Positions 1 through 50,076 of a stretch of DNA of 50,076 bases are shown one piece after another. The DNA is from a virus (Duplodnaviria > Caudoviricetes). Position 1 is the first letter of the stretch. Each line of letters opens with the position of its first letter. The stretch is from the IMG/VR virus record IMGVR_UViG_3300005512_000050, positions 1 through 50,076 of that record. The stretch is one strand, 5' to 3'. Both the position numbers and the translations under genes were made by a program. Under the pieces are notes generated by a model. It ran no database searches and had not been told where the DNA came from. It saw only the letters and a list, made by a program, of their open reading frames with translations.

Positions 1-25
1 TAAGTAATGAAGTTTCTGTAATATT

Positions 26-40
26 TGTCACTGAGTGACA
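26..40. promoter_or_regulatory. palindromic site TGTCACTGAGTGACA (putative operator), copy 1
   Basis: 15-bp dyad ending 7 bp upstream of a -35 box; recurs at 49118 and 49372. Confidence 0.55.
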
Positions 41-47
41 CTTTTAC

Positions 48-76
48 TTGACTTTATAAAATATAGATGATATAAC
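48..76 (+). promoter_or_regulatory. sigma70-type promoter
   Basis: TTGACT-17 bp-TATAAC, with TG before the -10 box; upstream of AGGAG RBS. Confidence 0.7.
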
Positions 77-112
77 ACATTTTTTATTAACGGTATGAAA
101 AGGAGAAACACC

Positions 113-967
113 ATGCCATTAGATTTTACAACACAACTTATTTCAGACATCCCTTCTAACCTAGACTTTGACGTACAGTTTGAGCCTACCAAAGTACGTG
201 ACAAGAAGTATGTCATTAATGGTGAGACAGGAGAATACATTGGTGTAGTTGGTGACACATTCAACTGTGCATCACATACAGACTTCTTTACTGGAGTGCA
301 GGAGACTATGCTAGAGAACCTAGTGCCTGATGAGATTGCAAATGCACAAGTGTCATGGAGAAATGCTAGACAGGATGCGTGGGCTATGATGGACATCACA
401 CTTCCTAATGTTACATCTCGCATTGATACAGATAAGCACACTACAACTGTATCACAACGTGTGATTGCTTTGCATGGTATTGATGGTTCATGCTCTAACA
501 TGGTATTTTTTGGTGCTATAGATTTCTTTTGTACAAATGGTATGATACGTGGTGAGCATGACAAGGTTAGACGTAAGAATACTTCTAACTTCAGCATGGA
601 CAGGTTCATATCTGACTTACGTAACTCACGTCAGGATTTCTATATGCAGACAGAACGTCTACAGCATTGGGCTAACATTAGTACTACATATGTAGATGTA
701 AAAGCATTGCTTGATTCAATTATGAAGTCTGACCGCAAAGCAGAGAAGATGTTTGGGTTATACAACCAAGAGGTGAGTGTGCGTGGACGCAATGTGTTTG
801 CTCTGTATTCTGCATTTACTAACTATGCAACCTATGCGGATGAGCGTAATGGTTTTAACTTACGTAATACAGGTAATGATACACAAGCTATCTCAATGTT
901 TAATCGTGAGCATGAAGTATCACAGTGGATTGAAAGCAAGCCTTTCAAAGAATTGGTGGCTGCGTAA
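113..967 (+). CDS. DUF932-family phage protein
   Basis: GEYIGVVG, HGIDGS and FFCTNGM motifs; AGGAG RBS favours ATG 113 over the ORF-track start at 95. Confidence 0.7.
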   Translation: MPLDFTTQLISDIPSNLDFDVQFEPTKVRDKKYVINGETGEYIGVVGDTFNCASHTDFFTGVQETMLENLVPDEIANAQVSWRNARQDAWAMMDITLPNVTSRIDTDKHTTTVSQRVIALHGIDGSCSNMVFFGAIDFFCTNGMIRGEHDKVRRKNTSNFSMDRFISDLRNSRQDFYMQTERLQHWANISTTYVDVKALLDSIMKSDRKAEKMFGLYNQEVSVRGRNVFALYSAFTNYATYADERNGFNLRNTGNDTQAISMFNREHEVSQWIESKPFKELVAA

Positions 968-1305
968 TGCAAGAAGCTAATGGAGTTAAAGGTTTTTCTG
1001 CTAAGAGAAAGGGTGACATAACTGAAATGGAGTTATGCACCCAATTCTTAAAAGAAGGATATGAAGTATATAAAAATGTAAGTTGTACAGGTCTAATTGA
1101 CATAATAGTATTAGACACTACAACTAATACGTTTAAATACTACGATAGTAAAACTGGTATGTTAAGCACTAAAAAGGATGGTACTACAGTTTTGTATACT
1201 ATGAAAACAACTGAGAAACAAAAAGAATTAGGTGTTGAAATAGCAACATTACACGATGGTGTTATACATACAGACAAAAATAGCATAGGAGTATTAGTTC
1301 AATGA
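967..1305 (+). CDS. small PD-(D/E)xK endonuclease-like protein
   Basis: KGDITE..L..GYEVY...IDIIV...DSKT pattern. Confidence 0.55.
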   Translation: MQEANGVKGFSAKRKGDITEMELCTQFLKEGYEVYKNVSCTGLIDIIVLDTTTNTFKYYDSKTGMLSTKKDGTTVLYTMKTTEKQKELGVEIATLHDGVIHTDKNSIGVLVQ

Positions 1306-2216
1306 AACTCACAAAGCTAGTGCAGGATTATTTTTCTTCTTATGATTTCAAGGACTTACGGGATGTATCTGCTAAACGATATGAATATTATGCCCGTCAA
1401 TTTATTGACACCACTGTTAGTGGTATAAAGTTTTCTGATATCAAAGTAAGTGACCTGACTACTCGCTTGGCTAAAGAAGCATACAACCTATGGTGTGATA
1501 AAGGTGTTACTACAGCTAATCACACTATGGCTGTTGCTCGTATAATATTCAATCATGGCGTGAGAATGGAGATATGCAATGTCAACCCATTCTCTGCCGT
1601 GCGTAGGAGAACCGTACAGCCACGTAAGGTAGTTTGGAGTAGGGAGTATGTCAGACAGTTCTTAGATACCGCCTACAGCGATTATAACAGCCGTAACATA
1701 GGTCTTATTGCACACATGGCATACGAATGGTGTCAGAGATTAGGTGATATGCGTATGTTGAAGTTTAGTAACATAGATTTTGAGGAACGTGTTGTACATA
1801 TAGAACAGTCAAAACGTAGAGCAGATGTGCATTTACCCATAGAAGATGACTTATACGACATGCTTGTACAACAAAATGATGAGTTTGGATTTCAGCAGTA
1901 TGTTGCACCTAGACCTAAACCTATACGTGGGGAATACGTGCCTTATACAATCTATAAATTGCCATTACACGCACGTGTTATCATGGATAATGCTGGGTTG
2001 CCGCCTGAGTTACGGCTTTCTGATTTGCGTAGAACTGGTACAACAGAAATGGTTGAAGCAGGTGTCGGTATGGCACAAATCATGTCGGTTACAGGACATG
2101 CTAATCCACAAAGTGTAAAACCATATATGAAAAATACTTTGGCTAGTGCAAATTATGCCTTGACAGAACGAAAAAACCATGATAAAAGCATTTCAACTGC
2201 CAAACAGAGAAAGTGA
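1302..2216 (+). CDS. int: tyrosine recombinase/integrase
   Basis: QRLGD (Arg), QSKR (Lys), SDLRRT, TGH and VKPY (Tyr) catalytic-type motifs. Confidence 0.85.
   Translation: MKLTKLVQDYFSSYDFKDLRDVSAKRYEYYARQFIDTTVSGIKFSDIKVSDLTTRLAKEAYNLWCDKGVTTANHTMAVARIIFNHGVRMEICNVNPFSAVRRRTVQPRKVVWSREYVRQFLDTAYSDYNSRNIGLIAHMAYEWCQRLGDMRMLKFSNIDFEERVVHIEQSKRRADVHLPIEDDLYDMLVQQNDEFGFQQYVAPRPKPIRGEYVPYTIYKLPLHARVIMDNAGLPPELRLSDLRRTGTTEMVEAGVGMAQIMSVTGHANPQSVKPYMKNTLASANYALTERKNHDKSISTAKQRK
2160..2188 (+). promoter_or_regulatory. putative promoter for primase-helicase-polymerase genes, inside integrase 3' end
   Basis: TTGACA-17 bp-TAAAAG, preceded by TGA as in the other promoters. Confidence 0.45.
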
Positions 2217-2228
2217 TATATACATATT

Positions 2229-3005
2229 ATGTATAATAACATTATAAGTGATATAATAAATGATTTAAACTTACCTATAGGACATAGTAAGAGAATGAAT
2301 TGTCCTGTATGTAAAGGAATTAATACTTTTTCTATAACTAATAATATGGGAAGAGTTGTTTGGAATTGTTACAAGGTATCTTGTACAGTTAGTGGTAGGA
2401 GTAAAGTGAAATTGTCTGTAGAAGATATTAAAAATAACTTTAATCAAAAAAAGGTAATTAGTAGTGACTTTATTTTTCCTGATTACTGCGTAAAAATTAA
2501 TGATAATAAATTATCTCTTGACTTTTTACATAAATGGGGTTTAGTATCATTTCGTAATGATATCTTTTATGATGTAAAAGAAGCGAGATTAGTTTTCCCT
2601 GTCTTACACCACAATAAGATTGTTGATGCTACTGGTAGGGCATTGACATCTTCACTCCCCAAGTGGAAGAGATATGGAAATAGCGGTATCCCATTTTCTA
2701 GTGGTTTTGGGGATATCGCAGTTGTTGTTGAGGACTGTGTAAGTGCTAGTGTTGTTGGAACACTAGGTAATTTTGTCGGGGTCGCTGTAATGGGTACTTC
2801 ACTTCTGCCCACTCACAGAGATTACCTTGCACAGTTCTCAACGGCTATAATAGCACTAGACCCTGACGCACTACCCAAGACATTAAGCATGGCAAAAGAA
2901 CTTAGGGGGTACGTGAATAAAGTTCATGTGCTACGTCTTAATGATGATATCAAATACCGCAACGAAACCGACATTAAAAACCTTACCGATTTAGGAGTAC
3001 AATAA
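2229..3005 (+). CDS. DNA primase (Zn finger + TOPRIM)
   Basis: CPVC...CYKVSC zinc finger; VVVEDCVSA and LDPDA TOPRIM motifs. Confidence 0.85.
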   Translation: MYNNIISDIINDLNLPIGHSKRMNCPVCKGINTFSITNNMGRVVWNCYKVSCTVSGRSKVKLSVEDIKNNFNQKKVISSDFIFPDYCVKINDNKLSLDFLHKWGLVSFRNDIFYDVKEARLVFPVLHHNKIVDATGRALTSSLPKWKRYGNSGIPFSSGFGDIAVVVEDCVSASVVGTLGNFVGVAVMGTSLLPTHRDYLAQFSTAIIALDPDALPKTLSMAKELRGYVNKVHVLRLNDDIKYRNETDIKNLTDLGVQ

Positions 3006-4228
3006 TGGAATTATCACTGATACGAAGTTTAATGAGTAAAGACTTCTACGACAATCATCGTGGAGCTAAATGTCCTGACAGATTGTTTAGTAAAGATGTA
3101 CGTAAGATTAAAGAGATGCTAGACAAGGCTATGCGTACTTACGAAAGGGATGTAACACCTGATGAAATTGAAGCACTGTTTATCTCTAGCAACCCAACAC
3201 TTACTACTGCACAGAAACAAGCCTACAGTAGTTTGTTTACACAAATAAAGAAAGAAACACCTATGGGTTCTGACATTGCACAAGAGGTGCTGTCAAAGTT
3301 GTTTCAACAAGTAGTTGGTGAAGACATTGCTAATCTTGGTTTTGATTATGTAAATGGTGATAAGAGTAACCTTGAACCTTTACGTAATATAATAGAGCAA
3401 TATGCTGATGACTTCACACCTAACTTAAATGTGCAGTGGGATGACATTGATATTGAAACACTTCTACAACGCAATGACTTGGAAGCACGTTGGACGTTTA
3501 ACATTCCTACGTTGTGTCGTAAGATTGAAGGTGTGAATGCAGGACATCTGATTGAGATAGGTGCTAGACCGAATACAGGTAAGACATCTTTTCATGCTAG
3601 TTTGATTGCAAGTCCCGGTGGTTTTGCACATCAGGGTGCTAACTGTATTATCTTATGTAATGAAGAAGGTTATCATCGTGTTGCCGCAAGGTATCTTACT
3701 GCCGCTACTGGTATGGATATGATGGCAGTTAAGAAAAACCCTGCCAAAGCACGTGACTTGTATGCACCTGTAAAAGATAGGATAAAGATTAAGGATGCAA
3801 CAGGACGTGACATGGCTTGGGTGGAATCAATATGTAAGTCATATAAGCCTGATATAGTCATCTTAGACATGGGAGATAAGTTCGCTAGGACAGGTGGCTT
3901 TGCACGTCCTGATGAGGCTCTAAAGGCTAATGCAGTATACGCTAGACAGATAGCTAAAGAGCATGACTGTGCTATGTTTTATATGTCACAGTTATCTGCT
4001 GATGCTGAAGGTAAAGTATTATTGAATCAATCAATGATGGAAGGTTCACGTACAGGTAAAGCTGCTGAAGCTGACTTAATGATACTTATTGCTAAGAACC
4101 CTGTAGTAGATGGTCAAGATGAAGAGGATACACAACGTCACTTGAATGTTGTAAAGAATAAACTATCTGGATGGCATGGTGTTGTTCATTGTGAATTGTT
4201 GTATAGAACAGCGAGGTATGAAGCATAA
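3005..4228 (+). CDS. replicative DNA helicase (DnaB/T7 gp4-like SF4)
   Basis: Walker A GARPNTGKT, Walker B VILD, MSQ and KNK motifs. Confidence 0.9.
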   Translation: MELSLIRSLMSKDFYDNHRGAKCPDRLFSKDVRKIKEMLDKAMRTYERDVTPDEIEALFISSNPTLTTAQKQAYSSLFTQIKKETPMGSDIAQEVLSKLFQQVVGEDIANLGFDYVNGDKSNLEPLRNIIEQYADDFTPNLNVQWDDIDIETLLQRNDLEARWTFNIPTLCRKIEGVNAGHLIEIGARPNTGKTSFHASLIASPGGFAHQGANCIILCNEEGYHRVAARYLTAATGMDMMAVKKNPAKARDLYAPVKDRIKIKDATGRDMAWVESICKSYKPDIVILDMGDKFARTGGFARPDEALKANAVYARQIAKEHDCAMFYMSQLSADAEGKVLLNQSMMEGSRTGKAAEADLMILIAKNPVVDGQDEEDTQRHLNVVKNKLSGWHGVVHCELLYRTARYEA

Positions 4229-6270
4229 TGAAACTAACACTTGATATAGAAAACACTACTACTGAGCGTGATGGCAAGATGCACCTTGACCCATTTGAGC
4301 CTACTAATACACTTGTTATGGTTGGTATGCTTAGTGATACAGGTGAGGAAAGGCATGTTACTTTTGACCACAGTGAGGTTGAACCAGAAGCAAATGGTCG
4401 TGAGGTTGTACAGCAGTGGTTAGACAACGCTACTATCATCATTGGTCACAACATTGCATATGATTTAGTATGGCTTTGGGAGTCTGGTTTTAAATATGAC
4501 GGAGCAGTATTTGACACTATGCTTGCAGAGTATGTTCTACAACGTGGTGTAAAGTTACCATTATCACTTGAACAATGTGCAGAACGATATGAGTTAGATA
4601 CACAGAAGCAGGATACACTCAAAGCATACTTTAAAGCAGGATACTCTACACGTGATATACCACACGATGAGTTGTCTGAGTATTTGTCACATGACTTACA
4701 CGCTACACAACAGCTTGCTGATAAGATAAATATAAAGTTAAATACTAGAGAACATTCTGGGTTAATGAATACGGTTATTCTTACTAACGAAGTTACAGCT
4801 TGTCTCGCACGTATTTATCAAAGAGGTATGGCAGTTGACCTGAAAGTATTGGATGATGTTCGTCAGGAGTTTGAGACAGAAAAGAATAATCTTTTAGTTG
4901 AATTAGATAAGCATGTTAAACTTCTTATGGGCGATACACCTATCAATCTTAATAGCCCAGAGCAGTTATCTTGGGTTATATATAGTCGTAAAGTTATTGA
5001 CAAAACAGAATGGGCTAATCGCATTGACCCATACATGACAGATGCTAACTTCAGAACTGCAATTAACATAGGTACAGAGCAGTTATACAAGACAAAGGCA
5101 GAGCAATGTTCTGAGTGTTCTGGTGTTGGTTATGTACATAAAACAAAAAAAGATGGTACACCTTATGCTAAACCAAGTAGGTGTAAACAGTGTGACACAC
5201 ACGGTTATTTATTTAAACCTACACAAGACAAAGCAGGGTTAAGATTTAAACCACCTACACCTAAATGGGCTAGTGCTAATGGTTTTAGTACAAGTAAAGC
5301 TAATCTATTACTATTGCAGAATGCGGCTAAAAGTAAAGGATTAGATGATGCTGTAGATTTTTTACATAAAGTTACTAGGTTAAGTGCATTAGATACATAC
5401 CTATCTTCTTTTGTAGAAGGTATACAAACTTATACAAAGCAGGATGGTAAGTTACATGTTAGTTTGATGCAACATAGAACATCAACAGGTAGATTATCTG
5501 GGGCTAATCCTAATATGCAGAACATGCCTAGAGGTGGCACGTTTCCTGTAAAGAAGGTATTTGTATCACGCTTTGAAGGTGGTCAAATACTAGAAGCTGA
5601 CTTTGCACAGTTAGAGTTTCGTGCAGCAGCATTTTTATCACAAGATGAGGTAGCAATTAATGAAGTTAAAACGGGTTTTGATGTTCACAGTTATACCGCA
5701 AAAGTTATTTCGGATGCTGGGCAGAACACTAGTAGACAAGACGCAAAAGCGCATACGTTCGCTCCGCTTTATGGTGCAACGGGATATGGGAGAACAGCAG
5801 CGGAAGCTGCATACTATGAACACTTCACAGAAAAATACAAAGGAATCAAGTTATGGCACACCAGATTGGCTAAAGAGGCTGTAACAACACAGAAGATTAA
5901 AACACCGTCAGGTCGTGAGTTTTTGTTTCCTGATGTAACACGCAGGTCAAATGGTTCTGTTACACACTTTACACTAATAAAAAATTATCCTGTTCAATCA
6001 TTTGCCACAGCAGATATAGTTCCTTTAGTTATATTACAAATAGAAAAGTATATGAAGGGTATGCAGTCCTGTATTGTAAATTCTGTACATGACAGTTTAG
6101 TCATTGATGTACATCCAGATGAGGAGAAAAAAGTTTTAGAGATAATTAATATTACAAACGAACAATTACTAGATTTAATTAAACTTAGATGGGGAATAGA
6201 TTTTAATGTTCCCTTGTTATTAGAATCAAAAATAGGTAAAAATTGGCTTGACACGAAGGATGTAAGCTGA
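4228..6270 (+). CDS. polA: family A DNA polymerase with 3'-5' exonuclease and DnaJ-like Zn finger insertion
   Basis: Exo LDIE / HNIAYD / YLSHD; motif A DFAQLEFR, motif B RQDAKAHTFAPLYG, motif C VHDS; CSECSGVG...CKQCDTHG insert. Confidence 0.95.
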   Translation: MKLTLDIENTTTERDGKMHLDPFEPTNTLVMVGMLSDTGEERHVTFDHSEVEPEANGREVVQQWLDNATIIIGHNIAYDLVWLWESGFKYDGAVFDTMLAEYVLQRGVKLPLSLEQCAERYELDTQKQDTLKAYFKAGYSTRDIPHDELSEYLSHDLHATQQLADKINIKLNTREHSGLMNTVILTNEVTACLARIYQRGMAVDLKVLDDVRQEFETEKNNLLVELDKHVKLLMGDTPINLNSPEQLSWVIYSRKVIDKTEWANRIDPYMTDANFRTAINIGTEQLYKTKAEQCSECSGVGYVHKTKKDGTPYAKPSRCKQCDTHGYLFKPTQDKAGLRFKPPTPKWASANGFSTSKANLLLLQNAAKSKGLDDAVDFLHKVTRLSALDTYLSSFVEGIQTYTKQDGKLHVSLMQHRTSTGRLSGANPNMQNMPRGGTFPVKKVFVSRFEGGQILEADFAQLEFRAAAFLSQDEVAINEVKTGFDVHSYTAKVISDAGQNTSRQDAKAHTFAPLYGATGYGRTAAEAAYYEHFTEKYKGIKLWHTRLAKEAVTTQKIKTPSGREFLFPDVTRRSNGSVTHFTLIKNYPVQSFATADIVPLVILQIEKYMKGMQSCIVNSVHDSLVIDVHPDEEKKVLEIINITNEQLLDLIKLRWGIDFNVPLLLESKIGKNWLDTKDVS

Positions 6271-6276
6271 TATAAC
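6248..6276 (+). promoter_or_regulatory. sigma70-type promoter
   Basis: TTGACA-17 bp-TATAAC overlapping the polymerase stop, upstream of AGGAG RBS. Confidence 0.7.
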
Positions 6277-6308
6277 TACACTTCCATTTTACTAGGAGAA
6301 TTTAATAA

Positions 6309-7232
6309 ATGAGTAACAGTATAACAACTATTAATACAGCTAATTATGCAGACATGGCTAAAGCTATGGGTGTATCAACAAGTACAACTTCTACACCAGA
6401 AGAACGTCTTTCATTACCAAGATTGCGTATAGCACATCAACCTATCATGGGTGTTAAAACTATAGATGGTGAAGATGTAAATGTAGAAGTAATTAAAGGC
6501 GGTGCTTTCAAGTTAGACGGTGGTACATTTAAATTGGTTGCTGAAGGTGCTACAGTTTATGGTAAGACAATAACTATAAGACCTTTTTTACAGCGTTATA
6601 TGTATAAGCGTTTTATTAAAGGTACTGAAACAACACCTAACAAATATGTTAAGACTATTATGGCTGATAATCTAAACATAGATTTGAAAGATACTGACGG
6701 TGGATTTAACTGCGGTAAACCTGCTGGTTACATTAAAGATTGGAAAGCATTACCAGAAAAAATGCAAGAACTAATCCGAAGCATTAAACGTGTTCGTGTT
6801 GTTATTGGTATGGTTTCAATGAATGATGCTAAAGATGAGAAGGGTCAAAAAATTGACATTGAAGACAGCCCATTCATCTGGGAGATTGATAATCGTGAAG
6901 CATTCAAAGCAGTAGGTGATGCCTTTAATACATTAGGTAAACACAAAAGACTTCCACTACAACACAGTATGGTAATCAACACAGAAGAAAGACAAATACC
7001 TTCTGGTGCTAAGTATTACGTTCCATCTGTATCAGTTAACCTTACTGAGGCAATTGAAATATCAGAAGCTGACCAAGAAATGTTTGGTAACTTTATGACT
7101 TGGGTAGATAATTACAATTCATATGTATCAAACCAATGGTCAGAAAAAGTTAATAGTAAAATGTCTGAAGATGATATAGACGTTATTGATGTTTTAGTTG
7201 ATGAAGCTGAAATAGATATTGAGGTTGCATAA
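6309..7232 (+). CDS. probable ssDNA-binding protein
   Basis: Lies between polymerase and exonuclease; acidic C-terminal tail; own promoter and strong RBS. Confidence 0.5.
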   Translation: MSNSITTINTANYADMAKAMGVSTSTTSTPEERLSLPRLRIAHQPIMGVKTIDGEDVNVEVIKGGAFKLDGGTFKLVAEGATVYGKTITIRPFLQRYMYKRFIKGTETTPNKYVKTIMADNLNIDLKDTDGGFNCGKPAGYIKDWKALPEKMQELIRSIKRVRVVIGMVSMNDAKDEKGQKIDIEDSPFIWEIDNREAFKAVGDAFNTLGKHKRLPLQHSMVINTEERQIPSGAKYYVPSVSVNLTEAIEISEADQEMFGNFMTWVDNYNSYVSNQWSEKVNSKMSEDDIDVIDVLVDEAEIDIEVA

Positions 7233-8089
7233 TGGAGCATCCTGCTGAACTAGCTATACATCAGTACATGGAGAATGCTGTTAAAGGTGATTCCACTATG
7301 GCTGATGCTACAATAGAGCAAGTAGCTACAGATGTAGCAGATGCTCTTAGAAAGCAGTTTGGTAGTGGTAAAAGTAGAGGCGATTTCACATTGCGTATGT
7401 CTAATGTGGGTCGCCCTGCTTGCCAACTTTGGTATGAGAAGAATAAACCAGAAGTTGCTGTACCATTCCCAACTACATTTATAATGAACATGATGATTGG
7501 AGATATTGTAGAAGCAGTATTCAAAGGTATATTAAAAGAAGCAGGTGTTAAATATGAAGATTCTGAATCAGTTAAACTGGAGTTGGATAACACATCCATT
7601 AATGGAACATACGATATTGTTGTTGATGGTGCTGTTGATGACATCAAGTCAGCATCTGATTGGTCATATAAGTACAAGTTTGAATCTTTTGATAAACTAA
7701 AAGAAAGTGATTCATTTGGTTATGTTGGACAACTTGCAGGTTATGCAAAGGCTTCTGGCAAAAAAGCAGGTGGATGGTGGGTAGTCAATAAGGCTACTGG
7801 AGACTTCAAGTATGTACGTGCTAAATGGTTAGATGTTGATGAAGAAGTACAAAAGATACAAGATAAGGCTAATCAGATAAAAGATAATGTATTTGAAAGA
7901 TGCTTTGAACCTATACCAGAAACATTTAGAAAGAAAAATACTGGAAATGTTATTTTAAATAATGGTTGTAAATTTTGTTCTTATAGGTTTGATTGTTGGC
8001 CTACACTAAAAGAAATACCCAGTGTTATGTCAGAAGCAAAAGACCCACCAATTGTACAGTATGTTGAGTTAAATAATGTTAAATCATAA
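7232..8089 (+). CDS. PD-(D/E)xK (Cas4/RecB-like) exonuclease
   Basis: GTYD...DDIKS nuclease core, YVGQLAGY; an N-terminal Cys plus CKFC...C cluster. Confidence 0.75.
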   Translation: MEHPAELAIHQYMENAVKGDSTMADATIEQVATDVADALRKQFGSGKSRGDFTLRMSNVGRPACQLWYEKNKPEVAVPFPTTFIMNMMIGDIVEAVFKGILKEAGVKYEDSESVKLELDNTSINGTYDIVVDGAVDDIKSASDWSYKYKFESFDKLKESDSFGYVGQLAGYAKASGKKAGGWWVVNKATGDFKYVRAKWLDVDEEVQKIQDKANQIKDNVFERCFEPIPETFRKKNTGNVILNNGCKFCSYRFDCWPTLKEIPSVMSEAKDPPIVQYVELNNVKS

Positions 8090-8540
8090 ATCTTTTCGTG
8101 CTGCTCGTAAGCATGGATATAGAAGCGGTATTGAGCATCAAACTGCTGAGTATTTAGAAAAAAACAATGTTGCATATCGTTATGAGAAAGTAAAAATAGA
8201 ATGGCAAGACTTAGCTTATAGAACATATACGCCTGACTTTGTTTTACAAAATGGTATAATAATAGAAACTAAGGGTAGATTTACTTCCGCAGATAGACGG
8301 AAGCATGTAGAAATTAAAAAACAACACCCTAATTTAGATATACGTTTTGTTTTTACTAATAGTCGCAGTAAGTTATATAAAGGAGCAAAATCGTGTTATG
8401 CAGACTGGTGCAATAAATATGGTTTTAGATACTACGACAGAATTATACCAGAAGATTGGCTTAAAGAAAAAGGAAAGGACAAACATCCAATTTTTATAGC
8501 CTTTCCAAATAAGATAAATGTAAAAAGGAAAACAAAATGA
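8076..8540 (+). CDS. T7 gp3-like endonuclease I (junction resolvase)
   Basis: YRSGIE, YTPDF, IETKGRF and LDIRFVF motifs. Confidence 0.9.
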   Translation: MLNHKSFRAARKHGYRSGIEHQTAEYLEKNNVAYRYEKVKIEWQDLAYRTYTPDFVLQNGIIIETKGRFTSADRRKHVEIKKQHPNLDIRFVFTNSRSKLYKGAKSCYADWCNKYGFRYYDRIIPEDWLKEKGKDKHPIFIAFPNKINVKRKTK

Positions 8541-8908
8541 TTGACGAAAAAATTATAGATTCGCTAGAAAAAGAAGATATAGTTTTATGTCTTAGACCAA
8601 CAGTCATAAATAACAGTGAATGGTCTGGAGATGTTTCTATTTCTATTATGGCAGGTAGAGATAACCCATTAAATGATGAAGATTATTATAGCTTACTACA
8701 CTTTGCTAAGATGGTTTGTGCCTCTGTTCCTATTATGGAAAAGTCAGAAGAACTACGAGATGTAATTCATAATTATGTTTTGGAAGAGATTGACATGGAA
8801 AATGAATTAGATGTAGAACTAGAAGATTCAGACAGAGGAAAAGTTCTTGACATAAAAGATAATGTTGTTACATTGTCATTTGGAAGCAAAACAAAAGGAA
8901 GTGCATAA
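8537..8908 (+). CDS. hypothetical protein (acidic)
   Basis: ORF overlapping its neighbours in the operon; RBS present. Confidence 0.65.
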   Translation: MIDEKIIDSLEKEDIVLCLRPTVINNSEWSGDVSISIMAGRDNPLNDEDYYSLLHFAKMVCASVPIMEKSEELRDVIHNYVLEEIDMENELDVELEDSDRGKVLDIKDNVVTLSFGSKTKGSA

Positions 8909-9183
8909 TGAATGACCAGATTAGACATGAGGAATACATGAAGCAAGCAATGGCACAATCAGATGTAATCAATAACCCAAAGCACTATGAACGATATGCC
9001 ATTGAGCCTGTATCATTTATAATGAATAACGAGTTACCTTTCTGGATGGGTAATGTTATAAAATATATTATGCGTGCAGGGTACAAGTCTAATACTTCAG
9101 AAGTTGTTGATTTAGAAAAAGCAAAACGCTATATTGATATGCGTATTAATCAGCTAGAAGGTCGTGAGCCAAATGCGAGTTAA
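8908..9183 (+). CDS. DUF3310 / T7 gp1.7-like protein (putative nucleotide kinase)
   Basis: INNPKHY, GNVIKYIMRAGYK and DLEKAKRY motifs. Confidence 0.8.
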   Translation: MNDQIRHEEYMKQAMAQSDVINNPKHYERYAIEPVSFIMNNELPFWMGNVIKYIMRAGYKSNTSEVVDLEKAKRYIDMRINQLEGREPNAS

Positions 9184-9331
9184 AGTCTTTATTACAATAG
9201 ATATAGACCCCGAAGATTATTCCGTCCCTGCCGATGAAAATGTTGCTGCAGAAATAGAAGACGGAATACGTGAATACTTCTATGATATAGAAGGAACTAA
9301 AATAAGAAATATAAAAACACTACAGGAGTAA
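9173..9331 (+). CDS. 52-aa hypothetical protein (not in ORF track)
   Basis: MRVKVFITIDIDPEDYSVPAD...KTLQE fills the gap before the reductase. Confidence 0.65.
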   Translation: MRVKVFITIDIDPEDYSVPADENVAAEIEDGIREYFYDIEGTKIRNIKTLQE

Positions 9332-9334
9332 TAC

Positions 9335-11278
9335 ATGATAAGTAACTATTTACCAACGGACTACCAGAACTTCATAGCTTTATCACGCTATGCAAGATGG
9401 AAAGAAGATGAACAAAGACGTGAGAATTGGGGGGAGACAGTTGCACGTTACTTTGATTATATGACTAATCACCTAAAAGATACATGTAACTTCACACTAG
9501 AAGACAAGTTACGTGCTGAACTAGAGGAAGCAGTACTTGAGCAACGTGTGATGCCAAGTATGCGTGCCTTGATGACATCAGGACCTGCCTTAGACAGATG
9601 CCACGTAGGTGGATACAACTGTTCTTACGTACCTGTAGACAGCCCTAGAGCATTTGATGAGACAATGTACATCTTAATGTGTGGTACAGGTGTAGGCTTC
9701 TCTGTGGAGCGTAGCAATGTAGATAAGTTACCTGTAGTTAATGAAGAGTTTCATACTACTGATACAGTAATCAAGGTAGGTGACAGCAGACCGGGATGGG
9801 CAAAGTCTTTGAAAGAACTTATAGCTATGCTTTACTCAGGTCAAATACCTAAGTTTGACGTATCAGAGGTACGTCCTGCAGGTGCAAGACTAAAAACATT
9901 TGGTGGCAGAGCATCAGGACCTCAACCACTGATAGAGTTGTTTGAGTTTTGTATTGAGAAGTTCAAGGGTGCATCAGGACGTAGGCTATATCCTATTGAG
10001 TGTCACGACATCATGTGTAAAATTGGTGAGGTTGTTGTTGTCGGAGGGGTCAGACGTAGTGCATTGATTTCATTGTCTAATCTTAATGATGACCAGATGG
10101 CACACGCTAAGTCAGGTCAGTGGTGGGAGAATGAAGGACAACGTGCATTAGCTAATAACTCTGTTGCCTACAAAGAGAAACCACAGATGGGTACATTCAT
10201 GCGTGAGTGGGTGTCATTATACGAATCAAAGTCAGGTGAGCGTGGTATCTTTAATCGTGCGTCAGCAGTTAAACAAGCCGCTAAGAATGGCAGACGTGAT
10301 ACTGGTCATGCTTTCGGATGTAACCCATGCAGTGAGATTATCCTACGTCCATATCAGTTCTGTAATTTATCTGAGGTAGTTGCACGTGCATCTGATAATA
10401 TGGAATCATTACGTAAGAAAGTACGCATTGCTACAATACTTGGTACATTCCAAGCTACAATGACGGACTTCAAATACTTACGTAAGATATGGAAGAAGAA
10501 TACAGAAGAAGAAAGATTACTTGGTGTGTCACTCACTGGTATCATGGATAATCAGATACTGTCAGGTAAGAGTGCTACATATGGTAGCAACATCGGTTCA
10601 TTGCTTGAAGAATTAAAGGTAGTGGCTGTAGAAACAAATGCAATCTTTGCTGAACAGCTAGGCATTGAGCAGTCTGCTGCTATCACTTGTGTCAAGCCTA
10701 GTGGTACAGTTAGTCAATTAGTTGACAGTGCATCAGGCATTCATGCTAGACACAATCCTTACTACATACGTACTGTTCGTGGTGATAACAAAGACCCACT
10801 GACACAGTTCTTAGTAGCACAAGGTATTCCTGCAGAGCCTGACGTAATGAAGCCAGACAGTACTACAGTGTTTAGCTTTCCAATGCAGTCACCATCTGGT
10901 GCAGTAACACGTACAGGTATGACAGCTATTGAACAGCTTGACTTGTGGCTACTATATCAGAGACATTGGTGTGAGCATAAACCATCTGTCACTATCTCTG
11001 TGAAGGAGCATGAGTGGATGGACGTAGGTTCATGGGTGTATGAAAACTTTGATGAGGTATCAGGCATTAGCTTCTTACCATTCAGTGAGCATACATATCA
11101 ACAAGCACCTTATCAGGACATTGACAAGGACAAATACACTGAACTGTTTGCACGTATGCCTGACGCAGTTGACTGGTCATTGTTGCCTGAGTTTGAGAAA
11201 GAAGATAACACATCTGGTGGACGTGAGTTAGCCTGTTCAGCAGGAGTGTGTGAAGTAGTGGACTTGACTGCGGCATGA
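9335..11278 (+). CDS. nrdJ: class II (adenosylcobalamin-dependent) ribonucleotide reductase
   Basis: GYNC, NPCSEI, TCVKPSGTVS and C-terminal CSAGVC; no beta-subunit gene nearby. Confidence 0.9.
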   Translation: MISNYLPTDYQNFIALSRYARWKEDEQRRENWGETVARYFDYMTNHLKDTCNFTLEDKLRAELEEAVLEQRVMPSMRALMTSGPALDRCHVGGYNCSYVPVDSPRAFDETMYILMCGTGVGFSVERSNVDKLPVVNEEFHTTDTVIKVGDSRPGWAKSLKELIAMLYSGQIPKFDVSEVRPAGARLKTFGGRASGPQPLIELFEFCIEKFKGASGRRLYPIECHDIMCKIGEVVVVGGVRRSALISLSNLNDDQMAHAKSGQWWENEGQRALANNSVAYKEKPQMGTFMREWVSLYESKSGERGIFNRASAVKQAAKNGRRDTGHAFGCNPCSEIILRPYQFCNLSEVVARASDNMESLRKKVRIATILGTFQATMTDFKYLRKIWKKNTEEERLLGVSLTGIMDNQILSGKSATYGSNIGSLLEELKVVAVETNAIFAEQLGIEQSAAITCVKPSGTVSQLVDSASGIHARHNPYYIRTVRGDNKDPLTQFLVAQGIPAEPDVMKPDSTTVFSFPMQSPSGAVTRTGMTAIEQLDLWLLYQRHWCEHKPSVTISVKEHEWMDVGSWVYENFDEVSGISFLPFSEHTYQQAPYQDIDKDKYTELFARMPDAVDWSLLPEFEKEDNTSGGRELACSAGVCEVVDLTAA

Positions 11279-11478
11279 AGGTAGATAGCATGAAAAAATT
11301 AATAACTATAATTGACCCACCAAACGGATGGAAGTATGGCTTTCCAAAAATACTGCCAGAGGATGTTAAAAATAGAGAGAAATGGTTAGTTGATAATGGC
11401 TACCCACAGGAAGAAATGGATGCTTTAGGTGAATATTTTTGGTGTCGTTATTGGAATGCAGAGGATACAAATGATTAA
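11275..11478 (+). CDS. hypothetical protein
   Basis: Coupled ORF; IDPPNGWKYGFPK. Confidence 0.6.
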   Translation: MKVDSMKKLITIIDPPNGWKYGFPKILPEDVKNREKWLVDNGYPQEEMDALGEYFWCRYWNAEDTND

Positions 11479-11626
11479 GATACAGGAAGTAACAGAACAC
11501 GAAGATGGTTCAGCAACTATAGTGTTTGAATGTAGTGATAAAGCAAAAGAATTATTAATACAGCAAGGCTTACTGTCACTTATTCAGAAAGCAATTGACA
11601 AAGAAGAGGAGTTAAACTTACGATGA
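11471..11626 (+). CDS. hypothetical protein
   Basis: GAGG RBS before ATG 11471; MIKIQEVTEHEDGSATI. Confidence 0.6.
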   Translation: MIKIQEVTEHEDGSATIVFECSDKAKELLIQQGLLSLIQKAIDKEEELNLR

Positions 11627-11814
11627 AAAAACTAGCATTAGAAAATTACTTGACAAGGTTCATAAGATATGTTATAGATTGGCGTAAGACTAGAAATGTG
11701 ATACGTCAACTGCACAATCTATCTGATAGAGAACTTGAAGATATAGGTGTCAACAGACACGAGATAGAACGGTTAGCTTATACGGAGATACAAAGAAAGA
11801 ACTATGAGAAGTAA
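11623..11814 (+). CDS. DUF1127 (YjiS-like) small protein
   Basis: WRKTRNVIRQLHNLSDRELEDIGVNRHEI fits the family signature. Confidence 0.8.
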   Translation: MKKLALENYLTRFIRYVIDWRKTRNVIRQLHNLSDRELEDIGVNRHEIERLAYTEIQRKNYEK

Positions 11815-11974
11815 AGCATGGCGAGTATGGGCTAAAACAATCGGGAGCAAGATATCAGATGATGAAAGTGAAAGCGATATGGCAGCTTTACTACGTACCA
11901 TTTGGGTACTCACTCATCTGGTTGCTTGTTTCTTTATTATCATACACAATGGAACAAAGTTAGGATGGTTTTAA
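11804..11974 (+). CDS. 56-aa putative membrane protein (not in ORF track)
   Basis: MRSKAWRVWAKTIG...IWVLTHLVACFFIIIHNG; fills an operon gap. Confidence 0.6.
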   Translation: MRSKAWRVWAKTIGSKISDDESESDMAALLRTIWVLTHLVACFFIIIHNGTKLGWF

Positions 11975-11975
11975 A

Positions 11976-12203
11976 ATGACAGATAAACAAACAATAACAT
12001 ACAATGAAAAAGAATATGATGTCTCTGATTTAGATGACAAGGAAGCATACATGTATGCACAAGTAAGGACACTAAGAAAAAGAATAGCAGATGCTAGGTT
12101 TGACCTTGACCAATTGGTTATGGCAGAGAATGCCTTTGCTAACACATTAGTTAACTCACTAACAAAGGAGAATACAGATGAATCAAATGAAACCGCAGAT
12201 TAA
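11976..12203 (+). CDS. hypothetical coiled-coil protein
   Basis: Operon-packed ORF. Confidence 0.6.
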   Translation: MTDKQTITYNEKEYDVSDLDDKEAYMYAQVRTLRKRIADARFDLDQLVMAENAFANTLVNSLTKENTDESNETAD

Positions 12204-12606
12204 AGACCGAAAGAAGTTTGATATTGATTTAGCTTATGGCGAAGTTAGAGAACAACAGATTGCTGATATGTTACAGCAGGGAAAGATAGAGGTAAAAAGT
12301 GAAAGAGATGTATGGCAGAAGACAGGTAACATCGCAATTGAATACGAATGCTATGGTAAGCCAAGTGGAATCAACGCTACGGAATCAGATTTCTGGTTTC
12401 ATAATCTGTGTATCGGAGAAGATACCTTTGCTACGCTGGTATTTGACACGAAGAGTTTAAAAAGAATTATTAAGAATCTAGATTACAAGAGGTCTGTGTC
12501 AGGTGGGGATAATAATGCGGCACGTATGTACCTTTTAAACCTACAGAAGTTATTTTCTTCTGATGTAATCAAAGCATTTAAAGGACAAGAGAGTGACGTG
12601 GCTTGA
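12178..12606 (+). CDS. hypothetical protein, possible PD-(D/E)xK-like fold
   Basis: IEVKSE...TGNIAIEY motif. Confidence 0.55.
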   Translation: MNQMKPQIKDRKKFDIDLAYGEVREQQIADMLQQGKIEVKSERDVWQKTGNIAIEYECYGKPSGINATESDFWFHNLCIGEDTFATLVFDTKSLKRIIKNLDYKRSVSGGDNNAARMYLLNLQKLFSSDVIKAFKGQESDVA

Positions 12607-12976
12607 ATATGAAATGCTCAAATGGAAAGAGGAGAAGTACGGTAATATGGAATTAAATGAATATCAAAAGAAAGCAAAGTCATATGCAATCTATCCTGAA
12701 TCGTACAGGATAACTTACCCAGCATTAGGATTAGCAGGTGAGGCAGGTGAGATAGCCAACAAGGTAAAGAAGTTAATACGTGATGGCTATAATCAAGAGG
12801 ACTATGAGCAGAAGAAGATAGACATAGCCTTTGAGATAGGAGATGTGTTGTGGTATTGTGCTACACTTGCACAAGACTTAGACGTACCTCTGTCAGTAAT
12901 TGCGGCACAAAACCTTGACAAGCTAGAAGATAGGAAACAACGCAATGCTATACAAGGTGATGGGGATAACAGATAA
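12593..12976 (+). CDS. mazG: MazG-like NTP pyrophosphohydrolase
   Basis: LGLAGEAGEIANKVKK and EIGDVLWY. Confidence 0.85.
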   Translation: MTWLEYEMLKWKEEKYGNMELNEYQKKAKSYAIYPESYRITYPALGLAGEAGEIANKVKKLIRDGYNQEDYEQKKIDIAFEIGDVLWYCATLAQDLDVPLSVIAAQNLDKLEDRKQRNAIQGDGDNR

Positions 12977-13006
12977 AAGAATGGGGGCAATTAAGCCCCC
13001 TTTTTT
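12976..13006. terminator. bidirectional intrinsic terminator
   Basis: GGGGGC-AATTAA-GCCCCC hairpin with T run on the plus strand and T-rich tail on the minus strand, between convergent arms. Confidence 0.85.
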
Positions 13007-16000
13007 ATTTTAACTTTTGTCTTTGCTTAGAATATCTGTTATAATTTTTAGCTATATTTAAAATTTCCGCAACATCACTTGCTTCCATAAAATTTATTTT
13101 AGCATCTTTTTCTGGTATGCCTTTGTCTATTTTTATTTTTTTGTATTCCGCTTCTGCTGACTTTCTTATATAAGGGCTAAGTCTTCTGTATCTCTGTAGA
13201 TTTGCGTGATGTGCGTTACTTTCTGTTCCAAGTTTTATATCTGCATAAATCATAGATTTCATTGTACTTATGTAGTTTCTTACCTCTGAAGCAGTATCTT
13301 TAGAACTCAGTTCTTCTTCTTTTGCTGTAGCAAGTACTTCTGGCATTTCTTCTTGTAACGCTTTACCTATTTCTCTATTCATTTGTTTATCTAAAGATGC
13401 AGAATTAGTTTTAGACATTAAATCTACGTAACTAAATCCCATTCTACTTAATTCTACTACATATTTAGGTGGAACACGAGATAAAGTAGCACCAAATAGT
13501 ATTTTAAATAGTGGCATTACTCTTTCAGGAACTTCTTCAAATCTAGGGTCTTCTTTCCAAGGGTCATCTATATCAAATCCTACGGCTTCACCTACTCTTT
13601 TTAATCTAGATTCAAATGGTGAAGCAAAACCACCAAGAAAATTTCTTATTCCTGATTGATAATCCACATCATCTTTATAGTCTCGCATTCTTTGGTCGCC
13701 ATCAACAAATATATCTGCAATTTGGTATATAGGTTGACCATAACCAGATATAGCTTCACCTAAATACTTACCAGCATCTTTCATACTTGACATAAATTGA
13801 AGTTCACCTTCTCCTGATAACCCCCATGCAGTTATATCCTCAAGTATTCTTCCAGCCGCACCAGAACCTCTAAAGTTTGCTCCCGTTAATCCTTCCATAG
13901 CCTCTTTAAAACGAAATACTTCTCCCGGTCTTTCATCTTGAAATCTATGCATCATCTCACCAAATAATAGGTACGGTGTTAGTGGAAAATATGGACGAGC
14001 ATCAAATTCATTACCCCTACCATCTTTTAACATATACCACTCACTACCTGCTACTTCTCCATCAGGGTCACGAAGCATATAGCCTAGTGTAAGTAATGGC
14101 GCACCACCTGCCGTACCTTCAGCTAATTGTCGTATCATGCCGTCAGTTACTTTACCACCTTTAGCAGAAGCAAAAGCCATTCTAGTTAAAGCTGTTGCTG
14201 CACCAGTTACATTGTAATTATAAGTAAATTCCATCGCTTTAAACATAAATCGTGGAAATGGTATTGCTAAAGTAAAACCCGATTCAACAATCATTTTATT
14301 TAGTGTTCTAAATGGTGCAAACTTAGGTTGAGAAGCATACGTAAATTCTAACGCATCATCAACCGCTTTTGTTACCATTTCTTCAGATATATTTTCTGTT
14401 ATCTTTCCAGACTTTAGTACATCTAAGTAGTCCAAGCCTTTATCAAACAGTTGTCTTTGCAATGACGCACTGAACATACCATTTCTATATCCAGCTTCTT
14501 GAAGCCTATTTAAGTAATTAACAGTAGTTATAGCACCTTCCCATTTATCAAGAAAAGATTCTTTATCTTTTAAACCATCCCCTTTACCTTTTATAGCATT
14601 TTGACCGGGATTATTTTTTTGTAATGTATTTTTAACTTCACTATATTGATTATAAAATCTAGCCTTTTGCTTAGTATGCATGTCTAATATAAATTGAGAT
14701 ATGGTAGCAGCGTCTTTTTGGTCATAAAAAGTATGCTGTAACTGCGCCATTGTATTACGAACACCAAATCTTTTATTAGGGTTAAGTGCAGATTCTAATG
14801 CATATACTGGTGCTTCTATACCAGACCGAAAAACCTGAGATATATTGTTTCTTACAGCAGTAGCAACTCCACTTACAAGTGTTAATCTTCTAATATTTTC
14901 TAATCTACGAAAAGTTTCACCTAAAGTTCTTGTTGCTTGCTCTTCTGCTTCTTCAGCCGCTTCTCCCAGTGTTTTAGTTCTACTAGCACGTCCTACTATA
15001 GCACTTAATCTACTTAAACTACTAAGAGTTTTACCAGCCCAACTAGCATCTGCAAATAAAGTAGCGGCAAGTTCTCTTTGTGTTATACCATATTTACCTA
15101 ATATGTCTGTTGTAAAACCTAAAGATTCCTCTGAAGCATTACTTAAAATATTTAAAAGTCTTTCACTAACCATTTCATTTTTTTGTAGTGGTTTTGAAAA
15201 ATCTTTTAGTTCTATGTTAGTAATATCCTCACGTAGCTTAATATCACCATTTCTAACAGATTCTATTACTTCTCCAGTAGAAGCTGCTACTCTTTCAAAT
15301 GTACTAAAGCTAAGAGATGGTTCAAATAATTCAACATCTAAATCTAACTCTTGCTTTAATCTTCCTGCATAGTCAGATTCTCTTATTACAGCACTATCTA
15401 TACCAGTTATGTCACCGTCTTTATTTCTTAATATAGCATTTTTACCGTATACTTTTTCAATACCTTTTGCTAAATTTTCTCTGATTGTGTTAGACTGAAC
15501 ACCCAATTCAGCATTTTTAATTTCTGCAGCCTTAGTTTGTTTTTCCTGCATATTTTTTAACGCTTTAGTAAGTTCACCACGTGTTGTTTTATCAACTCTA
15601 TTAGCAGTTAAAAAAGTACCACCAGCAGATAAAGAACCAGAAACTAAAGCAGACACACCTGCTATTTTTGCTGTTCTTTCATAATCTACTTCATCTCTTG
15701 CACCCATTTCTATTTCAGCTTGTTGTATAGCTAAATCAGTTGATGCTGCTGCTCCTGCTTCTAAAGGTGCTGATGTAGCCGCTGATATAATAGCTTTTTT
15801 CATAGCACTACCAGTAACACGTCCTGCAACAACCCTACCTGTACCTGCTGTAACTATTGTCCACGGGTCTGATAAAACACCTAGAACTGTTGCACCAGCA
15901 GCTTGCACTATATCATTTACCATTTCTCCTGTTGACATATTTTCATATCGTTTTTTATCAAAAAATCCAGCAAGAGATTCAGCTTTTTGATACAATCGTA

Positions 16001-16565
16001 ATGCTCTAGCACGTTGCTCTGCGTAGTTATTGGCTAAATCGCCATCACCAGCTTTAAGTGCTTGTTCTTCTTTTTGTTTTAACCCACGTAACCAGTTAAC
16101 TTCCAAGCTACCATCTGCAAAATTATTTTTTAAAAATCTGTAGTGGTCTAAATAATCATCTACTACATTTTTTGGTGTAAGTTCTTGAGTAGCACCTACA
16201 ATATTTCCTATAAGTATATTTTTAGCACCAACATCTTTAGGTGTGCCGAATCTGTCTTCTCTATACTGCAGTATGTCCTCAAGAAATTCTTCATCAGATT
16301 CTAATTCTATTACGGATAATTCTTCTGTAGGTTTTTCTTCTTTAACTTTTTGTATCAGTTTATCAGAAGGTAATGTGTCGCCTTCTTGATATACAGGTTT
16401 TTGTTTTTGTTGTGTAGCTATATCATCTGGTTCACCATTTTCTATAGTGTAACCGTATCCTTGAGGAAGAATAGTAGAAAGAGTATTACTTTTAGTGTCC
16501 TCTACTTTTTCTTCTTCGTCAGTTTCTATGGTATAACCATATCCATCTGGTAAATACTCGTTCAT
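13005..16565 (-). CDS. large internal virion (ejection) protein
   Basis: 1186 aa, helical character, last gene of the podoviral structural arm. Confidence 0.6.
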   Translation of the reverse strand: MNEYLPDGYGYTIETDEEEKVEDTKSNTLSTILPQGYGYTIENGEPDDIATQQKQKPVYQEGDTLPSDKLIQKVKEEKPTEELSVIELESDEEFLEDILQYREDRFGTPKDVGAKNILIGNIVGATQELTPKNVVDDYLDHYRFLKNNFADGSLEVNWLRGLKQKEEQALKAGDGDLANNYAEQRARALRLYQKAESLAGFFDKKRYENMSTGEMVNDIVQAAGATVLGVLSDPWTIVTAGTGRVVAGRVTGSAMKKAIISAATSAPLEAGAAASTDLAIQQAEIEMGARDEVDYERTAKIAGVSALVSGSLSAGGTFLTANRVDKTTRGELTKALKNMQEKQTKAAEIKNAELGVQSNTIRENLAKGIEKVYGKNAILRNKDGDITGIDSAVIRESDYAGRLKQELDLDVELFEPSLSFSTFERVAASTGEVIESVRNGDIKLREDITNIELKDFSKPLQKNEMVSERLLNILSNASEESLGFTTDILGKYGITQRELAATLFADASWAGKTLSSLSRLSAIVGRASRTKTLGEAAEEAEEQATRTLGETFRRLENIRRLTLVSGVATAVRNNISQVFRSGIEAPVYALESALNPNKRFGVRNTMAQLQHTFYDQKDAATISQFILDMHTKQKARFYNQYSEVKNTLQKNNPGQNAIKGKGDGLKDKESFLDKWEGAITTVNYLNRLQEAGYRNGMFSASLQRQLFDKGLDYLDVLKSGKITENISEEMVTKAVDDALEFTYASQPKFAPFRTLNKMIVESGFTLAIPFPRFMFKAMEFTYNYNVTGAATALTRMAFASAKGGKVTDGMIRQLAEGTAGGAPLLTLGYMLRDPDGEVAGSEWYMLKDGRGNEFDARPYFPLTPYLLFGEMMHRFQDERPGEVFRFKEAMEGLTGANFRGSGAAGRILEDITAWGLSGEGELQFMSSMKDAGKYLGEAISGYGQPIYQIADIFVDGDQRMRDYKDDVDYQSGIRNFLGGFASPFESRLKRVGEAVGFDIDDPWKEDPRFEEVPERVMPLFKILFGATLSRVPPKYVVELSRMGFSYVDLMSKTNSASLDKQMNREIGKALQEEMPEVLATAKEEELSSKDTASEVRNYISTMKSMIYADIKLGTESNAHHANLQRYRRLSPYIRKSAEAEYKKIKIDKGIPEKDAKINFMEASDVAEILNIAKNYNRYSKQRQKLK

Positions 16566-16574
16566 AAAATACTC

Positions 16575-17636
16575 CTAAATAAGCGGAACAAATTTAAGTT
16601 CGCTCCCTAAGTAAATATGTGGTATGTTTTTATTATTTTTAGATATGTTATACACTTTTCCTACTTGAGGTACAGTATCTTCTTTATATTTATTTACATT
16701 AACTACATAATTACCTTTGTTATCCGTAGACGATGCTTTTGCTAGTAACGTACCTAAATTTCCTTTATCTTTTAATGTTCCAGTAGCCGTTAGTGCTACA
16801 TTAGTTGCTATTTCAACGGTATCTGTTAAGGCTTGCGATAAATTTAAGTTTTGTTCTTCAGCAGTTTGTATATTAATTGTTCCATCATCATTCAGAGGTA
16901 TACCTTGGTTGGTAGTAATGTCGTCCATGTTAGCTCTAAATTCAGCATTAGTAAAAGCAAATTTTTGTTTAATTGCTTCTCTAGCCGCTTCATTGTTAAG
17001 AATTTTAGCAGCTAAATCTAGTTGATACATTTCTTGTTCTTGTCCATATTGTTTAGCAGCAGTGGTTTCTAACAACCTAGCTGTTTGTATATCTAAACCT
17101 TCTACATCTTTAACTTGCGTTAATGGAGCAGCAGCTTCTACACCTCTTTGAATCTCTTTAGAGAAATCAGGTTTAAATAGTGCTTCATATAAACCAACAC
17201 CGCCAACTCTTTCTTCAGATGGTGTACTTATTAATTCTTCTGGTCTACGTACAAGTTTAGTCAGATAATCTTCTGCACCAAAACCTTTTGTTTTTGATTC
17301 AACAAACTCATACATTTTATCAATACTAAAATCGTCCCCCATTTTTAACTGTTCTTCTTGTACTAGCTTTGCTATATTTTGCGCTCCAGCAGCATTTCCA
17401 CCTAGTTTATATAACTGTGCAGCTTTATCAATGTCTCCACCAGTTAAACCAGAAAGAGTATCCATCGCTTCTCTAGCTTCTCGTAAGTCTTTTTTATAAA
17501 TATCTTCAGCAGCTTCTCGTCTTTCAATTTTTCTTAATCTAATATCTCTTGCAAATTCGTTAGATTGCTCAATACTTTTGCTGAGATTTTCTTCAACACT
17601 TTCAGCTACACCACCTAATACATCTAAAAATCTCAT
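16575..17636 (-). CDS. probable internal virion protein
   Basis: Position in the ejection-protein cluster. Confidence 0.5.
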   Translation of the reverse strand: MRFLDVLGGVAESVEENLSKSIEQSNEFARDIRLRKIERREAAEDIYKKDLREAREAMDTLSGLTGGDIDKAAQLYKLGGNAAGAQNIAKLVQEEQLKMGDDFSIDKMYEFVESKTKGFGAEDYLTKLVRRPEELISTPSEERVGGVGLYEALFKPDFSKEIQRGVEAAAPLTQVKDVEGLDIQTARLLETTAAKQYGQEQEMYQLDLAAKILNNEAAREAIKQKFAFTNAEFRANMDDITTNQGIPLNDDGTINIQTAEEQNLNLSQALTDTVEIATNVALTATGTLKDKGNLGTLLAKASSTDNKGNYVVNVNKYKEDTVPQVGKVYNISKNNKNIPHIYLGSELKFVPLI

Positions 17637-18133
17637 TACTTTTTCCTCGCCATTAAACCTTTAGGCTCTTCTTCAGAAAGTACTTCTTCCTCTTTAACTT
17701 CATTAGTACTTTCTTTTTTATCTTTTTTATTCTTTAATTCATTTTTTATTTTAGCTAAAACGGCATCAGAAGTTAAATCTTTTTCTGGATTATCTAATCC
17801 TGTATTATATTTAACGTCAGCGGCATCTCCAATTAACATCATTACTTCCATTATAACAGGCATTACTAACATACCTACATCAACACTATGTTTTCCATCC
17901 ATAACCCCGGCTAATTGCACAGTATTAGCTACCGTAGTTACTGGTATACCTAATTCTAGTATACTTTCTAACTGTTGAGAAAACTCTTCAGTAGACATTC
18001 TCTGTATGTAATAATCTATTGCCTCATCAACAGTAGTGTATTGAGGTGGGCTTTGCCAAGGTCTACCTCCAAGTTCTGCAGTTAGAGACATACCCGGAAT
18101 AGGAGCATCGTGTAAAGGTTGCATACTATCCAT
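17636..18133 (-). CDS. hypothetical virion-associated protein
   Basis: APIPGMSLT...PWQSPP; ends PKGLMARKK. Confidence 0.55.
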   Translation of the reverse strand: MDSMQPLHDAPIPGMSLTAELGGRPWQSPPQYTTVDEAIDYYIQRMSTEEFSQQLESILELGIPVTTVANTVQLAGVMDGKHSVDVGMLVMPVIMEVMMLIGDAADVKYNTGLDNPEKDLTSDAVLAKIKNELKNKKDKKESTNEVKEEEVLSEEEPKGLMARKK

Positions 18134-18335
18134 TTTTCAGTTCTTCTCTTTGGTTACGAATTACTTCCATATGTTTCATAGCACGAACTATAGGTTGGTT
18201 TTCATCATACTTTTTATTACTACTAGTTTTATTACTAGAAAGTAAACCCATAGTTGGTTTTTTAACTTCTTGTTTTATAGAGCCAAGATTTCCATCTATT
18301 TGCTTATACAGCATTATTGCTGGATTGTTTATCAT
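18126..18335 (-). CDS. hypothetical protein
   Basis: Overlapping start/stop with both neighbours. Confidence 0.55.
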   Translation of the reverse strand: MINNPAIMLYKQIDGNLGSIKQEVKKPTMGLLSSNKTSSNKKYDENQPIVRAMKHMEVIRNQREELKNG

Positions 18336-20236
18336 TTACCAAATACTCCACCTATGTATGCAGAACCTAATGTACCTATTAACTTACCTATAGCAGAACC
18401 AGCTTGTGAATCTGCAGCCATTTTTTGTGCTTCTTTTGCGGCATCTGCACCTAATTGTGCTATTGCCATATCTGTATATCTGTTTAACTCATTTTCTGAA
18501 GACTGCCATGCCCACTCCATAGTGTCACCATAATACTGCCAAAGATTGTTATAAGCCTGATTAGATATATCTAACACTGCTTTAGCATTTAATTCATTAG
18601 CACGATTAACTGCGGCAGTATCTGCTGTAGCTATTTCTCTACGCCATGTAGCATTACTCTGTGCAATCACTAGCTGGTTCTGTGCATTGAACTGGTCACG
18701 TTGATTTGCAATCTCCTGATTAAATCTTTCAACTGTATTCACCTGACCTGCATTAAACTGTGCTTGTGCATTAGATTGTGACGCATTAAACTGTGATGTC
18801 TGTGATTGTAGACTTGCAAAGAACTGGTCAACTTGGTTCTGTGATGTAGCATTAAACTGTCTTGAAGCATTCTCTGCCGCTTGGTCTGTAAACAAAGACT
18901 GAATACGCTGTTGTGCTTTAAACATTTCTGTCTGCTGTTGATTAGACAGGTTCTGCATATCCATCTGCATAAAGTTCTGTGCATTCTGTACAGCAGCTTG
19001 TTGTCTGTTGTTTAAGTTAGCCATATCTAACTGAGACAATGCGGCAGCTTCTGCCATAACCATTGCCTGTGAGTTAGACAAGTTCTGTAAGTTCATTGTA
19101 TTAGCGATACGGCTGTTCTCTAGTGCTACCTGTTGTTCAGCAGTAAAGTTCATATTAGCTACATCAGCTATACGTCCTGCATTCTGTACTCTAGCTTGGA
19201 ATGCTTGGTCAAACTCCATGCCCATAAATGTGGCACGTTGTTGTGCAGCCAACATATTACGTTGCTGTCTGTTAGATAAGTTCTGTGATTCAAATTGTGC
19301 TACAGTGGATGCATCAGCCTGTGCTATAGGCAGTGCTGATTCCATTGCAGCTTGTACTATAGCCTGACCAGCTAATGATGAAGCACCAAGACCACGCTTT
19401 GCTAACATGCCTTGTGCATTTCTCATTGCACCAGCAGCCCAAGCAGGTGTTTCACCACCTTCAAACTGTTGCATTAGTCCTTCTAGTTGACCTTGCACAG
19501 TAGCTTGTTGTGTCGGGGTTGCTTGTGCGGCTTGTATCTCTTCTGTAAACTTAGCAGCTTTCTCTGCATCTGCTACACCACTAATAAGTTCACCATCCTG
19601 TATCTCACGCTGTACAGGATTTTCCATAAGTATACCAGCACCTTGAGCAGCTTCTAAGTCACCCACAGATGACTTTGCTTGTTGTGCAGCTACTACATTA
19701 GCCCGTGGGTCTACAGTGCCTTGTGCAGCCTGTGTAGCATCTAGTGCTGTCTGCACACCTTCAGCAGACTGTGTTGCTTCCATCTTATTTGCTTGTGTCT
19801 CAGTGACTGTATCAGCCTGTGTTACACCTGCAACAGCAGTAGATATACCTGCTCTTGGGTCAACCATGCCTGTGTCTGTTTGCAACATTTGCTCACCAGC
19901 TACTGGTGTAGTTGCCGCTGTTGTTACACCACCTTCGGGTAATGCGCCTGTTGACATTCTATCTACAGTAATATCACCTATGCTTGGTGACTTAGGTGCT
20001 TCTTCTACTGGTGGAGTTTCCTCTACAGGTGCAGGTGGAGTTGTACCACCTTCTTGCATCTTAACTACACCACCACGTGCCATCTGCATAGCTTGTCTTG
20101 TGTAGCCCTGCATCTGTTGCTGTCGCATTGGGTCTTGTGCAATATAATCTTGAAAGCCTTGCATATTACCTTGATAGCCCATAGCACGTGCTATCTTTTC
20201 CATGCCACTAGGCTTAAATGCTTTGAACATAGCCAT
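18332..20236 (-). CDS. Gln/Ala/Asn-rich probable internal virion protein
   Basis: Long Q/N/A coiled-coil, hydrophobic Gly-rich C-terminus; MARGG and MQEGG near the N-terminus. Confidence 0.6.
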   Translation of the reverse strand: MAMFKAFKPSGMEKIARAMGYQGNMQGFQDYIAQDPMRQQQMQGYTRQAMQMARGGVVKMQEGGTTPPAPVEETPPVEEAPKSPSIGDITVDRMSTGALPEGGVTTAATTPVAGEQMLQTDTGMVDPRAGISTAVAGVTQADTVTETQANKMEATQSAEGVQTALDATQAAQGTVDPRANVVAAQQAKSSVGDLEAAQGAGILMENPVQREIQDGELISGVADAEKAAKFTEEIQAAQATPTQQATVQGQLEGLMQQFEGGETPAWAAGAMRNAQGMLAKRGLGASSLAGQAIVQAAMESALPIAQADASTVAQFESQNLSNRQQRNMLAAQQRATFMGMEFDQAFQARVQNAGRIADVANMNFTAEQQVALENSRIANTMNLQNLSNSQAMVMAEAAALSQLDMANLNNRQQAAVQNAQNFMQMDMQNLSNQQQTEMFKAQQRIQSLFTDQAAENASRQFNATSQNQVDQFFASLQSQTSQFNASQSNAQAQFNAGQVNTVERFNQEIANQRDQFNAQNQLVIAQSNATWRREIATADTAAVNRANELNAKAVLDISNQAYNNLWQYYGDTMEWAWQSSENELNRYTDMAIAQLGADAAKEAQKMAADSQAGSAIGKLIGTLGSAYIGGVFGK

Positions 20237-20238
20237 GC

Positions 20239-20469
20239 TTATTTCCTATCTAATGCCTTATCTAACTTGTCTTCTAATCTGTGCAATGCTTCCATAACTC
20301 TGCCCATGTCATCTTTTAACTCTAGCTTAGTTGCGTAGTCTTCACGAGTTTTGTTTAGCAATATCTGTAATCGTTTAACTTCAGCGAACATCTGGCGAAA
20401 TGCCCAGAATACTGGTGCAATTACCATTGTTAGTATTATGTTCCAAAAAAGCATTGCGTCCATTTCCAT
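20239..20469 (-). CDS. small membrane-anchored coiled-coil protein
   Basis: One hydrophobic helix then heptads; AGGA RBS before ATG 20469. Confidence 0.55.
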   Translation of the reverse strand: MEMDAMLFWNIILTMVIAPVFWAFRQMFAEVKRLQILLNKTREDYATKLELKDDMGRVMEALHRLEDKLDKALDRK

Positions 20470-20512
20470 TTTATTTATCCTATACTGTAGTAAGATTACC
20501 AAACAATTGGCA

Positions 20513-22513
20513 TTATGAGAAATCCACTATGTTAGCAAATATTGTAAATGTTGCATCTGCTGTTTTAATAATTGTGTATTTATAACTATCTATTGAACTA
20601 GCGTTACCTGCTGTTGGTGCTGTACCTGAAGCCCATTTAGGTGTGACACTAGAACCATCTACTTGTACAGCAGAGTTATAGTAAGCTGTTGCACCATTTG
20701 TTACAAGAAAAGTAGCAGTAATAGATTCACCTATATTCATAGAAGAGTTTAAGGTATTGCTTCCATCACCTCTAAAGTTAACAGTAAAATTAGCTGAAGC
20801 ATTTGTAGTATAGTATAACACATTTTGTGTCAGCAAGTCAAATGAAATCGTACCAGTAGCTGCAGTAGCACTGACTGTAACATCTTCTCTTGCACCTTTA
20901 AATACGGGATTACTTAATATGTTACCATTTAAATCTGTTTCTTTTGTAATAGAAACTTTACCTGTACCATCAGGAGATAGAGTAAGATTATCGTCTGATG
21001 CAGTTTCTATTGTACTACCGCCTGATAATAATATTCCGTTAGCAGAAGTTCTAAATCTTTCATTACCACTATAATATAAATTAGTATCAGTAGCATCAAA
21101 TGACGCTATTACTTTGACTAACGGGTCAGTTTGTTTTATAATTAAAGAAGCGTTTGTAATTATATCATTATTAATTGAATTGTTAAGAATTTGTAAATCA
21201 GAACCATCTCCAAATATAGCTTTATCATTATCTGCAAATACTATATCATTCCCATTAGTGCCTAAATCACCACCTAGTTGTGGAGTAGTGTCCTCAGAAA
21301 CATTTTCTAACTCACTTCCTGTAGCTTGAGTTATTGTAGCAAAAGCTAACTGACCTGCACCATCTGTCTTTAAAAATTGTCCTGTAGTACCATCTGCTTG
21401 AGGATAAGATAAACCATCTAGTATAACAGAACCTGTACCATTAGGTGTTATATTAATATTACCGTTAGTATTACTACTAATAATAGTATTGCCGTTAATA
21501 TTTATATTATCAATTTGTGCTTCAGTAACAGCAGAGTTTGTTCCTAGTGTTATACCATCTACAGCACCACCATTAACATCTATACTGCTAAATGTTGAAG
21601 TACCACTTGATGTAACATCACCTGTTACATTTCCTGTTAGATTACCAGTAACATTTCCAGTTATATTACCAGTAACATCCCCTGTCACATCCCCTGTTAT
21701 ATTGCCAGTTACATCTCCAGTTAGATTTCCAGTGACATTACCCGTCACGTTACCAGTTACATCTCCAGTTAAATCACCTGTCACATTACCTGTCACATTA
21801 CCAGTTACGTTACCAGTTACGTTACCAGTAAGAGGTCCGACTAAACTAGTTCCTGTAATAGTAGTACCTGTTATTGCTACAGCAGAGTTTGCTCCAATAA
21901 TAGTACCATCAATAGCACCACCGTCTATATCAACTTTACTAATATCAACTTCACCAGTTCCGTTTGGTGTTAAAGCAATGTTACCATCTGTATCTGTTGA
22001 TATAATAGTGTTGCCATCAATATTAATATTGTCAACGTCTAAGTCACCTGTTATATTAAATGCTCCTGTTGCATTCATTGTAGGAGCAGTTAATTCTAAA
22101 GTAGTATCAGCATCAATATCTAATTGACCATCAGCACTAGAATTAATAAATAATCCAGCATCTCTAAATTCTATTTTGCTAGTTGAATTAACTCTAACGG
22201 TTTCACCTAAACCGTCTATGTAAGCAAGACCATCAATGTACAAATCTTTAAACTGGACAGAGGAACTTCCTAAATCCACAGTGTTAGTTGTACTACCTTT
22301 TAATATTCCTGTATCTGCAACTAGATTACCTGCTGGGCCTAGCGTTAGTACTCGTCCACCATTACCTGCTGTACCATCGTGTGCATGTCCTGTACTTGCT
22401 AAAAAAGCATTTTCAATAGCATTATATTCAGAATTTAAATCACTGGCATTGATAACGCTTCCTGTTGCTATATTGTCTTGTACGTTAACGTCAGCCCTTA
22501 CATAACCTGCCAT
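20513..22513 (-). CDS. tail fibre protein
   Basis: LNSEYNAIENAF...GHAHDG N-terminus, fibre-type repeats; follows the tail tube genes. Confidence 0.75.
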   Translation of the reverse strand: MAGYVRADVNVQDNIATGSVINASDLNSEYNAIENAFLASTGHAHDGTAGNGGRVLTLGPAGNLVADTGILKGSTTNTVDLGSSSVQFKDLYIDGLAYIDGLGETVRVNSTSKIEFRDAGLFINSSADGQLDIDADTTLELTAPTMNATGAFNITGDLDVDNINIDGNTIISTDTDGNIALTPNGTGEVDISKVDIDGGAIDGTIIGANSAVAITGTTITGTSLVGPLTGNVTGNVTGNVTGNVTGDLTGDVTGNVTGNVTGNLTGDVTGNITGDVTGDVTGNITGNVTGNLTGNVTGDVTSSGTSTFSSIDVNGGAVDGITLGTNSAVTEAQIDNININGNTIISSNTNGNINITPNGTGSVILDGLSYPQADGTTGQFLKTDGAGQLAFATITQATGSELENVSEDTTPQLGGDLGTNGNDIVFADNDKAIFGDGSDLQILNNSINNDIITNASLIIKQTDPLVKVIASFDATDTNLYYSGNERFRTSANGILLSGGSTIETASDDNLTLSPDGTGKVSITKETDLNGNILSNPVFKGAREDVTVSATAATGTISFDLLTQNVLYYTTNASANFTVNFRGDGSNTLNSSMNIGESITATFLVTNGATAYYNSAVQVDGSSVTPKWASGTAPTAGNASSIDSYKYTIIKTADATFTIFANIVDFS
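21617..21832 (-). repeat. 18 x 12-bp coding repeat, [VLI]TG[ND]
   Basis: Counted from the translation; synonymous codons vary between units. Confidence 0.9.
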
Positions 22514-22519
22514 TGTATA

Positions 22520-24064
22520 TTACCTTCTATCGTTCGTTGTATATTCAATTGTTACTGCGTCTAATGTAAATGGTGGTATATTATCATTAGAATCTATTTG
22601 CAATGCTGCAGTAAATCCTGAACCTATTAATTGAGTTTCAAAAGTATTTTCAAGAGATGCATCACTATATGTAGCTATTCCAAATTTAGAAGTTATACTT
22701 CCGTAAGTAAATAAATCATCTGTTACATTTGAAAATGTTATGGAGTTTGGTTGAATTAAACCTGTATTTTGCCTATCAAAATCTAACTTTAATGAAACAT
22801 CTGCTTGTACACTACCTGTCGGGTCTGTGTATAAAAATAATTTGTAAAATGTTTTTCTAACTCGTGGGTCTTGAAAAGCAATATAAGGTGTTCTAAATGA
22901 TGATACTATATTAGTACCATCAAACTGTCTTCCTCTTTCTAATCTGTACACATAGCCATCGTTATTTGCAAAATATATAAATTCTTCACCGCCATCATAC
23001 TCACTGTAAGTAGCATAGGCTTTTATACCTCGTGTTTCTGCCCATGCCATTTGAGAACTTTCTAATAACTGCGTTCCCAATATACCCAGAGCAGATTCAA
23101 CAGATATGTTTTCATCAAAACCAAATATTCTATACTGACTTTTTTCTCTAATTACTAAACTGGAAAAACTCGTTGAGTTATTTACTACGTTTGTTATTTC
23201 AGACTGTATAGATTTTGATACAACAGATAAACCAAAGTCTCCAATTTTTTCTGTAGCACCAAGAAGTCTTAGTCCATCTGGACCTAGAAACATAATGTCT
23301 CCACCTACTTCTTGTGCTGTATCAGTTTCAATAGCACCCAAATCATCCGATATAGGTTGTAATACAAAATCAGCAATACTATTTCCTACTAATCTTTTTA
23401 TGCTATCTTGTGTAAAAATAATTAACTGTTCTCTAAAAACAATTAAGTCTGTTATTATACCACCAACATCTATATCACCAGCACCTTCAGCTAAATTAAA
23501 TAAAGAAGAAACTCCTGAATCTTTTTGTTGTGAATCTAAATCTGCATAACCTTCTGTATATACAAGTTTTGTTCCATTTGCAATAAATATAGCATTTTTA
23601 AATACTGTTACAAAGTCTGCACCTTCCACTGCACTAGGTGCTTTAGTTAAAGATGTAAAGGTAGAATTGTCATACGTAAAAGGTTTGTTTAAACCGTCTA
23701 CTACTATAAACTTTTCATTACCGTCAAAATTATACTTCGCAAATCTTACTTTACCTGTACCGCCTAAAGATGTTGATACAGATGTCCAACCGCTACCTGA
23801 AGACTTATATAATGTTGTACCCCTTGCAGCATATATATTTGTTTTATATCTTAAAAGACCTCTAATTACTCCGCTACCAGATAATTGATTGTCATCAGCT
23901 TTAATAAAACCTGCTAGTCTTCTATATCCACCTTCAACTGATGGTTCATAGTTTTGCAATATAGTAGCAGAACCGGGTGCATTAAGACCTTGCTGTAAAG
24001 GACTTAGGTTAGTTACTAACCCACCACGAAACTCTATAGGAAATGTTTGCCAAGCGTCTGCCAT
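22520..24064 (-). CDS. tail nozzle / stabilization protein (tubular protein B-like)
   Basis: 514 aa beta-rich protein after the adaptor gene; podoviral gene order. Confidence 0.7.
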   Translation of the reverse strand: MADAWQTFPIEFRGGLVTNLSPLQQGLNAPGSATILQNYEPSVEGGYRRLAGFIKADDNQLSGSGVIRGLLRYKTNIYAARGTTLYKSSGSGWTSVSTSLGGTGKVRFAKYNFDGNEKFIVVDGLNKPFTYDNSTFTSLTKAPSAVEGADFVTVFKNAIFIANGTKLVYTEGYADLDSQQKDSGVSSLFNLAEGAGDIDVGGIITDLIVFREQLIIFTQDSIKRLVGNSIADFVLQPISDDLGAIETDTAQEVGGDIMFLGPDGLRLLGATEKIGDFGLSVVSKSIQSEITNVVNNSTSFSSLVIREKSQYRIFGFDENISVESALGILGTQLLESSQMAWAETRGIKAYATYSEYDGGEEFIYFANNDGYVYRLERGRQFDGTNIVSSFRTPYIAFQDPRVRKTFYKLFLYTDPTGSVQADVSLKLDFDRQNTGLIQPNSITFSNVTDDLFTYGSITSKFGIATYSDASLENTFETQLIGSGFTAALQIDSNDNIPPFTLDAVTIEYTTNDRR

Positions 24065-24087
24065 ATTTATATCTCACTAGTAATATA

Positions 24088-24115
24088 GTTATACATATAT
24101 ATTTCTTTTTGTCAA
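24088..24115 (-). promoter_or_regulatory. sigma70-type promoter
   Basis: TTGACA-16 bp-TATAAC in the intergenic gap. Confidence 0.6.
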
Positions 24116-24119
24116 GACT

Positions 24120-24833
24120 TTAAATTACAGAACTACTATTAGATGGTCTTATAATCATACTAGAACGTACATAGTCATATCTATTAACAAGTAAAGAACG
24201 CATACTTTTTAAGCCATCATCAAATCTTTCCTTGGCTACTAAAGCATCTTGAGTATTGCCTCTAAATAAATAGGCATGATGCATTGCTCCATCCACTATA
24301 ACATGTTTAAATCTTTCAGGTATTTCAGGAACATCGTCATAGTTTTCCATATCTACTGGTATACGATAATATTCATACACTACTGTATAGTCTTCATTAG
24401 GTGGTGGTACTATTCCATATTCTTCACCCGGACTTCTAAACACATAAACTGGCACACCTGATTGGCTATTATCTTCAGAGTATTCATAGTGAGAAAACTT
24501 TTCTAAGTATTCTTCATATGATAATTGTTTTAATTTTTTAGTTGATACATTGAGTGCAGCTTCTTCTTTTATTCTGAAACTATCCATAGTTACTGTTTTA
24601 GCATCAAATGGAAAACCGTATCTAACTTCATTTTCAAGTAAGACATCTTCCTGTGTTACATGATTAAAAGGCCAGTTATACTCTGTTTGATTTATGTTTC
24701 TAATAGAAGAGTTAACAGCATCTTTTACTTGTGCGTAAAATCCCGTAGCAGTTGCAAAGTTAGAAGAGTTTAGTTCTACTTCATTTAACTTTCTATTAAC
24801 TTGGTTTACTAATTCCAAATAGTTGTACGCCAT
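24120..24833 (-). CDS. head-tail adaptor (tail tubular protein A-like)
   Basis: YLELVNQVNRKLNE, YNWPF and PEIPERFKHVIVDGA patterns. Confidence 0.7.
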   Translation of the reverse strand: MAYNYLELVNQVNRKLNEVELNSSNFATATGFYAQVKDAVNSSIRNINQTEYNWPFNHVTQEDVLLENEVRYGFPFDAKTVTMDSFRIKEEAALNVSTKKLKQLSYEEYLEKFSHYEYSEDNSQSGVPVYVFRSPGEEYGIVPPPNEDYTVVYEYYRIPVDMENYDDVPEIPERFKHVIVDGAMHHAYLFRGNTQDALVAKERFDDGLKSMRSLLVNRYDYVRSSMIIRPSNSSSVI

Positions 24834-25156
24834 TATCGTTCTCTTACTCTAAGTTTAACAGTTCTTTCTGATGTAGTTCCTGTGCTGTCAGTTATCTGAC
24901 AAGTAAATAAATAATCTGTATTGTTTGTACCACCTGCTATATTAATCGTAGCTACTTTATTTGTAATATTAATTGTTTGAGCAGAGTTTCTAATAGTATT
25001 AACAGTATCTCCTTGAGCAAGTTCTGTTTTTACACCACTCGCATTATTTACAAACCAAGTTACACTAACAATAGTAGCACTAGCCAAGTAACGTGACCAA
25101 TCTATGCTGTAGTCTAGTGTTTCATCAGGGTCTTTACTAGGCCATCTAAATGACAT
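24833..25156 (-). CDS. small virion structural protein
   Basis: KDPDETLDYSIDW motif; beta-rich. Confidence 0.55.
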   Translation of the reverse strand: MSFRWPSKDPDETLDYSIDWSRYLASATIVSVTWFVNNASGVKTELAQGDTVNTIRNSAQTINITNKVATINIAGGTNNTDYLFTCQITDSTGTTSERTVKLRVRER

Positions 25157-25165
25157 TTATATCTC

Positions 25166-26371
25166 CTATGCAGCTTTCGCTGTCCTGTCTCTTGTAGTGC
25201 TTTGTCTCTGTATGTATACTGTTCTATTTTCATATGGTACTTTAACTGTTCGTTCGCTTGAAGTAGTTTGACTTTCTACATAAACTGTTCTGCTTTCCGT
25301 AGCAACATTAGCTGTCCTATCTTTTGCTGTAGTTTGTCTTGCTACATATACTAATCGTCTTCGGTCATAATTATCTGCATTATTTAAATAACTAAATGTT
25401 ATTCCAAGTATGTCATTAATATTTGAGGTAGCTGATAAGTTTGCAGATACTTCAAATAAAACCAGCATTTCAGCATCGTTTACTAAACTGCTACCAGATA
25501 TGTTAGCATCAGCTAATCCTCTAAGTGTTGCTTTACTATTTGTTTCTGTTAAGCCACTTATATTAGCACTATTAATTGCTAACTTAGTGCTATCACCCAC
25601 AGTGTTTGACACACCACTTATATTAACTGTAGGATTAGATACCTTAGTTATAGCACTATTCGTTACTGAATTAGCAGATACATCGCCCGATACGTCTCTT
25701 ACTTTCGTTGCAGAAACATCATTTGTAGAACTTATACCTGATAAGTTAATATTTGTTATTGCTTTTTTAGTAGCACTAGATACTGTTTGACCACTAGCTG
25801 ATAAGTTAATGCTAGTTATTAGTTTTGCCGTAGCTACAGAACTTGTACTAGAAGTTGCTGACAGATTTGTGGACACATCTTTTAGTTTATCAGGAGATGC
25901 TTTAGTATTAGCTAAACCAGATACGTTAGAAGAGTTTATTCTTAGGCTTGTCGCATCTACATTTGCATCAACTGTTCCTGAGATATTAGCAGACAATACC
26001 TGTGTGACTGTATTAGCTATGTCATTAGTTGAACCACTGCCAGAAACATCAGATTCAACGCGAAACTTTGCTGTTGCTACAACGTCACTTACGGTTGTAC
26101 TACCTGCTATATCAACTATACGTGCATTTCTTATTCTGTCAGCAGAACCTACTTGAGAACCTGTTCCAGATAAATCGGCAAAAGCATTTCTTACTCGTAT
26201 CGCACTAGAATCTGTACTTGTTGTACCGCTTACGTTAGTAGATAAAGGAAACCTTTTGGTAACAGTAATATTAGGTGTGTTACCATTACCTGAAACATTG
26301 GCAGATACTTCATGTACTACAAAACCTTCAGAGGAAAATGGGGCTTCTGAAAATGATGAAGAACTAAACAT
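25166..26371 (-). CDS. Ser/Thr/Asn-rich repetitive structural (fibre-like) protein
   Basis: Recurrent N[ILV]S[GA] units about every 19-20 aa; C-terminal RTV[YK]V repeats. Confidence 0.55.
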   Translation of the reverse strand: MFSSSSFSEAPFSSEGFVVHEVSANVSGNGNTPNITVTKRFPLSTNVSGTTSTDSSAIRVRNAFADLSGTGSQVGSADRIRNARIVDIAGSTTVSDVVATAKFRVESDVSGSGSTNDIANTVTQVLSANISGTVDANVDATSLRINSSNVSGLANTKASPDKLKDVSTNLSATSSTSSVATAKLITSINLSASGQTVSSATKKAITNINLSGISSTNDVSATKVRDVSGDVSANSVTNSAITKVSNPTVNISGVSNTVGDSTKLAINSANISGLTETNSKATLRGLADANISGSSLVNDAEMLVLFEVSANLSATSNINDILGITFSYLNNADNYDRRRLVYVARQTTAKDRTANVATESRTVYVESQTTSSERTVKVPYENRTVYIQRQSTTRDRTAKAA

Positions 26372-26381
26372 AACTGACCTA

Positions 26382-27386
26382 TTAAATTAAAGAACTTGTC
26401 GGTAAAGTGACTGAGCCTGTGTTCCATATATCATAAAAATTAGGGTCATCTACTCGCACAATAAACTCAGAGTATTGGGCTGATATCATCTGATTGTCTG
26501 AGATTCTGAGGTTGGTTGTTGGTGACCAATTAACGAGGTTGCTGTTTGTGCCTCTAGCATTGATGTTATAATTTATAGTGCTACCATTCACATTAATCCA
26601 TATCATTGCGTATCTGCCGTTTGATGGGTCAACACCAGAATAAACATAGTTCCATCTATTGTTTGTAAGAGTACCAGACTTCTCTGCATCAACCCTATTA
26701 TTGCCACTTCCCCAAGAAGTCAGCATAAATGGGTCAGGTGTAGTAGCAGTGCTGTAGTTTTCTACATACTGTCCATCAGTAGAAGAACCAGAACCACCTA
26801 TAATATGATATTTGCCCCAACTGCCCTGCCAAGAAGTGCCGTTGGAGTACCACCAGTAGCTAATAGAAAATGGTGTAGACAAGTTTTGTATATTGCTAGT
26901 CCAACTCGCAGGAACGGTGAGGTAAGACCCATTGCCTGTTTTCTCCCACGCTGTAGTGTGACCGACAGGGCTAGTACCAAGTATAGTCTTTACTGAATGA
27001 TTACTGCCATTGACAGTAAACCAATCAACATTCTCTGTGGCTTCCTGACTGTCTGATGCAGATGTATAGGCTTTTATATTAGCCATAGTTGTGTTGTTTG
27101 CATCGTTGAATGGAACATATAGAACTACGTCAGTTGGCACTAGTAACTCAGGTTTATACCAGACAACTGTATCACCTGAGTAAACTGTATGAACATAAGT
27201 TGAGCCATGATATATTTCTACGGGTGCTGAAGAGCCTATCTTAAGTTTGTCAGTGATTATCGTACCATCATGCACAGGCGCACCACTAAGACCTGACCCT
27301 GCGGTAGCAGAACTAGGGTACGCACCAAGTCCAGATACATTCATTCCCTTGTAATAACCAAGACCACTTATTTTTGGAGCAGCCAT
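26382..27386 (-). CDS. LamG/ConA-like domain receptor-binding or appendage protein
   Basis: VLYVPFND, FSISYWW and NNRWNYV patterns typical of LamG-like domains. Confidence 0.55.
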   Translation of the reverse strand: MAAPKISGLGYYKGMNVSGLGAYPSSATAGSGLSGAPVHDGTIITDKLKIGSSAPVEIYHGSTYVHTVYSGDTVVWYKPELLVPTDVVLYVPFNDANNTTMANIKAYTSASDSQEATENVDWFTVNGSNHSVKTILGTSPVGHTTAWEKTGNGSYLTVPASWTSNIQNLSTPFSISYWWYSNGTSWQGSWGKYHIIGGSGSSTDGQYVENYSTATTPDPFMLTSWGSGNNRVDAEKSGTLTNNRWNYVYSGVDPSNGRYAMIWINVNGSTINYNINARGTNSNLVNWSPTTNLRISDNQMISAQYSEFIVRVDDPNFYDIWNTGSVTLPTSSLI

Positions 27387-29476
27387 TAGTAAGTCTCCGC
27401 ATAGGCATCATGGATGTATAAACGCTCTGAAGTATTACTTGTTGCTGTTAAAAACTCTATGAAAACAAGTACTGAGTTTATTGCCCGTAGCCCAGATGCA
27501 GGCGTTATAATGTTATGAATGATACCCGTTGGTGCTGTCTGGTCAGACGATATAGTCGCATATGCAACAGAGGTATTAATAGTTTCATTACTAGTATTAG
27601 ACCTATAAAAATAATAGATGTTCACAGCATTTGTAACATCACTACTGCGACTTAAAATTAACTGAAGTCTAGCGTTGTCTTTAGTTGTATCTGAGCCTGC
27701 TGGATTAAAATCAGATGGTACTTGCACCTCCAAACCATAGACATATTTGCCTCCAGTTGCACCACCATTTTGCAACACGACAACCTCATTGCTATCTACA
27801 GTTTCGTTGTAAGCTAGACCAGCACTGCTTGCCGCCCCTGCTGTATCTGGCATAATAATAAGTGGTTTATTGTCATAATCATTTGTCTCTACAGCAAGGT
27901 TTGGTGGAAATATTGTAGATGTTGTTGAAAGAGTTATGCCTAGTACTGTCGATATATCGTTTGCTGTTGTTTTATAATTAGAACTACCGCAAGCAAGGTA
28001 ACCATAATCTTTAATAGGCAATTTACTGTAGGTTGTGTCTTGCCTTATCCCTACAATTTCCCACCAATTTGCCGCTGTTAATTCTAGGCTTGATGTAAAC
28101 GGTGATGTATTGTTTGCAGTTGATATTAGTGAGCCTATCTTGGGATTTCTATTTACGGCTGTTGCAGAGGAAATGCCACTAAGCCAATGCCCTGCTTCAC
28201 CTGCTCTATATAAGTTAGTTGGATAAACGTAATTGGTAGGAGTATAGTCTGAACGGTCTCCGTTTAACGCAGAGGTGTTTGCGCTACTCAATTGAGAGTA
28301 ATAACTAGACCCCTCCAAAAACTCTACAGTGCTTGTGCCTCTATTATTAAAACTTAAAAAACCACGAGCGTTAGTGCCAGTAGTAGCTCTTTGATAAATA
28401 CTTCCAAACTTCATGCGGTTAGTACCTGTTACACCACTATTTAAAAGTAAGGTACTCGCAGATGATATTGTTAAATTAACTTGAGAAATAGCACCTGTGA
28501 CAGATGCATCTACTTGAATGTTTTTGCCTGTCATTACACCTACTTCTAATGTAGAAGCTTTGTCATTTAACATTCTCTGCTCGTAGTCTGCATTTTGAGC
28601 AGACATAAACTCACCAAGCTTATGATGCACTCCTGCTTTTATAGGCTGAAATCTAAAATACATTCTCCTAGAAGCTTGGCGAAGAAACAAACGTGACCAA
28701 TCAAATGTACACGCTTGACCTCGAATATGTTGACGCTCGTATGTATCTGATTGCGATAGTGAAACTAAGGAATAACCATTCTGTTCGGTCTCACTCGTCC
28801 ATCCTGCGCTAGATGAAGTAACTAGTCCATTAGTGCTAAACCAATGATACTTGTCTCCGTTGCTCAGAGCGTGTGATGACAAATATCCATTCTTAATAAA
28901 TGCTAAATCGCAGAAGTTACCTGCAACACCGTCTTGATTAAACTTAGTAAAGCCTGCTTCGTTAATGGCATTGTATAATGCTCGTCCATCATTGTTGTTT
29001 GCAGTACTCCCTAAATACATTTCTGTAGTTGTTGCACTATTAGGGAAAGGTAAAATCAAAGGAAATGTGACGATGCCAGATACGTTTGGAAACATATCAT
29101 CAATGTTAGAACCACTGAGATGAAGCCAATTGTTATAAACGTCCGAACTGCCTGCAACAGTTGCATATGTGGTGTTGCCACTTTCGGGGCGCATATAACC
29201 ACCACTAAGATATGTTGCACCCATAGATGTAGTCATGTCAGACATTGGCTTACCTTTGATACGCACCTCTGTATCAGCCGCTATAGTAACCCCATTAACT
29301 GTGGTTGCAGTTTGACTGTTACTTTGCCAATCATCAAACCGAAATGGATTAAGGTACGTGCCTGTTCTTGATGCGGCTGTATTGTAATTTACAGTGTCAG
29401 TTCCGTGACCTAGTATTGTTGTGTCTGACAGAGCTACAGCCCCGGGAATGAAGGGGTCTATCCATACTACTGGCAT
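27386..29476 (-). CDS. putative tailspike/receptor-binding protein
   Basis: 696 aa beta-rich protein in the fibre cluster. Confidence 0.45.
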   Translation of the reverse strand: MPVVWIDPFIPGAVALSDTTILGHGTDTVNYNTAASRTGTYLNPFRFDDWQSNSQTATTVNGVTIAADTEVRIKGKPMSDMTTSMGATYLSGGYMRPESGNTTYATVAGSSDVYNNWLHLSGSNIDDMFPNVSGIVTFPLILPFPNSATTTEMYLGSTANNNDGRALYNAINEAGFTKFNQDGVAGNFCDLAFIKNGYLSSHALSNGDKYHWFSTNGLVTSSSAGWTSETEQNGYSLVSLSQSDTYERQHIRGQACTFDWSRLFLRQASRRMYFRFQPIKAGVHHKLGEFMSAQNADYEQRMLNDKASTLEVGVMTGKNIQVDASVTGAISQVNLTISSASTLLLNSGVTGTNRMKFGSIYQRATTGTNARGFLSFNNRGTSTVEFLEGSSYYSQLSSANTSALNGDRSDYTPTNYVYPTNLYRAGEAGHWLSGISSATAVNRNPKIGSLISTANNTSPFTSSLELTAANWWEIVGIRQDTTYSKLPIKDYGYLACGSSNYKTTANDISTVLGITLSTTSTIFPPNLAVETNDYDNKPLIIMPDTAGAASSAGLAYNETVDSNEVVVLQNGGATGGKYVYGLEVQVPSDFNPAGSDTTKDNARLQLILSRSSDVTNAVNIYYFYRSNTSNETINTSVAYATISSDQTAPTGIIHNIITPASGLRAINSVLVFIEFLTATSNTSERLYIHDAYAETY

Positions 29477-29715
29477 TAGTCATGCTCCCCTTCTTTTTGC
29501 ATTACCCAATCATTAAAAGCAGTCATAAGCTCATCATGAAGTGCATAGAAAGGTATACCTGTTTGGTCGTCTACTATTGTGATGTTTTCATCGTAATCTC
29601 GAATCTGTTGGTCGCTCGTCATTAAAGAGCCTGTGCAGTTTATAATTAATGCATCACTCGTATCATCTGTTACCAATTCATAAGAGGGCTTGTTTACCCA
29701 TTGTCTAAAAAGCAT
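29476..29715 (-). CDS. hypothetical protein
   Basis: Coupled ORF between fibre genes. Confidence 0.5.
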   Translation of the reverse strand: MLFRQWVNKPSYELVTDDTSDALIINCTGSLMTSDQQIRDYDENITIVDDQTGIPFYALHDELMTAFNDWVMQKEGEHD

Positions 29716-29718
29716 AAC

Positions 29719-32457
29719 TTATCCTGTTACAAAGTATATTGTTGCGCTGTCAGGGCTTGCAGGCATACCTGTCACAACACTTAAATGATAGTTGTCTACG
29801 GTGTCAGCATTAGTACCACCGCCACCAGAGCCAGTGTCATCTGTGCCTGCTTCCCATTGTGAGGATGTTGCGTTGTATTTTAAAACCTGACCATCTGAGG
29901 GTGAGCTAACTGATACATCAGTCAATCCATCTAATGTCGATGAGCCACTAGACGCATCAGCAGGTGTCCAAGCTGTACCGTTCCAACTCAAGACTTGGTT
30001 AGACGTTGGTGCTGTTGAAGCTACATCAGCTAAGTCAGCTAGGTTGCTTGTAGTACTAAGCAATGTACTTGTAGTGGCAGGCAGAGTTAAATCTACATCA
30101 CCACTAAAATCTGCATGTGCAGGTGCTTTCAATGCCGCGTAATGTGCGTTAGCACTTTCGCAGTACAATCTTACCTCTGACTGTGAGCCTGAGTTTGTTA
30201 GGCTTAATATACCGCTTTGATTTAAAAGGACAGTGCCAGAAGCATCGGGTAATGTAATGGTGTTATCTTGAGTAGGTTCAGTGGCGTTTAATAATGTTTC
30301 AAAGTTATCAACATTAGAACCTTCAAAGTTTACGCCATTGCCATTGTTAATAAATATACCTTCATTAAACTGTACTCTGTCATAGCCAATTTCAATGACG
30401 GTAAATTCTGTGCCTCCATCATTAACTTTAAGCTTCATTCTGCCTTCTTCGCTACCAGCAGTAGTACCACCTAAGACAGTTTCTATTTCAGCTAAAACTA
30501 TTTCAGTTCCTGATGCGTTGTTACCAGTAAATTGAATATGACCAATGCTATCATCACCAGTTGGACTAGCACTGTTTCTAAAAAGTTTTAAAGTCGGGTC
30601 TTCTGTTGCACCAGCATCTGTTGAGGTGAGGGTGAGGTCGCCTGTTATTTGCGCACCAGTGCTAGAAGTTGAGAACTTAAGATTTGAATCGTGGTAAAGT
30701 TCTACTGCGCCATTAGAAATAAACTTTGCTTTATCTTCGCTTCCAGCCGCATTTTGAATATAAAATCCGTTATCAGATTTTAAAACAACACCGCCTGTTC
30801 CCCCATCAGCTAAAAGTGTCTCACTTCCTGAGTGGTATATTTCAAAATCACCACCAGTACCAAAGACCGCCTTAACATTATCGCTAAACGTCAAATTACC
30901 ACTGGTTTTTGCATCTGCCGCATCACTGCGTAGAAACTGTGTGCTGTCTAGGCTGTCTAGGGTAGCGGCATTACCACCGTCACCCGTATTGCCTGTCGCT
31001 ACAGCGGTAACACGTCCAAAGGCATCTACAGTAATTGTATCTATTTTAGTTAAGTCACTAGTTGAACCGTATGTACCAGCACCTATTGTTCCTGTTCCAT
31101 CTAAACTTAATGATACTGTTCCTGAAGAACCACCACCACTTAAACCTGTTCCTGCTGTTACACCTGTAATGTCACCTACGTTAGTAGTGTAACCAAATGA
31201 AAGTATTCTGTCATCTATAGCTGCTGCTGTCATTAATGCAGTATCAACATCGCTAAAAGATTCAGAGGAAAGTTGTATTGTAGAACCAGCAAAATTTGAT
31301 AAAGTTAAATTAGATACTTCTGTTAAAAATCCGCTATCGTTATTAAACCCAGATAAATTAATATTAGCTTTAGTTAATTTCTTTTGTGCGTTTGCTGAAT
31401 CAACTACAGCAAAGAAATCACCATCACCATCACTAGTAGATGTTGTTAGTTCAGATAAATCAAGTACAATATCACGAACATTAATATCAATACCTATACC
31501 ACCTGTATACGATACAGATTCGCCAAACTTTGCAAATGTTATTTCTGTTGTACCAAATGTAATTAAACCAGATACATTACACACATAAGATTCACCAGCA
31601 CCTGTGTTACCTTCATCTACATAAAAATATGAACCTTCATCTAGTGCATCTGATGTTCCTATTCCAGAACTGTCAGCGTCAGTAGCACGAGTAAGTACCC
31701 AGTTAGTAGAAGCAGAACCTGTGTTAGTTACAGTATAAACACCATTCTCTGTAGCATCTGTTTGATTATATATTAAAACTCTATCATTAGTAGACAGTGT
31801 AACACCATCTATTAATAGAGCAACTTGTGTACTATTATTTGTAAGTGTAGCACCTACACCTGATGAACCATTGTTATACGTACCAGCAAGATTGCCATAA
31901 CTGTCAGGAAGTTCAACTCTAACAGGGTCATGTATATGTATAGCTGTAGATGCAAGACTATCTACATATGCTTTTGTAGCGGCATCTGTATTAGCAGTAG
32001 GTGTAGCAAGACCTGTAATCTTATTACTACCAACAGCAATGTCACCATTATCATTACGCAAGAATGAAGTACTGTTTATACTATCTAATGTTTCAGCATC
32101 TACATTTGTTAAGTTGCGACCATCAAATGCTGAAATGTATCCACTAGCGTCAAGATATACTGCTTTCTCTGCAGGTTGTGTAACAAATATTGTTCGCTCA
32201 CCTGCTGTCCAGTTTACAGCATTGTCACTATTACTAGACTGTAATACAGTTGTTCTAGCTAATGTTGTTCCTGAAGATGTGTATGTACCTATACCTACTT
32301 CAAAGTCTGTACCATCAGTACAACAATAGTAGGTAGTATTACCATCACCTATAGATGAAAAAGCCTCAAAACCAAGAACAGCACCAGCAAGTGTATATGT
32401 GCCAGTGCCTGTAGTGGTAGTGGTTTCTTTTATTCGGTCAGCAACAACTAATGCCAT
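29719..32457 (-). CDS. tail fibre protein
   Basis: DRIKETTTTTGTG, DAATKAYVD, ENGVY...LTRATDAD, TLDSLDSTQFLRSD and LTDV...GQVLKYN modules. Confidence 0.8.
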   Translation of the reverse strand: MALVVADRIKETTTTTGTGTYTLAGAVLGFEAFSSIGDGNTTYYCCTDGTDFEVGIGTYTSSGTTLARTTVLQSSNSDNAVNWTAGERTIFVTQPAEKAVYLDASGYISAFDGRNLTNVDAETLDSINSTSFLRNDNGDIAVGSNKITGLATPTANTDAATKAYVDSLASTAIHIHDPVRVELPDSYGNLAGTYNNGSSGVGATLTNNSTQVALLIDGVTLSTNDRVLIYNQTDATENGVYTVTNTGSASTNWVLTRATDADSSGIGTSDALDEGSYFYVDEGNTGAGESYVCNVSGLITFGTTEITFAKFGESVSYTGGIGIDINVRDIVLDLSELTTSTSDGDGDFFAVVDSANAQKKLTKANINLSGFNNDSGFLTEVSNLTLSNFAGSTIQLSSESFSDVDTALMTAAAIDDRILSFGYTTNVGDITGVTAGTGLSGGGSSGTVSLSLDGTGTIGAGTYGSTSDLTKIDTITVDAFGRVTAVATGNTGDGGNAATLDSLDSTQFLRSDAADAKTSGNLTFSDNVKAVFGTGGDFEIYHSGSETLLADGGTGGVVLKSDNGFYIQNAAGSEDKAKFISNGAVELYHDSNLKFSTSSTGAQITGDLTLTSTDAGATEDPTLKLFRNSASPTGDDSIGHIQFTGNNASGTEIVLAEIETVLGGTTAGSEEGRMKLKVNDGGTEFTVIEIGYDRVQFNEGIFINNGNGVNFEGSNVDNFETLLNATEPTQDNTITLPDASGTVLLNQSGILSLTNSGSQSEVRLYCESANAHYAALKAPAHADFSGDVDLTLPATTSTLLSTTSNLADLADVASTAPTSNQVLSWNGTAWTPADASSGSSTLDGLTDVSVSSPSDGQVLKYNATSSQWEAGTDDTGSGGGGTNADTVDNYHLSVVTGMPASPDSATIYFVTG

Positions 32458-32462
32458 AAGTT

Positions 32463-32930
32463 TTACAGTTCAGTTACTTCAATTGAATTTTCAGCAAATC
32501 TAATAGTATCACCTGCCGCAATAGTTTTAGATACATCTAATTCACCGTAGTAAATTAAATTACCACTTCCTACTGTAGCGTTATCGTATAAAGCAAAATG
32601 CGTTACTGTGCCAAAACCTGCACCACCTGTATCTGCAGTTAATTCTACAGCAGCATTATTAAAGCAAGAACGTCCACCTGCAGGACCATCTGTAACTGCT
32701 GTAGGGGTATCAAAAGTTACTGTAGGTCTTGTAGTAGAACCTGTAGCACCTAGTGTTGATAAATCTACTTCATTATCTGCACCTGCTCCTTGCATAGTCG
32801 TATTATCCTCTAAAGGAATAGCTGTATGCAAACCTAAATACACAGCAGAAGGTAAACCACCTGTGGTGTTACGGAGCAATGCATTAAGAACTAAGTCTTC
32901 TGCATGATTTGACTTTGCATTCGTTGTCAT
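32463..32930 (-). CDS. virion structural protein (fibre-associated)
   Basis: VYLGLHTA...GTVTHFALYD...GNLIYYG pattern. Confidence 0.6.
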   Translation of the reverse strand: MTTNAKSNHAEDLVLNALLRNTTGGLPSAVYLGLHTAIPLEDNTTMQGAGADNEVDLSTLGATGSTTRPTVTFDTPTAVTDGPAGGRSCFNNAAVELTADTGGAGFGTVTHFALYDNATVGSGNLIYYGELDVSKTIAAGDTIRFAENSIEVTEL

Positions 32931-32948
32931 TTTTTATTCTCCAAAAGT

Positions 32949-32981
32949 AAAAGTAAAAGGGGCAAGTCGCCCTGCCCCCTT
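32949..32981 (-). terminator. intrinsic terminator after the capsid operon
   Basis: Minus strand GGGGCAGG-GCGA-CTTGCCCC then TTTTACTTTT; GNRA tetraloop. Confidence 0.85.
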
Positions 32982-32988
32982 ATGTTAT

Positions 32989-33396
32989 TTAGGCAAGTGT
33001 GTCACGGTCTACTTCAGCCGCTTGTAAACGTGATTCATTCACGTCAACAGCAACTACAAAGACACGACCTGATATGATACCCGGTGAACCAGTGATTGTA
33101 GTTACAACATCAACGGTATCAGCAGCGGATACTAAACCTGCAGTTGTTCCTACTTTGATTGTACCAGCAGCGGTATTATCAAAGTTAAGGTCATTTGCAA
33201 AAATAGTAGTACCATCTGTAATGTCCATTGTGTATGTAGTTACATCTGGAACAGCTTCTGATGGTTCAAATCCTGCGGCAATAATCAAAGTACCAGCAGG
33301 TACAGATACACCAACAGTTGTGCCAGCAGAAGCAGGAAGGTCAACATATTTTTCAATAACGATTGCGCTATTGCGAAGTGCTTTAGTTAAAGCCAT
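32989..33396 (-). CDS. probable capsid decoration/cement protein
   Basis: 135 aa beta-rich protein directly after the capsid gene and before the terminator. Confidence 0.55.
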   Translation of the reverse strand: MALTKALRNSAIVIEKYVDLPASAGTTVGVSVPAGTLIIAAGFEPSEAVPDVTTYTMDITDGTTIFANDLNFDNTAAGTIKVGTTAGLVSAADTVDVVTTITGSPGIISGRVFVVAVDVNESRLQAAEVDRDTLA

Positions 33397-33409
33397 TGTT
33401 AAATCTCCC

Positions 33410-34468
33410 CTATGCCAAGTTGTAGATTGCGTTTACAAGACCTTCAGGACGAAGTATCTTGCGACCGTACAAATGCATACCACGAACAATGTCAGCAAAG
33501 CTGTCAGGGTCACGATATGTCTCAGTCTTATTGATTTGCTCTGCAGTAGCAACAGCAGAATCATGTCCTGCAACAATCACACCAAAGTTAGTGCTGTTAG
33601 TTCCACCTGTTGTTCCTGCACCTGTACCAAGTGATGGCAAGTTGTTAGAAACATACACACGGAAACCATGTAGATTGTTTAGGATAAGACCGTTCTGTAG
33701 TCCTGAACCACCAAAGTCTGCGTTCAATAGACGAGAATCTTCGTCCATTAGCAATTCTTTGAATACAGGGTCAATAACTACCCAACGTCCTTGTGAGTCC
33801 ACATTTTGCTGGTCTAGCTTACGTGCCATACGAGCAAGTACTGTTAGTGGAAATGTTGCACCTGAACCCGGAGTAGCATCTGTAGTAGCTGCTGTGCGAG
33901 GCTCAAGAGCAATGGAGTTAGAAGCAGAACCACCAAAGTCACTTGCATCAAGTTTCATTGAAGCTAGTAGTTCGTCAGAACCAGCGGTTGTTACTGCCTT
34001 TGTACCATTAACAGTTGTGTTAGCTGTATCAGCATTTGTGTGTAAAGCAGACTGTGTATAACCAGACAAGTAGCCAAGAACGTCTTGGTCAAACTGGTCA
34101 GCCAAACGGTATGCCGCACGGTCAGATGCTAATGATTGGAAGTTCACATGTGAATGTGCTTCTTCAATGTCATCAACCTTAAATGCAAAGTAATTAGCTT
34201 TGTCAATTGTAAGGCTGAAGTCTTCATCGTCTAGGTCTTGTGCAGTGATTTGTGTGCCACGTGCATAAGCCTGAACTGAGATTTCGGGTTCTTTGATAAT
34301 CTTAACGGAATCACCCATGTTAGCAATCTCACCGAAATAATCGGAATTTGAAATTGCTTCAGCAACGGCAGACTTGCGGAAAGCAAGTTGTACCTGTTTG
34401 CTGTAAATAACTGGGCTAAAATTGCCGTTAGGAAGATTACCATACCCGGCTGCGGATGTAAATGCCAT
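33410..34468 (-). CDS. major capsid protein
   Basis: NLPNGNFSPVIYSK, GEIANMGDSVKI, FADIVRGMHLYGRKILRP; strong RBS; follows scaffold. Confidence 0.9.
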   Translation of the reverse strand: MAFTSAAGYGNLPNGNFSPVIYSKQVQLAFRKSAVAEAISNSDYFGEIANMGDSVKIIKEPEISVQAYARGTQITAQDLDDEDFSLTIDKANYFAFKVDDIEEAHSHVNFQSLASDRAAYRLADQFDQDVLGYLSGYTQSALHTNADTANTTVNGTKAVTTAGSDELLASMKLDASDFGGSASNSIALEPRTAATTDATPGSGATFPLTVLARMARKLDQQNVDSQGRWVVIDPVFKELLMDEDSRLLNADFGGSGLQNGLILNNLHGFRVYVSNNLPSLGTGAGTTGGTNSTNFGVIVAGHDSAVATAEQINKTETYRDPDSFADIVRGMHLYGRKILRPEGLVNAIYNLA

Positions 34469-34501
34469 GATGTTTCTCCTAAAGTTATTAGCATTAATTT
34501 A

Positions 34502-34661
34502 CAGATACAAACTCACAAGGCTATTAGAGGCTAACTTCAATGGGTGTGTTGCTAGTTAAAGTGGCCGCCTTAACTTTTAACAGGCCATATTCGTCAGGTA
34601 ATCCGAAGACTTTGTTTGTTTGCTGATTTAGTGTATACAGATAGCTAGTCCATATACACTA
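34502..34661 (-). ncRNA. structured 5' leader of the capsid mRNA (putative cis-regulatory RNA)
   Basis: Nested stems folded by eye (CTGAC/GTTAG, ATGG/CCAT, TGTT/AACA, AGTTAAGG/CTTTAACT) plus a 13-bp 5' hairpin. Confidence 0.6.
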
Positions 34662-34673
34662 TAAGTGTCTATA

Positions 34674-34701
34674 GTTATACTCATGTAAAACTATTTGTCA
34701 A
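34674..34701 (-). promoter_or_regulatory. capsid gene promoter
   Basis: TTGACA-16 bp-TATAAC. Confidence 0.7.
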
Positions 34702-34708
34702 CACCTTT

Positions 34709-35578
34709 TTATCTAGCAGAGCCAGATACATCATAGATAAACTTTCCAGAACGGATAGCTTCCATGATTTCGTCAGATTGCTTCTCATACTCTTGAGGCG
34801 ACATCTTCTGAACTTGAGATTCTCTTAGATAGGTAGAAGCCTCATTCTCTTGTGGCTTAGACCGTGTATTTTTCGTATTAACCGCTTCAGCAGCACCCTT
34901 GCCATTTTTGCTTGGTTTTGCCTTGCTAATATTTCTATCTGATTTATATAAGTCAATTGCTCGTGCGGCAGATTTTGCATCGTTGTCATTCTCGTATAGT
35001 GCCTCCTGCACCCATTTAGGTTGTTCTTCTGCCCACTCGTGAAAGTCATCACTGTCTCTGATATCACCAAAGTCAGGATGTATTCTCATCAATTCGGCTT
35101 CTGCTTTCTCCTTCGTAGCCGATAATTGCATCTCATCAATTGCTTTCAATCTTTCTTCTAAATCGCTAGATTGTTCTCTAGCTTTCTTCATAGCAATTGT
35201 TTCTACTATTGCAGCTACATCAGGATATTCTGTTGCCCATGCTTCAATGTCCTCATCAGACTTGGGCAACTTCATCTCTTTTTTAGTAGCTTCAGATAAC
35301 TGGCGTTTTAAAGTTTCCAGTTCTGCTTTAAACTCTTCAGCTTGTTTCTGCTGATGCCTACGTAAGTCAGAGTATCTTTTCTTAAAAGTCTTTTCTTCTG
35401 CGTTAGTAGGTTCTGCTTCTTCAGGTTCAGCAGTTTCTACCTCACCCTTCTGCTCTTTCATCATCTGTTCTAGTTCTTCTTCGTCACGCTTGATGCGTTC
35501 CTCTTGTGTATAAGGCTTAGATACAAATGCTTTCTTCTCTGGTGACTTCATTTCTTCAGCCATGATTGTGTCAGACAT
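34709..35578 (-). CDS. capsid scaffolding protein
   Basis: Acidic coiled-coil, FKKRYSDLRRH; directly upstream of the capsid gene. Confidence 0.75.
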   Translation of the reverse strand: MSDTIMAEEMKSPEKKAFVSKPYTQEERIKRDEEELEQMMKEQKGEVETAEPEEAEPTNAEEKTFKKRYSDLRRHQQKQAEEFKAELETLKRQLSEATKKEMKLPKSDEDIEAWATEYPDVAAIVETIAMKKAREQSSDLEERLKAIDEMQLSATKEKAEAELMRIHPDFGDIRDSDDFHEWAEEQPKWVQEALYENDNDAKSAARAIDLYKSDRNISKAKPSKNGKGAAEAVNTKNTRSKPQENEASTYLRESQVQKMSPQEYEKQSDEIMEAIRSGKFIYDVSGSAR

Positions 35579-35593
35579 ACTATGTCTCCTATG

Positions 35594-35639
35594 CTGGGGC
35601 TAACCGTAGCCACTGTCGGGTGGGGAGTTAGGTAGCCAG
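35594..35639 (-). ncRNA. structured leader hairpin of the scaffold gene
   Basis: CTGG-CTAC-CTAACT-CC-CCAC-CCGACA-GTGG-CTAC-GGTTAG-CC-CCAG just before AGGAG. Confidence 0.6.
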
Positions 35640-35649
35640 TTAATGTGGA

Positions 35650-38379
35650 TTATTTTTTAGAGGCTAATCCACCTGACCTCATCTGTTTAGGTTGTTTAAT
35701 TTCTTTTTCCATTAAACCACCTTTTGCTCTACCGCCTGTTGCTAATCTTCCACCACTACTAGTAGAACTTTTAATGGCTTCTTTAATGCTTTTTGCTTTG
35801 TCTTTAGAGAAATTAGAGGTTAGCTTTTTTTCTCTTTCTTTGTCTTTTTTATTTTGTTTTCTTTTTTCTTCATCTTTTACTAGTTGTTTTTGAATTTCAA
35901 TAGACCTTTGCTTACGGGCTGCCTCTTTTGCTTTTGCTATAATATCTTCAAAATTACTTTCTTTTTCTTCTTTGCGTAACTCTTCAGCTAACTTTATTTC
36001 ATTTACAGTTTTACCCGATAAATACGTTTTTGAAAAATTATTACTGTCTTCTTGTGCTTTTTCTCTATCTTCGTTACTACCACTTTGTAGTGCTTTTGCT
36101 ATTGAATTAGAAACTTTTTTAATTTCATTTGATGCATTAGTAGCAGACATTATTGTTGGGTCTTTATCTATAATTAAACTAACTAAATCATTTTGAAATT
36201 CTTCGGATTTTTTAGGAAGTTCAGATGGATTAAAAAATTCACCTATTTGACCTATTATACTTTCTTTTTGAACATAGCGACCAGTTATAGGGTCATATAA
36301 ATTACCCATACCATCTGCTATATAACCATTTACAACTTGACCCTGTTTGAAGTTACCCCCAAACATAGAGCCTATAGCAGTAGATTTAAAAAGTTGTTCA
36401 AATGGATTTATTACATCCATAAATCCTAACCTTTGTGCTTCTTTAATTCTAGCTTGCATATTTTCATAGCCAGAAAAATCTGGTGAACCATCATCATCGT
36501 CTTTACGCACCTGTGCCTGACCAACAGTAGGTGTTACAGATACTTGTTGTGCATCAGGTGCATCGTACTCACTAGCCAAAACAAAACCTTCTGGTAATTG
36601 CGTTACACCGGGAATGTATGTTATAGTTCTTTTCTCACCTGTTGTTGGATTAATTATCTCTACAGTTTGTGGTGCAGATTCAGGTGTTTGTACTACACCC
36701 GGATATGATACATCTTGCATTTGTTCAGGTGTAAATGTAGGTACTGCTTGTTGTTGTGCTGGTGTATAAGTTGGTGCAATAGGTGTTGTTGCCTGTGTAG
36801 GCTGTTGCACTGTTGGTGTTACAGGTGCTTGTGGTTGTGATACAAAGGATGTAGCAGGTACTTGTGACGGCACATAACCAGATATACCAGTAGCAGGTAC
36901 TTGTGACGGCACATAACCAGATATACCAGTAGCAGGTCCTAGTAGTCCACCCTGTTGCAATTCTACTGTATCGTTATTATACTCTTCTTCATCGTCCATG
37001 TCAAGGTCTGTTAATTCAAAAGGTAAATTATCTGGCATAACAGCTTCTTCACTATTGCCCATTTGCCCCATGTCTTCCATAGTCTGCAAACCCATCTTAG
37101 CTTGCTGTCTCATCTGCATTAGCTTTTCAAGACCAATGTATCGCACTACATCTGCAGGAAATACAAACTCACCTTCACTTAATTGTGCAGGTATATCATC
37201 ACGTACTTCTTCTTGTGTAGAGCCGGGTGGAACATCATTGCCTGATACAGGGTCTATTGTATTACCTTCGTCTTTAAGACCACCATCTTCAAACATTTCC
37301 ATTTGTTTTGACATCCCACCTTCTGCAAACTTTTGTGATTTATCCATATCTAATTCTGCAAATTGATAATCGTCCATTACATCACCACCCTTTGACATTT
37401 CTTTTAATTCTTTTAATGTTGGTAGGTCTTCAACACCAGCTTCTCTATTTAATTTTTTTACTTCGTCTGCATCAAGTACACGATTAACTTTCATCTGACC
37501 ACTTATTAGCCAATTACCTTGCATATTAGGATTTGTTTTATATCTATAAAAACCACCTAAAGGTATTTCCTCAGTAATTTGTGCCTCAGAAGTATTAAGT
37601 AAGCCTTTGCGTTTTCCAGACTTTACAATAGACGCATTTGAATCTGCCACCTTTTGCCAATCTACGTCTGCTGGCATTTCTACTTCAGCCCATACTTGGT
37701 CTTCACTTCTGTACTTTTTACCATTAATTTCGTTACCTATATGCGGAGCAGCAGGTGTATCTCCAGCATGCCATCCCGGTCTTAGAGCAACTGCTTTAAC
37801 ACTTTTTGCTTTTGAACCCTTTGGTAAAAAACCTTTTTCAATAAGTATATCACGAGTTTCTTGGTCTGGTATTGGTATGCTATCACCAGTTCCTTTTTTA
37901 CCTCCCGTTCCTTTTGATGGAACATACTTTTTGCCATTAGCGGAAGTAAAAGTAGATTCAGGTATTACTGCATCTATAAACTCACCTTGTTTTACAGGAG
38001 TATCTGCATCAACAAAAAGAGGATATAAATTTCCGTCTTCACCTTTTGTAAATAACTTATATGCTTTTACAGTTTTTTTAGGTTTAAAAGTTCTAAGTGC
38101 TTTACCTGCCATATCTCCTACTACAGGAATTAAACCCAAAGCACCTGCCGCAGTTTCTATACCAGCACCTACATAATCTTTTTCATCTATAGCATCTGAT
38201 ACACGTTTGACTGCCATGGCTTCCCCAACTCCGGGAATAAACTCTGCCGCACCTTTTGCTATATCAACTTTTGATTCATCTAACTTTTCAATAACATCAC
38301 CAGCAGTTTTTTTTGTAGGACGTTCTACAGTACCACTAGGTTCTCGTGTCATAAATCCTGAAGGTTGTTTAAGTGCCAT
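35650..38379 (-). CDS. 909-aa multidomain protein: pre-toxin-like helices, putative enzymatic domain, 'GEFV' core, variable tail
   Basis: EFIPGVG...LIPVVG; AYKLF...RPGWH...VWAEVE; DDIPAQLSEGEFVFPADVV; several xxGG motifs. Confidence 0.6.
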   Translation of the reverse strand: MALKQPSGFMTREPSGTVERPTKKTAGDVIEKLDESKVDIAKGAAEFIPGVGEAMAVKRVSDAIDEKDYVGAGIETAAGALGLIPVVGDMAGKALRTFKPKKTVKAYKLFTKGEDGNLYPLFVDADTPVKQGEFIDAVIPESTFTSANGKKYVPSKGTGGKKGTGDSIPIPDQETRDILIEKGFLPKGSKAKSVKAVALRPGWHAGDTPAAPHIGNEINGKKYRSEDQVWAEVEMPADVDWQKVADSNASIVKSGKRKGLLNTSEAQITEEIPLGGFYRYKTNPNMQGNWLISGQMKVNRVLDADEVKKLNREAGVEDLPTLKELKEMSKGGDVMDDYQFAELDMDKSQKFAEGGMSKQMEMFEDGGLKDEGNTIDPVSGNDVPPGSTQEEVRDDIPAQLSEGEFVFPADVVRYIGLEKLMQMRQQAKMGLQTMEDMGQMGNSEEAVMPDNLPFELTDLDMDDEEEYNNDTVELQQGGLLGPATGISGYVPSQVPATGISGYVPSQVPATSFVSQPQAPVTPTVQQPTQATTPIAPTYTPAQQQAVPTFTPEQMQDVSYPGVVQTPESAPQTVEIINPTTGEKRTITYIPGVTQLPEGFVLASEYDAPDAQQVSVTPTVGQAQVRKDDDDGSPDFSGYENMQARIKEAQRLGFMDVINPFEQLFKSTAIGSMFGGNFKQGQVVNGYIADGMGNLYDPITGRYVQKESIIGQIGEFFNPSELPKKSEEFQNDLVSLIIDKDPTIMSATNASNEIKKVSNSIAKALQSGSNEDREKAQEDSNNFSKTYLSGKTVNEIKLAEELRKEEKESNFEDIIAKAKEAARKQRSIEIQKQLVKDEEKRKQNKKDKEREKKLTSNFSKDKAKSIKEAIKSSTSSGGRLATGGRAKGGLMEKEIKQPKQMRSGGLASKK
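36851..36937. repeat. perfect 39-bp tandem duplication (about 2.2 copies)
   Basis: GTAGCAGGTACTTGTGACGGCACATAACCAGATATACCA twice, plus GTAGCAGGT. Confidence 0.95.
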
Positions 38380-38581
38380 TTACCTCATTCCGTAAATATT
38401 TAAGTTTTCGGAGTACTGCTATTGCGCCTTGTTGTCTATGTACTAGTATTGAATCATCTGTCTGTTCTAGTACTTTCTGGTGTTGTTCTATTATTAAGTT
38501 TATATAATCACTGAACGCTTCCCACTGGCGGTTGTTGTTCACTAGGGGCTTGAGTTTGCTGAGTACCTGCTGTCTGTCCAT
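38369..38581 (-). CDS. small portal-adjacent hypothetical protein
   Basis: AAGGA RBS before ATG 38581; HRQQGAIAVLRKLKYLR; overlaps the portal 3' end. Confidence 0.6.
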   Translation of the reverse strand: MDRQQVLSKLKPLVNNNRQWEAFSDYINLIIEQHQKVLEQTDDSILVHRQQGAIAVLRKLKYLRNEVNGT

Positions 38582-40643
38582 TTGCGCTAAATCCTTGTTC
38601 ACCCGGAACTGGTGCTTGTCCTGTTCCTATGTTACCGCCACCTGCACCTGTTGGGTCTAATGGATTAGCCCCTGCTGGTGCGCCTTGTTCTTGTGGCTGT
38701 TCTTGTTGGAAGCCTTTCATCAGTTCTGCCTGAATAGCGGCTTCATCCATATTGTTGGTAACTTTGTCGGGGTCTAACTCCATAGATTTTGCAATCTCAC
38801 GGATAATATATTGGAACTTAGCAAACGGTGCAAGTGCTGGATTGCTTGCTACCTGTAAGAACTGCATTAGTCTTTGACTACGTACTTCGTTAGCCATTAG
38901 ACTTTCTGTACCTCTTGCTCTTACTTCTAAGTCACCTTTTATTTGTGGGTCATAATCAAACTGCATATTAAATCTAAACAGTCCTTCTCCTAAAGGACGT
39001 AATAGATAATCATCTACGTTCTTAATAACAGTCTTTGTGCCACCTGCTGCAGCATTCATCAACATAGATATACCACTAGCAGTTCTACCTACACCTGATA
39101 CACCTGTCTGACCATGTGCAAAGGATGGGAAGCCTGTGCTTTCATCTGCAAGTACACGAGCCTTGTCAAACAGCATCATGTTCTCACTAGATACATTCGG
39201 GAACTTTGTACCAAATATAGCCTGACCCGGTGCGCCACCTTGTCTACGGAACACCTTGCCCGGATATAGTGATAAGTCTTGACCCGGCACTAGGTTTGTC
39301 TCATCAACCTCTACAATCAAATTGCCAGACAATACAGCATTGTCAACAGCCATACGCATAAAGCCATTCATTAATGTCTGTGTATCGTCCATGTTTTCAG
39401 CGATACCTACACCAAAGAATGAGTATGGGTTTAACTCATATGGTGCAGCATGGTATGGTATTCTAGCAGGTTTGAATGGATTAAGTACCATACGTAGTAG
39501 CTTACCATTACAAATCCATACGTTAGCCTGTAACTCATCAAATGTTTTCAGTTCTTCTGGTATCTCTACATCTGCTTCTTCAAGCACATCTGTATCAACA
39601 GTACCCCAATACTCAAGAACATCAAATCGTTCTACACCGTGTTCTGGTGCATAGTCAGATAAATCATCTTCCCAGTATTCTTTGATGTAGTTCTCACCCA
39701 TCTGGATGACTTCATCAATTACGTTTCCTCTGAACATCGGCCTCTTTTTGAGATTCCGTAATTGCGACCTTGACATCTTGTGTCGTTCAATGACATACTG
39801 CGCTTCATCCATATTATTGGCATCAGGGTCAGGATAGAAATTCCATACAGAAACATGGGTAACTTGTGGCATTGTTTTGAAAACTGGGTCATACTCACCG
39901 TCCTCATTCCAGTTGGGATATTCTTTGTCAATAGCAAATGGACCTTTCATAACACCAGTTCCAAATAATGCCATTTCAAATGCAGAGTTTCTAAGATGCT
40001 TACTTGCACCTGATTCTTCTAACTGGTCATGTATTTTCTTCTGCATCTTCTTTGCAGCCACCATAGCTGGGCTAAAGGTAACTGAGGTAGGTGTCATACC
40101 CGGACCTTCTTTAAGCCCGTCTATACCGCTTAATTTGTCCGTTAAAGGACCAAGCATTTCTTCTAGTGTCTTTGCTGTAGCACCCGGTGGTAAGTCTCTA
40201 CCATCACCAGCAAATCCGTATGGGCTACTTAGTGCAGTATCACCACGTAATTGTTCTGGTTCTTGTGGGTCAAAGTTGACATCTGCGACAACTCCTTCTG
40301 GCAACTCAGTAGGTTCAACAGAGACAGGAAAACGATTATTAGCAAAAAGGACATCAACGATTTGCCCATAAGCTGCCAAAGTTTTTGTTTTTGTAACCTT
40401 GATAAAGACACGTGACTTCTCCGATTCAGTAAACTGTACATCAGGTCCGTATAATCCACGGTAATTACGATAGGCTTTTAGCCAACGCTGTTCATCTTGA
40501 TAGCGATAGTCTTCTGCTCTTTTATACTTTTCACGAATGAATGGTACGATTGAAGATACATCAGCATCTTCTGTTGTGCTATCCTCAGTATCTTCTAAGG
40601 CGATAGCTTCATCTTCAATCATTACATTTTCATCTTCTGCCAT
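38508..40643 (-). CDS. portal protein
   Basis: 711 aa after the terminase; LFGTGVMKG, WNFYPDP, FFGVGI and RTASGISML motifs. Confidence 0.9.
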   Translation of the reverse strand: MAEDENVMIEDEAIALEDTEDSTTEDADVSSIVPFIREKYKRAEDYRYQDEQRWLKAYRNYRGLYGPDVQFTESEKSRVFIKVTKTKTLAAYGQIVDVLFANNRFPVSVEPTELPEGVVADVNFDPQEPEQLRGDTALSSPYGFAGDGRDLPPGATAKTLEEMLGPLTDKLSGIDGLKEGPGMTPTSVTFSPAMVAAKKMQKKIHDQLEESGASKHLRNSAFEMALFGTGVMKGPFAIDKEYPNWNEDGEYDPVFKTMPQVTHVSVWNFYPDPDANNMDEAQYVIERHKMSRSQLRNLKKRPMFRGNVIDEVIQMGENYIKEYWEDDLSDYAPEHGVERFDVLEYWGTVDTDVLEEADVEIPEELKTFDELQANVWICNGKLLRMVLNPFKPARIPYHAAPYELNPYSFFGVGIAENMDDTQTLMNGFMRMAVDNAVLSGNLIVEVDETNLVPGQDLSLYPGKVFRRQGGAPGQAIFGTKFPNVSSENMMLFDKARVLADESTGFPSFAHGQTGVSGVGRTASGISMLMNAAAGGTKTVIKNVDDYLLRPLGEGLFRFNMQFDYDPQIKGDLEVRARGTESLMANEVRSQRLMQFLQVASNPALAPFAKFQYIIREIAKSMELDPDKVTNNMDEAAIQAELMKGFQQEQPQEQGAPAGANPLDPTGAGGGNIGTGQAPVPGEQGFSANGQTAGTQQTQAPSEQQPPVGSVQ

Positions 40644-40653
40644 TTTCTATTCC

Positions 40654-42213
40654 TTAATATCCAAAGGTTGAATCTGCTACTTGCATACCACCACCCGGTC
40701 TTCCATGTGGGTCATAATCAAATATACTAAATCGTGGTCTTGACATTATACCATATCTCATCGCATCGTACAAGTGGTCTTCTGCAGTCGTGTCAATATC
40801 TTCTGGATTGCGTTTGTCAATCGGCAAGGCAGGTAACTGTGAGATAATGTTTGTACAACTACTAAAGAAAACAAGTCTAGGCTCTTCCGTATATTCATCT
40901 ACTTGTAGTCGTCTGTGTATTTCGTTTTTACCAGCAACACGACTACCTCTGCTTCTATCTGATGGTCGCCATCTGCAACCCTTCTGTATCATTTGCTCTG
41001 CAAGGCTAGGACCAGTATCACCACGCTTATGCCAAAGAGAACTGTCAAGAACACCATACTTAATATTGCCATCGCCAGATTCTAAGTCCAACACCATATC
41101 GGCTAAATCAGTTGCGAGTACCTTAGAGGTGTATAGTTCTCTGTAAACAATGAGTTGCTCACTAGGACTAACGGCAAACCAAACCACGCCACTGTATGAA
41201 CCATAGCCATAGTCACATGCTCTAAACTTAACCCAGTTGTTAGGTATATCAAAAGGCTCAACAACATGGATATCCCGATTAAATTCGGTAAACGCTGCCC
41301 CTTCTTTAATATCCCAATCACCTTCAAGCAACTGTCTACGTTGTTGTTCAGGAAGCGAAAGAAGCATAGCTTCGTAGTCACCTGCGTCTGATAGGTACGG
41401 GTTGTCAGATAATCGTGCCGGGATGAACCTTCGCTTAAATAAGGCTTTACCAGCTTTGCTGTGTCCTGCTGGATATCTAAGAACTTCGCCAGTTTCAATA
41501 TCTGTGGCATCAAATGCTTTACCGTATGCTGATGGGTCAATGAACATTTTCTTCACCCAGTGATGACCTCTTCCACCGGGGTTAGTTGTAGCACGCATAT
41601 AAATAGGCAAGTCAGGGGCAGTGGACCTTAAACGAGAACGCATGTAATTCCATGCATATGGTGACTGCCACTGTGTTAACTCGTCAAAGCCTATCCAGCT
41701 AAACGCTAGACCCTGATAGCGAAGAACGTCATCATCTCTATCCAGATAAGACATCCACAGTCTCGCACCAGAAGGGGCAGTCCACTGCATCTTTCTTTCC
41801 GACCACTTTATGCCGGGCCATATTTTTGGGTACAACTCTTGAGATTTAAATATAAGTTCTCTAAGTTCTTCTGTTGTATGTCGTAACAGCAATCCACTAA
41901 ATGCTGGATGCCCCATATAACGTAGTGGGTCTGCTAACATGGCGTAAGACTTACCACCACCTGCTGAACCACCGTAGAGTACCTCACGTTCCCCTGCAGC
42001 TAGAAAGTCTGTCTGAGGTCCGGGGTTTGGTTTAAATAAGACATTAGCGTGTTCTTCTTCTTTAAACTCATCTATATCAATGTCTTTAATTTCAACCGTT
42101 GGCTTTTGCGCCTGTTCTTTCTTCTTCAAGGGCTTTCGCCTTGGCGATTGCCTTTTCCGCATATTCTGCCCACTTGCGGATGCTTGCAACTTGGTTCTTA
42201 CGTTGTCGCTCAT
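40654..42213 (-). CDS. terL: terminase large subunit (start uncertain; TTG at 42129 possible)
   Basis: YGGSAGGGKS, IGFDELT, ATTNPGG, RACDYGY and EDHLYDAMRY. Confidence 0.92.
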   Translation of the reverse strand: MSDNVRTKLQASASGQNMRKRQSPRRKPLKKKEQAQKPTVEIKDIDIDEFKEEEHANVLFKPNPGPQTDFLAAGEREVLYGGSAGGGKSYAMLADPLRYMGHPAFSGLLLRHTTEELRELIFKSQELYPKIWPGIKWSERKMQWTAPSGARLWMSYLDRDDDVLRYQGLAFSWIGFDELTQWQSPYAWNYMRSRLRSTAPDLPIYMRATTNPGGRGHHWVKKMFIDPSAYGKAFDATDIETGEVLRYPAGHSKAGKALFKRRFIPARLSDNPYLSDAGDYEAMLLSLPEQQRRQLLEGDWDIKEGAAFTEFNRDIHVVEPFDIPNNWVKFRACDYGYGSYSGVVWFAVSPSEQLIVYRELYTSKVLATDLADMVLDLESGDGNIKYGVLDSSLWHKRGDTGPSLAEQMIQKGCRWRPSDRSRGSRVAGKNEIHRRLQVDEYTEEPRLVFFSSCTNIISQLPALPIDKRNPEDIDTTAEDHLYDAMRYGIMSRPRFSIFDYDPHGRPGGGMQVADSTFGY

Positions 42214-42499
42214 TCTGTAACCGTTTCCTTAATCCTACGTGAGATATATACCTGCCAGAGTTTGTACTTAACCAATTAGCTACCTCACGATAGCTGTATT
42301 GATTTACGTGTTGTCTAGCCTTTTCTAATAAATCTAATTCAGTTGGTATGGGGTCAAGAATGTCAGGGTCTTCTTCATTGAACTTATATCCAAATGGTAC
42401 AGTACGTGCTATGCGTGGTATCTGTACCCACTCGTTCTCTTCTTTTATATCTGTCGGTTGTGGGAGTTTCCACTTGCCTATGCTTCTAGTCATCTTCAC
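42092..42499 (-). CDS. HTH-containing protein upstream of terminase
   Basis: VPFGY, YSYREVANWL...ISHVGLRKRL. Confidence 0.6.
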   Translation of the reverse strand: MKMTRSIGKWKLPQPTDIKEENEWVQIPRIARTVPFGYKFNEEDPDILDPIPTELDLLEKARQHVNQYSYREVANWLSTNSGRYISHVGLRKRLQNERQRKNQVASIRKWAEYAEKAIAKAKALEEERTGAKANG

Positions 42500-42857
42500 T
42501 TGTAGCTTTAGGTGGCATAAGCATCACACCACCACTAGATTCCACTTGCATTTTCTCTGTCTTCACCAAACCTGAACGGTCTAGTAATTCTTTAGCTGCT
42601 GCCATCTTGTCACGTATGCCTAGTTCTGTTGGGTCATACAGCGCACCTGTCATAGCCATTGCCGCCTTTGGTGCATTACGTGCCATATACATAGATGTAG
42701 CTTCTAGTATCTCATCTTTTAATCCTTTTACAATAGCAGTGGTAGGAGTATTGTCTGAGTATCCAGCAATTTTCTTTGCTTGCACAACATCACCACCTGC
42801 TTCTTCAAACAGAACTGCAAGAAATTTTTGTTGTCTTTCGTTTAACTGCCGTGTCAT
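42486..42857 (-). CDS. probable terminase small subunit
   Basis: LNERQQKFL...AKKIAGYS HTH and AAAKELLDRSG; GGAG RBS before ATG 42857. Confidence 0.6.
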   Translation of the reverse strand: MTRQLNERQQKFLAVLFEEAGGDVVQAKKIAGYSDNTPTTAIVKGLKDEILEATSMYMARNAPKAAMAMTGALYDPTELGIRDKMAAAKELLDRSGLVKTEKMQVESSGGVMLMPPKATSEDD

Positions 42858-43342
42858 TTGATTTCTCCAGTATGCATGGCGTGGGCTAAACGTGTTGCAC
42901 GTGATTTTACCTGATTTGCCCACCTGCTGTCAAGCATTTCTTTTGCTGCAGTAGGAAAATCTTTTTCATGTATAGCCGCCCACATATTTTTAAACTTCTT
43001 TAATCTTGGCACACCCATATTAAATGCCATGTCCATTACTACAAGTTGACGTACAGCGTCTAAGCTATCCACGCAAGGGTGCGCTCTGCATAGTTCTTCC
43101 TCAACAATCTGTACGTCATTCGTTGCTAAATAGACCGCATCTTCTTTAGTAATACCATGCTCATATATAACATCCATATTTGGAATATCCATATGCTCAA
43201 GTTCTGCTTTACTAATGCCACGGTCTTTTAGGTTTCTTCCGATGCCAATTGTATCAATGCCTAGTGTATCTTGGTACACTGTAAGCACAAGACCTTCTCC
43301 ATCAATCAGCTTCTTTATAAATGTTTCTCTGTCGTACTTCAT
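42854..43342 (-). CDS. endolysin, T4-type lysozyme (GH24)
   Basis: E-x8-D-x5-T triad EGLVLTVYQDTLGIDTIGIG; MAFNMG; SRWANQVKSRA. Confidence 0.9.
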   Translation of the reverse strand: MKYDRETFIKKLIDGEGLVLTVYQDTLGIDTIGIGRNLKDRGISKAELEHMDIPNMDVIYEHGITKEDAVYLATNDVQIVEEELCRAHPCVDSLDAVRQLVVMDMAFNMGVPRLKKFKNMWAAIHEKDFPTAAKEMLDSRWANQVKSRATRLAHAMHTGEIK

Positions 43343-43536
43343 TTCTTCTCACTACCTAACCACACTGCGAATGCACCTGTCATTGCACCACTAACTACAG
43401 ATATCATTGCACTCTGTTGTGTTGATAAATCTTCTAAAGACATTCCCCACTCAATCACTCGCATGTACATTATTGTCATTACAAGCATCATTAATCGTGG
43501 TACTATCTTGTATTCTAATATCGTCTTTGCAGCCAT
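43339..43536 (-). CDS. two-TM membrane protein (holin/antiholin candidate)
   Basis: Two hydrophobic helices; adjacent to the lysozyme. Confidence 0.5.
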   Translation of the reverse strand: MAAKTILEYKIVPRLMMLVMTIMYMRVIEWGMSLEDLSTQQSAMISVVSGAMTGAFAVWLGSEKK

Positions 43537-43538
43537 TG

Positions 43539-43922
43539 TTATTTCTTTCCGAAGAATTTAGTTGCGCTACGTACTCCAAAAGAAGCAGCCACAATAATGC
43601 CAAGACTATACTGATACCACTGAGGCATTGCTTCCAACTGGGCAAAACCATTTGCTACTACCTCTTCCATTCCCGGTATGAATGCTAAGATTAATGGGAT
43701 ACTAAATAGAATGGTAAGCCACTCATCTTTCCATGAAGACTGACTACCTTTAGCCATCTCCAAATCCCAATCAATCTCACCCGTAGCTTTCTTCTGCATT
43801 ACTACAGCTTCAGCCTGTGCCTTGGCTACCTTAGTAGCTGACTGTGCTTTCTTCTCTTCTACCTTACCTTGTAACCATGTACCAGCTAAATCTGCTACAG
43901 GTCCTATCAGCATATTAAGCAC
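43539..43922 (-). CDS. holin-like membrane protein
   Basis: SWKDEWLTILFSIPLILAF...ASFGVR; GAGG RBS before GTG 43922. Confidence 0.55.
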   Translation of the reverse strand: MLNMLIGPVADLAGTWLQGKVEEKKAQSATKVAKAQAEAVVMQKKATGEIDWDLEMAKGSQSSWKDEWLTILFSIPLILAFIPGMEEVVANGFAQLEAMPQWYQYSLGIIVAASFGVRSATKFFGKK

Positions 43923-44160
43923 GTCTAAACCTCGCTGTTTTCTTTGCAATTGAAGCTGGTTGCTTCACAAACTGTTTCCCCTGCTTTGTTCCTTGGCGTT
44001 TCGCTCGTGATGTTGCCGCATACTCCGCAGATGTAAGGCTCTTTATCGCTGAAGTAGGAAGGTATCTTTCGCCAGTTTTGCTTGAAGGTTTCCCAGATTT
44101 GGTTCTCCACTTTTGTTTTGTCCATGACTTTAAACTCTTTTGTGATTTTGCTAGTGCCAT
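43915..44160 (-). CDS. basic protein, DUF5872-like C-terminal half
   Basis: SQKSLKSWTKQKWRTKSG...RYLP...GKQFV. Confidence 0.55.
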   Translation of the reverse strand: MALAKSQKSLKSWTKQKWRTKSGKPSSKTGERYLPTSAIKSLTSAEYAATSRAKRQGTKQGKQFVKQPASIAKKTARFRRA

Positions 44161-44618
44161 TATAAACCTTTCAAGAAGATAGCAAACCAGACTACTAAAG
44201 CTAAACCACCTAATCCTACAATAATAAGTATAGTAAGAAGTAAACCTTCTATTATTTGCTTTCTTTTCTTACGTGCTTTTTCTTCTTCTGCTCTTCTCTG
44301 CTTTCTCATCTTGGCTTGAAATACTAGCCAATCATCCCACAAATGATTTCTACCATATAACATCATTAGTTCTTTAAGTTCATGCTCTTGTTCTCTTATC
44401 TTTTCAAGTGCCATAAACTCATCTAAATCATTTGCACCTTTACCTTTGAAAGCTGACCAGAAAGAGTTTTTCTTTTTACTACCTTGCTTCTCTAACTTTT
44501 CCTTGATTCCAATGTATTCACCAATACTGTGTGCAGCACTAGCTAAATCTTTCCCGTTCATTACGGTTTGTTTTATAACACCGAATGCAGCATTGGCTGC
44601 GGCTAGTTCTGCTAACAT
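44160..44618 (-). CDS. hypothetical protein with C-terminal TM helix
   Basis: ORF with GGGGAG RBS; hydrophobic C-terminus. Confidence 0.6.
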   Translation of the reverse strand: MLAELAAANAAFGVIKQTVMNGKDLASAAHSIGEYIGIKEKLEKQGSKKKNSFWSAFKGKGANDLDEFMALEKIREQEHELKELMMLYGRNHLWDDWLVFQAKMRKQRRAEEEKARKKRKQIIEGLLLTILIIVGLGGLALVVWFAIFLKGL

Positions 44619-44644
44619 GTGTCTCCCCCTTCACGTGTTGCATT

Positions 44645-44908
44645 TTATTTGTAACCACCGCCTTTTGCTTTATATTTGCTGGCTAGTAGCTGTGCTTTTC
44701 TTGCAGACCACTGACCCGGATTACCACCTTTACTGCCAGCTTTAATGCTATTAAATAAGTTCTTTCTCATTGTGGGCTTAGTATAGTTGCCAGCTTCATT
44801 AACTCTTGATTTGCTCTGTGTCGTACCGCCTTTCGCAAGGCCAATCTTTCTAGTCGGTTTCTTTTTCTTTGCAGTTTGTGAGGTTTTCTTTGTAGAGACA
44901 CGTGCCAT
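44645..44908 (-). CDS. basic protein, DUF5872-like N-terminal half
   Basis: NYTKPTMRK...KGGNPGQWSARKAQLLASKYKAKGGGY. Confidence 0.55.
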   Translation of the reverse strand: MARVSTKKTSQTAKKKKPTRKIGLAKGGTTQSKSRVNEAGNYTKPTMRKNLFNSIKAGSKGGNPGQWSARKAQLLASKYKAKGGGYK

Positions 44909-44912
44909 CTCC

Positions 44913-45254
44913 TTAACTCCGTTGTGGTAAATATGTTTCTTTTACTTTAACAGTTATTGTTACTGCACTATTTGCACTTGCTAATCCTCTTAACTTATCT
45001 CCTTTAAATAACCATAATGGGTCATCGTTTATTTGAAGCAGACTATTTGGTAGTAATTCTATTGTTTCAGCTAACGTATAGAATGTAGTATTCTGTGCAT
45101 CATACCAATCTAAACTAAATGTAACACTATTTGTTGAAGCATTGTTAATATAGATATTATCTATCTCTGCTTCATAGTTAGCAGGTACAGTGTATATGTC
45201 AGCATTGCTTGTGGTAAGTTCAAGTCCTACTGTACGGTTCTTTGTTTCTGCCAT
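44913..45254 (-). CDS. hypothetical beta-rich protein
   Basis: IYTVPA...LFKGDKL pattern. Confidence 0.6.
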   Translation of the reverse strand: MAETKNRTVGLELTTSNADIYTVPANYEAEIDNIYINNASTNSVTFSLDWYDAQNTTFYTLAETIELLPNSLLQINDDPLWLFKGDKLRGLASANSAVTITVKVKETYLPQRS

Positions 45255-45255
45255 A

Positions 45256-46005
45256 TTAGTTCTCTATGTATATAATATCAAATGTAGATGAAACTCGTAA
45301 GTCAGCATTTGAACTGTCAGCTATTGCACGAAACTCAATATCTGTTTTCTCAGGTATAGGCTGTGGACAAGTAATGTCTTGGTGATATGAACCTGCAAAT
45401 AAATCAAACTTATTCTGAGTACGAAATACACCATTAACTTCTCTAGTTAACATGCGTATTGTAGCAACTTTGTTATTCTGTATTGTAAATGCTGTAGTAT
45501 CTATCTGAAACAAGTATGCTGTATAACCAGCAGGTACAGTCCATAGTGCCATCAAAGTTTGTTGGTCAGCAATAGATACATAAGCATAGGTAGTAGAACT
45601 ATTAGTAATGCTGATATTGCCACTACTTGCACTACTGCCAGACACAAAAGCACGATAAACCCGAAGAAAACTTCCAGTGGTAGTAGCAGTACCTGAAGCA
45701 TTAAGTGTGACAGTTTCGGATAACTCAGCATAGTTTGTGTCTAATCCTTGTATGGTTACTTCTACATTCTCGTCTGAAGCACCAGCACTGCTTGTAGCTG
45801 TCATTGTTACAGCACTAGATGGGTAGGCATACAAACCACCTACATCCCAAATAGTCTCTTCTACGTTTTGGATTTCCCCGTTATACCCAAACTTGAATAT
45901 ACGTTTATGACCATCAACTAATCCACGTGACACTTGTAAGAAGTACGGATAATATCCTACTCCACCACCCATGCCAATTAATTGTGGATAGCTTGTAATA
46001 CTCAT
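45256..46005 (-). CDS. hypothetical beta-rich (probably structural) protein
   Basis: FKFGYN, IQGLD, WTVPAGYTAYL and IPEKTDIEFRA. Confidence 0.6.
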   Translation of the reverse strand: MSITSYPQLIGMGGGVGYYPYFLQVSRGLVDGHKRIFKFGYNGEIQNVEETIWDVGGLYAYPSSAVTMTATSSAGASDENVEVTIQGLDTNYAELSETVTLNASGTATTTGSFLRVYRAFVSGSSASSGNISITNSSTTYAYVSIADQQTLMALWTVPAGYTAYLFQIDTTAFTIQNNKVATIRMLTREVNGVFRTQNKFDLFAGSYHQDITCPQPIPEKTDIEFRAIADSSNADLRVSSTFDIIYIEN

Positions 46006-46151
46006 TACTTAATACGTACCTTATCAATACAGATAACTGACCACTTGTGCAGTTTAACATTCCACCTGCCAAGTAGTCTAGCTATCTTTAAACAGACATG
46101 ACTTAAGAATGTCCAGTATGCATCTACTATAATATTCTTTAAGTCAGACAT
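46005..46151 (-). CDS. 48-aa hypothetical protein (not in ORF track)
   Basis: MSDLKNIIVDAYWTFLSH...; TAATG coupling at both ends. Confidence 0.55.
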   Translation of the reverse strand: MSDLKNIIVDAYWTFLSHVCLKIARLLGRWNVKLHKWSVICIDKVRIK

Positions 46152-46288
46152 TACTTTTTCTTTGCTACGCCACCACGCATCATTTTCTTCTTAGCCATCT
46201 TAGCCATGCCACCGCCACGCATCTTCTTTTGTGCAACACCGCCACGCATCATTTTCTTTTTAGCTACTTTTGTTTTACCCATTGCCAT
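46151..46288 (-). CDS. 45-aa Lys/Met/Gly-rich basic peptide
   Basis: AGGAG RBS; MAMGKTKVAKKKMMRGGVAQKKMRGGGMAKMAKKKMMRGGVAKKK. Confidence 0.7.
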   Translation of the reverse strand: MAMGKTKVAKKKMMRGGVAQKKMRGGGMAKMAKKKMMRGGVAKKK

Positions 46289-46805
46289 TACGCAATCTCC
46301 TTCTATCAAGAACCAAGGCTTCATATGTATCATCAGGAAAATGTTTATAGTATCCTGATTTCTCTAAACTCAGTGCAGCATCATCTAACACTGACAAACG
46401 CTGCACAAATACCATGCAGTATTCTAAATCACTACTAGTTATACCATCTTCTTCTAAAAAGTCAAGCCCTGCATCACTAGCATCAAACTCTGGATGAAAC
46501 ACCATCAAATGTAAATCTATACCTGCTAGACTTAGTGCTTCATTCATTCCATCACATAGACCATCTAGGTATTCCATGCTTGGCATATCTTCGTCAGCCC
46601 ATACAACTATGTCATAATCGTGGCTATCAAATATTTGTATCTCTGCACGTAGACCTTCAAGACCTGTGTTAACACTAAACATCACCTGATTATCTGCCCA
46701 CGCTTTAGCTGCGTATGGGCATGGTGGTAATCCGTTTAACTTTACGTTTGGTATCTCAAGAAAGTTATGTGACCAATTACGGATGTCTTGTTCTACTCTA
46801 TGCAC
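46275..46805 (-). CDS. DUF1415-like protein
   Basis: PCPYA and MVFHPEFD motifs; GTG start inferred. Confidence 0.55.
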   Translation of the reverse strand: MHRVEQDIRNWSHNFLEIPNVKLNGLPPCPYAAKAWADNQVMFSVNTGLEGLRAEIQIFDSHDYDIVVWADEDMPSMEYLDGLCDGMNEALSLAGIDLHLMVFHPEFDASDAGLDFLEEDGITSSDLEYCMVFVQRLSVLDDAALSLEKSGYYKHFPDDTYEALVLDRRRLRNGNG

Positions 46806-47046
46806 GTCTATTCTTTTTACCTGCTGTAGATGTTCTAGCGAAAGAACGATTACGTGATGCACGTTGTGTTGTTAAGTTACTGCGTCTGTTATCAGTAGGA
46901 TTACCATTCTTGTGTGCTACATCCTTACCTGCTACGTTTACACCGCCCTTTGCTAGTGTTGCACGTGCAGCATTACGAGATGCCCTGCGTTTCTTCTGGG
47001 CAGGTTTAGAGTGGTAGTTAGCATATTCTTTTTTGTAATTACGCAT
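46798..47046 (-). CDS. small HNH-like endonuclease
   Basis: KDVAHKNG...SNL...NRS. Confidence 0.65.
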   Translation of the reverse strand: MRNYKKEYANYHSKPAQKKRRASRNAARATLAKGGVNVAGKDVAHKNGNPTDNRRSNLTTQRASRNRSFARTSTAGKKNRRA

Positions 47047-47374
47047 TACCTGTAATCTTATTAAATGCTTCAGGGCTTTTAGCTTTCAATGCTTTCAGTC
47101 CGGGGTTCATTGTGACTGAACCACCTGCTGCGTACATATGCTTCTTACCATATGCCATGCCACCATCTTTCATTACTGTTTTATCAGTAGTAGCTTTTTC
47201 ACCACCTGTAACCATTGATAACGGTGGTGCTGTTTCTCCACGACTTTTTAATTCAGTAATAGCACGTTTTTTATCAGCTACTGATGCACCACTATTTCTA
47301 TTCAACATAGCTTTTAAGGCTGATGTAGATTGGTCTGATACTTTAAACTTTGGTCTTGATTTAGGTTCAGCCAT
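47039..47374 (-). CDS. basic hypothetical protein with xxGG motifs
   Basis: MKDGG and YAAGG; Lys-rich. Confidence 0.6.
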   Translation of the reverse strand: MAEPKSRPKFKVSDQSTSALKAMLNRNSGASVADKKRAITELKSRGETAPPLSMVTGGEKATTDKTVMKDGGMAYGKKHMYAAGGSVTMNPGLKALKAKSPEAFNKITGNA

Positions 47375-47382
47375 TTTATTTC

Positions 47383-47787
47383 TCACTTCTTTTTTAATTC
47401 AGTTGTATATTTTTTACCATTCCATGTAAAAGTTTTATTACCTTTTTTTCTGAAGTGTGCAAATGCTTCTTTAAATGATACACCACCTTTTGAAACACCT
47501 ACGTTAAAGTTTTTAGCTTTTTTTGCAGGAGAAGTGTTAGCTTTGGGTTTAGCTTTTGTAGATTGCCTTAACTCCATAGATAGTTGAGCAAACTCATTTT
47601 TAGGTGAAGCTAGTTTAGATGGGTCAGAACCTGTCTTTTTTGCGCCAACTGTCGTTGACTTTATAGCTTTTTGTAACGCATCTCCGGGAGTATTTTTCAT
47701 CATAAACTGTAGTACATCATTTTTTGTACTAAAAGCTTTTCGTAGATTAGCCATTAAATCATCGCCAATTTTCTTTTTATCTGCCAT
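47383..47787 (-). CDS. basic hypothetical protein
   Basis: AGGAG RBS; C-terminal FKEAF...FTWNGKKYTT module. Confidence 0.65.
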   Translation of the reverse strand: MADKKKIGDDLMANLRKAFSTKNDVLQFMMKNTPGDALQKAIKSTTVGAKKTGSDPSKLASPKNEFAQLSMELRQSTKAKPKANTSPAKKAKNFNVGVSKGGVSFKEAFAHFRKKGNKTFTWNGKKYTTELKKK

Positions 47788-47796
47788 AGTAATCTC

Positions 47797-48090
47797 CTAC
47801 CATTTAACTTTATGTGACCAGTACTTTGCTGATAGCTTACTAGTCGGTTTACCTTGTGCATTATGTCTAGCATAATACGACTTCTTACGTGCCTTGTCCT
47901 TCGCAGTTGTAGGAGATTTCCCAGCACCTTTAACGCCCTGCTGTCCAAAGCGAATAAACTTATATGTATCACCTTCCTTTGCCATCACCTTGTGTGACTT
48001 CGTAGGATGGTCAGGGTCACGTTTAGGTTTGTTTACACCTTCTAACCCTTCTTCTTTCATTTTATTTTTAACACGCTCTGGAACTGCCAT
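47797..48090 (-). CDS. basic conserved-type hypothetical protein
   Basis: IRFGQQG...RKKSYYARH...SAKYWS..KW. Confidence 0.65.
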   Translation of the reverse strand: MAVPERVKNKMKEEGLEGVNKPKRDPDHPTKSHKVMAKEGDTYKFIRFGQQGVKGAGKSPTTAKDKARKKSYYARHNAQGKPTSKLSAKYWSHKVKW

Positions 48091-48281
48091 TAAACGCCTC
48101 TATCAAACTTACACTGAAATGAAAATGAATGCGGTGTACCCAGTACCTCTGCTACATCTGTGACTATTACTGCTGCACGTTCCTCGCACTGCACTTCCTT
48201 TACATATGGTCCGTATACATCTTCAACTATGATGCATTGTCCTGTCATCATTGAACATGCCATTACGAATGTTGTAAACAT
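48090..48281 (-). CDS. small Cys-containing hypothetical protein
   Basis: Four Cys and GPY...C motif; coupled to the next gene. Confidence 0.55.
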   Translation of the reverse strand: MFTTFVMACSMMTGQCIIVEDVYGPYVKEVQCEERAAVIVTDVAEVLGTPHSFSFQCKFDRGV

Positions 48282-48282
48282 T

Positions 48283-48495
48283 TTAATCTTCCCAGCCTTC
48301 CAGACGCATATAGTCCTCTGTTTCTTTCAGAGTGAACTTACGTGGGGAAAACTTAGTCTCCAATGCATTACGCACATAGAATACATCGCTATGTGGTATG
48401 TGAAGACGGTCAAGTGAGTTGGTACGAAGGGCTTCATAGAAAGCTGGAAGTACATCGTCTGTGTATAGTTTTACAGATTTCTTAGCCAAAGTCAA
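48283..48495 (-). CDS. hypothetical protein, first gene of the late arm
   Basis: HIPHSDVFYVR; downstream of a strong promoter; non-ATG start. Confidence 0.55.
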   Translation of the reverse strand: MTLAKKSVKLYTDDVLPAFYEALRTNSLDRLHIPHSDVFYVRNALETKFSPRKFTLKETEDYMRLEGWED

Positions 48496-48544
48496 GAACT
48501 TTCTTACAAATGTACAGATATTTATATTAATGGGGATTATTTAG

Positions 48545-48647
48545 AGTGTTTTCACTTATAGTGTTCATTGTTAGTGAATTAACAAAGAAAATATAATAAC
48601 ATTATAAGTGTATTTATATTATTAGTGTATAAACACTTATAGTGTAT
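48545..48647. repeat. AT-rich array of AGTG-containing sites, including CACTTATAGTG dyads
   Basis: AGTG at 48545, 48560, 48573, 48607, 48624 and 48641; the last three have 17-bp period. Confidence 0.6.
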
Positions 48648-48671
48648 CACTCTTAATGGTTTAATAAAGTA

Positions 48672-48700
48672 ATTATACCACGGATTATGATATCAGTCAA
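48672..48700 (-). promoter_or_regulatory. promoter of the late (packaging/lysis) arm
   Basis: TTGACT-17 bp-TATAAT with extended TG. Confidence 0.8.
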
Positions 48701-49117
48701 CCCCTAAAATACAGTAGGGGTAAATTATTCCTGTATTAGGCATATTTTTAGAACAATTTTCTATTATACATGCATAACAGGTACACACAAATGTTCTATT
48801 GCCGTTGTGGTTAACACTTAAAATACCTAATCTGTGTATTTCTCCATGTATACTACGTGTATACCCCCCCGTGGCTCCTGCATGGTCGCTTGTTTGCCGT
48901 TTCTATCATAATGACCGCTATGTTGCTGTAATAAAATACTAATATGCTTTAATAAAAGCTAATAAAATCAATAACTAACTGAATATATAGATTAAAAGGC
49001 AATAGATATCAGATTTATTGCCGATTATATGTTCTTTTAAAAATGTTCACTTTGTAAATCTTTACAGAATAACTAATACGGGTGCATGTAAATTTATACT
49101 ATATCCCCTTATCACTA

Positions 49118-49132
49118 TGTCACTGAGTGACA
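49118..49132. promoter_or_regulatory. palindromic site TGTCACTGAGTGACA, copy 2
   Basis: Identical to 26-40. Confidence 0.55.
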
Positions 49133-49306
49133 GTACATAACCAGAACGAAACATGAACGAACTAGGAACAACAACGTCAACAATACTTACCTATTTATAC
49201 GCATATTTGACATAACAAAATTATAAGATGCTATCCATTTATTGAAACAATATTACACAATGTCATTATTCTTTCCACAATGTGAAAACATTACCACTTA
49301 CGGGGA

Positions 49307-49335
49307 TTGACAGGAAAACAGCCATAGATTAACTT
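49307..49335 (+). promoter_or_regulatory. early promoter
   Basis: TTGACA-17 bp-TAACTT upstream of ORF 49399. Confidence 0.6.
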
Positions 49336-49371
49336 GTTTGAAAGATTAAGCAATAACGCATTAATCATAGC

Positions 49372-49385
49372 GTCACTGAGTGACA
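49372..49385. promoter_or_regulatory. palindromic site GTCACTGAGTGACA, copy 3
   Basis: 14 of 15 bases match; in the 5' UTR just before the GAAAG RBS. Confidence 0.55.
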
Positions 49386-49398
49386 GAAAGACAAAACA

Positions 49399-50076
49399 AT
49401 GACTAATCAAACAACAAACACAACAAATATTAACGCTGATTTCTCAAAGACAATGGTTTCATTCCAAAAGAGGAAAGACAGTGCCGATAAAGCGCAAGCA
49501 AAATTCTTTCATGATAATTTTGAGACAGCTATCTTATTTCAAGAATACATACAATTAACTAATAAGAATTGTTTCAAAAAAGATGATAAAGGCAATTTGA
49601 AGCTATCCAAAAATGGCAAGCCACTAGTGGATAATAAAAAGCTATCTGAAATGTTAACAGAAACACCTTTTGGCAATGCTACATGGATTTTAGAACGTGC
49701 TTTTCGCAATGAAAAATCCGTTATTCTCAACACTACATCCGAACAAACACGCGAAAATATGGCTAATAATCCAGATAGCAATGCGACTGCATGGCATGGA
49801 TTAGAACAAGCTGAGAAAAAGCGTATTGCAAAAATTGCACGTGAAATGAAAAAAGATGATACAAAAGACACGCCAAAAATTGAAGCTATCAATAATGATG
49901 ATGATGATATTGAAAATGCACCATTGGCAATACGTCAAACTATTGGCAAAATTACAGCCGATAAAGATTATCAAAATTTAAATTCTTCTCAGGTGTATTC
50001 TCACATGACTAATATTTTAAAAGCACTATTAAAAGATAACGGGATATCTAATACATCATACAAAACGTATCTTAAA
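49399..50076 (+). CDS. early hypothetical protein, truncated by the window end (not in ORF track)
   Basis: 226 open codons MTNQTTNTTNINADF...; promoter and RBS upstream; no stop in the window. Confidence 0.7.
   Translation, partial: MTNQTTNTTNINADFSKTMVSFQKRKDSADKAQAKFFHDNFETAILFQEYIQLTNKNCFKKDDKGNLKLSKNGKPLVDNKKLSEMLTETPFGNATWILERAFRNEKSVILNTTSEQTRENMANNPDSNATAWHGLEQAEKKRIAKIAREMKKDDTKDTPKIEAINNDDDDIENAPLAIRQTIGKITADKDYQNLNSSQVYSHMTNILKALLKDNGISNTSYKTYLK

Follow-up and report, generated by a model that had tools for sequence, protein, structure and literature searches.

Several late proteins of one phage repeat a hydrophobic residue, two further residues and then Gly-Gly, which raises the question of what this motif does. 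The phage is a marine HMO-2011-type podophage, and the window (the whole stretch of DNA that was analysed) is 50,076 nucleotides long. The original prediction was a code for maturation cleavage, like that of the adenovirus protease, or for capsid targeting. We find that the motif is a real, conserved, and selected short element. From sequence comparison, it appears to be the edge of a short module in the tape measure ("ruler") proteins of long-tailed phages, and it therefore probably marks proteins that exit the virus via the tail, rather than an adenovirus-like cutting code.

Inventory and enrichment of the motif

Every previously listed instance is present in the ORF to which it had been assigned:

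MARGG and MQEGG: 634-aa protein, residues 52-56 and 60-64
MSKGG, FAEGG, FEDGG, LQQGG, LATGG, RAKGG, and MRSGG: 909-aa protein
LAKGG: 87-aa ORF and HNH-like ORF
MMRGG (twice) and MRGGG: 45-aa peptide within ORF 46151-46333
MKDGG and YAAGG: 115-aa protein
VSKGG: 134-aa protein (47383-47787)

We compared motif counts in 41 minus-strand and 20 plus-strand ORFs with 2000 per-protein shuffles. On the minus strand, the broad motif [MFLYV]xxGG was weakly enriched (29 seen vs. 18.4 expected, reached in 17/2000 shuffles), and both MxxGG (9 vs. 2.0) and [MFLYV]xxGG[VLMI] (13 vs. 3.9) were in excess of all shuffles (0/2000 each). The broad motif showed no excess in the plus-strand ORFs (3 vs. 3.5). When sequences were shuffled in 30-aa blocks, the broad motif stood at 29 vs. 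21.0 (100/2000) and the narrow form [MFY]xxGG[VLMI] at 8 vs. 1.8 (0/2000). In the strictest control every GG was fixed in place, which gives a null that is somewhat inflated by newly arising GGG runs. There the broad motif had no excess (29 vs. 36.5, 1872/2000), MxxGG stood at 9 vs. 5.4 (180/2000), and the narrow form was still enriched (8 vs. 3.1, 19/2000).

We also compared late and early genes, from greedy ORF calls, in seven related genomes. The broad motif is not late-specific, because its ratio is 1.21x in late genes (172 vs. 141.6) and 1.24x in early genes (35 vs. 28.3). The narrow form reached 3.2x in late genes (39 vs. 12.1; early, 5 vs. 2.7), with strong enrichment in HMO-2011, CRP-1, CRP-9, and CRP-3 and none in CRP-212, CRP-603, or CRP-738 (3 of the 7). 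Enrichment thus stands for the narrow form; that of the broad one is weak and vanishes under the local control. The refined motif is Φ-[A/x]-x-G-G-[L/M/V]-(V), which is also strongly conserved in the homologs of four protein families (see below). The adenovirus-type code does not fit. Adenain consensus sites are (M/L/I)-x-G-G, and this spacing is not enriched in the window (13 vs. 12.2) or, by our count, in the seven genomes (109 vs. 88.0). The register is also wrong: the hydrophobic residue is fifth before the bond in the phage motif and fourth in adenain sites.

Could these be chance instances, picked by eye from Gly-rich and Met-rich low-complexity sequence? The loss of excess for the broad pattern once GG and local composition are held, its equal frequency in early genes of the seven genomes, and the retention of one listed instance in only 1/27 homologs would all fit. 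However, the data already contradict chance for the core instances: 52-57 diverged homologs share the motif residues without exception, the enrichment of the narrow motif survives even the strictest control, and offsets in tape measures are fixed (see below). We consider it a very improbable explanation, which holds only for strays such as that of the HNH-like ORF.

Conserved joints in late proteins

The 634-aa protein begins a cluster of late genes:

20045..20236, minus strand: residues 1-64 of the 634-aa protein, a conserved N-terminal module that ends in MARGGVVKMQEGG
13005..20236, minus strand: terminal cluster, defined by position, of five ORFs (634, 69, 165, 353, and 1186 aa)

The 634-aa sequence is hypervariable beyond MARGGVVKMQEGG: column conservation is 0.88 for residues 51-60, 0.52 for 61-70, and 0.16 for 71-80. 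In 57 distinct N-termini, M52, A53, G55, and G56 are invariant and G63 and G64 are conserved in at least 90%. By gene position, the cluster probably encodes ejection proteins: these are the last late-strand genes, after the nozzle and fibers, and their syntenic counterpart in SU10 is the ejection proteins gp20-24 (PMC9509320, in part). Neither PHROGs nor domain scans gave a family match for the cluster, and the Atlas leads for the 634-aa protein are weak (T7_gp14, 0.82; P22_gp7, 0.81).

The second main carrier lies next to the portal gene:

38508..40643, minus strand: portal protein, directly upstream of the 909-aa gene (SU10_portal, 4.3e-27; phrog_332, phrog_1216)
35650..38379, minus strand: 909-aa post-portal protein (ORF call)
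37279..37398, minus strand: three upstream joints, MSKGG (residues 328-332), FAEGG (351-355), and FEDGG (363-367)
37132..37200, minus strand: unit core DDIPAQLSEGEFVFPADVVRYIG, residues 394-416
36946..36960, minus strand: LQQGG, the joint downstream of the core, at residues 474-478 (about 78 residues past the core start)
35653..35763, minus strand: C-terminal tail with four GG sites (SSGG, LATGG, RAKGG, and MRSGG)

The 909-aa protein consists of a variable N-terminal cargo, one GG-GEFV-GG unit, a PT-rich linker, a variable C-terminal part, and a conserved GG tail. Residues ~331-540 are the only part common to most of 77 homologs, and residues 325-480 match 6018 proteins at E ≤ 0.001 (3532 representative clusters). 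Column conservation in the family is 0.13-0.19 ahead of the FAEGG block, 0.62 within it, and at least 0.83 beyond. Across 52 sequences, the core and both glycines of FEDGG (G47/G48) are invariant, and those of FAEGG (G35/G36) are invariant or at least 90% conserved. HMO-2011 gp49 has MQVGG at the position equivalent to LQQGG. An x-x-x-GG joint lies at most 14 aa upstream of the QMEMF box in 145 of 149 fused homologs, and natural unfused forms begin 2-6 residues before that box, where the joint sits in the fused forms. The motifs thus coincide with breaks between conserved and variable sequence, as had been proposed for domain boundaries. Finally, 176 of 212 distinct C-termini have ΦxxGG in their last 30 aa, as compared to 631 of 4640 random 30-aa windows (13.6%).

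Among 36 long homologs of the 909-aa protein, LPD23 was found in 7, Phage_L5_gp82 in 5, Phage_lysozyme2 in 2 (1 with LysM), ART-PolyVal in 1 (below cutoff), and no domain in 21. These domains lie ahead of the constant module, as in polyvalent proteins, whose genes in phages likewise adjoin portal and terminase genes (PMC5512222, in part). From this gene order and these domains, we take the two proteins in which the motif is concentrated (the polyvalent protein encoded after the portal and the first protein of the terminal cluster) to be probably internal or ejected. (The text of PMC9038755, which we searched for virion proteomics of HMO-2011-type phages, has 0 occurrences of "proteom".) The Pfam-type scan of the ORFs found no MuF domain, which distinguishes MuF/SPP1 gp7-type head proteins from the 909-aa protein, whose constant piece is the tape-measure-type unit. 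The available part of PMC5512222 does not mention this unit and has 0 occurrences each of "glycine" and "linker".

The remaining instances are in small proteins:

46151..46288, minus strand: basic peptide of 45 aa in which K-K-M-(M)-R-G-G-(V/M)-A-K is repeated three times
47039..47386, minus strand: 115-aa protein that has the joints MKDGGM and YAAGGS but not the core
44645..44908, minus strand: 87-aa basic protein with LAKGGT (matches phrog_17747)
46798..47046, minus strand: HNH-like ORF (HNH_3 match), with LAKGG outside the feature

Of 80 syntenic loci, 73 contain a basic repeat-peptide ORF with 2-6 repeats, and an unannotated 50-aa ORF of HMO-2011 holds the same kind of peptide. An HMYxxGG protein is present in 54 of the 80 loci. 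Homologs of the 115-aa protein retain MKDGG (44/44) and YAAGG (41/45), and LAKGG is retained in 41 of 44 covering homologs of the 87-aa protein. Conservation in homologs, which the original prediction called for, thus holds for the 634-, 909-, 115-, and 87-aa families. The LAKGG of the HNH-like ORF is a chance instance because only 1 of 27 homologs keeps it. The VSKGG of the 134-aa protein is covered in 1 of its three homologs.

A unit shared with tape measure proteins

The motif flanks a unit of ~60-70 residues, Φ-A-x-GG-x-V ... D-x-IPA-x-LS-x-GEFV ... Φ-A-x-GG-x-V, which occurs 1-3 times, at fixed spacing, in tape measure proteins and is covered by no Pfam or NCBIfam model. A helix lies between GEFV and the downstream flank. 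In an outgroup profile search, 7969 of 8000 scored candidates matched at E ≤ 0.001, and many were named tape measure or had TMP_3, PhageMin_Tail, or SLT domains. Among 36 unit carriers that we scanned, a Pfam domain of tape measures was present in 17 and a muralytic domain, next to the unit, in 7. The 909-aa protein itself has no tape-measure domain in Pfam or NCBIfam. Its core aligned (hhalign) to 31 tape-measure units at 96.3% (E = 1.8e-9, 25 columns) and to six outgroup segments at 98.1% (E = 1.3e-13, 37 columns), although those six had been chosen by tblastn with the same query. The composite also occurs in other podophage proteins, namely pelagiphage HTVC103P gp79 (post-portal), HTVC027P gp82, and a Rhizobium phage protein.

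In 88 cores from 52 proteins of at least 750 aa, the motif was exactly 17 residues upstream of the core in 47 and 25-45 residues downstream in 69, with both flanks in 39. The flanks are thus at −17 and about +34 in tape measures, as compared to −33 and +78 in the post-portal unit. The upstream logo of the tape-measure unit is [F/R/Y/K]-A-x-G-G. Alanine at −2 occurs in 80% and 65% of tape-measure flanks vs. 33% and 52% here, and F/M/Y/L at −3 in 79% and 92% of flanks on the HMO-2011-type side. The flank logos of the two families match, and they bear out the earlier remark that V, L, or M follows the GG. For the 634-aa motif, the match to the tape-measure flank is at the motif level only (hhalign probability 1.2%).

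One explanation for these joints is that they are flexible seams, safe junctions that tolerate the exchange of cassettes, with neither a partner nor a cut. The motifs coincide with conservation breaks, fused and unfused forms differ exactly at the joint, and the region is predicted to be disordered. This seems rather improbable because a passive linker would not retain the same residues (Φ at −3, A at −2, V/I at +3) in phages as different as actinobacterial, proteobacterial, and marine ones, and would not hold an exact spacing to the core (47/88 at −17). Nor would it be repeated 3-6 times within a 45-aa peptide, where there are no cassettes to connect.

The GEFV stretch had been suggested as a separate reader or protease domain. 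Its tie to the motif is confirmed, but it is the core of the GG-flanked unit. AlphaFold2 on the unit alone gave pLDDT of 60.7 and 54.9, so the unit is predicted not to be an autonomous fold. Three solved virions have a tape measure that contains it, and in each of them it lies outside the modelled part: the built residues are 1658-1699 in Douge (PMC13033339), the last 33 in JBD30 (PMC11445458, in part), and 818-849 in lambda (PMC12617516, in part). The D, S, E, and G residues of the core are invariant, and such a near-invariant unfolded stretch would also fit a catalytic or scissile role.

Possible roles: tethering, cleavage, or packaging

We tentatively propose, at somewhat less than even confidence, that the motif forms the edge of an old unit that folds conditionally and keeps ejected proteins tethered at the tail exit. 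The unit is present 1-3 times in the tape measures of long-tailed phages and once in the HMO-2011-type polyvalent protein encoded beside the portal. Edge-only copies would have spread in the HMO-2011-type group, to the end of the 634-aa module, the post-portal C-terminal tail, and the small basic peptides. During storage in the head or tail channel, unit segments would stay extended, and Gly-Gly would provide a tight yet flexible link from a constant anchor to cargo that can be exchanged. Upon release, the unit would fold or dock, as a short strand or hook, on channel-lining proteins or fellow copies, so that ejected proteins would remain tethered at the tail exit; cutting would not be required. 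Motif conservation, the conserved/variable boundaries, the fixed spacing in tape measures, the core homology, and the lack of a predicted autonomous fold are results of the analysis; we infer the ejection of the carriers, the docking of the motif, and the identity of its partner.

One related system is JBD30 gp46 (PDB 8rk3), which has the unit at residues 1015-1085 (E = 1.1e-14). Within it lies the "hook" that its authors predict at residues 1022-1066. They speculate that it anchors the protein in the baseplate and is cut at 1066, and they liken it to the end of T5 pb2* that holds the protein in the opened hub (PMC11445458, in part). Mycobacteriophage Douge gp16 (PDB 8zdo/8zdq) has units at 961-1028 and 1410-1472 (E = 7.9e-32). 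Both are siphophage rulers, unlike the podophage 909-aa protein.

A second possibility is that the joints are maturation cleavage sites in a corrected register. Cargo domains or peptides would then be released, either in the course of assembly or once ejected, by a host protease, some other protease, or the unit. Cleavage at the joints is possible because T5 pb2 is cut at R|AEGG and lambda gpH near its unit. T5 pb2 is cleaved after R1127 into pb2* and pb2C; in the opened hub, the end of pb2* that precedes the cut is docked as a strand (PMC10038345, in part). In our translation, the cut is at FVPR|AEGGMMYPG, which fits the upstream-flank logo. However, it is three residues before the GG rather than after it, and the likeness is at the motif level only (hhalign E = 0.32, 10 columns, not significant); pb2 has no recognisable IPA-LS-GEFV core.

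Lambda gpH has one unit at residues 730-789 (FATGG at 733, GEFVF at 754, and YATGG at 778), and its residues 701-853 match the unit profile at 90.9% (hhalign, E = 1.1e-6, 59 columns). The unit falls inside residues 690-817, a glycine-rich part of gpH that is structurally unresolved and lies close to the maturation cut. This cut turns gpH into gpH* and gpHC and removes ~14 kDa at the C-terminus "from the glycine-rich region" (PMC12617516, in part). By calculation, products of 77.7-78.5 and 14.6-13.8 kDa would follow from a cut after residue 710-720, and products of 79.8 and 12.5 kDa from one at F733|A. The best-fitting cut is thus 13-23 residues upstream of the first joint, and within about 15-25 residues of the unit. 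Lambda gpH ends in M-R-D-G-G-L-F, which resembles the M-R-S-G-G-L-A end of the 909-aa protein, but it is a siphophage tail-tube ruler with the usual N-terminal helical part and narrower flank spacing, and the 909-aa protein is a portal-adjoining podophage product.

Cleavage could also release the muralytic domains beside units, and it would suit the start of unfused post-portal forms at the joint and the invariant D, S, and E of the core. Against it, a motif 5 residues from the C-terminal end makes little sense as a cut site, and, as the original prediction had noted for a prohead protease, domain scans and PHROGs found no peptidase family in any of the 62 ORFs. This includes cysteine protease and C39 domains, although adenain, ASFV pS273R, and C39 leaders likewise have Gly-Gly after a hydrophobic residue, in basic core-like peptides. 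We view cleavage as unlikely, albeit a serious candidate.

Third, the motif could be an HMO-2011-type packaging or capsid-targeting tag. Cargo would then be enclosed in the head because the repeat peptides and the basic K-K-M-K-R-G-G-L-A tail attach to scaffold, portal, or DNA. The tail motif is kept on otherwise variable C-terminal parts (176/212), the 45-aa peptide, present in 73/80 loci, resembles a tandem of it, and the 909-aa gene sits between the portal and a scaffold-like gene. Also, the homologs bear domains of phage polyvalent proteins, for which packaging has been predicted (Iyer et al., 2017, PMC5512222, in part). However, capsid targeting is not the general meaning of the motif because tape measures with the motif and unit lie outside the head, in the tail tube. 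Many copies are flanked by acidic rather than basic residues (FAEGG, FEDGG). We judge such a tag to be quite unlikely.

The T4 capsid targeting sequence is an N-terminal tag that the prohead protease cuts off. It is likewise short and common to enclosed, later injected internal proteins; unlike it, the motifs described here are internal or C-terminal and also occur in tail-tube proteins, and no prohead protease was found in the 62 ORFs.

The late genes and the carriers of the motif

HMO-2011-type phages rank among the most abundant viruses in the sea. We assign the window to this group of podophages, as its capsid-to-terminase DNA is 77.7% identical to that of Puniceispirillum phage HMO-2011. 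Its genes are arranged as follows:

Up to ~12,976, plus strand: replication genes (integrase, DnaB-type helicase, family A polymerase, endonuclease I, class II ribonucleotide reductase, MazG).
48,495 down to 13,005, minus strand: late genes, with every ORF in this stretch on the minus strand.
Late order, first half, minus strand: small basic ORFs, lysozyme, small and large terminase, SU10-type portal, 909-aa protein (35650..38379).
Late order, second half, minus strand: scaffold-like protein, major capsid protein, GP4/SU10-type fiber, adaptor, nozzle (22520-24064), terminal cluster.
Terminal cluster, 13005..20236, minus strand: proteins of 634, 69, 165, 353, and 1186 aa, without a family match.

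The portal and adaptor families match those of SU10, whose ejection proteins (gp20-24) are encoded by five genes at the corresponding end of the operon (PMC9509320). By this analogy of gene position, the sole basis for the assignment, the 634-aa protein is probably an ejection protein. Its leads in a protein atlas are weak (T7 gp14 cluster, 0.82; P22 gp7 cluster, 0.81). (The phiRIO-1 paper names HMO-2011 gp44 as tubular tail B.) The 909-aa post-portal protein has relatives in 14 of 50,697 phage records, from HMO-2011 and roseophage CRP only.

A tyrosine integrase (window 1302-2216, plus strand; Phage_integrase, 4.3e-15) heads the replication strand, as does gp09 in HMO-2011, which suggests that this abundant marine group has the potential for a temperate lifestyle. 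The family A DNA polymerase (window 4228-6270, plus strand) has a DnaJ-type CXXCXGXG zinc-finger-like insertion between its exonuclease and polymerase domains; the match (E = 8.7e-4) is below the Pfam cutoff, and the annotation of HMO-2011 mentions the same insertion. A 912-aa protein with 11.6% glycine (window 29719-32457, minus strand), which is flanked by GP4-type fiber genes, matches head-decoration PHROGs at residues 137-333 and could be a head fiber or a tail fiber. Finally, the portals of this group (loci L003-L082 and HMO-2011, L001) end with a glycine motif in a different register (P-P-M-G-G-I-Q or M-G-P-L-Q), and these portal genes lie directly upstream of the gene for the post-portal protein.

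Conservation of the motif and comparison with chance

The original prediction was that a hydrophobic-x-x-Gly-Gly motif recurs in the late proteins, and every instance that it listed is present in the window. For the broad pattern [MFLYV]xxGG, the 41 late ORFs contain 29 matches, as compared to 18.4 expected from per-protein shuffles (17 of 2000 reach 29) or 21.0 from shuffles of 30-aa blocks (100 of 2000). With the Gly-Gly pairs kept fixed and the other residues shuffled locally, there is no excess (29 versus 36.5, with this null somewhat inflated by new GGG runs). The proposed contrast between late and replication proteins fails for the broad pattern because, across seven related genomes, it occurs at 1.21 times expectation in late genes and 1.24 times in early genes. 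The narrow pattern [MFY]xxGG[VLMI] is enriched over background: the window contains 8, versus 1.8 from 30-aa block shuffles (0 of 2000) or, with the strictest control, 3.1 (19 of 2000). The seven genomes together have 39 late matches versus 12.1 expected and 5 early matches versus 2.7 expected, with nothing in three of the seven. As we picked these patterns after inspecting the data, we give more weight to conservation than to counts. We also considered whether the x-K/R/E-G-G codons provide internal Shine-Dalgarno sites (AGGAGG with an in-frame start), but GGAGG is present in only 1 of 33 instances; the Gly-Gly codons are mostly GGT GGT or GGC GGT.

To assess conservation, we scanned viral contigs three times and took the best 80 loci from each scan. 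The motif is conserved in homologs, with a near-invariant Gly-Gly in the families of both the 909-aa protein (n = 52) and the 634-aa protein (n = 57). The module of the 909-aa protein was found in all of its best 80 loci. An alignment of 52 distinct members has an invariant stretch, RDDIPAQLSEGEFV-PADVVR, and an invariant Gly-Gly in FEDGG; in FAEGG, the Gly-Gly is either invariant or at least 90% conserved. Among 57 distinct N-termini of the 634-aa family, there is no variation at M52, A53, G55, or G56, and G63/G64 are at least 90% conserved. Column conservation in this family falls from 0.88 (residues 51-60) to 0.52 (residues 61-70) and 0.16 (residues 71-80), which places the end of the conserved module at the double motif (MARGG/MQEGG). 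The direction of the boundary is opposite in the 909-aa family, where the variable part comes first: conservation rises from 0.13-0.19 upstream of residue ~350 to 0.62 in the FAEGG block and at least 0.83 beyond.

Several small proteins retain the motif as well. MKDGG and YAAGG of the 115-aa protein are present in 44/44 and 41/45 homologs, LAKGG of the 87-aa protein is present in 41/44, and 73 of the best 80 syntenic loci contain the 45-aa basic peptide, with 2-6 repeats each. VSKGG of the 134-aa protein lies within the aligned part of 1 of 3 homologs. In HMO-2011 itself, the motifs are retained at homologous positions. (LAKGG in the HNH-like ORF was kept in just 1 of 27 homologs and is a chance match.) The possibility that the motif as a whole reflects chance or composition is extremely remote, and we restrict this explanation to stray instances.

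A unit shared with tape measure proteins

Within the 909-aa protein, the motifs flank a core, D-x-IPA-x-LS-x-GEFV followed by A-x-x-V ... G ... L (residues 394-416). Used as a tblastn query, the 76-residue GEFV core matched the 14 HMO-type records and, at weak E-values, 26 others: tape measures from phages of Gordonia, Corynebacterium, Vibrio, Rhodococcus, and Nitrincola, and proteins of pelagiphages and a Rhizobium phage. The six matches that we inspected each have Φ-A/N-x-G-G on both sides of D-x-IPA-x-LS-x-GE(F/Y)V, where Φ is a hydrophobic residue. (For one of the six, pelagiphage HTVC103P gp79, the gene likewise lies between those for the portal and capsid.) A profile of these six segments matches the HMO module over 37 columns (hhalign, 98.1%, E = 1.3e-13), although this is partly circular because the segments were found with the HMO query. 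Of 8000 scored candidates among longer proteins, 7969 match the six-segment profile at E ≤ 0.001, and many of these are named as tape measures or contain TMP_3, PhageMin_Tail, SLT, or glucosaminidase domains. A domain scan of 36 matches identified a tape-measure domain in 17 and a muralytic domain in 7.

The spacing of the parts is also preserved. Among the matches listed, 52 proteins of at least 750 aa contain 88 cores; the motif is exactly 17 residues upstream in 47 of these, 25-45 residues downstream in 69, and on both sides in 39. The spacing is wider in the 909-aa protein, with FEDGG at −33 and LQQGG at +78 from the start of the core. An independent alignment of 31 units has invariant residues in the flanks and the core alike (G11, G12, G16, G18, D23, P26, A27, L29, S30, G32, E33, V35, G62, and G63), and its profile matches the HMO module at 96.3% (hhalign, E = 1.8e-9). 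The flank logos of the tape measures, with alanine at −2 (80% and 65% in the two flanks), an aromatic or basic residue at −3, and valine or isoleucine at +3, agree with those of the HMO families. Lambda gpH has a single unit (FATGG 733, GEFVF 754, YATGG 778) that matches over 59 columns (hhalign, 90.9%, E = 1.1e-6).

The original prediction considered the GEFV stretch to be a separate domain that might read or cleave the motif. The tie to the motif stands, but because the GG flanks and the GEFV core recur together, they are two parts of one conserved unit and not a motif and its reader. In the window protein and in six tape measures, the unit is not covered by any model from Pfam or NCBIfam. 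A full-text literature search with the letters of the core returned nothing relevant (papers beyond its reach are possible), and the unit is at best poorly described in print. What is new here is the presence of the unit, and of the bare edge motif, in short-tailed phages, on probably internal proteins and small basic peptides. If this holds, it connects short-tailed with long-tailed phages in how they equip proteins for exit through the tail.

In the tape measures P0287, P0292, P0263, and P0302, units immediately precede or follow a muralytic domain (SLT or glucosaminidase); for example, P0287 has units at 279-354 and 957-1030 and an SLT domain at 354-459. A C-terminal ΦxxGG is not a general feature of tape measures (only 5 of 49).

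A tape measure protein has an N-terminal tape-measure domain and a long helical ruler, and it is encoded between the tail chaperones and the distal tail protein. The 909-aa protein is not a tape measure: it has no match to the Pfam or NCBIfam families TMP_3, PhageMin_Tail, TIGR02675, or TIGR01760, and its gene belongs to a short-tailed phage, with the portal gene on one side and a scaffold-like gene on the other. It belongs to a family of 6018 proteins (3532 clusters at 50% identity) without prior annotation, which, if the relationship holds, is tied to the unit in thousands of tape measures. Residues 1-330 align to only 4-20 of 77 homologs, and the sole match of this N-terminal domain is phrog_30118, whose function is unassigned. 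In 15 of 36 long homologs, LPD23, L5_gp82, lysozyme, or ART-PolyVal domains precede the constant module. By single-linkage clustering, which is a crude test, the N-terminal cargo forms 9 clusters (the largest with 132 of 150) and the C-terminal parts form 2, which demonstrates no more than mosaicism and does not establish a variety of unrelated cargo. An x-x-x-GG joint is at most 14 residues from a conserved QMEMF box in 145 of 149 homologs with N-terminal cargo, and unfused homologs begin at this position. (In the 11 loci checked, no ORF upstream of an unfused form ends in GG, as a ubiquitin-like arrangement would have it.) At the other end, the motif is within the last 30 residues of 176 of 212 distinct C-termini, as compared to 13.6% of random windows, and this tail is kept despite a C-terminal domain that is not conserved.

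Judging by sequence, the family as a whole fits the description of polyvalent proteins by Iyer et al. (2017), with variable effector-type domains that precede a constant piece and a gene beside the portal. The constant piece is the tape-measure-type unit, and a MuF domain is absent from the 909-aa protein. For polyvalent proteins as a class, packaging and injection have been predicted (Iyer et al., 2017, PMC5512222).

Structure, cleavage, and possible roles of the unit

The unit is not predicted to form an autonomous fold. AlphaFold2 gave no confident fold for either the HMO module (pLDDT 60.7, with the sole helix at construct residues 98-119) or the tape-measure unit (pLDDT 54.9, from the 31-sequence alignment). 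The 909-aa and 634-aa proteins had no significant sequence match among solved structures, and the best match for the profile of the 909-aa module was a CAP-Gly domain (E = 1, not significant). The tape measures of three solved virions, Douge, JBD30, and lambda, contain the unit in their sequences. As it is modeled in none of these structures, it looks to be extended or mobile during storage. The parts that were built are the last 33-42 residues in JBD30 (PMC11445458) and Douge (PMC13033339) and residues 818-849 in lambda (PMC12617516). For JBD30, the authors predicted with AlphaFold2-multimer that residues 1022-1066, which fall within the unit, make up a hook with two helices and one short hairpin. 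They speculate that, as in T5, the protein is cut (here at residue 1066) and that the hook then anchors it in the baseplate (PMC11445458). In T5, the new C-terminus of pb2* is inserted as a strand between hub subunits (PMC10038345).

We tentatively favor, at somewhat less than even confidence, an explanation in which the motif serves as edge strand and hinge to a conditionally folding unit, and in which the edge-only copies in HMO-2011-type phages have the same purpose on other proteins that exit through the tail. The joint would be a flexible but conserved link between a constant anchoring piece and variable cargo. We infer that the carriers are ejected and that, after release, the joint may dock on channel-lining proteins or on other copies. 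An alternative is that the joint is a purely passive seam. This would leave the position-specific conservation and the repeat peptide unexplained, and we consider it very unlikely. Similarly improbable is a head-targeting tag specific to HMO-2011-type phages: it would be consistent with the basic tail and the basic peptides, but it is at odds with the presence of the unit in tail-tube proteins.

Another possibility is that the joints are cleaved. The original prediction likened the motif to the sites of adenovirus protease, (M/L/I)-x-G-G, but the conserved hydrophobic residue is three positions before the GG and not two, [MIL]xGG is not enriched (13 versus 12.2 in the window and 109 versus 88.0 in seven genomes), and no cognate cysteine protease was found among the ORFs. 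Its analogy to C39 peptidases does not hold either, as C39 leaders are N-terminal stretches of ~15-30 residues that end in GG, whereas the motifs in the window are internal or C-terminal, and no window ORF has a Pfam match to a C39 domain or an ABC transporter. Likewise, T4-type capsid targeting sequences are short N-terminal tags that the prohead protease removes, while our motifs are at residues 52-64, internal, or at the extreme C-terminus. The 909-aa protein has none of the features of these three systems that we tested. We agree with the original prediction that the window encodes no recognizable prohead protease: we found no peptidase families in the 41 late ORFs (Pfam at E ≤ 0.01, and PHROGs) or the 21 other ORFs (Pfam at E ≤ 0.001), although divergent proteases could escape these searches.

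Outside of the window, T5 pb2 is cut after R1127 (PMC10038345), at R|AEGGMM, which matches the logo of the upstream flank, but the profile match of this site to the unit is not significant. Lambda gpH is cut within a glycine-rich region, with the site and the catalyst undefined for decades (PMC12617516); the fragment sizes are best fit by a cut at ~710-720, and F733|A fits less well. The P1 paper describes no cut of the tape measure, and our literature search found no virion proteomics of HMO-2011-type phages. We consider cleavage at the joints to be unlikely, although less so than the passive seam or the head-targeting tag.

A more elaborate proposal, which we consider to be quite unlikely, is that the unit is a shared exit module: a self-processing hook, triggered by assembly or ejection, in which the docking strand and the scissile site coincide at the Φ|A-x-G-G edge. 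This would account for the unexplained cuts in lambda gpH and T5 pb2. HMO-2011-type podophages would have converted the bare edge motif into an address tag that lets unrelated cargo domains, an ejection protein, and small DNA-coating basic peptides exit via the tail. If true, it would be a functional link between the tape measures of siphophages and the internal proteins of podophages. Returning to the edge-and-hinge explanation, if it holds, then FATGG, GEFVF, and YATGG of lambda gpH become concrete targets for mutation.

As for the small peptides, the HMO-2011 record contains an unannotated 50-aa ORF (50628-50780, minus strand, between gp65 and gp66) with three K-K-M-M-R-G-G-M repeats, which is syntenic with the 45-aa peptide of the window. 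Some versions of the repeat peptide, from small ORFs that adjoin the phrog_28122 gene (L174, L176, L188, L208, and L228), have an extension at the N-terminus (…F-M-A-M-A-R-K-M-G-L-S-V-K-E-M…) that resembles a small helix-turn-helix. A K-G-G joint separates it from the repeats, and the resemblance hints at nucleic-acid binding.

The conserved modules at 20045-20236 and 36990-37130 (both on the minus strand) are also unusually rich in methionine. The 634-aa protein has 10 methionines in residues 1-64, and the 909-aa protein has an M-x-x-M run after the GEFV core. At the C-terminus of the JBD30 tape measure, methionines are reported to hold an ion on the tail axis (PMC11445458).

What the first reader, a model, noticed from the sequence alone, without database searches (positions are those of the whole stretch)
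35650..38379. Polymorphic-effector-like fusion protein between portal and scaffold
Seen: residues ~44-96 (AEFIPGVGEA...GALGLIPVVGDMAGKAL) resemble helical pre-toxin segments of polymorphic toxins (PT-TG-like). Residues ~100-325 look globular, with AYKLF, LYPLFV, RPGWH, VWAEVE and YRYKTNPN; the aromatic-basic / G-x-H / ExE order recalls an ADP-ribosyltransferase-like fold. MSKGG (aa 328-332) then leads into a core with DPVSGN...DDIPAQLSEGEFVFPADVV, a P/Q/T linker and a charged tail. Known: MuF polymorphic toxins occupy this portal-to-scaffold position, and T4 injects the ADP-ribosyltransferase Alt. Inference: a swappable N-terminal effector is packaged, released at GG and injected, possibly for host takeover or anti-defence. 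No obvious immunity gene is adjacent.
Basis: partly seen in the sequence, partly recalled or inferred. Interest (0 to 1): 0.8.

Follow-up and report, generated by a model that had tools for sequence, protein, structure and literature searches.

The report
Swappable cargo protein beside phage portal
In this marine phage, the gene next to the portal gene encodes a modular protein: its middle piece is almost unchanged in thousands of relatives, while its front end is swapped for different enzyme-like modules, here one whose predicted fold resembles an ADP-ribosyltransferase. It is therefore probably a carrier for proteins delivered into the host, but no experiment shows this.

Summary
The 909-aa ORF (35650-38379, minus strand) and every quoted motif are real. 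The window is a 91%-complete uncultured HMO-2011-type podophage, with the gene order TerL, portal, 77-aa ORF, this gene, scaffold-like gene, capsid gene.

**Swappable front end: supported.**
- A 136-aa core (aa 340-475) has 57 invariant columns in 56 orthologs.
- The sequence before the core ranges from 0 to 1206 aa.
- HMO-2011 gp49 starts exactly at the core. Other orthologs carry a phage lysozyme or other modules.

**Seam motif.** A [F/L/K/M/Y]-x-x-G-G motif precedes the core in 62 of 63 fused orthologs. Here it reads FAEGGM, which matches the mapped cut in the phage T5 tape measure (R|AEGGMM). The core also resembles lambda gpH 732-782.

**Not supported or untested.** PT-TG and MuF membership are not supported. 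Cleavage, packaging and injection are untested.

**Verdict.** This is a new variant of phage polyvalent cargo proteins. The scan noted similar Gly-Gly seams before on other DNA.

The parts
35650..38379 (-). Whole ORF, 909 aa: modular portal-adjacent protein
   Evidence: ORF list; translation
38086..38319 (-). aa 21-98: glycine-rich helical segment ('Nhel') with two P-x-x-G motifs. It holds the most hydrophobic stretch of the protein (aa 69-88, Kyte-Doolittle 1.5).
   Evidence: Found in 145 of 372 related proteins, 25 of them without the following domain. It precedes at least three unrelated downstream segments. Hydropathy. No PT-TG match.
37390..38085 (-). aa 99-330: passenger domain ('Dom'), an unnamed polyvalent-protein domain with a weak ART-like predicted fold
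   Evidence: phrog_30118 E 7e-43. 1399 representative clusters. Invariant residues R200, H204, H213, R224, Y278, K281. AF2 model pLDDT 93.5. VIA-align hits.
37315..37398 (-). aa 328-355: linker with two seam motifs, MSKGG and FAEGG. The boundary between passenger and core lies here.
   Evidence: GG lies within 45 aa after the domain in 117 of 203 unique tails. x-x-G-G lies before the core in 62 of 63 fused orthologs, and 15 unfused orthologs start here. T5 cut site R|AEGGMM.
36955..37362 (-). aa 340-475: conserved core (QMEMFEDGGL ... DDIPAQLSEGEFVFPADVV ... MGQMGNSEE ... acidic tail)
   Evidence: 5935 clusters at E<=1e-3. 57 invariant columns in 56 sequences. hhalign to lambda gpH 732-782 scores 32.0, with 0 of 200 shuffles as high. 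Weak PHROG tape-measure hits.
36460..36954 (-). aa 476-640: P/Q/T-rich linker containing a perfect 13-aa tandem duplication and a conserved IP..PEG motif
   Evidence: Composition; tandem repeat 36851-36937; consensus of orthologs
35800..36459 (-). aa 641-860: poorly conserved C-terminal region that ends in a K/E-rich charged stretch
   Evidence: Few relatives share it; composition
35653..35799 (-). aa 861-909: basic C-terminal tag ending ...AKGGLMEKEIKQPKQMRSGGLASKK
   Evidence: 42 of 49 unique C-terminal ends of orthologs carry GGLAS(K/R) after a K/P-rich stretch; alignment consensus
38369..38602 (-). 77-aa ORF between portal and this gene, overlapping both. It is conserved in position whatever the passenger.
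   Evidence: Present in 70 of 80 related loci. No family match.
38508..40643 (-). Portal gene (context)
   Evidence: Pfam SU10_portal E 4e-27; phrog_332 E 3e-84
34709..35578 (-). Scaffold-position gene (context)
   Evidence: phrog_13678 E 2e-76, function unknown. Present downstream in 69 of 80 loci.

Best explanation
The gene encodes a modular virion cargo or ejection protein of an HMO-2011-type podophage. It is a small relative of the 'polyvalent' proteins that phages are thought to pack into the head and release into the host with the DNA.

**Constant part.** This is a 136-aa core plus a basic C-terminal GGLASKK tag. The core resembles the glycine-rich GEFVF region at the C-terminal end of siphophage tape-measure proteins, which are themselves ejected and cut there. 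I infer that the constant part places the protein in the particle, in or near the portal channel.

**Swappable part.** Everything before a conserved [F/L/K/M/Y]-x-x-G-G seam is a swappable passenger. In this phage the passenger is a glycine-rich helical segment followed by a 230-aa domain. That domain is widespread in giant polyvalent proteins and probably has an ADP-ribosyltransferase-type fold.

**Inferred function.** The passenger is delivered to the host at infection, perhaps after a cut at the seam. There it acts on a host molecule, possibly using NAD+.

**Shown versus inferred.** Shown: the modular anatomy, the seam, the distribution and the co-occurrence with polyvalent-protein domains. 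Inferred: packaging, cleavage, delivery and catalysis.
For: **Synteny.** TerL, portal, 77-aa ORF, this gene, scaffold-like gene and capsid gene lie in this order in the window. The same order holds in related IMG/VR loci: portal seen in 69, the small ORF in 70 and the scaffold-like gene in 69 of 80 loci, many of which are truncated.

**Core.**
- 5935 clusters at E<=1e-3 among 6034 candidates.
- 57 invariant columns in 56 sequences.

**Variable front.**
- The part before the core is 0-1206 aa long in 66 complete ORFs.
- HMO-2011 gp49 starts at the core.
- 9 of 45 orthologs with a front extension carry Pfam Phage_lysozyme2, 2 carry Phage_L5_gp82 and 1 carries LPD23.
- Split forms exist, with the passenger as a separate abutting gene.

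**Seam.**
- 62 of 63 fused orthologs have x-x-G-G within 16 aa before the core. 15 unfused orthologs start at that point.
- The T5 tape measure pb2 is cut after R1127 (passages of PMC10038345). That position reads R|AEGGMM, against KF-AEGGMS here.

**Tape-measure likeness.**
- hhalign of the core against lambda gpH 732-782 gives E 1.2e-3 and score 32.0. Shuffles average 14.6 with a maximum of 23.7, and 0 of 200 reach 32.0.
- PHROG tape-measure families match at E 5e-4 to 0.12.
- gpH is cut in its glycine-rich C-terminal region (passages of PMC12617516).

**Passenger domain.**
- 1399 clusters, in proteins of 206-3337 aa.
- Of 22 giant carriers, 10 have ART-PolyVal, 5 have LPD38 and 4 have DUF7178. 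LPD39, M15 peptidases, PBECR5, RadC and GNAT also occur.

**Precedent for packaging.** An LPD38-bearing 2811-aa polyvalent protein was detected by proteomics in virions of podophage phi24B (passages of the preprint).
Against: - No virion proteomics exists for any HMO-2011-type phage in the passages and section read (the search listings name none).
- No prohead protease was recognised among the window ORFs scanned, so what would cut the seam is unknown.
- Foldseek finds nothing below E 0.2.
- Pfam, NCBIfam and PDB sequence profiles do not match.
- hhalign of the domain against an ART-PolyVal profile gives 8% probability.
- I could not map catalytic residues because model coordinates are not returned.
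- The window protein has only one enzyme-like module, so it is a minimal rather than a typical polyvalent protein.
- The lambda gpH similarity has only 19% hhalign probability, and Pfam Tape_meas_lam_C does not match the core.
Confidence: 0.6

Rival explanations
1. It is a purely structural or assembly protein of the head or neck, for example an internal plug, a head-completion factor or a scaffold helper. The variable front modules would be binding or decoration domains without enzymatic or host-directed action. The 230-aa domain would be a non-catalytic, pseudo-ART-like binding module.
For: - The gene sits in the head-assembly block.
- The core and C-terminal tag are far more conserved than any passenger.
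- The VIA-align lists include pseudo-enzymes such as the TASOR pseudo-PARP and PARP13.
- No canonical H-Y-E or R-S-E triad could be assigned.
- 14 of 66 complete orthologs have 5 or fewer residues before the core and so no passenger. The passenger is therefore dispensable for particle formation.
Against: - Orthologs carry a phage tail lysozyme (9 of 45). Relatives of the domain sit beside peptidoglycan hydrolases, nucleases and ART-PolyVal. These act on host molecules.
- The domain has many invariant polar residues (R200, H204, H213, R224, E232, E234, D238, D240, K281), which is typical of a ligand or active site.
Confidence: 0.2
2. The protein is made late but not packaged. The passenger would act inside the producing cell, for example against a host defence or in take-over late in infection. 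The core would only couple its synthesis or location to head assembly.
For: Nothing here shows packaging. Stand-alone 206-270-aa forms of the domain exist, and these need no carrier.
Against: - The fusion to a strongly conserved core in the head gene block is hard to explain this way. So is the tape-measure-like seam, and so are the lysozyme passengers, which are useful only from outside the wall.
Confidence: 0.1
3. It is a MuF-type polymorphic toxin with a PT-TG pre-toxin segment. It would be released from lysing cells or particles to kill competing bacteria, and would be neutralised by an immunity protein.
For: The position after the portal gene matches. The two P-x-x-G motifs in a helical segment before a variable domain recall PT-TG; this pattern is recalled, not tested. 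The MuF toxin family is described in PMC5576092 (search listing and abstract start only).
Against: - No Phage_Mu_F or PT-TG match, even at E up to 10.
- The variable part is N-terminal to the constant part, the reverse of MuF toxins.
- The only small neighbour (the 77-aa ORF) is present whatever the passenger, in 70 of 80 loci, so it is not a cognate immunity gene.
- In the phage collection, matches were found only in marine HMO-2011-type phages.
Confidence: 0.03

Closest known systems
Phage polyvalent proteins (Iyer, Burroughs, Anand, de Souza, Aravind 2017, PMC5512222; abstract and sections 9 and 29 read)
   Same: - Multi-module protein encoded among virion genes.
- Its 230-aa domain co-occurs with ART-PolyVal, LPD38, LPD39, DUF7178, PBECR5, RadC and peptidoglycan hydrolases in giant proteins.
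- Solo forms of the domain exist, as the paper notes for LPDs.
- Predicted delivery with the DNA.
   Different: - Only one enzyme-like module here.
- The constant anchor is not MuF or any listed head domain but a new 136-aa core with a tape-measure-like motif.
- The domain matches no Pfam LPD model.
- The paper's supplementary domain alignments could not be seen, so the domain may be listed there under a name.
C-terminal glycine-rich region of siphophage tape-measure proteins (lambda gpH about 690-853, cut to gpH* and gpHC; T5 pb2, cut after R1127)
   Same: - Shared local pattern: aromatic-A-x-G-G, about 20-40 residues, then G-E-F-V-F, then I-G...L.
- The T5 cut site R|AEGGMM equals the seam AEGGM here.
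- Tape measures are ejected into the envelope, and some carry hydrolase passengers.
   Different: - This is a podophage gene in the head block, with no long coiled-coil ruler.
- Pfam Tape_meas_lam_C does not match.
- hhalign probability is only 19%.
- Cleavage is not shown here.
ADP-ribosyltransferase superfamily (RES toxins, Arr, PARPs, diphtheria-toxin group, DarT, ParT, Tpt1)
   Same: The predicted fold of aa 99-330, and of a 206-aa solo homolog, aligns over 100-130 residues with these and almost nothing else. The domain is often adjacent to true ART-PolyVal domains.
   Different: - There is no sequence-profile link.
- No canonical catalytic triad was assigned.
- The strand-1 position appears to hold a conserved Lys (K108) rather than His or Arg. 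This is inferred from alignment ranges only.
MuF polymorphic toxins of temperate phages (Jamet et al. 2017, PMC5576092; search listing and abstract start only)
   Same: The gene follows the portal gene, and a constant virion-associated part is fused to variable modules.
   Different: - No MuF domain.
- The variable part is N-terminal.
- No immunity gene.
- The hosts are marine oligotrophs, and subgroups IV-X of HMO-2011-type phages lack lysogeny genes (PMC9038755, section 17).
Phage T4 Alt (packaged, injected R-S-E ADP-ribosyltransferase; described in PMC5512222 section 9)
   Same: It gives the concept of an ART-type enzyme carried in the head and injected.
   Different: Alt is a separate protein of a different ART clade with a capsid-targeting leader. 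No similarity was found or tested here.

Membership tests
Phage polyvalent proteins (Iyer et al. 2017) | Encoded by a phage or plasmid, among virion or transfer genes | tested here: met
   The gene lies between the portal and scaffold or capsid genes of an HMO-2011-type phage.
Phage polyvalent proteins (Iyer et al. 2017) | Two or more domains of disparate biochemical activity in one polypeptide | tested here: inconclusive
   The window protein has one enzyme-like domain plus non-enzymatic modules. Close relatives add an ART-PolyVal-like insert seen by jackhmmer, though Pfam's own model does not match it. Other relatives add lysozyme, SleB or SLT domains.
Phage polyvalent proteins (Iyer et al. 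2017) | Shares domains with the polyvalent-protein domain network | tested here: met
   The domain occurs with ART-PolyVal in 10 of 22 giant carriers, LPD38 in 5 of 22, DUF7178 in 4 of 22 and LPD39 in 2 of 22, and also with PBECR5, RadC and LPD23.
ADP-ribosyltransferase superfamily | ART fold (split beta-sheet core) by structure comparison | tested here: inconclusive
   [not shown]
ADP-ribosyltransferase superfamily | Catalytic residues on strands 1, 2 and 5 (H-Y-E, R-S-E or H-Y-D) | not testable with these tools
   Model coordinates and residue-level structural alignments are not returned. The invariant polar residues are listed, but their placement in a cleft is unknown.
ADP-ribosyltransferase superfamily | Match to an ART sequence profile | tested here: not met
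   No Pfam family at E up to 10 other than StbA_N at 0.064. hhalign against an ART-PolyVal profile gives 8% probability. The PDB profile search finds no ART.
PT-TG pre-toxin domain (Pfam PF14449; accession recalled) | Match to the family profile | tested here: not met
   Not listed for aa 1-94 at E up to 10, nor for any of 12 diverse members. HMMER filters drop most matches above E 0.1.
MuF polymorphic toxins | N-terminal MuF (Phage_Mu_F) domain | tested here: not met
   No Pfam match for the whole protein at E up to 0.1, nor for the core or C-terminal part at E up to 10.
MuF polymorphic toxins | Variable C-terminal toxin with a cognate immunity gene downstream | tested here: not met
   The variable part is N-terminal to the constant core. 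The next gene is the conserved scaffold-like gene in 69 of 80 loci.
Tape-measure protein, lambda-type C-terminal region (Pfam Tape_meas_lam_C) | Match to the family profile | tested here: not met
   No Pfam family for the core at E up to 10.
Tape-measure protein, lambda-type C-terminal region (Pfam Tape_meas_lam_C) | Local similarity to lambda gpH around GGFTG...GEFVF | tested here: met
   hhalign E 1.2e-3 over 50 columns at 32% identity. The score is 32.0 against a shuffle maximum of 23.7, with 0 of 200 shuffles as high.
Tape-measure protein, lambda-type C-terminal region (Pfam Tape_meas_lam_C) | Long helical ruler encoded in the tail gene block | tested here: not met
   The gene lies in the head block of a podophage. 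The region after the core is P/Q/T-rich and poorly conserved.

The most novel reading that the evidence does not exclude
HMO-2011-type phages are among the most abundant viruses in the sea. They may carry a plug-and-play delivery locus in which a core derived from, or shared with, tape-measure proteins anchors the protein in the particle.

An aromatic-x-x-G-G seam, the same peptide that T5 cuts in its tape measure, would release whatever module is fused in front. The module in this phage would be the founding member of an undescribed, catalytically active clade of the ADP-ribosyltransferase superfamily, present in more than a thousand protein clusters and injected to modify a host target.
Probability: 0.25. 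Interest if true: 0.75.

Novelty: new variant of a known kind. Interest (0 to 1): 0.55.

Why it matters
- **A handle on a dominant marine phage group.** If the model holds, the gene after the portal in this group is a general carrier for host-directed enzymes. Its constant core and seam would give a simple sequence handle for finding injected effectors in metagenomes.
- **A link between podophage and siphophage proteins.** It would tie podophage internal proteins to siphophage tape measures through a shared motif and perhaps a shared processing step. The protease for that step is still unknown, even in lambda.
- **A candidate enzyme family.** The 230-aa domain is a large unnamed family with a confident model and invariant polar residues. 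It is a good candidate for a new NAD+-using or phosphate-binding enzyme.
- **If it does not hold.** The practical gain is a better annotation of a gene that is 'hypothetical protein' in every phage record that matched.

Tried and rejected
- **Family libraries.** Pfam, PHROGs and NCBIfam on the whole protein and its parts name only phrog_30118 and phrog_12224, both of unknown function.
- **PT-TG.** Not matched in 12 members at E up to 10. The sub-threshold matches were to membrane-protein segments: Spore_III_AE in 7 of 12, DUF4112 in 5 of 12 and Diphtheria_T in 3 of 12. I take these only as a hint of membrane-like helices.
- **PDB sequence searches.** The whole protein, the domain profile and the core profile gave nothing meaningful.
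- **Foldseek.** Against PDB, both models gave no match. Against BFVD, only uncharacterised homologs appeared.
- **hhalign of the domain against an ART-PolyVal profile.** 8% probability.
- **ESM Atlas.** For the domain, ART-PolyVal appeared only at rank 7 with score 0.75. For the core, the nearest named cluster was crAss cargo protein 1 at 0.82. Both are below the level the tool trusts.
- **Complex prediction, portal plus core.** No answer (score 0.00), which counts neither for nor against binding.
- **GG dipeptide count in this protein.** Not above chance. The signal is in conservation at the seam, not in number.
- **ART-PolyVal-like insert in the closest relatives.** The jackhmmer call (P0001-P0008 except P0002) is not confirmed by Pfam's own model at E up to 1. 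Only the FH(A/G)TK start motif fits.
- **Papers on HMO-2011-type phages.** I read passages and section 17 of PMC9038755 and passages of PMC4819975. Neither discusses this gene. Their supplementary tables were not available.
- **Earlier notes of this scan.** Nothing by place, and nothing by the core's sequence.
Full report
**1. Observation**

The ORF is real. One search lists 35650..38379 on the minus strand, 909 aa, and one search prints its translation.
- AEFIPGVGEA 45-54 and ...GKAL to 95
- AYKLF 106-110, LYPLFV 118-123, RPGWH 200-204, VWAEVE 229-234, YRYKTNPN 278-285
- MSKGG 328-332
- the DPVSGN...SEGEFVFPADVV block 376-413

One search confirms a P/Q/T-rich stretch (476-640, 39% P+Q+T) and a basic tail (801-909, 30% K+R).

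**2. Context**

- The window is a single IMG/VR virus record of 50,076 bases, judged 91% complete.
- In the phage collection, the only records with similar proteins are Puniceispirillum phage HMO-2011, eleven Roseobacter CRP phages and one uncultured virus (14 records). This is therefore an HMO-2011-type podophage.
- On the minus strand the order is large terminase (40654-42213), portal (38508-40643), a 77-aa ORF (38369-38602), the target, a scaffold-position gene (34709-35578) and the capsid gene (33410-34468).
- A scan of IMG/VR with the core peptide confirmed 591 of 599 matched stretches. I examined the best 80 loci. The same order holds wherever the contig reaches: portal in 69, the small ORF in 70 and the scaffold-like gene in 69 of 80.

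**3. The constant part**

- Residues 340-475 are extraordinarily conserved. 5935 protein clusters match at E<=1e-3 among 6034 candidates of 499-1591 aa.
- In 56 aligned orthologs, 57 columns are invariant, including DDIPAQLSEGEFV.PADV and MGQMGNS.
- The extreme C-terminus is also a conserved tag. 42 of 49 distinct ortholog ends read ...GGL(A/L).K(P/K)KPK.KKM(K/R).GGLAS(K/R). The window has AKGGLMEKEIKQPKQMRSGGLASKK.
- Between core and tag, only a short IP..PEG motif is shared.

**4. The variable part**

- In 66 complete orthologous ORFs (263-1877 aa), the sequence before the core is 0-1206 aa long, with a median of 237.5. It is 5 aa or less in 14, 6-60 in 7, 61-300 in 20, 301-700 in 19 and longer in 6.
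- HMO-2011 gp49 (762 aa) begins at the residue matching M356 of the window protein.
- CRP-212 gp38 (1203 aa) has the window's N-terminal segment and domain at residues 199-550, a DUF7178 domain at 706-814 and the core near its C-terminus.
- Of 45 orthologs with a front extension, 9 carry Pfam Phage_lysozyme2, 2 carry Phage_L5_gp82, 1 carries LPD23 and 33 carry nothing Pfam knows.
- Only 1 of the 80 loci, and 6 of the 119 best core matches, have the window's domain.
- In seven loci a separate 648-873-aa gene abuts the core gene. In two loci the part after the core is a separate gene. The modules therefore fuse and split.

**5. The seam**

- In 62 of 63 fused orthologs, a [F/L/K/M/Y]-[N/A/K/S]-x-G-G motif lies within 16 residues before the core's QMEMF. 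15 unfused orthologs start with a methionine at that very place.
- The window reads SQKF-AEGG-MSKQMEMF.
- Of 203 distinct sequences after the domain's DLP motif, 117 have GG within 45 residues, 96 of them at offsets 10-19. Several proteins end a few residues after such a motif.
- Earlier notes of this scan, on other DNA, pointed to the phage T5 tape measure, so I checked it. The T5 paper maps the cut in pb2 after R1127 (passages of PMC10038345). In the T5 record that position reads SFVPR|AEGGMMYPGVSYQMGEHGTEVV.
- The pentapeptide AEGGM is identical, and a G-E-x-x-x-E-V-V element follows.

**6. Likeness to tape measures**

- The core profile aligns with lambda gpH 732-782 ([44 protein letters not shown]). 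hhalign gives E 1.2e-3, 32% identity over 50 columns and 19% probability.
- The score of 32.0 was not reached by any of 200 shuffles of gpH, which had mean 14.6, SD 2.5 and maximum 23.7.
- Four PHROG families annotated as tape measures match the same stretch at E 5e-4 to 0.12.
- gpH is cut in its glycine-rich C-terminal region into gpH* and gpHC. The protease is unknown, and gpH* forms the trans-envelope channel (passages of PMC12617516).
- Pfam Tape_meas_lam_C itself does not match the core. I therefore call this a shared motif, not membership.

**7. The passenger, first piece: aa 21-98**

- This piece is a glycine-rich helical segment with two P-x-x-G motifs. It contains the most hydrophobic stretch of the protein (aa 69-88, Kyte-Doolittle 1.5, just under the usual transmembrane level).
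- It occurs in 145 of 372 related proteins. It usually lies a median of 28 residues before the domain. It also occurs in 25 proteins without the domain, where it precedes at least two other unrelated segments.
However, the PT-TG profile matches none of 12 diverse members at E up to 10.

**8. The passenger, second piece: aa 99-330**

- This is a compact domain. A full scan of 1.84 billion representatives finds it in 1399 clusters (1086 at E<=1e-10), in proteins from 206 to 3337 aa.
- Of 22 giant carriers, 10 also have Pfam ART-PolyVal, 5 have LPD38, 4 have DUF7178 and 2 have LPD39. Single carriers have M15 peptidases, PBECR5, PcfJ, LPD23, SleB-type hydrolase, GNAT or RadC.
- A local jackhmmer profile finds ART-PolyVal-like domains in 41 of 253 carriers, often directly adjacent.
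- It is thus a component of the polyvalent proteins of Iyer et al. 2017. No Pfam, NCBIfam or named PHROG model covers it.

**9. Fold of the domain**

- AlphaFold2 models are confident: pLDDT 93.5 for the window's domain and 92.8 for a 206-aa solo homolog.
- Foldseek finds no PDB match (best E 0.25 and 0.22).
- From memory, several further rows (VPA0770, MbcT, Tne2, TreX, TreTu, AcrIF11, TccC3) are also ART-fold proteins.
- I read this as a probable (about 70%) but very divergent ART-type fold.
- Sequence gives no support: hhalign of the domain against an ART-PolyVal profile is 8%.
- Invariant polar residues suggest a ligand or active site: R200, H204, H213, R224, Y278, K281, T282 and D318. Nearly invariant are K108, E232, E234, D238 and D240.
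- I could not place these residues in three dimensions. The alignment ranges suggest that K108 in AYKLF sits where ARTs have the strand-1 His or Arg. That is inference only.

**10. Close relatives**

- The closest relatives are about 80% identical in the domain. P0001 and P0003-P0008 carry an extra module of about 200-215 aa between domain and core.
- That module begins ...NP(I/V)FH(A/G)TK.DF, a typical ART strand-1 start.
- Pfam's ART-PolyVal model does not reach it at E up to 1.
- The lineage has therefore gained or lost a module at this very seam.

**11. How it most likely works**

- *Shown:* a constant core plus tag, a constant seam, freely exchanged front modules that include wall-degrading enzymes, and kinship of the window's module with polyvalent-protein domains.
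- *Inferred:* the core and tag place the protein inside the particle, and the protein leaves through the portal and nozzle at infection. The lysozyme passengers make sense only if the front end reaches the wall from outside. The seam may be cut as in T5 and lambda, and the hydrophobic helical segment may help membrane passage. The domain then acts on a host molecule, possibly with NAD+.
- A polyvalent protein with LPD38 has been detected in virions of podophage phi24B by proteomics. This makes packaging of such proteins plausible, but nothing comparable exists for HMO-2011-type phages in what I could read.
- The 77-aa neighbour is present whatever the passenger, so it is not a cognate immunity gene.
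- A fold test of portal with core gave no answer and counts neither way.

**12. Comparison and novelty**

- The thing works like a polyvalent or cargo protein and meets two of the three features of that class. The third, several disparate activities in one chain, is met by relatives rather than by this copy.
- It is not a MuF toxin and not a PT-TG protein by the tests run. It shares a motif, but not the architecture, of tape measures.
- New relative to print, as far as my searches reach, are three items:
  - the conserved core and tag of the portal-adjacent gene of HMO-2011-type phages;
  - the constant seam and its identity with the T5 cut site;
  - the large unnamed domain with an ART-like model.
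- Within this scan, similar Gly-Gly seams in phage cargo proteins were already noted on other DNA. The core itself was not.
- I rate it a new variant of a known kind, interest 0.55.

**13. Limits**

- There are no coordinates for residue mapping, no HHpred-scale libraries and no supplements.
- The ortholog sets are the best-scoring subsets (80 of 591 loci; 120 of 5935 clusters), so the proportions describe close relatives.
- Jackhmmer results may include drift.

Noticed in passing
window 36851-36937: A perfect 39-bp tandem duplication (2.2 copies, 100% match) inside the gene encodes PATGISGYVPSQV twice in the P/Q/T-rich linker. It looks like a recent slippage event.
   Followed up: partly
window 38369-38602 (minus strand): A 77-aa ORF overlaps the 3' end of the portal gene and the start of the target gene. 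It is conserved in position in 70 of 80 related loci and matches no family. Its function is unknown.
   Followed up: partly
L005:4900-6849, L009:3094-5070, L015:4748-6901, L031:4843-6996, L032:4894-6870, L036:4375-6996, L039:4939-6885: In seven related loci, a separate 648-873-aa gene ends 1-5 bases before the core gene starts. This is where other phages have a fused passenger. These proteins do not end in a GG motif.
   Followed up: partly
L063:4775-5566 and 5563-7455; L068:192-983 and 980-2872: The core protein is only 263 aa here, and the rest is a separate overlapping 630-aa gene. This is a split after the core rather than before it.
   Followed up: no
P0001, P0003-P0008 (closest relatives), residues about 320-550: An extra module between domain and core starts with an ART-like FH(A/G)TK motif. 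A local jackhmmer ART-PolyVal profile finds it, but Pfam's model does not.
   Followed up: partly
P0004 residues 1155-1181: A weak Hint / homing-endonuclease-associated match (Hom_end_hint E 4e-5, 24 bits, below the 32.1-bit cut-off) lies in the C-terminal part of a close relative. It may be an intein.
   Followed up: no
L049:4712-5305 and 5280-6869; L064:1-666 and 573-1106: The portal gene in L049 and the terminase gene in L064 are each split into two overlapping ORFs in these IMG/VR contigs. The cause could be a frameshift, a sequencing error or a real break.
   Followed up: no
window 13005-16565, 16575-17636, 18332-20236, 25166-26371, 26382-27386, 27386-29476 (minus strand): Six large structural-region ORFs (334-1186 aa) match no PHROG at E<=1e-5. 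Those downstream of the nozzle-like gene (22520-24064) are candidates for T7-type internal virion proteins.
   Followed up: no
phage collection hits H29-H37: The GEFV part of the core gives weak tblastn matches (E 2e-4 to 4e-2). The matches are in Pelagibacter phages HTVC027P, HTVC103P, HTVC104P and HTVC115P, in four Rhizobium phages and in one unnamed phage. The motif therefore reaches beyond HMO-2011-type phages.
   Followed up: no
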